From: Candidatus Nanohaloarchaea archaeon
GTDB taxonomy: Archaea; Nanohalarchaeota; Nanosalinia; Nanosalinales; Nanosalinaceae
Length of the DNA: 19,003 nt
Assembly (NCBI GenBank): GCA_046497485.1
Contig: JAWOFP010000030.1
Span: 1-19,003, forward strand
Direction: 5' to 3'
Positions 1 to 19,003 of the stretch are shown one piece after another (positions within the stretch are counted from its first letter, which is position 1; every line of letters begins with the position of its first letter). The position numbers were made by a program, and so were the translations under genes. The notes beneath the pieces are model-generated. The model had not been told where the DNA came from and made no database searches. It worked only from the letters and a program-made list of their open reading frames with translations.

Positions 1-485
1 AAGAATTGAAGGAAAAATACGATGAATTCTATATCGTGATAGGAAGTTCTGAGGAATCACGTACCGATAATAATCCCTTGACCTTTGAGGAACGGAAGAA
101 CCTGATTCACGCGTGCCACCCAGAACTAGAGATTTTAGGCCTAGAGGATACCGAAAAGACGTCGGAAGGAAATATTGAATGGGCGGAAAAACTTGAGAAA
201 CTAGGCCTAGATAGAATCATTTCAGGCAATGATCTAGTCATCGAAATAATTGATGAACACACAGATATAGAGCATGAGTGGCCAGAGATGCATGATGAAG
301 AGATTTACTCGGGCACCGAAGTGCGGAGAAGAATTAACTCTGGAGAGGAATGGCGGTATCTCGTGCCTAAATGCAGTTACGAAGAAATAGAAGATCTTAT
401 CGAGAAAATCAAAGCCTCAGGCACCCAATATAATTTTGAACCCGGTTGGAAGCAGGAGAACGCTTTCCACGGTACTTCTGGGTAA
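1..485 (+). CDS. nadM: Nicotinamide-nucleotide adenylyltransferase (archaeal NMNAT), 5'-partial
   Basis: Motifs IVIGSSEESRTDNNPLTFEER, YSGTEVRRRI and WRYLVP match archaeal NMNAT. The frame is open to the window edge and the N-terminal HxGH motif is missing, so the start lies upstream. Confidence 0.85.
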   Translation, partial: ELKEKYDEFYIVIGSSEESRTDNNPLTFEERKNLIHACHPELEILGLEDTEKTSEGNIEWAEKLEKLGLDRIISGNDLVIEIIDEHTDIEHEWPEMHDEEIYSGTEVRRRINSGEEWRYLVPKCSYEEIEDLIEKIKASGTQYNFEPGWKQENAFHGTSG

Positions 486-612
486 TAATCCTGATAGCCT
501 TGATCAAACTCATCCAACGAATTCAACAACTACAAAGTCTCGTTGCACGGCACCATCAGTTCGTCAAACACGCTTAAATCCTCAAACACTGTTTTTCCGC
601 CTCTTCAATCGG

Positions 613-677
613 TTGATTTTCAGATTTGCGCACACCCAGCTTTCAGGGAATTCTTGTCAAAGGATCTCCGCATACAG
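613..677 (-). repeat. Conserved non-coding 3' block, copy 1 (paralogous to 2765-2843)
   Basis: 613-632 vs 2765-2784 match 19/20; 651-677 vs 2817-2843 match 24/27. Confidence 0.85.
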
Positions 678-681
678 AGCC

Positions 682-728
682 GAAACTCTCCGAGTTTCTG
701 GATCCTCCAGAAAATCCTCTGGATTTTC
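682..728 (-). promoter_or_regulatory. Two tandem triloop hairpins downstream of the putative VR (candidate DGR target-recognition hairpins; could also be a terminator)
   Basis: Minus strand GAAAATCC-AGA-GGATTTTC (728-710) and GAAACTC-GGA-GAGTTTC (698-682), starting about 15 nt after the stop codon. Confidence 0.7.
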
Positions 729-742
729 GGAAGAATCACCTC

Positions 743-2701
743 TCAGGAGACAGGAACAGCAGAACAGCGGAACCCGTAGATCGCGTCCGAGAGGCCCGGG
801 GCGTACGAGTACGCGTAGAACACGCCCGCGCTATCGCCATTGCGCCAGTAGCCGCTGCGGAGAGCGGCATCACCATCATCAAGACCGTTATCATTTCCAA
901 GACCGTCTCCACCTTCTACCTCGCTGCTCTCAGGGTTTTTCTCATAGATTTTATCACCACTACTATCAGGACTATTCATCGTTGAACCATCTTCTTCAGC
1001 ATCAACCCACATCCATAAATCGCCCGACATATCCCATACATTATCGCCCGAAGCTAGCTCATGAGTTCTCTCAGTCTCACCGACAGCATCCGCATCATTA
1101 GGATGCTGGCCAATATCAACAGCACGATCATAATCATCGCCTTCATTATGATTACCCTGGAAAAGCCCGCCAGAATCACCTGTACTGCCGATATCGCCGT
1201 CAGCCCAGTTAGAAGAGTCCTGAGCCACTTGCCTCGCGACCGTCATCCACTCACGATTCGTCATCAAATGAACATCATAATCATCACTAGCCTCACTATC
1301 TAGCGCTTGACAAGCATCATAAGCATTTGGCGAACCACCCTCATCGTTAAACGGAATATAGTTCCAGCCCCTTTCATCACTCACCGACTGAGGCACATCG
1401 CTGCCGTTATTAGAGGCCTGATACTTCATCACAAAGAAACCTTGATCAGTGTATTCTACACTGGTGTCGCCGAGGTACTCGTTGTCGCCGGAAGACTCGT
1501 TAAAGAAGTAATCATAACCTCCTTCAGTGCTCGCTGGCTCAACACGGCTCCACTCACCACCAACAGAAGGACTCGACACTGTAGCCTCCTCAACATCAAT
1601 CGTTTCCGAAGCAGTATCGGTCTCACCGTTCACATCCTCAACAGTCAACTCCACATCATAACTGCCTGAACTGTCGAAACTATGCTCAACTACCTGTCCA
1701 TTTTCAGTGCCGCCATCATCAAAATCCCAATCATAACTCTCAATGCTGCCATCTCCCTCACTACTACCAGAACCATCAAACTCAACAACCTCATCCTCCT
1801 CCGGACTCGAATCATTAACCGATATATCAGCTGTAGGGCCTTCCAGTTCCTCGACTGTCACAGTACCGGATTCACTGCTGTCATCAGTAGAAACAGTGTA
1901 ATCGATATCACTTCCTGCATCTCCATCCTCGGTACTCCAACTCAATGAGCCAGTCGAATCTTCACCGCCATCTATAGATTCTTCTACCGAATCCTCTTCA
2001 ACACCATCAACACTCAACACTACATCCTGAGTATCAGATTCCTCACCAGTATTACTCAAATTGTAATCAACATCAAAACTTTCTCCCTCAGTCACAGGGC
2101 TATTATCGTTATCGATAGCGACATCAAAGTCGGCAGGATCAGAACCCTCATCTTCATCTCCACCATCGCCAGTGCTGGAACCGCTCTCAGTAATCTCGAA
2201 ATTCCCGCTGATCGATCCAGAAGTCGATAAACCGGTGAGGCCTCCAGAATCATAATTCACATTGACATCGAGATTGTTAGCCCCATCTCCTTCAGTAACA
2301 TTAGCCAAAGTAACACTACTAGTTCCACTTACAGGAATCTCCTGATCTCCAGCCCACTCAGTCCAATCACCGGATTCATCAGAAATATTCACGCTGTTAA
2401 TCTCCACGCTTTCAGAAGCAGTGTTACGCATCACTAAATCCAACTCATCATCACTGTTCAAACCAAAGTCATCAACCACAACATCTCCACCCGTAAAACC
2501 ACTAACTGATTCCACAGATTGACTCTGAACAACACTGAACATCGTGCCTCCTACAATTGCTACTACGAGAAGCATCCAACCATAAGTCATCAAATATTCT
2601 ATAGCTGATTGACCCTTTTCAAGGCCTAAATCAATGCTATCTGTGTGTGTGTGGAGAAATTCATTGTTATTAGAGAGTAAAGACTTTCCAAGCTCATACA
2701 T
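743..2701 (-). CDS. Class III signal (pilin-like) surface protein: N-terminal pilin-like domain, CARDB-like Ig domain, PKD domain, C-terminal CLec/FGE-sulfatase-fold domain; putative DGR target
   Basis: KG|QSAIEYLMTYGWMLLVVAIVGG signal (E at +5). PKD motif FDGSGS..SYDWDFDDG..HSFDSSGSYDVELTVED. CLec motifs FFVMKYQAS, LMTNREW, VWDMSGDLWMW, LRSGYW and terminal GFRC. Confidence 0.85.
   Translation of the reverse strand: MYELGKSLLSNNNEFLHTHTDSIDLGLEKGQSAIEYLMTYGWMLLVVAIVGGTMFSVVQSQSVESVSGFTGGDVVVDDFGLNSDDELDLVMRNTASESVEINSVNISDESGDWTEWAGDQEIPVSGTSSVTLANVTEGDGANNLDVNVNYDSGGLTGLSTSGSISGNFEITESGSSTGDGGDEDEGSDPADFDVAIDNDNSPVTEGESFDVDYNLSNTGEESDTQDVVLSVDGVEEDSVEESIDGGEDSTGSLSWSTEDGDAGSDIDYTVSTDDSSESGTVTVEELEGPTADISVNDSSPEEDEVVEFDGSGSSEGDGSIESYDWDFDDGGTENGQVVEHSFDSSGSYDVELTVEDVNGETDTASETIDVEEATVSSPSVGGEWSRVEPASTEGGYDYFFNESSGDNEYLGDTSVEYTDQGFFVMKYQASNNGSDVPQSVSDERGWNYIPFNDEGGSPNAYDACQALDSEASDDYDVHLMTNREWMTVARQVAQDSSNWADGDIGSTGDSGGLFQGNHNEGDDYDRAVDIGQHPNDADAVGETERTHELASGDNVWDMSGDLWMWVDAEEDGSTMNSPDSSGDKIYEKNPESSEVEGGDGLGNDNGLDDGDAALRSGYWRNGDSAGVFYAYSYAPGLSDAIYGFRCSAVPVS
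746..868 (-). other. Putative DGR variable region (VR)
   Basis: None of the last 41 codons ends in A, and every A lies in position 1 or 2 of an NNC/NNT codon. These alternate with A-free codons (GCG, TCG, CCG, GTG, TTC, GGG). The region is GC-rich relative to the rest of the gene and lies between the RxGxW and GFRC motifs. Confidence 0.75.
2642..2653. repeat. (TG)6/(CA)6 microsatellite in the leader of adhesin 1 (encodes HTHT)
   Basis: tgtgtgtgtgtg read directly. Confidence 0.9.
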
Positions 2702-2710
2702 AACCTTAAT

Positions 2711-2732
2711 TTAGCTCTAGGCCTTAAATAAA
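2711..2732 (-). promoter_or_regulatory. TATA-box promoter of adhesin 1 (probably leaderless)
   Basis: Minus strand TTTATTTAAGGCCTAGAGCTAA, with the TATA element 23-31 nt upstream of ATG 2701; nearly identical upstream of adhesin 2. Confidence 0.65.
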
Positions 2733-2764
2733 GTTAAGATTCTCAACATCAAAATGAAGAATTT

Positions 2765-2843
2765 TTGATTTTCAGATCTGCGCAGACTCAGCAACCCACG
2801 GCCAGGATTCAGCCAATTTTTGTCAAAGTATCTCAGCATACAG
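2765..2843 (-). repeat. Conserved non-coding 3' block, copy 2
   Basis: Paralogous to 613-677. Confidence 0.85.
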
Positions 2844-2848
2844 CTTTA

Positions 2849-2884
2849 CACCTCTCAGGAAACAGGAACAGCAGAACACCGGAA
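2849..2884 (-). pseudogene. Orphaned 3' end of a CLec/VR gene (FRCSAVPVS-stop)
   Basis: 34/36 identical to 737-772; both differences are synonymous (CGC/CGG, GTC/GTT). Confidence 0.8.
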
Positions 2885-3035
2885 ACTCTCCTCCCCAGCA
2901 CCAAGAAGGCGGGCCGTCTGAGACTGTCCCCGAATAACCAACATTTTCCGTACCTTCACCACCGACAGTGATCACGGCATCAGTTATCGCCATGACCTCA
3001 GTCCAGTCAAGAACAATAACAACCGCGCCATCGAG

Positions 3036-4409
3036 TCAGTCAATCGCGTGAACTTCATATTCGTCCCAGCCCGAACCCGAAAAGACGGTGCCCGTAGACT
3101 CATCCACCGCGACGCCCTCCACAAAGCCCGTGTGCTCGGAGTAGGTCCACTCTTGGCTGCCATCGCTCACATCAATCGCGTGAACTTCCTTATCGTCTGA
3201 CGCCGAAAAGACGGTGCCCGTAGACTCATCCACCGCGACGCCATTCACCTGGGCCGTGTGCTCGGAGTAGGTCCACTCTTGGCTGCCATCGCTCACATCA
3301 ATCGCGTGAACTTCATTTTCGTCCCAGTCCGAACCCGAAAAGACGGTGCCCGTAGACTCATCCACCGCGACGCCGTACAAGGTGGAGTTGTGCTCGGAGT
3401 AGGTCCACTCTTGGCTGCCATCGCCCACATCAATCGCGTGAACTTCATTGTCACCCGACGCCGAAAAGACGGTGCCCGTAGACTCATCCACCGCGACGCC
3501 ATTCACGAAGTCCGTGTGCTCGGAGTAGGTCCACTCTTGCTCTCCCTCCCCAAGACCACTTTCAACCTCTAAACTACCGGAAACACTCTCATCCCCACTA
3601 ACCTCAACATCAACACTATAACTATCAGCAGATAAACCAGAAATCGGATCAGCAAAAGTAACAATCTCCGAATCACCACTACCCAAATCAGACGTAGATT
3701 CAGTATCACTTACTGTCTCACCATTCTCAATACTTAAATCAACGTCAAAACTACTGCTCTCATCACCAACATTCTCCACAGTTACATCGACATCTCCACT
3801 TTCGCCATCATCAACAGTCGCATCACTTCCTTGACCCGCAATATCCAAATCGGAGAGGTCGGCGGTCGCCGCCACGAATGTACTATCCTCAATTACCTCA
3901 AAATTCCCGGAAATACTGCCCTCAACCTGCAAATTTTCAAGGCCGCCGCTACTGTAAATTATCTCCACATCCAAACTATTAGCACCGTCGCCTTCACCCA
4001 CCTCCTGCAAAGTAACCGATCCAGTATCCCCAACACCAATATCTTCCTCATCAATCCATTCCGCAGTATTTGAATCATCACTTACACGCACCTCCTCAAC
4101 CGTAACACTGTTACTATCAGCATTACGCAAAACCAGTTGAAGCTCATCACCACTGGTGATGCCAAAATCATCTACTTGAACATCAGCACCGGTAAAACCA
4201 CTCACACTCTCAACCGACTCACTCTGAGCAATAGAAAAGATAGAACCACCAACAATAGCCACCACAAGAAGCATCCAACCATACGTCATCAAATACTCAA
4301 TAGCAGACTGGCCCTTAAAACCGCTAAAACCAGTTAATTCTTCGCTATCCGTGTGTGTGTGGAGAGATTCATTTTTATTGAAGAGTAAAGATTGTTTAAG
4401 CCCATACAT
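3036..4409 (-). CDS. Class III signal (pilin-like) surface protein with CARDB-like Ig domain and four C-terminal WD40/PQQ-like beta-propeller repeats
   Basis: Same KG|QSAIEYLMTYGWMLLVVAIVGG signal, and the N-terminal ~170 aa are clearly paralogous to 743-2701. Start placed at 4409 (MYG...) by alignment with the paralog and equal TATA spacing; the ORF track gives 4415. Confidence 0.85.
   Translation of the reverse strand: MYGLKQSLLFNKNESLHTHTDSEELTGFSGFKGQSAIEYLMTYGWMLLVVAIVGGSIFSIAQSESVESVSGFTGADVQVDDFGITSGDELQLVLRNADSNSVTVEEVRVSDDSNTAEWIDEEDIGVGDTGSVTLQEVGEGDGANSLDVEIIYSSGGLENLQVEGSISGNFEVIEDSTFVAATADLSDLDIAGQGSDATVDDGESGDVDVTVENVGDESSSFDVDLSIENGETVSDTESTSDLGSGDSEIVTFADPISGLSADSYSVDVEVSGDESVSGSLEVESGLGEGEQEWTYSEHTDFVNGVAVDESTGTVFSASGDNEVHAIDVGDGSQEWTYSEHNSTLYGVAVDESTGTVFSGSDWDENEVHAIDVSDGSQEWTYSEHTAQVNGVAVDESTGTVFSASDDKEVHAIDVSDGSQEWTYSEHTGFVEGVAVDESTGTVFSGSGWDEYEVHAID
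3039..3539 (-). repeat. Four intragenic tandem repeats (126, 132, 126 and 117 bp), beta-propeller blades
   Basis: Units start at 3539, 3413, 3281 and 3155 on the minus strand. Blocks QEWTYSEH, GVAVDESTGTVFS and EVHAI are identical at nucleotide level. Confidence 0.95.
4351..4361. repeat. (GT)5G microsatellite in the leader of adhesin 2 (encodes HTHT)
   Basis: gtgtgtgtgtg read directly. Confidence 0.9.
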
Positions 4410-4418
4410 AATCATAGG

Positions 4419-4440
4419 TTAGCTCCAGGCCTTAAATAAA
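4419..4440 (-). promoter_or_regulatory. TATA-box promoter of adhesin 2
   Basis: Minus strand TTTATTTAAGGCCTGGAGCTAA, with the TATA element 23-31 nt upstream of ATG 4409. Confidence 0.65.
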
Positions 4441-4538
4441 CTTTTTATTCTCAGCAGCTTTAGAATAACTGATATAACCTCGTTATATACTAGAATTTCT
4501 TTTTTATTCGAGGCCTGCCAATTGCTCCATGTGATAAA

Positions 4539-5564
4539 ATGGTAAACGTAATTGTAGCTGGAGTCGGGACGATCGGTAAAAGAGTGGCTGAGGCCGTTAA
4601 AAAGCAGGAAGATATGAACCTCTACGGAGTGGCGGATGTCAGCCAGACCGGAGGCCTGAGAACTGTATTGCATGAGAACGGTCCTCTGCACGGCACTGAT
4701 CTATATGCTTCCAATGAGGAAGGACTTGAAAACCTTGAGGATCAAGGATTCTATGTAGCAGGCCTCTTAGAAGATCAGCTGGATGAAGTCGATCTAGTGG
4801 TCGATTGTACTCCGCCAGGAGTCGATAAGAAGAACAAGGAGAACCTTTACGAGCCTCATGATGTGAAAGCTGTTTTCCAAGGAGGCGCGCCTGACGATAT
4901 TGCAGAGGTCAAGTTCAACGCTGACGCGAACTATGAGGAAGCACGAGGAGAAGACTTTGTTAAAGTTGTAAGCTGTAACACTACTTCTCTTTCAAGGACG
5001 ATGAATGCAGTTGATGAGGCCTTTGGAGTTGATAATGCTGTTGCTAGCCTGGTAAGACGTGGAGGAGATATTCCACAAGACGGTAGAGGGCCTATCAACT
5101 CTACAGTTCCTGTAACGGAAGTTCCTTCACACCACGGACCTGATGTCCAGGCGGTTATGCCAGAACTTGACATCAAGACTTTAGCAGTGAAAGTGCCTGT
5201 AACTTTTGGACATGTCCACATGAACAATGTAGAACTTGAGTCTCAGCCGTCTGAGGAAGAAGTTAAAGAGGCCTTCAGAAATCAGCCGCGAGTCAATTTG
5301 GTCAGTGCAGGAGAAGGTTATGATTCCACAGGCAAAATCCACGAGCAGATGAGAGATCTGGAGAGGCCTAGAAGCGATATGCCTGAAGCAGCAATCTGGG
5401 AGGAGACTATCAAAGTCGAAGACAACACACTCTATTGGATCCATATGGTGCACCAAGAATCAATTGTTGTGCCTGACAATGTCGATGCGATCCGCTCAAT
5501 GTTCGAGATGGAAGAAAAAGAGGAATCTATCAGAAAGACCGATGAAGCAATGAACCTCAGATAA
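4539..5564 (+). CDS. gap: Archaeal type II glyceraldehyde-3-phosphate dehydrogenase
   Basis: GVGTIGKRVAEAV, VVDCTP, FQGG, catalytic VVSCNTT, SHHGPDV, HQESIVVPDNVDAIR. Confidence 0.95.
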   Translation: MVNVIVAGVGTIGKRVAEAVKKQEDMNLYGVADVSQTGGLRTVLHENGPLHGTDLYASNEEGLENLEDQGFYVAGLLEDQLDEVDLVVDCTPPGVDKKNKENLYEPHDVKAVFQGGAPDDIAEVKFNADANYEEARGEDFVKVVSCNTTSLSRTMNAVDEAFGVDNAVASLVRRGGDIPQDGRGPINSTVPVTEVPSHHGPDVQAVMPELDIKTLAVKVPVTFGHVHMNNVELESQPSEEEVKEAFRNQPRVNLVSAGEGYDSTGKIHEQMRDLERPRSDMPEAAIWEETIKVEDNTLYWIHMVHQESIVVPDNVDAIRSMFEMEEKEESIRKTDEAMNLR

Positions 5565-5591
5565 ATAACTACTTTCCTTATTTCCTTTCTT

Positions 5592-6617
5592 ATGAAAATC
5601 CTGATAATAGGCTGGGGATACCCTCCAAAAATCGATGGAGGCCTAGATATAGCAGTAAAAGAGCTGTTTGAAGGCCTTCAAAAGAAAGATATTAATGTAG
5701 ATTTGATGCTTCCATCCGAAAGAGCCCCTGAAAAAGAAAATATTATTCCTATAGATGTTGAAGGCGACATGTTTTCTAAAGCAGAACAATTGAGCAGAGC
5801 AGCCGCAAAAAAGGCTTCAAAATATGATATCATCCATACTCATGACTGGTTCGGCGCTGAAGCAGGTTTCAAGGCCTCAAAATACTCCGATATAAAATGG
5901 ATTTCCACTTTTCACTCCTTGAGCTCTTCCAGAAATAGAACCCCTAGTGACGAACTTGAGAAGCTTGAAAAAATTGCTGTAGAGAACGCAGACAAAGTCA
6001 CAGCAGTCAGCGACAAACTGGCTGATGAGATTGAGGAAAAATACGGTTTAAGACCTGAAACAGTTTACAACGGGTTTTCAAATGTAGATACTCAAGAAAA
6101 AGTCGATTTCGACACGGAAATACCAGTCTTCTTCTATGTAGGAAGACATGCTGAGCAGAAAGGCCTTGAACACCTGATTTATGGATTCGACAAATATCTT
6201 GAGGAGAACGAAGGCCTACTGGTTTTAGGTGGCGATGGCCATCTCAAAGATTCACTTGAAGATTTTGTAGAAATACTTGATATAGAGGAAAGTGTTCGTT
6301 TTGAAGGCTTTATACCCGATAGAGAGCTTGGCAGTTATTACAGTACAGCCGATGTTTTTGTTTCCCCTTCAATCAATGAACCTTTTGGCTTAACTATCAG
6401 CGAGGCCTTGAACGCTGGTACTCCCGTATTGTGCACGGAGAGCGGTATAAATGAGCTTTTACCGAGCGAAGCAGTTACTATTGTTGAGCCTAACTCTGAT
6501 TCAATTGCTGAAGGCCTGGAAAAAAGTTTGAAGAAGGATTCTGTTGAAGTAGAAGGTAGAAGCTGGGATGAGATGGTTAATGATTATATCAAGAGTTATA
6601 GAGAACTAATCAAGTAA
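5592..6617 (+). CDS. Glycosyltransferase family 4
   Basis: GWGYPPKIDGGL, IIHTHDW, YVGRHAEQKG, PSINEPFGLTISEA. Confidence 0.92.
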   Translation: MKILIIGWGYPPKIDGGLDIAVKELFEGLQKKDINVDLMLPSERAPEKENIIPIDVEGDMFSKAEQLSRAAAKKASKYDIIHTHDWFGAEAGFKASKYSDIKWISTFHSLSSSRNRTPSDELEKLEKIAVENADKVTAVSDKLADEIEEKYGLRPETVYNGFSNVDTQEKVDFDTEIPVFFYVGRHAEQKGLEHLIYGFDKYLEENEGLLVLGGDGHLKDSLEDFVEILDIEESVRFEGFIPDRELGSYYSTADVFVSPSINEPFGLTISEALNAGTPVLCTESGINELLPSEAVTIVEPNSDSIAEGLEKSLKKDSVEVEGRSWDEMVNDYIKSYRELIK

Positions 6618-6621
6618 ATTT

Positions 6622-6855
6622 CTAGTTAAGCAATTTTACTTGATCTGGATTACCAGGATAAAAGCCTATAAGGCCTTTTTCCGTTTCTGCAAGGCCTGTA
6701 GAATCTTCGTAGTAATATGTTGTTTCTGTTTGCTTGTTCTTAATAGGTAGAAGGATTCGCTCTTCCTCATCTTCTCTGATGACTACTGCGGCTTTTTCAT
6801 CTCCAAAAATTTCTATTTTGGTGCCATTTTCGGTTTCTGTTGTCCTGAGCCGCAT
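6622..6855 (-). CDS. Small acidic hypothetical protein
   Basis: Fills the gap between the GT4 and GH57 genes and has host-like composition. ATG 6855 (MRLRTT...) lies 25 nt from a TTTAAA box. Confidence 0.7.
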   Translation of the reverse strand: MRLRTTETENGTKIEIFGDEKAAVVIREDEEERILLPIKNKQTETTYYYEDSTGLAETEKGLIGFYPGNPDQVKLLN

Positions 6856-6879
6856 ACAAATTAATTGAATCCCATCCAA

Positions 6880-6885
6880 TTTAAA
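6880..6885. promoter_or_regulatory. Candidate shared bidirectional TATA box
   Basis: Palindromic TTTAAA, 25 nt from ATG 6855 (-) and 23 nt from ATG 6908 (+). Confidence 0.45.
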
Positions 6886-6907
6886 CAAGCGGTCCCGACA
6901 TCAATAC

Positions 6908-8128
6908 ATGACTCAGAAAATCACACTCAGCTTTGAGGTTCACCAGCCTCACAGACTGAGAACAGAGGGAGTGAAAGAAGACGCAGACACTCTATACGAC
7001 AGATATTTTGACGATGAAATGAATGAGCACTTCTTCAGAGATGTGGCAGAAAACTGTTACTTCCCTGCAACTGAAAGACTGCTTAGAGAGGCAAAAAAGA
7101 GATCTGGCACTGATAGGCCTCTAGTAGTCAATTTTTCAATTTCTACTTCATGGATTCAACAAGCAAAAAAATACCATCCCGAACTCATCGATCTAATCAA
7201 CAGATTCCCAGATGACTCAATTGATTTCATAGGACAGGCCTATCTTCACAGCCTAGCAGGCCTTTTCGATGACAAAGAAGAATTCCGATGGCAGCTAAAT
7301 CATCACAGAGAAGTTATCGAGGAAACTTTCGGAGTCAAGCCTAAAGTAATGACTAACACTGAATTGATCTATCATAACGAGATTGGGAAGATAGCGTCTG
7401 AGGAAGGCTATGAAGGGATTTTCACTGAAGGTGTTGATAGAATTCTTGGATGGAGGTCGCCTAACGATACCTATACTCAGCCGGAGTTTGTAACTGAAGA
7501 TGGCAACTCAATAATGCTGCGTAATAGGAAACTAACGGATGATGTCGGTTATAGGTTTTCAGCTGAATGGTGGGATGAGTATCCATTAACTGCAGAAAAA
7601 TATGCGTCTTGGCTTTCAGAGACTGCCGGACATTCAGTGAACCTTTTCATGGATTATGAGACCTTTGGAGAACACCACTGGGAAGGCACTGGAATCCTTT
7701 GGTTCTTGGAATCTCTACCTGAAGAAATACTGAAATACGATAATTTAGAATTCGCAAAAGTTAGAGAGGTCGCAGAAGAAAACGAGCCTGTTGGAGAATT
7801 TGACGCCTTTGAGTACAACACTGTTTCCTGGGCAGATCAGGAGATGGACGCGAGCGCCTGGCTCGGAAACCCTATGCAGAAAACATTATTTGAAAAACTC
7901 CAGAACCTTGAAGACAAAGTCAAGGCCTTAGACGATGAAGAATACTTGGAAGTCTGGCGGAAATTCTTGACTTCAGATCATCTACATCATATCGCAACGA
8001 AGACTATGGATGATGGCTCGGTTCACAACTATTTCTCATACTTCGATCATCCGCATGAAGGATTCGCAGTCATAACAGATCACTTGATGGATTTCCAAGA
8101 GCAGGTCGAGAAAGAGCTCAGGAGCTGA
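6908..8128 (+). CDS. Glycoside hydrolase family 57 (alpha-amylase type)
   Basis: FEVHQP, HSLA, NTELIY (nucleophile Glu), LTDDVGYRFS, FMDYETFGEH (acid/base Asp), SWAD, TSDH. Confidence 0.92.
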   Translation: MTQKITLSFEVHQPHRLRTEGVKEDADTLYDRYFDDEMNEHFFRDVAENCYFPATERLLREAKKRSGTDRPLVVNFSISTSWIQQAKKYHPELIDLINRFPDDSIDFIGQAYLHSLAGLFDDKEEFRWQLNHHREVIEETFGVKPKVMTNTELIYHNEIGKIASEEGYEGIFTEGVDRILGWRSPNDTYTQPEFVTEDGNSIMLRNRKLTDDVGYRFSAEWWDEYPLTAEKYASWLSETAGHSVNLFMDYETFGEHHWEGTGILWFLESLPEEILKYDNLEFAKVREVAEENEPVGEFDAFEYNTVSWADQEMDASAWLGNPMQKTLFEKLQNLEDKVKALDDEEYLEVWRKFLTSDHLHHIATKTMDDGSVHNYFSYFDHPHEGFAVITDHLMDFQEQVEKELRS

Positions 8129-8134
8129 TTAAAA

Positions 8135-8842
8135 GTGGAAAAACATTTTATTGAAATAAAAGATAGAGAAAAAGTCGCAGCTGTGCATCACGAGGCCTCT
8201 TCTGATAAATGGTTATTTCTCTGTCACGGTTTCGGCGGGAATAAAGATAGAGGTAATAAGGGAAGGGCTGAGGCCTTCAATGAAATCGGTTGGAATACTG
8301 TAAGGCTTGATTTCCGAGGTAATGGAGAGTCAGACGGAGAATTTATCGATCAAAACTTAAGTACAAGAATTGAAGACCTTAAAGCCGTCATAGATCATTT
8401 TAATCCAGGAAAATGCATTTTATTTGGTACAAGCTTTGGAGGCAAAGTCGTATTCCATACAGCCGCTGAGAAAAAAGTAGATGGAGTAATTGGAAAGGCC
8501 CCGGTAACTTACAACAGAATCATGGATAAATTCAAGTCTGTTATTGAGGAAAAAGGGCGATTTGAGTATATAGATGGAAAACCTATCGATGAAAGATTTA
8601 TAGAAGATTTAGAGACTTATAGTTTTTCAACTGTAGAAAATCAGCTAGACATCCCGGTTTTCATAACTCATGGCGCCGCTGACCAGACGGTACACATTGA
8701 AAACTCTGTAGAGGCCTTGAAGAATCTTGATGTCGATGTAGAGTTTCAGAAGCTGGAAGGAGTAAAACATTCCTACAGTGAGGAAGGAAAGAAAAAGATG
8801 AATTCTGCTGTGAAGGCCTGGCTCAAAAACCTCATGAATTAG
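8135..8842 (+). CDS. Alpha/beta hydrolase (esterase/peptidase-like)
   Basis: CHGFGG, DFRGNGESDG, nucleophile GTSFGG, HGAADQTV and distal His; GTG start. Confidence 0.88.
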   Translation: MEKHFIEIKDREKVAAVHHEASSDKWLFLCHGFGGNKDRGNKGRAEAFNEIGWNTVRLDFRGNGESDGEFIDQNLSTRIEDLKAVIDHFNPGKCILFGTSFGGKVVFHTAAEKKVDGVIGKAPVTYNRIMDKFKSVIEEKGRFEYIDGKPIDERFIEDLETYSFSTVENQLDIPVFITHGAADQTVHIENSVEALKNLDVDVEFQKLEGVKHSYSEEGKKKMNSAVKAWLKNLMN

Positions 8843-8851
8843 AGGTAAGAT

Positions 8852-9331
8852 TTATTCATTGATGTCGAATGCTAGATAGGCTGCCGAGAGACCTGTAATC
8901 ACTGATGGAAAACTCAAAAATGCGGCCTGATTTTCTAGTACTACAAATGACTGGAAAACTCTGGCCGGGTCGCCGATACCTCCAGGACTAAGTGATTCCC
9001 CAATTAAGATCAGCATTGTTCCTATTGCAGTTATGTTTAAGGCGAAAAATCCTAAAAATGATGCAAATGTTGAGAAAGCGATAGTCTGGCCTTTATCAGG
9101 TTCATAATATCCTATATACAGGCCTGTTAGTCCGGAAATTATTGGAGATATGAAAAATGATGATATAGCCACCATTACAATCATTGCTGTGGCTTCAAGT
9201 TCTACTGTGGAGCCAAAACTTCCTATTGCATCAATGTAACTCAGGCCTAGAAATGTTGAAACCCCTATTGCCGTACCTGTTGCAAGAAATACTGCTAGAG
9301 ATTTGGTTAGATCTTCGTAGATCGGGTGCAT
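8852..9331 (-). CDS. Hypothetical membrane protein (about 4 TM helices)
   Basis: Four hydrophobic stretches. ATG at 9331 preferred over the upstream GTG at 9358. Confidence 0.75.
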   Translation of the reverse strand: MHPIYEDLTKSLAVFLATGTAIGVSTFLGLSYIDAIGSFGSTVELEATAMIVMVAISSFFISPIISGLTGLYIGYYEPDKGQTIAFSTFASFLGFFALNITAIGTMLILIGESLSPGGIGDPARVFQSFVVLENQAAFLSFPSVITGLSAAYLAFDINE

Positions 9332-9366
9332 TCTTACATTAAAATTAGAAATCTTCACTTTTATCT

Positions 9367-10509
9367 TTAATTTAAGGCCTCAGTGTAGACTCCTGTTGTC
9401 CAGGCCGTGATTTGCTCCCATCTAAAGTTGTCTTCTACGCGGTCCCTGGCATTATCTCCCAGCCAGTCACTCCATCCCGGATCATTTAGAGCTCTTGAAA
9501 CTTGGTGAGTAATCGAACCAGAGTCTTCTGGATAAGTATGGAGGCCTGTGTATTCGTGAACTATTGTATCTTTCATTCCCCCAGTGTAGCTTCCGACTGT
9601 CGCGGTTTCACATGCCGCTGCTTCCAGTGGAACGATGCCGAAAGGCTCATAGACTGATGGCGCAACCGTTATCTCGGCCTCCTTCATTAGACTGACCAGT
9701 TCATTGTCTGAGACATAGCCCGGGAAGTGAACTTTGTCACCTACCTGATTCTTAGCCAACCCTCTATAATGTTCGGTCGCACCAGAACCACACATTACAA
9801 ACTTCGCGTCAGGCCTCTGATCTAGTATATGAGGCATAGCCTCAATCAAATGACCGGGACCTTTCTGAGGATACATTCGACCCACAAAAAGCACGATATT
9901 TTCCCAGTCTAAAGCATAATTATCTCTTTGAAGATTTTTGGAGTGAGAATCAAATTTTTCAAGATCTACACCGTTTGGAATATAGTTTATTTTTTCGTCA
10001 GGCACATTATACGCATGCTTGACCTCTTCGCAGAAATCTCTTCCAACAGTTATGACTTCTGAGGCCTCATAAGTACCATACCACTCCAAGTTATGTATTG
10101 CCTGTTGGTAATCAGAGTTTATTCCGTCACGGCCTTTCTGAGTTGAATGTACAGTAAATACCATTGGTAAATCTAAGGTCTTTTTCAGGCCTGTTGCTGC
10201 AGGCACGGCCATCCAGTCATGTCCATGAATTAAGTCAAAGTTTTTCTCTCTAGCGAGATGTATTCCTTTTTTCTCCATTCTATCTGCTAAACTCATTGCC
10301 CAAGAAATTGTGTTGTCTGCTGCGTCGTTTGCTGGAACTCTGTGAATTTCTACGCCGTCTCTGTATTCTTTTTCCTCTTTCTCTCCATAAGTGATTACTA
10401 CAGGTTCATGGCCTTGATCTGCCATCGTTGTGGCTAGATCTTCACAGTGCGCCGCTATCCCTCCCGCTTTGTAAGGAGGATACTCCCAAGTTATGAATAG
10501 CGGTCTCAA
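9367..10509 (-). CDS. Glycosyltransferase family 4 (alpha-glucan synthesis-associated)
   Basis: TWEYPPYKAGGI, IHGHDW, TVHST, IPNGVD, FVGRMYPQKG, PSVYEPFGIVPLEA. Confidence 0.93.
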   Translation of the reverse strand: MRPLFITWEYPPYKAGGIAAHCEDLATTMADQGHEPVVITYGEKEEKEYRDGVEIHRVPANDAADNTISWAMSLADRMEKKGIHLAREKNFDLIHGHDWMAVPAATGLKKTLDLPMVFTVHSTQKGRDGINSDYQQAIHNLEWYGTYEASEVITVGRDFCEEVKHAYNVPDEKINYIPNGVDLEKFDSHSKNLQRDNYALDWENIVLFVGRMYPQKGPGHLIEAMPHILDQRPDAKFVMCGSGATEHYRGLAKNQVGDKVHFPGYVSDNELVSLMKEAEITVAPSVYEPFGIVPLEAAACETATVGSYTGGMKDTIVHEYTGLHTYPEDSGSITHQVSRALNDPGWSDWLGDNARDRVEDNFRWEQITAWTTGVYTEALN

Positions 10510-11111
10510 TTTGCTTTAACCTCTTTAGTCTGTAATAAATCTCTGTAGATTTTTAAAATCGATTCACTCCAGTCATTAGATAAAGGATCTTTAAGATAAG
10601 TTTTTTCCTCTGGAACTTCTAAATCAAATTTAACTGAATTTAAAGTATCTTCTGAGTTTACAATTATTTTATCTGCAGATTTACACCCTTTCCATTCCAT
10701 TTCAGATATCATAGGCGAGTTAGGATCTGAAAAACCCCTCTCATTTTCAGTTGAATGAACCGTAAGCACCATAGGCCTGTCTAGGTATTCTTTCATTGCT
10801 GTAGCCCCTGGGACTGTCGTCCAATCATTTGCATGTATAATATCAAACTCCTGATCTTTAAGGAGTTCTCTTGCCTTTTCTTTCATCTCATTATTCAGCA
10901 TCATCGACCAACTGTACAGCGAATCACCCTCATAGTGAAGATTAGTTCTGATAACCTCTACTCTTTCATCAACACTGTAATGAGAACCATCATCAAACGC
11001 AATCACCGCAGCCTCATGACCTTTTTCTACCAAGGCCTCTGCTAGAGACTTCACATATTCTGAGATATCATCGCCGTCTTCAAATTTTCTGGTCAGAAAA
11101 ACTACTTTCAT
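10506..11111 (-). CDS. GT4 N-terminal-domain-only protein
   Basis: DIIHANDW, LTVHSTE and EWKG match the neighbouring GT4 N-domain; no VGR or EPFG motifs. Start and stop overlap the adjacent genes. Confidence 0.8.
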   Translation of the reverse strand: MKVVFLTRKFEDGDDISEYVKSLAEALVEKGHEAAVIAFDDGSHYSVDERVEVIRTNLHYEGDSLYSWSMMLNNEMKEKARELLKDQEFDIIHANDWTTVPGATAMKEYLDRPMVLTVHSTENERGFSDPNSPMISEMEWKGCKSADKIIVNSEDTLNSVKFDLEVPEEKTYLKDPLSNDWSESILKIYRDLLQTKEVKAN

Positions 11112-12247
11112 TATTTGAACCTCTGCTCAAACCCGAGCTCTTTGCTTTTCTCAACATCCGGCTGATTGAAAGGATTTACATCTCTTATCCATCCAGAATA
11201 AACCGACAAGAACTGTAGTAGGGCCATAAACTCTCCGATTGAACCATAACTTACTTCCTCAATTTTAAGCTCTATGAAAGGCCTGTTTTCATCTCTTAAT
11301 GCTTTTTTGACTCCTGAGGCCTCGGCATTCAATGAATTTTCAAGTTTCTGACCATCTAAATCGCCGAGCTTTCTTCCTCTAAGATCCAGTTCTCTAAGTT
11401 CTTCATCTACTTCAAGCGTCTGATGTTCGTGGCTCGACTCTATAAATATTGGAATTACATTTTCTCGGCCGCCAAACATTCTTTGATTCGTGTGATGCTG
11501 ATACTCTGGGCCTAGGTCACCGTAAAATGTCTGTCCTTCTCCTCTTTTGCAGACTGATTCATGCATTAACTGCACGAGTAATGGATAGAAACCGAAAAGC
11601 CTTGTGGAGTAGAAAGGAGTTAAGACTTCATTAAAACCTCTTCCTTCGGCTTGATAGAGTGCTTCTGCAAGAACTTGGGCATCACTACCGCTTTCCCAAA
11701 ATCTTTCATGCGCTTTCCTACCTTGATTAAAAATCTCTTCAACATCTAGGCCTAGAAGTGATGCAGGAGCCAAAGCAGTTTCGGAAAGACCTGTAAATCT
11801 CCCGCCGATATCCGGATGTTCAATTATTTCTATATCTTTCTTCTCTGAAATTTCATGGAGCAATCCGCCCCTAGAAGTCAGAGGCCTGATATCATATCCT
11901 CTATTGAGAAAGAAAAGCGTAGACTCAATAACGCCCGTAGTATTTCCTGACTTGCTAATTGGCATAACTAAAGTATCTTCCTTATCCAAGCTTCTCTCCA
12001 CATGTTTCAGATAGCCTGGTTCCATCGTTGTTATTATCTCTACATTTTTGGAATGTTCGTCTCTAAAAGCATAATTTAAAGCCCTGAAGCTTGTTACAGA
12101 GCCTCCATTGCCTATAACTACCAAGTTTTCGAAATCCTCCTCTAAATCCTGAAGCATTGAGATAGAGGTTTCATGCATCGCAAAGTATGGTTTAGGCCTG
12201 TTAAACTCTGCATTTCCAGTTTCAAGTCCGTTAATATTTATTTTCAT
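11111..12247 (-). CDS. pgi: Glucose-6-phosphate isomerase (PGI/SIS family, compact)
   Basis: IGNGGS, ISKSGNT, IGGRFTGLS, QLMHESVCK, NPFNQPDVEKSK. Confidence 0.85.
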   Translation of the reverse strand: MKININGLETGNAEFNRPKPYFAMHETSISMLQDLEEDFENLVVIGNGGSVTSFRALNYAFRDEHSKNVEIITTMEPGYLKHVERSLDKEDTLVMPISKSGNTTGVIESTLFFLNRGYDIRPLTSRGGLLHEISEKKDIEIIEHPDIGGRFTGLSETALAPASLLGLDVEEIFNQGRKAHERFWESGSDAQVLAEALYQAEGRGFNEVLTPFYSTRLFGFYPLLVQLMHESVCKRGEGQTFYGDLGPEYQHHTNQRMFGGRENVIPIFIESSHEHQTLEVDEELRELDLRGRKLGDLDGQKLENSLNAEASGVKKALRDENRPFIELKIEEVSYGSIGEFMALLQFLSVYSGWIRDVNPFNQPDVEKSKELGFEQRFK

Positions 12248-13980
12248 CTTTTCTTCTCCGCCATTTTATGTGCATCTCTGTAGTTCTCCCCAAGATTTTC
12301 CCAGGATGTCAGCTGAGCAAGCTTTCTAGCGTTATGTTTCCTCTCAGTGATCTCAGTTTTATTATATTCCGCAAAATCCTCAATAGTCAAGGCAAGTTGT
12401 TCAATCACCTGCTCCCGATCCTTATCCTGGCGTTCAAGCACTTTTATTCCTTTTCTATCATTGGAATCGACATTATCCTGCAAATATCTTCCAAATCCTG
12501 CAAGATCAGTGGTTAAAGCGAGTGCGCCATTTGCTGCAGTCTCTACAGGAGTATAACCCCATGGCTCATAGTAGCTAGGGAAGAATCCGGCGCTTGAAGC
12601 AACCACAGCTTCTTCATAATCCATTGAAAGCAATTTATCCCCAAACTCAAGATAAGTAGGATAAAATACAATTTTTACACGATCACTTTCCTTATTTTCT
12701 AATCCATTTTCCTTCAAGGCCTCTAGAATGTCATCTCCTTCATAATTCAAATCAAACGCGTTCATAGGAGGCCTACCACCTTTCTTGCTGTGGAAATTAG
12801 ACTTAAGCGATTCGAGTTCTCTTGAATCAAGTATTTCAGAAACTGCATCGACCGGATCCTGATTTGATGTCACTGCATCAAGCATGCTTTCTCTAATATC
12901 TACAATTTTCTCATCTACAAATCCCTCTAGCTCCCTGTAAAGAGATTTATTCTCCAAGACCTCCATATTGGGGCCTTTTACACCTGAAGGCACGAAAAAG
13001 AAGAAGAATATCTCGTCGCCAGGCCTGTCATTTACTTCAGCTAAGGCATCTATCAACACATCAAATCCTTTATTGTGGTATTCGTACCGGCCTGAGGTGA
13101 AAAATATTCTTGGATCATTGTCTAGATCCACGCTGTAATAGGGCTCAAAGTATGCTCTTAAGAAGTCTATGACTTCTTCTTTCTGTTCAGTATGGTTTAC
13201 TGATAGTTCTTCGAGGCTCGGATAGTCTTCTATATTGAATCCATTTGGAAGAATTTTATCCGGCTTAACTCCTATTACTTGTTCGGCTTCACGGCCTGTT
13301 ATCTCGCTTACCGTTGTGAAAACATCCGACTGTTCTGCAGCTGCTTTCTCAAAAGTATGCTTCTCTTTTACACCTAAATCATCTTCAAGGCCTTGGTCCA
13401 CACTCTTTTTATCCACCATGTTCATTAAGTCGTACTCAGAATTGGATAGTGCTCTTCCAAGAACCGTTGCGTGAGTGGTGAATACTGTCGGGCTCTCAAC
13501 ATGGAATATTGGTCCTGCCGAAAGCCACTCATGCAGATGGGCTACAAATTCATTTTCTTTTTCTAGTTCCTGTATAAGCCTTGCTACAGAATAACCCCAT
13601 TTCAGCGGTTCGTTAAAGTCAGGGCCTGCGTCAATCGAATCAACACCGTATTTCTCCCAGTACTCTTGTTTGAGATCATCCAAGTTTTTTTCGAGGCCTG
13701 AAGGATCTACTAGTATCGTTTTAGGTTTTGAATCTATATCCCAGACCCCATAATAGCACTCTATCCCCTCCTGTCTTAGAGTTTCAAATACCTCGTTGTA
13801 TGGATTTTCTCGTGGAGCAAAGTCTTCTCTAGCTGAGTCTTCATCGTAATATCCTACAGTTAGATAGCCGTCTCCGTGGTATTCCTGCATTTTGCAGCTT
13901 TTGGATTTCAATACCTGGTAGATCCCGCCTACTTTGTTGGCGACTTCAAAGGAAACTTCTACCAGCTCCAAGTTATCCAT
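12244..13980 (-). CDS. Glycogen synthase, GT3 family
   Basis: EVSFEVANKVGGIY, HLHEW, FTTHATVLGR, FTTVSEIT, SGRYEYHNKGFD, FPSYYEPWGYTP. Likely start MDNLEL at 13980, with a TATA-like element at 14005-14011. Confidence 0.93.
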   Translation of the reverse strand: MDNLELVEVSFEVANKVGGIYQVLKSKSCKMQEYHGDGYLTVGYYDEDSAREDFAPRENPYNEVFETLRQEGIECYYGVWDIDSKPKTILVDPSGLEKNLDDLKQEYWEKYGVDSIDAGPDFNEPLKWGYSVARLIQELEKENEFVAHLHEWLSAGPIFHVESPTVFTTHATVLGRALSNSEYDLMNMVDKKSVDQGLEDDLGVKEKHTFEKAAAEQSDVFTTVSEITGREAEQVIGVKPDKILPNGFNIEDYPSLEELSVNHTEQKEEVIDFLRAYFEPYYSVDLDNDPRIFFTSGRYEYHNKGFDVLIDALAEVNDRPGDEIFFFFFVPSGVKGPNMEVLENKSLYRELEGFVDEKIVDIRESMLDAVTSNQDPVDAVSEILDSRELESLKSNFHSKKGGRPPMNAFDLNYEGDDILEALKENGLENKESDRVKIVFYPTYLEFGDKLLSMDYEEAVVASSAGFFPSYYEPWGYTPVETAANGALALTTDLAGFGRYLQDNVDSNDRKGIKVLERQDKDREQVIEQLALTIEDFAEYNKTEITERKHNARKLAQLTSWENLGENYRDAHKMAEKKR

Positions 13981-14075
13981 AACTGAAACTTGGTTCTGTA
14001 TCAGTATAAAAACTCTTGATACCACTCGAAGGTTAAAATACATGTTTTATACCGAGAACAGACCCATTCACTTCT
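13981..14075. promoter_or_regulatory. Divergent promoter region (glycogen synthase operon / debranching enzyme operon)
   Basis: TTTTATA on the minus strand at 14011-14005 and on the plus strand at 14045-14051, each about 25-31 nt upstream of its ATG. Confidence 0.6.
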
Positions 14076-15833
14076 ATGTATCATTTCCAAAACCCCGGTG
14101 AGAAAATAGGGACTATTTCAAATCTTGACGCTTTTCTACATAGATCTCTAGACACAGGGTTTAAGACTAAGTGGAGCGGATTATGGACCCCTAGCTACAA
14201 GCTTCTAGACTACTATGCCTACAAAGTAAACGGGCTCTGGCTAGACCAAGAATCTCTAGAAGCAGTAGAATACGGAGAAAAAATATGCTTCTACTTTGAA
14301 ACCGACTCCCTCTCAATTAAAGAGACAGTTTCTATGCCTGAAAATATCTCAGGAATGGAAAGTAAACTTGAGATAAAAAACAAGCACGATTCAGTTAAAG
14401 CAGTTAAGATAGGCCTTGAAGCAGGAGTCGATATAAGAGAGAAAAGCAACGATATTTCAGAAAGCAAATACAGTATTAAGAGAACAAAAAATAAAATAGA
14501 AGTTTCACAGGACAGAGAACTCTTTATTTCATCTAATCAAGAATTGTTAAACTCTGATGAGCCATACATGAAGACTCATTATCCTGATGAGAAACAGGAA
14601 TGCCTTGTTCCTGGAGATATCAGCGCCAGGATAGAGATAGAGCCTCATTCGACTGAGGAAGTTATTTTCAATTTCGAGGCTGGCGAGGCCTCAAAACATG
14701 AAATTTCAAATAAGGAACAATTACTGGAAGGAAAACAGGATAGAACCTTTAATTCCTCTGTTAAAAGCTTAGAAAACTTGATATACGACAGTAAAGGTCT
14801 TGGAGTGATCGCAGGCCATCCCTGGTTCCAGAGCTACTGGGCAAGGGATACTTTCTGGACTTTACTTGGTTTAATCGATGCTGGATACTTTGAGGAGGCT
14901 GAAAAAATACTTGAAAACTTTGCTGAAAGAGGCCTTCCTGGAAAAATTAATTTAGCCTGTGAAGACGAGCCTGAAGGCAGAATCGATACTTATCCGCTTT
15001 ATATAATTGCTGCAGATAAGTTAAGACGCCACAACAAAATAAGCAGTAAAATTGAAGATGGAATGGAACAGGCCTTTGAAGAGCTGGAGTTAGATGAAAA
15101 TATTGTAGTGCATGACTCTGAAGGAACTTGGATGGACACTCTTGAACGAGATCAAGCCATTGATGTACAGTCTCTATGGCTTGAAGCAGCGGAAATAATG
15201 GATAAGCCTGAAGCAGATAAACTTGAGAAAGGCCTAGAAAAGTTTGAGGAAGACGAATACATCAAAGACACATTGACCGAGAATTCTCCTCACACTATTA
15301 ACCCGGCTGTAGGCCTGATGTTCGGCCAGTTCGATGAAAAATATCTGTCTAAAATAAATGCAGAGTTTTCCTCACGATTCGGTGCGAGAACCAGGTCAAT
15401 AACAGACCCCGGATATGATTCTTCCGGTTATCATACCGGGAGTAGTTGGGGCTTAACAACTTGCTGGGCTGCAATTGCCAACTTCCGACACGGCAAATCT
15501 ATTGAAGGCCTGAACTTCTTAGATAATCTATCAGCGTTTTTGGATGAAGATCAGCCTGGCGCATTACCTGAAGTAGTAGACTCGGAAAATGGAGAAAATC
15601 TTGGATGTATGGAGCAGGCCTGGAGCGCAGGGCTGTTCGTCCATGCCATAGACACCTATCTCTTAGGTATTAAAGTGACAGAAGATGAGCTTGTGATCGA
15701 TCCAGCAGGAGATTTCACCGGGAAACGAAGTAATAAACGAGTCGGCGACAAATACATAGATATCAAGTTTGAACACGGAGAACCTGAAGTACTCGATAAA
15801 TCTGAACTTGATAGAAAAGTGATAACTAAATGA
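14076..15833 (+). CDS. Amylo-alpha-1,6-glucosidase / glycogen debranching enzyme-like (alpha/alpha)6 protein
   Basis: IAGHPWFQSYWARDTFW, TWMDT, YHTGSSWG, LPEVVD, QAWSAG. Confidence 0.88.
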   Translation: MYHFQNPGEKIGTISNLDAFLHRSLDTGFKTKWSGLWTPSYKLLDYYAYKVNGLWLDQESLEAVEYGEKICFYFETDSLSIKETVSMPENISGMESKLEIKNKHDSVKAVKIGLEAGVDIREKSNDISESKYSIKRTKNKIEVSQDRELFISSNQELLNSDEPYMKTHYPDEKQECLVPGDISARIEIEPHSTEEVIFNFEAGEASKHEISNKEQLLEGKQDRTFNSSVKSLENLIYDSKGLGVIAGHPWFQSYWARDTFWTLLGLIDAGYFEEAEKILENFAERGLPGKINLACEDEPEGRIDTYPLYIIAADKLRRHNKISSKIEDGMEQAFEELELDENIVVHDSEGTWMDTLERDQAIDVQSLWLEAAEIMDKPEADKLEKGLEKFEEDEYIKDTLTENSPHTINPAVGLMFGQFDEKYLSKINAEFSSRFGARTRSITDPGYDSSGYHTGSSWGLTTCWAAIANFRHGKSIEGLNFLDNLSAFLDEDQPGALPEVVDSENGENLGCMEQAWSAGLFVHAIDTYLLGIKVTEDELVIDPAGDFTGKRSNKRVGDKYIDIKFEHGEPEVLDKSELDRKVITK

Positions 15834-16459
15834 TAATCGTAAACTTCAAGGCCTACAAGGAAGCAACAGGAAAAGATGCAGAAAAACTTTCAAAGCAATG
15901 TAGAAAAGCTTCCAAAGAATCAGGTGAAAAAGTAGTTTCTGTGCCTCAACATACAGATGTCGGCAGAATGAAAGGAAAGTTTTATGGACAGCACCTAGAT
16001 CCAGTAGAGCCCGGTAGTCATACAGGACATACTACTGCTGAGGCGTTGAAAGCATCAGGAGCTTCCGGTACACTGATAAATCACTCAGAGCGAAGAATAG
16101 ATCCTGAAAAGATAGAGAGAAGCATCGAGAGAGCAAAAGAGAAAGGCCTAACTACAGTTGTTTGTGCTCAGTCTCCTGAAGAATGTGAAAAATTCTCCAA
16201 GTTTGAACCGGACTTTGTGGCTTTTGAGCCGCCAGAGCTTATTGGAGGCAATATCTCGGTTTCAAGTGCTAAACCTGATTTAATCAAAAAAGCAGTTGAG
16301 AAGTCAGAAGTCGATGTCCTAACCGGCGCAGGCATAAAAAGCCGTGAAGATGTGGAAAAAAGCATAGAATTAGGTTGCAAAGGAGTTTTAGTGGCATCCG
16401 CAGTAGTAAAAGCTGAAAACACTTATGAAGAAATCATGGAGCTCTGTAAAGGCCTATGA
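15830..16459 (+). CDS. tpiA: Triosephosphate isomerase (archaeal type)
   Basis: IVNFKAY, GSHTG, LINHSERR, AFEPPELIG, GAGI, GVLVAS. Confidence 0.96.
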   Translation: MIIVNFKAYKEATGKDAEKLSKQCRKASKESGEKVVSVPQHTDVGRMKGKFYGQHLDPVEPGSHTGHTTAEALKASGASGTLINHSERRIDPEKIERSIERAKEKGLTTVVCAQSPEECEKFSKFEPDFVAFEPPELIGGNISVSSAKPDLIKKAVEKSEVDVLTGAGIKSREDVEKSIELGCKGVLVASAVVKAENTYEEIMELCKGL

Positions 16460-17715
16460 AAAACATATGGAGACAGAGATACAGCGAAATAAGTGAGAAA
16501 AGGCCTGAGCTAGATTTTAGCGTTCTAACAGCCTTCAACGCAAACATCGACCTGAGAACCAGTTATGAAGACTTGGACTGGGATATGGGAGATGTAGATG
16601 GAGAAGTACTGGATTCAGTAAATAATATTGAAGATGTCAAGTCTGTGTTAAAGCACGCAATGAAAAATGGAGAAAACATTGAATGCGATCTAAAAAACCT
16701 AGATAAAGAGTTCTCCGGCGAGAAAAACCTAGGAGGACAGGCAGGGATCATGGCTAACTTTCTTTCAGGCCTAAATGGAAGCGTAACTTTCTATACACCA
16801 TTTCTTTCACAGGAACTCGCTGATCTCGTAGATGAGAAAGTGCTCCACCCTTATTTTGACGAAGAATTTGTTTTAAAGAATGTTAGAGATGCTTCAAATA
16901 CAGATAGGACAAAAAAGAATATTATAATTGAATACAACCAAGAATACTCAGGCAGAGTGATTCTTTCAGACAGTTTGAGAGGATTTGGGCCTTACTTCCG
17001 GTCAGGGATTGAGAAAAACCTGGAGATGATAGATCAGGATGTAGATAGAATTCTGGTATCAGGTTTTCATAATGCAGAGGGGAACTTTGAGGCTAAAATC
17101 GCTAAATCGGTTGGCCAGTTAGAGAAGCTGGAATCTCCTAAACACTTAGAAATGGTAGACTGCCAAGAAGACAAATTCAAACATATAATGGAGGAACTGA
17201 CACCTCATGTCGAAAGCATAGGCCTAGATGAGACTGAAGGAAAGAAAGTAAGAGATTTCTTCAACCTGGAAACTAATGACGAGCTCCACATAGGAGAGGC
17301 CTTTGAAATGTCCAAAAAATTAATTGAAAAATCAAACTTAGAGAGAGTACATCTCCATACTTACAGATATCACTTACTAGTGACCGATAAAGATTATCCT
17401 GCCAGTTTAGAGCATTTGAGAGACTCTATGCTATTTGGAGAGACCTCCGCAGTACTATCCGCTGATATAGGCAGATTACCAGAGTCCGAGGACTTTGAAG
17501 GCCTTGATTTCGATAAAGTTCACATCAAGAATATGGATGAGCTTGAAGAATTCGCTAATTTCTTTAATTTAGAAGATTTCGCCGAAAAAGGTTACTCCAT
17601 CGTTGAAGGCTATAAAGTAGCGGCTATTCCAACTCTTATACATGAAGAGCCTGAAAGACTGGTTGGAATGGGAGACCTGATTAGCTCTGGAACCTATGCC
17701 TATGAGATAGATTAG
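16456..17715 (+). CDS. ADP-dependent glucokinase/phosphofructokinase family protein
   Basis: AFNANID, LGGQAGIMAN, VSGFH, HLE, SIGLDETE, HLHT, VGMGDLISSG. Substrate specificity cannot be resolved by eye. Confidence 0.9.
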   Translation: MKNIWRQRYSEISEKRPELDFSVLTAFNANIDLRTSYEDLDWDMGDVDGEVLDSVNNIEDVKSVLKHAMKNGENIECDLKNLDKEFSGEKNLGGQAGIMANFLSGLNGSVTFYTPFLSQELADLVDEKVLHPYFDEEFVLKNVRDASNTDRTKKNIIIEYNQEYSGRVILSDSLRGFGPYFRSGIEKNLEMIDQDVDRILVSGFHNAEGNFEAKIAKSVGQLEKLESPKHLEMVDCQEDKFKHIMEELTPHVESIGLDETEGKKVRDFFNLETNDELHIGEAFEMSKKLIEKSNLERVHLHTYRYHLLVTDKDYPASLEHLRDSMLFGETSAVLSADIGRLPESEDFEGLDFDKVHIKNMDELEEFANFFNLEDFAEKGYSIVEGYKVAAIPTLIHEEPERLVGMGDLISSGTYAYEID

Positions 17716-18734
17716 GCCTCACAAGAGTCTCTGACAACTCCTTCTACCTTTCCAAGTATTTCCTCCAGATCTTCTTCTGTATCTGCTTCACATCTGACAC
17801 TCATCTTTTCTTCAGTGTTGGAAGGCCTGACCAACACCCAACCGTTCGCAAATTCAATCTTGACACCGTCCTTGTCGTTCATTTCAAGATGTGAGAACTC
17901 CTGTTTAACTTTCTCTATAACAATCTGTTTTCTTTCCTCTGGACAGTCTATCCTTAACTCAGGGCTTACAGGGTAATCCGGATACCCCTCCAGTTTTTCT
18001 ATTTCTCCAGAATCTACTATATCACACATTAAACAAGCTGCAAGAAGTCCATCATCCCATGGAAATCCTAGAGACGGGAAATAGTAATGGCCTGAAAGTT
18101 CCCCAGCGAAGACAACTTCAGGATCAGAATGAATCATTTCTGAAATAAAAGTATGGCCCACTCTGCTCTCTACTGGCTCGCCTCCTATTTCTCTAATTCC
18201 TTCTTTCACCAGTTTTGAAGCTCTCAAGTCATGCACAACTTTACCCGAGTCGTTTTCAAGTACTCTTTCCGAAAACAATGCGAGAACTTCATCCTCAGTA
18301 ATGTATTCTCCTTGATAGATAAATCCCGCTCTGTCTCCATCACCATCAAATAAGATGCCGAGATCTTCATCGCTCATCTCGCTTTTCAAGGCCTCTTGAG
18401 CTTCTTCCTTTGTAGGATCTGCTAAATGGTTCGGGAAGTTACCATCAACTTCTTCATTAACATTTTTTACTTCGCAACCTATTTCCTCTAAGAGTTTAGG
18501 CCCTAAAACCCCCGTTACGCCGTTCCCATAGTTTGCGGCGACTGAGATATCAACATTAAATTTGTCAGAGACTGCTTCAATATACTCTTCCGCTACTTCT
18601 TTGTCCTCATACTCTCCTTCTCCTGTTGAGAATGATTCTTCTTCATATATTTCTTCAATTTCCTTCATTCCATTTTCTCTGGACATCGCAAGGCCTTCAT
18701 CCAGGCAGAACTTGAAACCTGTGTACTCTGAAGG
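17712..18734 (-). pseudogene. Phosphoglucomutase/phosphomannomutase, 5'-truncated at the catalytic SHNP motif
   Basis: FPNHLADP, FDGDGDR, VGH, GELSGH, DGVK and VRPSNTE are present. The frame extends upstream of ATG 18686 as PSEYTGFKFCLDEGLAM to an in-frame TAA (18737-18735). The phosphoserine and the rest of domain I are absent. Confidence 0.8.
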
Positions 18735-18910
18735 TTAGTATAGAAACTAACCAGAGCTGTGTTTTTATAAATTCTCCAGAGAATAAAACAGTAAAAGTAG
18801 TGGATGAATTTATTTACAAAACTCTGGGAGTGAAATAAAGGAAAACATAAATTTTTAAACCAACTGTTTATTAATATCTTGGAAAAAGAGAGTAAAAACA
18901 AGGTGCTAAA

Positions 18911-19003
18911 ATGACAAAAGAAAAGGATAATCCAAAAGAGGAAAAAAAGAAAGAGAATCCAAAAAACCCTAAAGATATAGTTGTAGCTACTGGTAAAAAA
19001 TTC
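18911..19003 (+). CDS. Lys-rich hypothetical protein, 3'-partial
   Basis: AGGTG RBS-like motif at 18901-18905, ATG 18911, open to the window end (MTKEKDNPKEEKKKENPKNPKDIVVATGKKF). Confidence 0.55.
   Translation, partial: MTKEKDNPKEEKKKENPKNPKDIVVATGKKF

Follow-up and report, generated by a model that had tools for sequence, protein, structure and literature searches.

AGGCCT, an iterated palindrome of nanohaloarchaea and candidate Chi-like site of an AddAB-type helicase-nuclease

AGGCCT in the window and in the genome

We analysed a 19,003-nt stretch of DNA (the window) on contig JAWOFP010000030.1 of a Candidatus Nanohaloarchaea archaeon (assembly GCA_046497485.1), which carries the following features:

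137..18696: AGGCCT, 69 dispersed copies (3.6/kb; 65 genic, 4 intergenic)
743..2701, minus strand: another adhesin-like gene (652 aa), with few copies of AGGCCT (3 sites, 1.5/kb)
2719..2724: AGGCCT between genes, right behind a TATA-like TTTATTTA box, on the upstream side of the 652-aa gene
3036..4415, minus strand: adhesin-like gene, 459 aa, GC about 0.5, no AGGCCT
4427..4432: AGGCCT between genes, right behind a TTTATTTA box in a paralogous promoter, on the upstream side of the 459-aa gene
4539..18686: core glycolysis/glycogen genes, holding 60 of the 65 coding AGGCCT sites
6671..6697: closest AGGCCT pair of the window (starts 21 bp apart)

The genes at 4539..18686, named mostly from translations read by eye, presumably encode GAPDH, glycosyltransferases, GH57-like and glucan synthase-like proteins, a debranching enzyme, TPI, an ADP-dependent kinase and PMM. 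About 70% of the AGGCCT positions permitted by their amino acids were occupied. The region around the 459-aa adhesin-like gene (2725-4426) is among the longest motif-free stretches of the genome, as is expected if this gene is variable or recently acquired DNA. The sites beside the two adhesin TATA boxes (at 2719 and 4427), to which the earlier note had drawn attention, are real but do not exceed what is expected from the density of the motif in the whole genome.

That note had counted about 65-70 sites, in agreement with the exact tally of 69. Its expectation of roughly 3 was of the right order though slightly low, as dinucleotide shuffles gave a mean of 4.29 (largest 12, n=200). The sites had also been described as lying in different frames and in genes on both strands, and indeed the 65 coding sites were spread over 17 ORFs from both strands, with each of the three frames represented. 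Synonymous-codon shuffling of the window ORFs yielded 9.0 sites (maximum 19, n=1000).

Genome-wide, AGGCCT occurred 3,249 times and was the top-ranking hexamer of this nanohaloarchaeal genome (G000), with a density of 1.8-5.8/kb over all 66 contigs, while the O/E of other 6-bp palindromes never rose above 1.63. The enrichment survived the codon-preserving shuffle that had been named earlier as the refuting check: the 1,087 called ORFs held 2,938 sites against 410 in the shuffles (maximum 445, n=30), an approximately 7-fold excess, and the counts per frame were 530/1000/1408 against 100/127/183. The intergenic spacers, which total 87 kb, were as dense as the genes, at 3.4/kb (297 sites). The motif might be thought a side effect of bias, either in the codon pairs or amino acids of an acidic proteome or in context-dependent mutation, since the majority of sites are genic and RP and GL dipeptides are frequent. 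The codon-pair and amino-acid form of this explanation was refuted by the codon-preserving shuffles and the spacer density, and we give the whole of it a negligible probability: the excess persisted in every frame, 37 of the 50 relatives within this family lacked the motif, and neighbouring copies repelled one another while control hexamers showed no consistent repulsion (two sparse controls had low bins). These results supported the earlier view of AGGCCT as a real, lineage-specific and actively maintained iterated palindrome.

Spacing, occupancy and effect on proteins

We observed that AGGCCT sites repelled one another below about 100 bp. The redundancy of pairs was near-complete below about 15-20 bp, with recovery by about 120 bp, and half-sites of opposite orientation excluded each other too. 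A local trace of this genome-wide exclusion was seen in the window, where 2 of the 68 gaps were shorter than 30 bp (5.7 expected). A convex gap-cost model that minimises the degraded length (benefit proportional to d1×d2) misfitted the spacing. The only fit was a benefit that saturates at about 30-60 bp, which is shorter than the kilobase resection of bacteria. Helical or nucleosomal phasing was rejected, as no 10.5-bp period of AGGCCT was found.

Occupancy of permitted positions was equal in highly expressed genes (0.65 vs 0.67). At intergenic sites, the flanks from -2 to -4 were T-rich (0.40-0.46 vs 0.32). In genus g19 the 5-mer half-site AGGCC-N was itself enriched; the half-sites of G022 went with the coding strand (681:310), and 23 samples of that genome revealed no replichore skew in them. 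Between 25 and 75% of the G000 sites were common to motif-rich relatives at orthologous positions, at a 4-fold-site identity of 0.36-0.48. Permitted positions that were unoccupied in G000 were also filled in relatives (0.33-0.85), and the force is therefore genome-wide, not positional. It is a DNA-level force strong enough to alter a proteome: the O/E of RP was 1.3-1.9 in rich genomes against 0.78 in poor ones, and that of [EKQ]A[FYCWLS] was 1.4-2.35 against 1.00.

The AddAB-like pair in motif-rich and motif-poor genomes

We compared 50 genomes of one family, 12 of them motif-rich (about one AGGCCT per 300 bases). The motif-gene comparison left out about 200 unannotated G000 proteins. The gene that tracked the motif is one of an adjoining pair:

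G000:C62:17323-19830: AddB-like gene, 836 aa, fold match AddB
G000:C62:19830-22496: AddA-like gene, 889 aa, adjoining the AddB-like gene

The AddB-like gene was present in 12/12 motif-rich genomes (some only 68-82% complete) and in 17/38 others (nominal Fisher p 5e-4, kin not being independent), and none of the 21 genomes lacking it was motif-rich. In genus g2 it occurred in exactly the 2 rich of 6 genomes. The correlation spans about four genera inside one clade; the RNA polymerase tree was built by FastTree, and a GAPDH tree was poorly resolved. In G016 the gene was split in three pieces.

The AddA-like protein had UvrD domains and PDDEXK_1, with D-x-K and Q-x3-Y motifs aligned, i.e. the SF1A motor and C-terminal RecB-family nuclease of the AddA type. 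It matched TIGR02785 at E 1.8e-47, yet below that model's cut-off. Its PD-(D/E)XK nuclease was kept in 12/12 rich genomes. In eight systems, all motif-poor, a stop after about 756-772 aa left the protein without this nuclease. These systems fall in genera g21, g10, g15 and g20. They may derive from one or a few events, and are not eight independent tests. Three of the AddA-truncated genomes (G050, G052 and G013) also carried a further AddA copy, of full-length type. Relic AGGCCT excess was seen in G050 (18 vs 4) and G051 (21 vs 9).

The Mre11 query found no close homolog in 11/11 rich genomes (one weak 29% match) and none in G000, and neither the Rad50 hook (0/4) nor NurA (0/5) was found in the rich genomes tested. 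Of the AddAB-less genomes tested, 4/6 had Rad50; of the motif-poor genomes with the full pair, 4/7 had Rad50 or Mre11. G017 had the full pair and no detected Mre11, yet little motif (17 vs 12). In G004, which had a full AddA, no detected Mre11 and only a sub-threshold Rad50-hook match, the motif was decaying at each of its positions (it stood at about 8x, and most of its one-mismatch neighbours at 3-5x).

Other genes did not track the motif. RadC was in 35/41 genomes and a PAPS-reductase (a possible phosphorothioation gene) in 24/41, while a second PD-(D/E)XK protein and DUF6884 were in 1/5 and 2/5. Histones were present in 25/25 genomes (sequences not compared).

We further examined the fold of the AddB-like protein. 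The best Foldseek matches of its model (pLDDT 87) were B. subtilis AddB chains (4cej_B, E 1.5e-12), matched over residues 3-820, with Z 17.9 over 651 aligned residues (rmsd 7.0). AdnA scored lower (Z 15.5), and a domain search gave no helicase family match for this subunit. The Walker A motif appears to be missing in an alignment read by eye. The protein thus resembles a B subunit, with an inactivated helicase fold, a C-terminal nuclease and an adjacent partner gene. PDB sequence searches with the protein and two profiles gave no match, and no residue-level alignment to B. subtilis AddB. A 4Fe-4S staple is found in many, but not all, AddB members. Its cysteines were absent from the consensus of 30 nanohaloarchaeal AddB-like sequences and present in a consensus built with distant AddB homologs.

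In the eight truncated systems, the share of the consensus that was kept fell to 0.52 in AddB window 18-56 and to 0.53 in window 131-150; the corresponding values were 0.88/0.87 for 11 rich systems and 0.82/0.76 for 11 poor ones of full-length or outgroup kind (the six outgroup genomes among them without an AddA length check). The AddB nuclease windows of the truncated systems remained at 0.74-0.84. Deletions at residues 33-45 occurred in 7/8 truncated systems and in 0/11 of the poor full-length or outgroup ones. By the order of secondary structure in the model, the two windows would be the equivalents of motifs Ia/Ib and II; in AddB of B. subtilis, the Chi site is made up of these motifs (PMC3321194, PMC4614115). 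The segments eroded in the absence of the AddA nuclease are thus the presumed Chi-scanning segments. The AddB residues Q206 and N194, considered as diagnostic, were not significant (rank 25/325 genus sets by best column, 130 of 325 by column count), and the motif-poor G007 keeps both.

A candidate Chi-like site and the rival explanations

The Chi sites known so far are not palindromes, and as a rule they are strand-polarised. The words of B. subtilis (5'-AGCGG-3') and S. aureus (GAAGCGG) are examples (PMC12748557, PMC3321194, PMC4614115). Like these, AGGCCT is a short, over-represented word (odds ratios of 13-53), it co-occurs with a two-subunit helicase-nuclease encoded by 12/12 rich genomes, and it is rarer in acquired DNA (9 sites in the 8 kb of an integrase-primase island; 0 and 3 in the adhesin-like genes). 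Chi is likewise depleted in newly acquired DNA (10.1101/2020.08.13.249359). Unlike bacterial Chi, it is found in an archaeal host, is a palindromic hexamer that cannot be polarised and shows no leading-strand polarity, and has short-range mutual exclusion. Candidate Chi motifs without polarity have been reported (10.1101/2020.08.13.249359). The AddA-like protein, with its motor and nuclease, and the AddB-like protein, with its inactive helicase and nuclease, are of AddAB type, although the latter is shorter than bacterial AddB and lacks the Fe-S cysteines of its distant homologs. To our knowledge, no Chi is known for AdnAB or for UvrD-Cas4-like fusions. These enzymes of mycobacteria and mesophilic archaea share the helicase-nuclease architecture (PMC3321194, PMC5704561); AdnAB differs in that AddB outscores AdnA in fold and that the B-like subunit here has no helicase family match. 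On this analysis, we favour, with some reserve, AGGCCT as a palindromic Chi-like recognition site of the AddAB-type enzyme. Among the functions listed earlier, recombination was supported, in the form of AddAB-like end resection, while the HIP1-type methyltransferase link was not.

What we computed is the abundance and spacing of the motif, the distribution of the genes, the loss of a domain and the fold; recognition, attenuation and drive are inferred. The AddAB-like enzyme appears to replace Mre11-Rad50 for resecting broken DNA ends in these nanohaloarchaea. By analogy with B. subtilis, the AddA motor would unwind from the break and its C-terminal nuclease would degrade the 3' strand. Binding of the hexamer by the inactive helicase domain of AddB would end this degradation and spare the 3' strand for RadA-mediated repair. 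Being palindromic, the site would function in both directions. It would be favoured wherever the protein sequence allows, through selection for short resection and/or a conversion drive in which alleles without a site are degraded and then restored from copies that have one. Another site no more than a few tens of bases away would add little benefit. The site would become dispensable and decay in lineages that have lost the AddA nuclease or possess Mre11-Rad50.

AGGCCT resembles HIP1 (GCGATCGC) and the alternate cyanobacterial HIPs, which are also hyper-abundant, frame-independent, both coding and intergenic, and patchy between relatives (PMC4390886, PMC5861425, PMC13756078); reported HIP1 densities are 300-2,700 per Mb, against 2,000-4,800 per Mb for AGGCCT, and sites are shared at orthologous positions in both. 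A periodicity of 10-90 kb is a further trait of HIPs; the contigs of G000 are no longer than 59 kb. A cognate GGCC/AGGCCT methyltransferase (own or host-supplied), acting with methyl-directed or very-short-patch repair, might therefore maintain the sites, as proposed for cyanobacterial HIPs (PMC4390886). G000 encodes one C5 methyltransferase, and methyltransferase exchange between a nanohaloarchaeon and its host has been reported (PMC11001535). However, in the 7 of 12 rich genomes that were searched (three of the 7 single-contig; 41 genomes searched in all), no methyltransferase family was common to them: C5 enzymes were found in G000 only, N4/N6 enzymes above cut-off in G022 only, and D12-class enzymes in 0/7. 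Amino-methyltransferase motif pairs occurred only in RNA or protein methyltransferases, and Vsr, MutS and MutL were without match in protein scans. With poor genomes as baseline, no depleted source class was seen among one-mismatch neighbours, so a Vsr-like source class was rejected. Furthermore, G024 and G020, which carry an M.HaeIII-like methyltransferase with an NgoPII-family nuclease, were depleted (97 and 73 sites); as this nuclease was not found in G004, G007, G017, G050 and G051 (0/5), it explains the depletion in G024 and G020 only. AGGCCT thus fails HIP1's methyltransferase test, GGCC methylation going with depletion, and tracks a resection enzyme instead. We rejected a cognate methyltransferase, and the methylation-directed repair suggested earlier is very improbable.

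The correlation with AddAB could also be one of shared ancestry, if a dimeric double-strand DNA-binding protein (a nucleoid organiser, or an SMC or histone partner) binds AGGCCT and even coverage is selected. The palindromic symmetry, the footprint-like redundancy with its recovery, the orientation-independent half-site exclusion, the T-rich flanks, and the four histones, Alba and SMC-ScpAB of G000 would all suit such a protein. We nevertheless consider it unlikely, since histones occur in rich and other genomes alike, 10.5-bp phasing is lacking, occupancy does not differ in highly expressed genes, and the loss of the AddA nuclease, the AddB erosion and the Mre11-Rad50 complement are left unexplained. 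The known uptake sequences USS and DUS are longer than AGGCCT and non-palindromic. A DNA uptake or exchange signal built up by molecular drive, as the Pasteurellaceae USS or Neisseria DUS, would be equally dense and would reshape proteins as AGGCCT does (PMC2817400). In H. influenzae, a pair of USS within 100 bp of each other counts as a single one (PMC7811141), and an uptake role has been suggested for HIP1 (PMC13756078). Type IV pilus ATPases are present. But no uptake receptor or channel (ComEC/ComEA) was matched among the proteins scanned (about 760/785 soluble, 91/204 membrane or secreted), and the AddA-nuclease pattern is not predicted, which makes this origin quite improbable.

For the Chi-like site, we regard as evenly poised the broader proposition that an AddAB-type enzyme replaced Mre11-Rad50 in nanohaloarchaea and uses the first archaeal and first palindromic Chi, which spread by resection-linked drive, rewrote codons and amino acids, and was switched off per lineage upon loss of the 3' nuclease or presence of Mre11-Rad50. 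In the literature searched (subscription journals mostly outside), we found nothing on nanohaloarchaeal AGGCCT abundance or archaeal Chi. New here are the short-range repulsion, the lack of a shared methyltransferase with the depletion in two genomes with a GGCC restriction-modification pair, the AddAB-motif link and the AddB erosion with AddA nuclease loss. An AddAB-fold pair and its candidate site co-vary over a 50-genome family with natural gains, decays and domain losses, which reduces an unexplained HIP1-like word to a single-experiment question (one enzyme, one 6-bp site) and gives the HIP1 problem, now 30 years old, an alternative that can be tested. Other iterated palindromes that still lack an explanation, HIP1 among them, may likewise be due to a resection enzyme and not to a methyltransferase. 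AGGCCT may also be a self mark, by which a nucleotide-scavenging symbiont protects its DNA when it degrades that of its host or of viruses.

No viral relative of the island primase was found, nor any CRISPR array in the assembly. Viral contigs gave at least 121 stretches in a triple-motif scan; the 25 most enriched of 80 fetched had D+E of at most 0.13, none halophilic-looking. In motif-poor AddAB carriers (5-70 kb samples), no substitute hyper-abundant word was found; GGACC reached 1.7x in G017, an excess that may reflect codon-pair bias.

Abundance and spacing of AGGCCT

We observed 69 copies of the palindrome AGGCCT in the window, against 4.3 expected from dinucleotide shuffling. In the source assembly (G000; 968 kb, 97% complete), where the window is contig C44, it was the commonest hexamer, with 3,249 copies lying evenly across all 66 contigs. 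The highly iterated palindrome proposed in the earlier note withstood codon-preserving shuffles, since coding sites numbered 2,938 versus 410 after synonymous shuffling, the enrichment was 5-8-fold in each of the three reading frames, and spacers carried 3.4 sites per kb. The palindrome occupied 52-78% of the positions permitted by the protein (odds ratios over the codon background, 13-53), and occupancy did not drop with high expression (0.65 over 48 such genes vs 0.67).

The signal was sharply bounded. One-mismatch neighbours were at most about 2-fold over two-mismatch words, except for AGGCCC (6-10-fold on the coding strand). Genomes near or below background for AGGCCT (poor, as opposed to the dense or rich genomes) share much of this background, indicating that no single source class feeds the palindrome. 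The force behind AGGCCT has altered proteins: observed/expected ratios in rich versus poor genomes were 1.3-1.9 vs 0.78 for RP, 1.2-1.4 vs 0.89 for GL, and 1.4-2.35 vs 1.00 for [EKQ]A[FYCWLS]. Between rich relatives whose silent sites are saturated, permitted positions tended to be filled regardless of their state in G000, so the force is genome-wide and not place-specific.

The sites also repelled each other, as measured by the both-occupied ratio over pairs of permitted positions. This ratio was 0.12-0.21 at distances under 15 bp, about 0.6 at 24-48 bp and 0.7-0.95 at 48-100 bp, and it reached 1.0 past 120 bp; effective log-enrichment was 0.8 for sites 6-12 bp apart and climbed to 3.8 for those 150-300 bp apart. 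This short-range exclusion was also seen in genomes G005, G010 and G022 and in metagenome relatives. Among spacing models, a saturating one fitted, its length being 30-60 bp; a convex gap-cost model did not fit and was rejected. We looked for 10.5-bp phasing of the sites and found none.

The adhesin-like genes of the window had few AGGCCT sites. Two paralogs (743-4432) share a promoter and N-terminus; the N-terminal stretch matches many places in related genomes and joints in public contigs skip parts of the region, hinting at a shuffled surface-protein family. An integrated element (L202:5253-13118, contig C59) encoding a tyrosine integrase and a P4-family primase was AGGCCT-poor, and a search for its viral relatives found none.

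Distribution of the palindrome and of methyltransferases

The window GAPDH, used as query, matched 26 loci, all from Nanohaloarchaea save three records labelled uncultured archaeon. We surveyed AGGCCT density in 50 genomes from 21 genera of the family. Twelve were rich (about 2-4.8/kb; genera g1 4/5, g7 3/3, g19 3/3, g2 2/6), G004 was intermediate, and 37 were near or below background; the 16 genomes sampled from four further families included no rich one. Among the rich records that bear names are Ca. Nanosalina sp. VS9-1 (L033) and archaeon SG9 (L038). In an RNA polymerase tree (FastTree, 30 genomes), one clade (support 1.0) held every rich genome plus poor ones. G004 showed decay at every position with its amino-acid imprint remaining, and G050 and G051 had a relic excess of 2-4-fold. 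The simplest reading of this history would be a single gain, then several losses.

The half-site AGGCC-N was enriched in its own right in genus g19 (about 1.6-3.9-fold). In G017 (L478, L479, L257), which has a full AddAB-like pair, and in L040, GGACC/GGTCC was about 1.7-fold over codon shuffles (AGGACCT, 48 vs 19), possibly a shifted site or a codon-pair bias.

The link to a cognate methyltransferase suggested in the earlier note was not supported. In profile searches of 41 genomes, 7 of them rich, PF00145 matched among the rich genomes in G000 only, PF01555 passed the cut-off in G022 only, and PF02086 was found in 0/7. On this distribution, METHYLTRANSFERASE was rejected as an account of AGGCCT, and methyl-directed repair is a very improbable force behind it. 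Maintenance by an uptake drive is also improbable, if slightly less so. Pfam and NCBIfam scans of G000 (about 760/785 soluble proteins, 91/204 membrane or secreted proteins, 43/65 short ORFs) gave no Vsr, MutS/L, Dnd cluster or ComEC. AGGCCT looks similar to a HIP but is not classed as one, as the 7 rich genomes searched share no such methyltransferase.

The C5 methyltransferase of G000 resembles M.HaeIII in its catalytic part only; its locus (L196:101-4271, contig C53) also holds an McrB-like ATPase and an uncharacterised 452-aa gene. G024 (L002:1456-3375; M.HaeIII match, E 3e-95) and G020 (L001:1456-3355) have a full-length M.HaeIII-like C5 enzyme adjoining an NgoPII-family nuclease, and GGCC is depleted in both. 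These two pairs are near-identical and come from distant nanohaloarchaea. The 4-mers that G000 avoids most include ACGT and GATC. The only nanohaloarchaeal methylome found reports the motif GDGCHC (PMC11001535, PMC10266531).

An AddAB-like pair as candidate reader

The scans of G000 gave two adjacent genes:
C62:17323-19830, AddB-like protein, 836 aa, C-terminal PD-(D/E)XK domain
C62:19830-22496, AddA-like protein, 889 aa, UvrD helicase with PD-(D/E)XK domain

PDB sequence searches with the AddB-like protein gave no match. Its predicted model (pLDDT 87) had B. subtilis AddB as best structural match (Foldseek E 1.5e-12; Z 17.9 across residues 3-820). The AddB-like gene was present in 12/12 rich genomes vs 17/38 others, and within g2 only in the two rich members, a correlation among kin from four genera; candidate genes were drawn from the G000 proteins outside a set of about 200 unannotated ones. 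The AddA-like nuclease was intact in 12/12 rich genomes; in 8 systems the protein ends ahead of it, possibly through one event, and 8/8 were AGGCCT-poor. In these, AddB segments 18-56 and 131-150 were selectively eroded and the AddB nuclease was retained. Going by the order of secondary structure, we take the segments to be putative equivalents of motifs Ia/Ib/II. Single diagnostic AddB residues failed genus-level permutation. The B. subtilis enzyme cuts the 3' strand with its AddA nuclease and recognises Chi via AddB motifs Ia, Ib and II (PMC3321194, PMC4614115).

The usual archaeal resection machine was missing where AGGCCT was rich: we found the Rad50 hook in 0/4 rich genomes tested, a close Mre11 homolog in 0/11 (nor in G000), and NurA in 0/5 genomes tested, 4 of them rich, such absence calls being weak in assemblies 68-89% complete. 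Rad50 was present in 4/6 AddAB-less genomes tested, and Rad50 or Mre11 in 4/7 poor genomes with the full pair (G007, G014, G065, G043). The resulting rule, full AddAB and no Mre11-Rad50, fits all 12 rich genomes; exceptions are G017, the decaying G004, and G016, whose AddB-like gene is split into pieces.

We consider it rather probable that AGGCCT is a Chi-like site captured by AddB of this candidate enzyme, by steps that we infer throughout, the abundance, spacing, gene states and fold being the observed part. The enzyme would load at a double-strand end, unwind, and degrade the 3' strand up to AGGCCT, where AddB would capture the word and leave a 3' tail for RadA. Alleles that carry a site would gain from cheaper repair and/or from recopying, site-less alleles being degraded and recopied off site-bearing templates. 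A second site a few tens of bases off would add little because its neighbour already suffices, which would explain the short-range exclusion. The site would no longer be needed once the 3' nuclease is lost or where Mre11-Rad50 is present, and a GGCC restriction system would push AGGCCT below chance.

The Chi sites known so far lack symmetry, and most are polarised. In contrast, AGGCCT half-sites showed no replichore skew in 23 samples of G022, half-sites in opposite orientation likewise excluded each other, and the redundancy length is shorter than bacterial resection. A double-strand binding protein is a reasonable, if clearly less likely, rival. Although AGGCCT would work like Chi, we do not class it as a proven one, its sites lacking polarity and the activity being a predicted one. 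A literature search gave no description of AGGCCT in these archaea nor of an archaeal Chi, and a 2026 preprint states that none has been identified so far (10.64898/2026.05.08.723854).

Other features of the source genome

G000 has several inteins, four free-standing LAGLIDADG-domain proteins (220-280 aa) and, within 0.97 Mb, four histone genes; 25/25 genomes searched had 2-5 histone matches each.
L150:15075-15860, LAGLIDADG-domain protein
L192:5951-6697, LAGLIDADG-domain protein
L204:2721-3383, LAGLIDADG-domain protein
L187:3647-4477, LAGLIDADG-domain protein
L158:13740-13937, histone
L175:17434-17628, histone
L184:8667-8861, histone
L187:16883-17077, histone

A type I-B-like cas operon (Cas8, Cas7, Cas3, Cas4; L183:339-6691, C45) was present, and no CRISPR array was detected in the assembly. 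PCNA followed by a primase-like gene occurs, partly duplicated, on two contigs (L141:2691-4451, C11; L198:4293-5884, C55), possibly from strain mixture or assembly overlap. We also observed a 334-aa reverse transcriptase (L199:361-1362, C56) and NucS/EndoMS divergent to an adjacent RadC, immediately upstream of the RNA polymerase operon (L134:14972-16490, C7); RadC was found in 35/41 genomes. A stand-alone PAPS-reductase-domain protein (L164:695-1645, C29) was unusually conserved, at 74-90% identity in 13 family members.

Follow-up and report, generated by a model that had tools for sequence, protein, structure and literature searches.

We analysed a window of 19,003 nt, contig C44 of a nanohaloarchaeal genome (G000; 967,558 nt, rated 97% complete). 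Between positions 613 and 4456 its minus strand carries two tandem paralogues, genes A and B, with unrelated C-termini (Table 1). Both genes have a TATA box, a long leader containing a (CA)5-6 tract, a class III (prepilin) signal with cleavage between KG and QSAIEYLMTYGWMLLVVAIVGG, a pilin-like N-domain, a CARDB-like domain, and a 3' tail followed by a non-coding block.

Promoter and leader are 80% identical over 122 nt (2627-2748 in A, 4335-4456 in B), and the proteins share 56% identity across 235 aa (E = 7e-69), a span that covers the leader, the class III signal and the N-domain. At the other end, the 3' tails are 94% identical (737-772 and 2849-2884) and the non-coding blocks align in two segments (613-640 with 2765-2792, 89%; 631-677 with 2797-2843, 81%), the gene B copy missing about 54 nt. 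Every element of the two-unit anatomy claimed in a preliminary description was found, on the minus strand, as were the unrelated C-terminal modules: PKD and FGE/C-type-lectin domains with a variable repeat (VR) in gene A, propeller repeats in gene B.

Table 1. Features of the locus and of the associated retroelement (positions in the window unless contig C56 is given)
Feature	Position	Strand	Details
Convergent cytidylyltransferase-like ORF	3..485	+	3' end abuts acc1 relic
acc1 relic (first DGR accessory gene)	470..589	-	40 codons, internal stop (three-frame translation)
Non-coding block 3' of gene A	613..742	-	repeat families D7, D12; alignment with gene B copy, L035, L032
Three overlapping stem-loops	682..728	-	7-8 bp, directly after gene A stop; hairpin scan and folding
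Gene A, 652 aa	743..2701	-	leader, class III signal, pilin-like N-domain, CARDB-like, PKD, FGE/C-type-lectin with VR
FGE-sulfatase/C-type-lectin-fold domain, gene A	746..1561	-	profile of homologous target C-termini
VR, gene A	764..869	-	last ~35 codons, before ...GFRCSAVPVS*
PKD domain, gene A	1598..1840	-	aa 288-368; PF18911 (PKD_4), E 8.7e-21
Mature pilin-like part, gene A	2168..2611	-	hydrophobic N-terminal helix aa 31-59, beta-sandwich aa 65-177
(CA)6 tract, gene A leader	2642..2653	-	12 nt, read as HTHT
Overlapping starts ATGTATG, gene A	2695..2701	-	ATG1 2699-2701 in frame; ATG2 2695-2697 other frame
TATA-like box TTTATTTA, gene A	2725..2732	-	regex and reading of sequence; 79 nt 5' of CA tract
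Non-coding block, gene B copy	2765..2848	-	L035 type, without stem-loops; alignment
Lectin-domain 3'-end relic behind gene B	2849..3035	-	tail ...FRCSAVPVS* at 2849-2884; three-frame translation
Gene B, 459 aa	3036..4415	-	leader, signal, N-domain as A; CARDB-like; four blades; stop within fifth repeat
Propeller-repeat segment, gene B	3039..3560	-	repeats D1; GC profile
(CA)5C tract, gene B leader	4351..4361	-	11 nt
Start codons, gene B	4405..4415	-	in frame 4413-4415, 4407-4409; other frame 4403-4405
TATA-like box, gene B	4433..4440	-	sequence reading and regex
TR	C56:12-121		alongside RT
Reverse transcriptase (RT), 334 aa	C56:361-1365		intact ORF; RVT_1, E 6.1e-24

As had been claimed from the class III signals, the gene products resemble pilins. 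The mature N-terminal part of gene A was modelled with AlphaFold2 (pLDDT 82.1) as a helix followed by a beta-sandwich, and the top VIA-align match of this model was an archaeal type IV pilus, that of Pyrobaculum (8fk7_A; Z 10.0, rmsd 2.6, 91 residues); the second match had Z 8.4. Genes for a pilus ATPase (T2SSE) and platform (T2SSF) are present in the genome, and one T2SSF pair on contig C62 sits directly upstream of a member of the class III N-domain family. This family gave 15 tblastn matches on 11 contigs, in ORFs of 141-686 aa whose C-termini are Glug, DUF2341 or unassigned. No prepilin peptidase was detected in the genome with PF01478 or PF06819. The products of genes A and B may be incorporated into a pilus and may bind the host.

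A Pfam search with gene A alone gave no match for the lectin domain. Its homologues match Pfam FGE-sulfatase, and a profile built from eight homologous target C-termini matches 5vf4_A (E 2.2e-12) and sulfatase-modifying factor 2 (1y4j_A, E 0.0022). The stalk varies among target orthologues, which have zero to two PKD domains.

The remote retroelement (DGR) that had been postulated is real: its template (TR) and reverse transcriptase (RT) lie on contig C56. The gene A VR aligns with C56:12-117 over 106 nt without gaps, and 15 of the 18 mismatches fall at adenines of the TR, which has 26 of them (binomial p = 2.6e-7). The relatives gave similar counts (15/17 in G024, 17/18 in G057, 10/12 in L038 and 19/20 in L035). 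In relatives the cassette is contiguous, in the order target-acc1-bAvd-TR-RT, and the non-coding block behind gene A corresponds to the target-acc1 spacer of such intact cassettes. In sequencing run X1, three contigs cover the gene A VR with 18-28 differences; four of the six listed variant positions within the VR are at TR adenines, and two restore the TR base. Judged by these alignments, gene A is a true DGR target: cDNA made from the C56 TR by the adjacent RT, with errors at adenines, would overwrite the last ~106 nt of its lectin tip.

Gene B has a different history. Its propeller consists of four tandem ~126-nt repeats of PQQ/WD40 type (PQQ_2, E 3.6e-11) with a GC content of 52-65%, against about 37-42% just upstream within the gene. 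The nearest relative of the propeller, P0005, is 74% identical, has eight blades and lacks a class III signal; the closest propeller relatives have neither conserved flank, no pilin N-domain and no 3' tail, and some bear signals that, judged by eye, are of twin-arginine type. Behind gene B, a decayed, frame-shifted VR-like stretch precedes the relic lectin tail, and positions 2803-2884 are 91% identical to L035. Metagenome genes with a B-type leader (L031, L037/L038) end in a lectin VR. On the evidence of these remains, gene B is a former DGR target in which four GC-rich blades from an eight-blade propeller have taken the place of the lectin tip. It would have arisen by tandem duplication of the target gene plus its downstream spacer, and would afterwards have lost the tip to a four-of-eight-blade fragment of a secreted propeller protein, so that it is no longer diversified. 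The replacement looks like a single past event, and the gene, which ends inside a repeat with four blades, may be non-functional. The claim that the DGR diversifies the lectin tips of this locus thus holds for gene A but not for gene B, with its decayed VR and replaced tip.

What is left of acc1 was recognized by tblastn with the 153-aa acc1 of L035 (77.5% over 40 aa, C44:589-470), and neither a further acc1 nor any bAvd homologue was found in the 97%-complete genome. Since TR and RT also lie on another contig than the targets and three of the 18 TR/VR mismatches are not at adenines, present-day activity of this DGR is only putative. Together with the stop within a repeat after four of eight blades and the frame-shifted VR relic, these features would fit a locus decaying as a whole, in which the DGR is dead, gene B, its propeller truncated, has become a pseudogene, and gene A, once a target, is now frozen. 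We regard this as possible but doubtful, because the ORFs of genes A and B are intact, with ATG1 in frame, as is that of the RT, and because run X1 holds several VR variants with changes at TR-adenine positions. Moreover, C56 begins 11 nt before TR, precisely where the bAvd gene of L035 ends, and synteny with G004 and L035 puts C56 beside the left end of the window; the accessory genes may therefore simply be unassembled.

The CA tracts of genes A and B are the two longest of three dinucleotide runs of at least 10 nt in the genome, compared to 9-14 such runs in five mononucleotide shuffles of it. The genome yielded no MutS domain. The tract is retained in lineages whose N-domains are just ~40% identical, and it encodes HTHT in G000 and THTH in G024; being read in different frames across genera, it is conserved at the DNA level. 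Fourteen distinct copies range from 11 to 17 nt and are the sole length-variable element of otherwise constant leaders, the distances from ATG to tract (48 nt) and from tract to cleavage site being constant within a lineage. Lengths are 11, 13 and 15 nt in B-type leaders, 12 and 14 nt in A-type leaders with an identical 48-nt pre-tract, and 17 and 13 nt in one further pair. A 2472-nt comparison of L033 with L041 gave 98.6% identity and a single indel, of 2 nt, at the edge of the tract. Near-identical assemblies from different samples of the same strain agreed in tract length in three of three pairs; the length differences are therefore not assembly noise, and any switching is not extremely fast.

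Thirteen of 17 gene copies carry an ATG at -48, and among 11 distinct copies its frame is 0 in three, 1 in three and 2 in five. Six of the 14 distinct copies have no in-frame ATG, GTG or TTG before the cleavage site although their ORFs are intact (254-749 codons), and no copy at all has one between tract and cleavage site. Values of dN/dS were 0.09-0.23 for four pairs, each of which includes a copy without an in-frame start (OFF), and 0.42 for the fifth pair computed, gene A and L035. In gene A the tract lies 48 nt from ATG1 and 44 nt from ATG2, and the TATA-like box is ~24-31 nt upstream of ATG1, which suggests a leaderless mRNA if the box functions as predicted.

The frame-toggling length polymorphism in near-identical leaders of other assemblies, along with purifying selection on the ORFs, supports the earlier proposal of a microsatellite switch: the CA tract probably switches both genes on and off. 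Lying exactly 48 nt past the TATA-proximal ATG, inside the part of the leader removed on maturation, the tract would gain or lose CA units by slippage within a clone, and each 2-nt step would shift the pilin frame relative to the overlapping ATGTATG starts. A gene would thereby cycle from in frame with ATG1, through out of frame, to in frame with ATG2, from which translation could also begin, and tract length would set expression on or off. In L031 and G057 each of the three frames has a start codon, which could buffer expression instead of switching it.

It could be speculated that the tract is neutral or has another role, as a 5' UTR element or through the HTHT peptide, that its lengths reflect ordinary strain divergence and that translation starts elsewhere. 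Consensus length is, after all, steady between samples of one strain, classical contingency repeats tend to be longer than these 5.5-8.5 units, and at the gene A tract the contigs of run X1 (pre-assembled, with rare variants dropped and the gene B tract uncovered) are free of indels. In addition, a published orthologue, the DGR target LC1Nh_0123 of Ca. Nanohalobium constans LC1Nh, has an annotated GTG start and non-zero proteome values in the supplementary data sd02 and sd03 (La Cono et al. 2020, PMC7443923), so that a non-ATG start can serve, at least there. The absence of a switch is nevertheless unlikely given the six copies that lack any in-frame start. The tract-length steps are 2 or 4 nt and never 6, which means that the peptide motif is not what is conserved, and different genera read the tract in different frames. 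Further, the tract holds the only indel across the 2.47 kb of the L033/L041 pair, and it is kept at ~40% N-domain identity in a genome otherwise depleted of such repeats.

On the whole, we think it rather probable that genes A and B are paralogues coding for surface proteins in which an archaeal type IV pilin chassis bears a stalk and, at the C-terminus, a binding tip, one being a DGR target and the other a former target, both under a CA switch. The pattern is consistent with simple-repeat phase variation layered over DGR hypervariation.

Neisseria pilE/pilS is a case of cassette-based antigenic variation of a pilin, and the locus resembles it in that a pilus protein varies between conserved flanks; no silent donor cassettes were found in G000, however, and diversity here comes from a retroelement and one domain replacement. 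The flanks had been proposed as recombination handles that swap tip cassettes at an expression site, which would suit the foreign tip of gene B, flanked by a conserved part on its 5' side and a conserved tail and block on its 3' side, the modular N-domain family and the differing stalks, but this is very improbable: the full leader, 3' block, lectin domain and propeller are each confined to this locus in G000, the nearest propeller relatives lack the pilin N-domain and 3' tail, nine of the 14 distinct CA-leader genes end in a lectin VR (two more are contig-cut but homologous to lectin-bearing genes, and three are other), the 3' flank consists of the former target end and the ordinary target-acc1 spacer, and alternative joints in run X1 contigs are explained by a single-gene L035-type relative or by paralogue cross-alignment. 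No evidence of programmed tip-cassette exchange was found.

Paul and co-workers (in 2015 and 2017) and Handa and co-workers (in 2016) reportedly described DGRs that have C-type-lectin targets in DPANN archaea. The locus shares with these the adenine-specific TR-to-VR mutagenesis of a C-terminal lectin fold in small symbiotic archaea and differs in the type IV pilin chassis of the target and the frame-shifting dinucleotide repeat in its leader; our literature searches found neither feature described.

The combination had been thought undescribed, and this stands only in part. A nanohaloarchaeal DGR with bAvd, RT and an FGE/C-type-lectin-fold variable protein is published for Ca. Nanohalobium constans, where the target is annotated as a 'hypothetical protein' (PMC7443923). 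Its published sequence, as in G000, has a CA tract immediately before the class III signal, and the main text contains neither 'pilin' nor 'phase varia' and uses 'class III' solely in another context. In contrast to that species, G000 has a tandem pair of target-type genes, of which one has had its tip replaced, and a split or broken cassette; the DGR further extends here to G024, G057 and several metagenome contigs. The CA tract provides the strongest new result. A 2025 review places archaeal phase-variable loci under future work (PMC11868660), and our literature search found no description of simple-repeat phase variation in Archaea.

Bacteria offer parallels to the proposed switch. In Neisseria, phase variation involves CTCTT repeats (opa) or poly-G (pilC) in the signal-peptide region, and Haemophilus lic1 has (CAAT)n behind several ATGs in different frames. 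As in these genes, a non-triplet repeat occupies the part of a surface or adhesin gene that encodes the cleaved leader, leaving the mature protein unchanged, with upstream starts in more than one frame. Unlike them, the present case is archaeal, a dinucleotide of 5.5-8.5 units on a probably leaderless mRNA. The modular type IV pilins PilB and PilC of Streptococcus sanguinis, onto which C-terminal modules are grafted, likewise join a pilin N-terminus to an adhesive or lectin module; unlike genes A and B they are bacterial, with no retroelement diversification and no repeat switch.

The gene B copy of the block lacks the stem-loops that lie behind gene A, and none was found behind the targets of G024, G057, L038, L031 and L032. 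L035 has two of the three, with different letters in the stems, and their role is putative.

Two tandem paralogues, gene A and gene B, lie in the window on contig C44 of the source genome (967,558 nt, 66 contigs, completeness rating 97%). Their promoter and leader regions are 80% identical over 122 nt and their N-termini 56% identical over 235 aa (E 7e-69). A 3' tail of 36 nt is 94% identical between the two units, as is, to 81-89%, a non-coding block behind each gene, of which the gene B copy lacks about 54 nt. Both proteins begin with a leader of 30-34 aa that includes HTHT from a CA run, followed by KG/QSAIEYLMTYGWMLLVVAIVGG (the slash marks the cleavage site) and a domain of ~120 aa. Beyond a CARDB-like domain, gene A encodes a PKD domain (E 8.7e-21) and a domain ending ...GFRCSAVPVS, whereas gene B encodes four tandem propeller repeats of ~126 nt (PQQ_2, E 3.6e-11), with the stop codon within a fifth repeat. 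The preliminary description, of two units with common promoter, leader, signal, N-domain, 3' tail and block but unlike C-termini, was accurate. Feature coordinates are collected in the table.

Features of the locus and of related loci (window positions unless another contig or locus is named)
Feature	Location	Strand	Length	Remarks
Gene A	743-2701	minus	652 aa	DGR target
Gene B	3036-4415	minus	459 aa	Propeller paralogue of gene A
Promoter and leader, gene A; gene B	2627-2748; 4335-4456		122 nt	Aligned with each other
VR of gene A	764-869		~106 nt	Last part of gene A
TR (template repeat)	C56:12-117			Aligned with VR
RT	C56:361-1365		334 aa	RVT_1, E 6.1e-24
acc1 relic	589-470		40 codons
Stem-loops after gene A stop	682-728			Arms GAAAATCC/GGATTTTC; TTTCTGGA/TCCAGAAA; GAAACTC/GAGTTTC
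acc1-type genes	L035:5963-6421; L020:10252-10647; L029:9644-10021
Further N-domain family genes	G000:C64:46-2106 (L006); G000:C47:887-2278 (L012)			Source genome (G000)
Tandem propeller paralogues	G014:C1:381857-385762 (L054)		~430 aa each
Tandem pilin-type genes	L064:3263-5454 (G004:C15)		362 + 368 aa
CA-tract genes with non-lectin C-terminus	L030:1348-2109; L040:2419-3183		254-255 aa
Glycogen and glycolysis cluster	4539-18686			GAPDH, GT4 glycosyltransferases, GH57, alpha/beta hydrolase, glycogen synthase, debranching enzyme, TIM, ADP-dependent kinase, phosphoglucomutase

Class III signals consist of a short charged leader, a [KR]G/Q cleavage motif and about 20 hydrophobic residues. Such a signal is present in both genes and its motif residues are at least 90% invariant in an alignment of 21 sequences, while the leader is unusually long compared to the 2-12 aa of 12 paralogues. 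An AlphaFold2 model of residues 1-185, built from the same 21-sequence alignment (pLDDT 82.1), predicts a helix (33-59) and a beta-sandwich (65-177). The top structural match among 48,161 chains was the type IV pilus of Pyrobaculum calidifontis (8fk7_A; Z 10.0, rmsd 2.6, 91 residues); the next row had a Z of 8.4, and FlaF and an archaellin scored about 7.2-7.3. Foldseek alone gave a weak match (E 2.1e-3), and at E ≤0.1 neither protein matched a Pfam family for pilins or class III signals. The pilus ATPase T2SSE is encoded on contigs C15 and C14 and the platform protein T2SSF on C14 and C62, where the T2SSF pair is directly upstream of an N-domain family member. A prepilin peptidase was not detected in this genome (completeness rating 97%), although a divergent enzyme could have gone unnoticed: PF01478 had no match, and PF06819 had one at E 0.097 only, with stops inside. 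The gene A and gene B proteins probably have a type IV pilin-like chassis and may be incorporated into a pilus.

The VR at the 3' end of gene A aligns without gaps to the TR on contig C56, and 15 of the 18 mismatches fall at TR adenines (p 2.6e-7). The TR is rich in AAC codons. Mismatches are concentrated at TR adenines also in the related genomes G024 (15/17) and G057 (17/18) and at metagenome loci L038 (10/12) and L035 (19/20). The RT is intact, lies ~240 nt downstream of the TR and shares 60% identity with its counterpart in the complete G024 cassette; its translation contains the motifs ...IGALYSQ... and YMDD, hallmarks of DGR RTs. Gene A alone had no lectin match in Pfam and its C-terminal domain was assigned via a profile of gene A and seven homologues, which matches 5vf4_A (E 2.2e-12) as well as an FGE paralogue. 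Several target homologues match Pfam FGE-sulfatase (PF03781). Because of the adenine pattern, the RT and the FGE/C-type-lectin profile matches, gene A is a standard lectin-fold DGR target.

In relatives the cassette is contiguous, in the order target, acc1, bAvd, TR and RT (G024, G057, L035/L042 and L037/L038; partial in L033 and L041), and both accessory genes were found in G024, G057, L035 and L038. The bAvd-like protein of relatives matches PF22296 (E up to 4.9e-30). The first gene of this tandem accessory pair, acc1, is clade-specific (125-153 aa), has a weak 23S-IVP/Avd-like match (E 1.3e-4) and may be a diverged second Avd; the second is a clear bAvd. An RT was detected in one of 40 other relatives searched and was not found in the four genus-mates searched.

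Past the block downstream of gene A, only the first 40 codons of acc1 are left (77.5% identity). They are interrupted by one stop and joined directly to a convergent cytidylyltransferase-like ORF at its 3' end, and tblastn found no bAvd homologue and no second acc1 in the source genome. Since C56 begins 11 nt before the TR, the point where bAvd ends in L035, both accessory genes are possibly just unassembled; C56:1-345 is 92% identical to L035. The gene order in the genus-mate G004 is FBPase, DeoC, two pilin-type genes, AhpC, ORF, cytidylyltransferase, ORF and GAPDH. On C56 the order is FBPase, DeoC, AhpC, ORF and cytidylyltransferase, then RT and TR, while the left end of the window has a second cytidylyltransferase copy (72% nt identity) followed by gene A, gene B and GAPDH. 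From this comparison, C56 and the window are probably neighbours across an unassembled gap, which may contain acc1, bAvd and perhaps a further target. The cytidylyltransferase copies on C44 and C56 are 64% against 58% identical to the G004 gene, and neither was assigned as its orthologue. In a public run of pre-assembled contigs (X1), three contigs selected at ≥85% likeness, which may stem from relatives, span the VR with 18-28 differences. Of the six in-VR variant positions listed, four sit at TR adenines and two revert to the TR base. These variants are suggestive of DGR activity.

Three overlapping stem-loops with common arms directly follow the gene A stop codon, and two of the three also occur in L035 with altered stems. 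They are a possible terminator, DGR recognition element or regulator. A general role of post-VR hairpins in DGR recognition was rejected, as they lie downstream of the gene A and L035 targets only and are absent in G024, G057, L038, L031 and L032.

Gene B has the marks of a former target. Its stop codon is followed by a decayed, frame-shifted VR-like stretch and then by the tail (...FRCSAVPVS, stop) and the block. Metagenome genes with a B-type leader, in which 37 nt separate tract and cleavage site, have a lectin VR at their end (L031, L037/L038). At the syntenic locus L035 a single target adjoins GAPDH. This target and gene B align over their 5' halves, and the blocks of the two share 91% identity. 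The GC content of the propeller segment (~3039-3560) is 52-65%, compared to about 37-42% immediately upstream within gene B. The nearest relatives of this segment are multi-blade proteins of 590-797 aa (47-74% identical; eight blades in P0005) without the pilin part. Among the 69 other genomes of the order, 8 have relatives of the propeller, and no other propeller copy was found in the source genome. Those of the related genome G014 carry apparent twin-arginine signals, as judged by eye. Most simply, target and spacer would have been duplicated in tandem, and one copy would later have had its lectin tip replaced; gene B would then be a clean natural case of a DGR target retired via tip replacement. 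A viral origin of the propeller was rejected, with 0 relatives of P0005 in viral_contigs. As a separate observation, L054 in G014 comprises at least three tandem paralogues that are relatives of the gene B tip, each an eight-blade propeller protein with an RRxFLK-type signal.

It had also been proposed that tips are exchanged between the conserved flanks. What we found points to one historical replacement and not to a system: no flank-bearing donors were seen, and a search of the source genome for further copies showed that the leader, the 3' block, the lectin domain and the propeller are each confined to this locus. Silent donor cassettes with expression-site flanks were likewise not found in this genome. 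Contigs of run X1 show four joints at the locus. The likeliest source of joints 588>2763 and 588>2787 is a single-target relative of the L035 type, and joints 4316>2570 and 2828>670 are paralogue cross-alignments.

The N-domain family of the source genome is itself modular, with 15 tblastn hits spread over 11 contigs. Another twelve family ORFs (141-686 aa) have short leaders of 2-12 aa and end in Glug, DUF2341 or unassigned C-termini. The genes on C64 and C47 have GLUG repeats (E 3e-29) or a DUF2341 domain (E 3.2e-12), and most C-terminal extensions in the family had no Pfam match. In G004, the two tandem class III pilin-type genes of L064, between DeoC and AhpC, have other C-terminal domains, short leaders and no CA tract.

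The (CA)n tract (2642-2653 in gene A, 4351-4361 in gene B) lies 48 nt past the first start codon (ATG1), ahead of the cleavage site, and the length of its unit is not divisible by three. Of the source genome's 14 family ORFs, genes A and B alone have the long leader and the tract. Dinucleotide runs of ≥10 nt number three in this genome, compared to 9-14 in five shuffles, and the tracts of genes A and B are the two longest. The genome, depleted of simple repeats, also has only three homopolymers of ≥9 nt, and no MutS domain (domain V match) was found in it. The CA-leader pattern was seen in three of the order's 70 genomes, the source genome among them. The tract also occurs in the DGR targets of G024 and G057, which share about 40% N-domain identity with gene A. 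It reads THTH in G024 as opposed to HTHT in the source genome, and the tract is therefore conserved at the DNA level.

A pattern scan of metagenome contigs, in which runs of ≥9 nt count and shorter tracts are undetectable, added 13 loci, giving 17 copies of which 14 are distinct. The distances on either side of the tract, from the ATG (48 nt) and to the cleavage site, are constant in a given leader lineage and the tract alone varies: its length is 11, 11, 13 and 15 nt in B-type leaders, 12, 14 and 14 nt in A-type leaders with an identical 48-nt pre-tract, and 17 vs 13 nt in one further pair. A pair 98.6% identical over 2472 nt has a single indel, of 2 nt, which lies at the edge of the tract. 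Tract lengths agreed in three pairs of near-identical assemblies, which speaks against assembly noise and likewise against switching at an extreme rate. At L030 and L040 the CA-tract leader (17 vs 13 nt) belongs to a protein whose C-terminus contains Cys and is not a lectin, and the putative CA switch therefore occurs outside DGR targets as well.

An ATG at position -48 is found in 13 of the 17 copies, usually as ATGTATG, which provides a second ATG in another frame, and a TATA-like box lies ~30 nt upstream. Relative to the pilin ORF, ATG(-48) is in frame 0 in three, frame 1 in three and frame 2 in five of 11 distinct copies; both genes in the window are in frame with ATG1 at present. Six of 14 distinct copies have no in-frame ATG, GTG or TTG ahead of the cleavage site, and the L031 and G057 copies have start codons in all three frames. 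The ORFs behind the tract are nonetheless intact in all 17 copies (254-749 codons), and dN/dS is 0.09-0.23 in the four pairs that contain out-of-frame copies and 0.42 in the fifth pair computed (gene A vs L035). L035, a copy without an in-frame start, still shows the adenine pattern (19/20).

The tract has the signatures of a contingency repeat, placed in a cleaved leader, and from these we infer switching and an effect on expression. The (CA)n run would be read against two overlapping start codons, with the states ATG1-on, off and ATG2-on, and slippage in the cleaved leader would leave the mature protein unchanged. Programmed frameshifting or transcriptional slippage at the CA repeats was judged less likely than DNA slippage, the length differences being fixed in assemblies. 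The earlier idea, raised as a possibility only, that the microsatellite turns copies on or off gains support from frame-changing length polymorphism and intact, selected ORFs. The run X1 contigs showed no indel at the gene A tract and did not cover the gene B tract (window bin 4348-4488). Caveats to the switch are the L031 and G057 copies with starts in every frame and a published orthologue that has a GTG start and is listed in a proteome table. We regard it as an even call that two layers of variation, a DGR-rewritten lectin tip and a three-state (CA)n slippage switch, act on one pilus adhesin.

Ca. Nanohalobium constans is reported to have a DGR whose variable protein is of the lectin/FGE fold (PMC7443923). 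The target is listed there as a 'hypothetical protein', an annotation that our locus refines; this orthologue, given a GTG start in the annotation, is among the entries of the proteome table (PMC7443923 sd02, sd03), and the terms 'pilin' and 'phase varia' are absent from the main text, the SI appendix apart. Cellular DGR targets mostly have an N-terminal membrane segment or signal peptide, and pili are not mentioned in the available portion of that survey (Roux et al. 2021, PMC8144416). A 2025 review names archaeal phase-variable loci as future work (PMC11868660). Our literature searches found no description of a repeat-switched DGR target (DGR with Nanohaloarchaea, pili, DPANN or phase variation) or of repeat-based phase variation in an archaeon (archaea, phase variation and repeats). 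The DGR part is a further case of a published kind, and the microsatellite carries the best new evidence.

Nanohaloarchaea live attached to haloarchaeal hosts. For host recognition the locus offers a concrete candidate, a predicted pilus-borne lectin adhesin with a hypermutated tip, and suggests stochastic expression switching by a mechanism so far documented in bacteria only. If true, simple-repeat phase variation would be described for Archaea for the first time, a phase-variable DGR target would likewise have no known precedent, and a symbiont apparently without MutS could hedge its attachment against, for example, escape from pilus-binding viruses. Cultured nanohaloarchaeon-host pairs with the same gene exist, which makes tract length, expression and host binding directly testable.

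Beyond gene B, the remainder of the window is largely taken up by the glycogen and glycolysis cluster. In G024 the entire DGR cassette lies within the syntenic cluster at another position, between the hydrolase and a 150/168-aa ORF.
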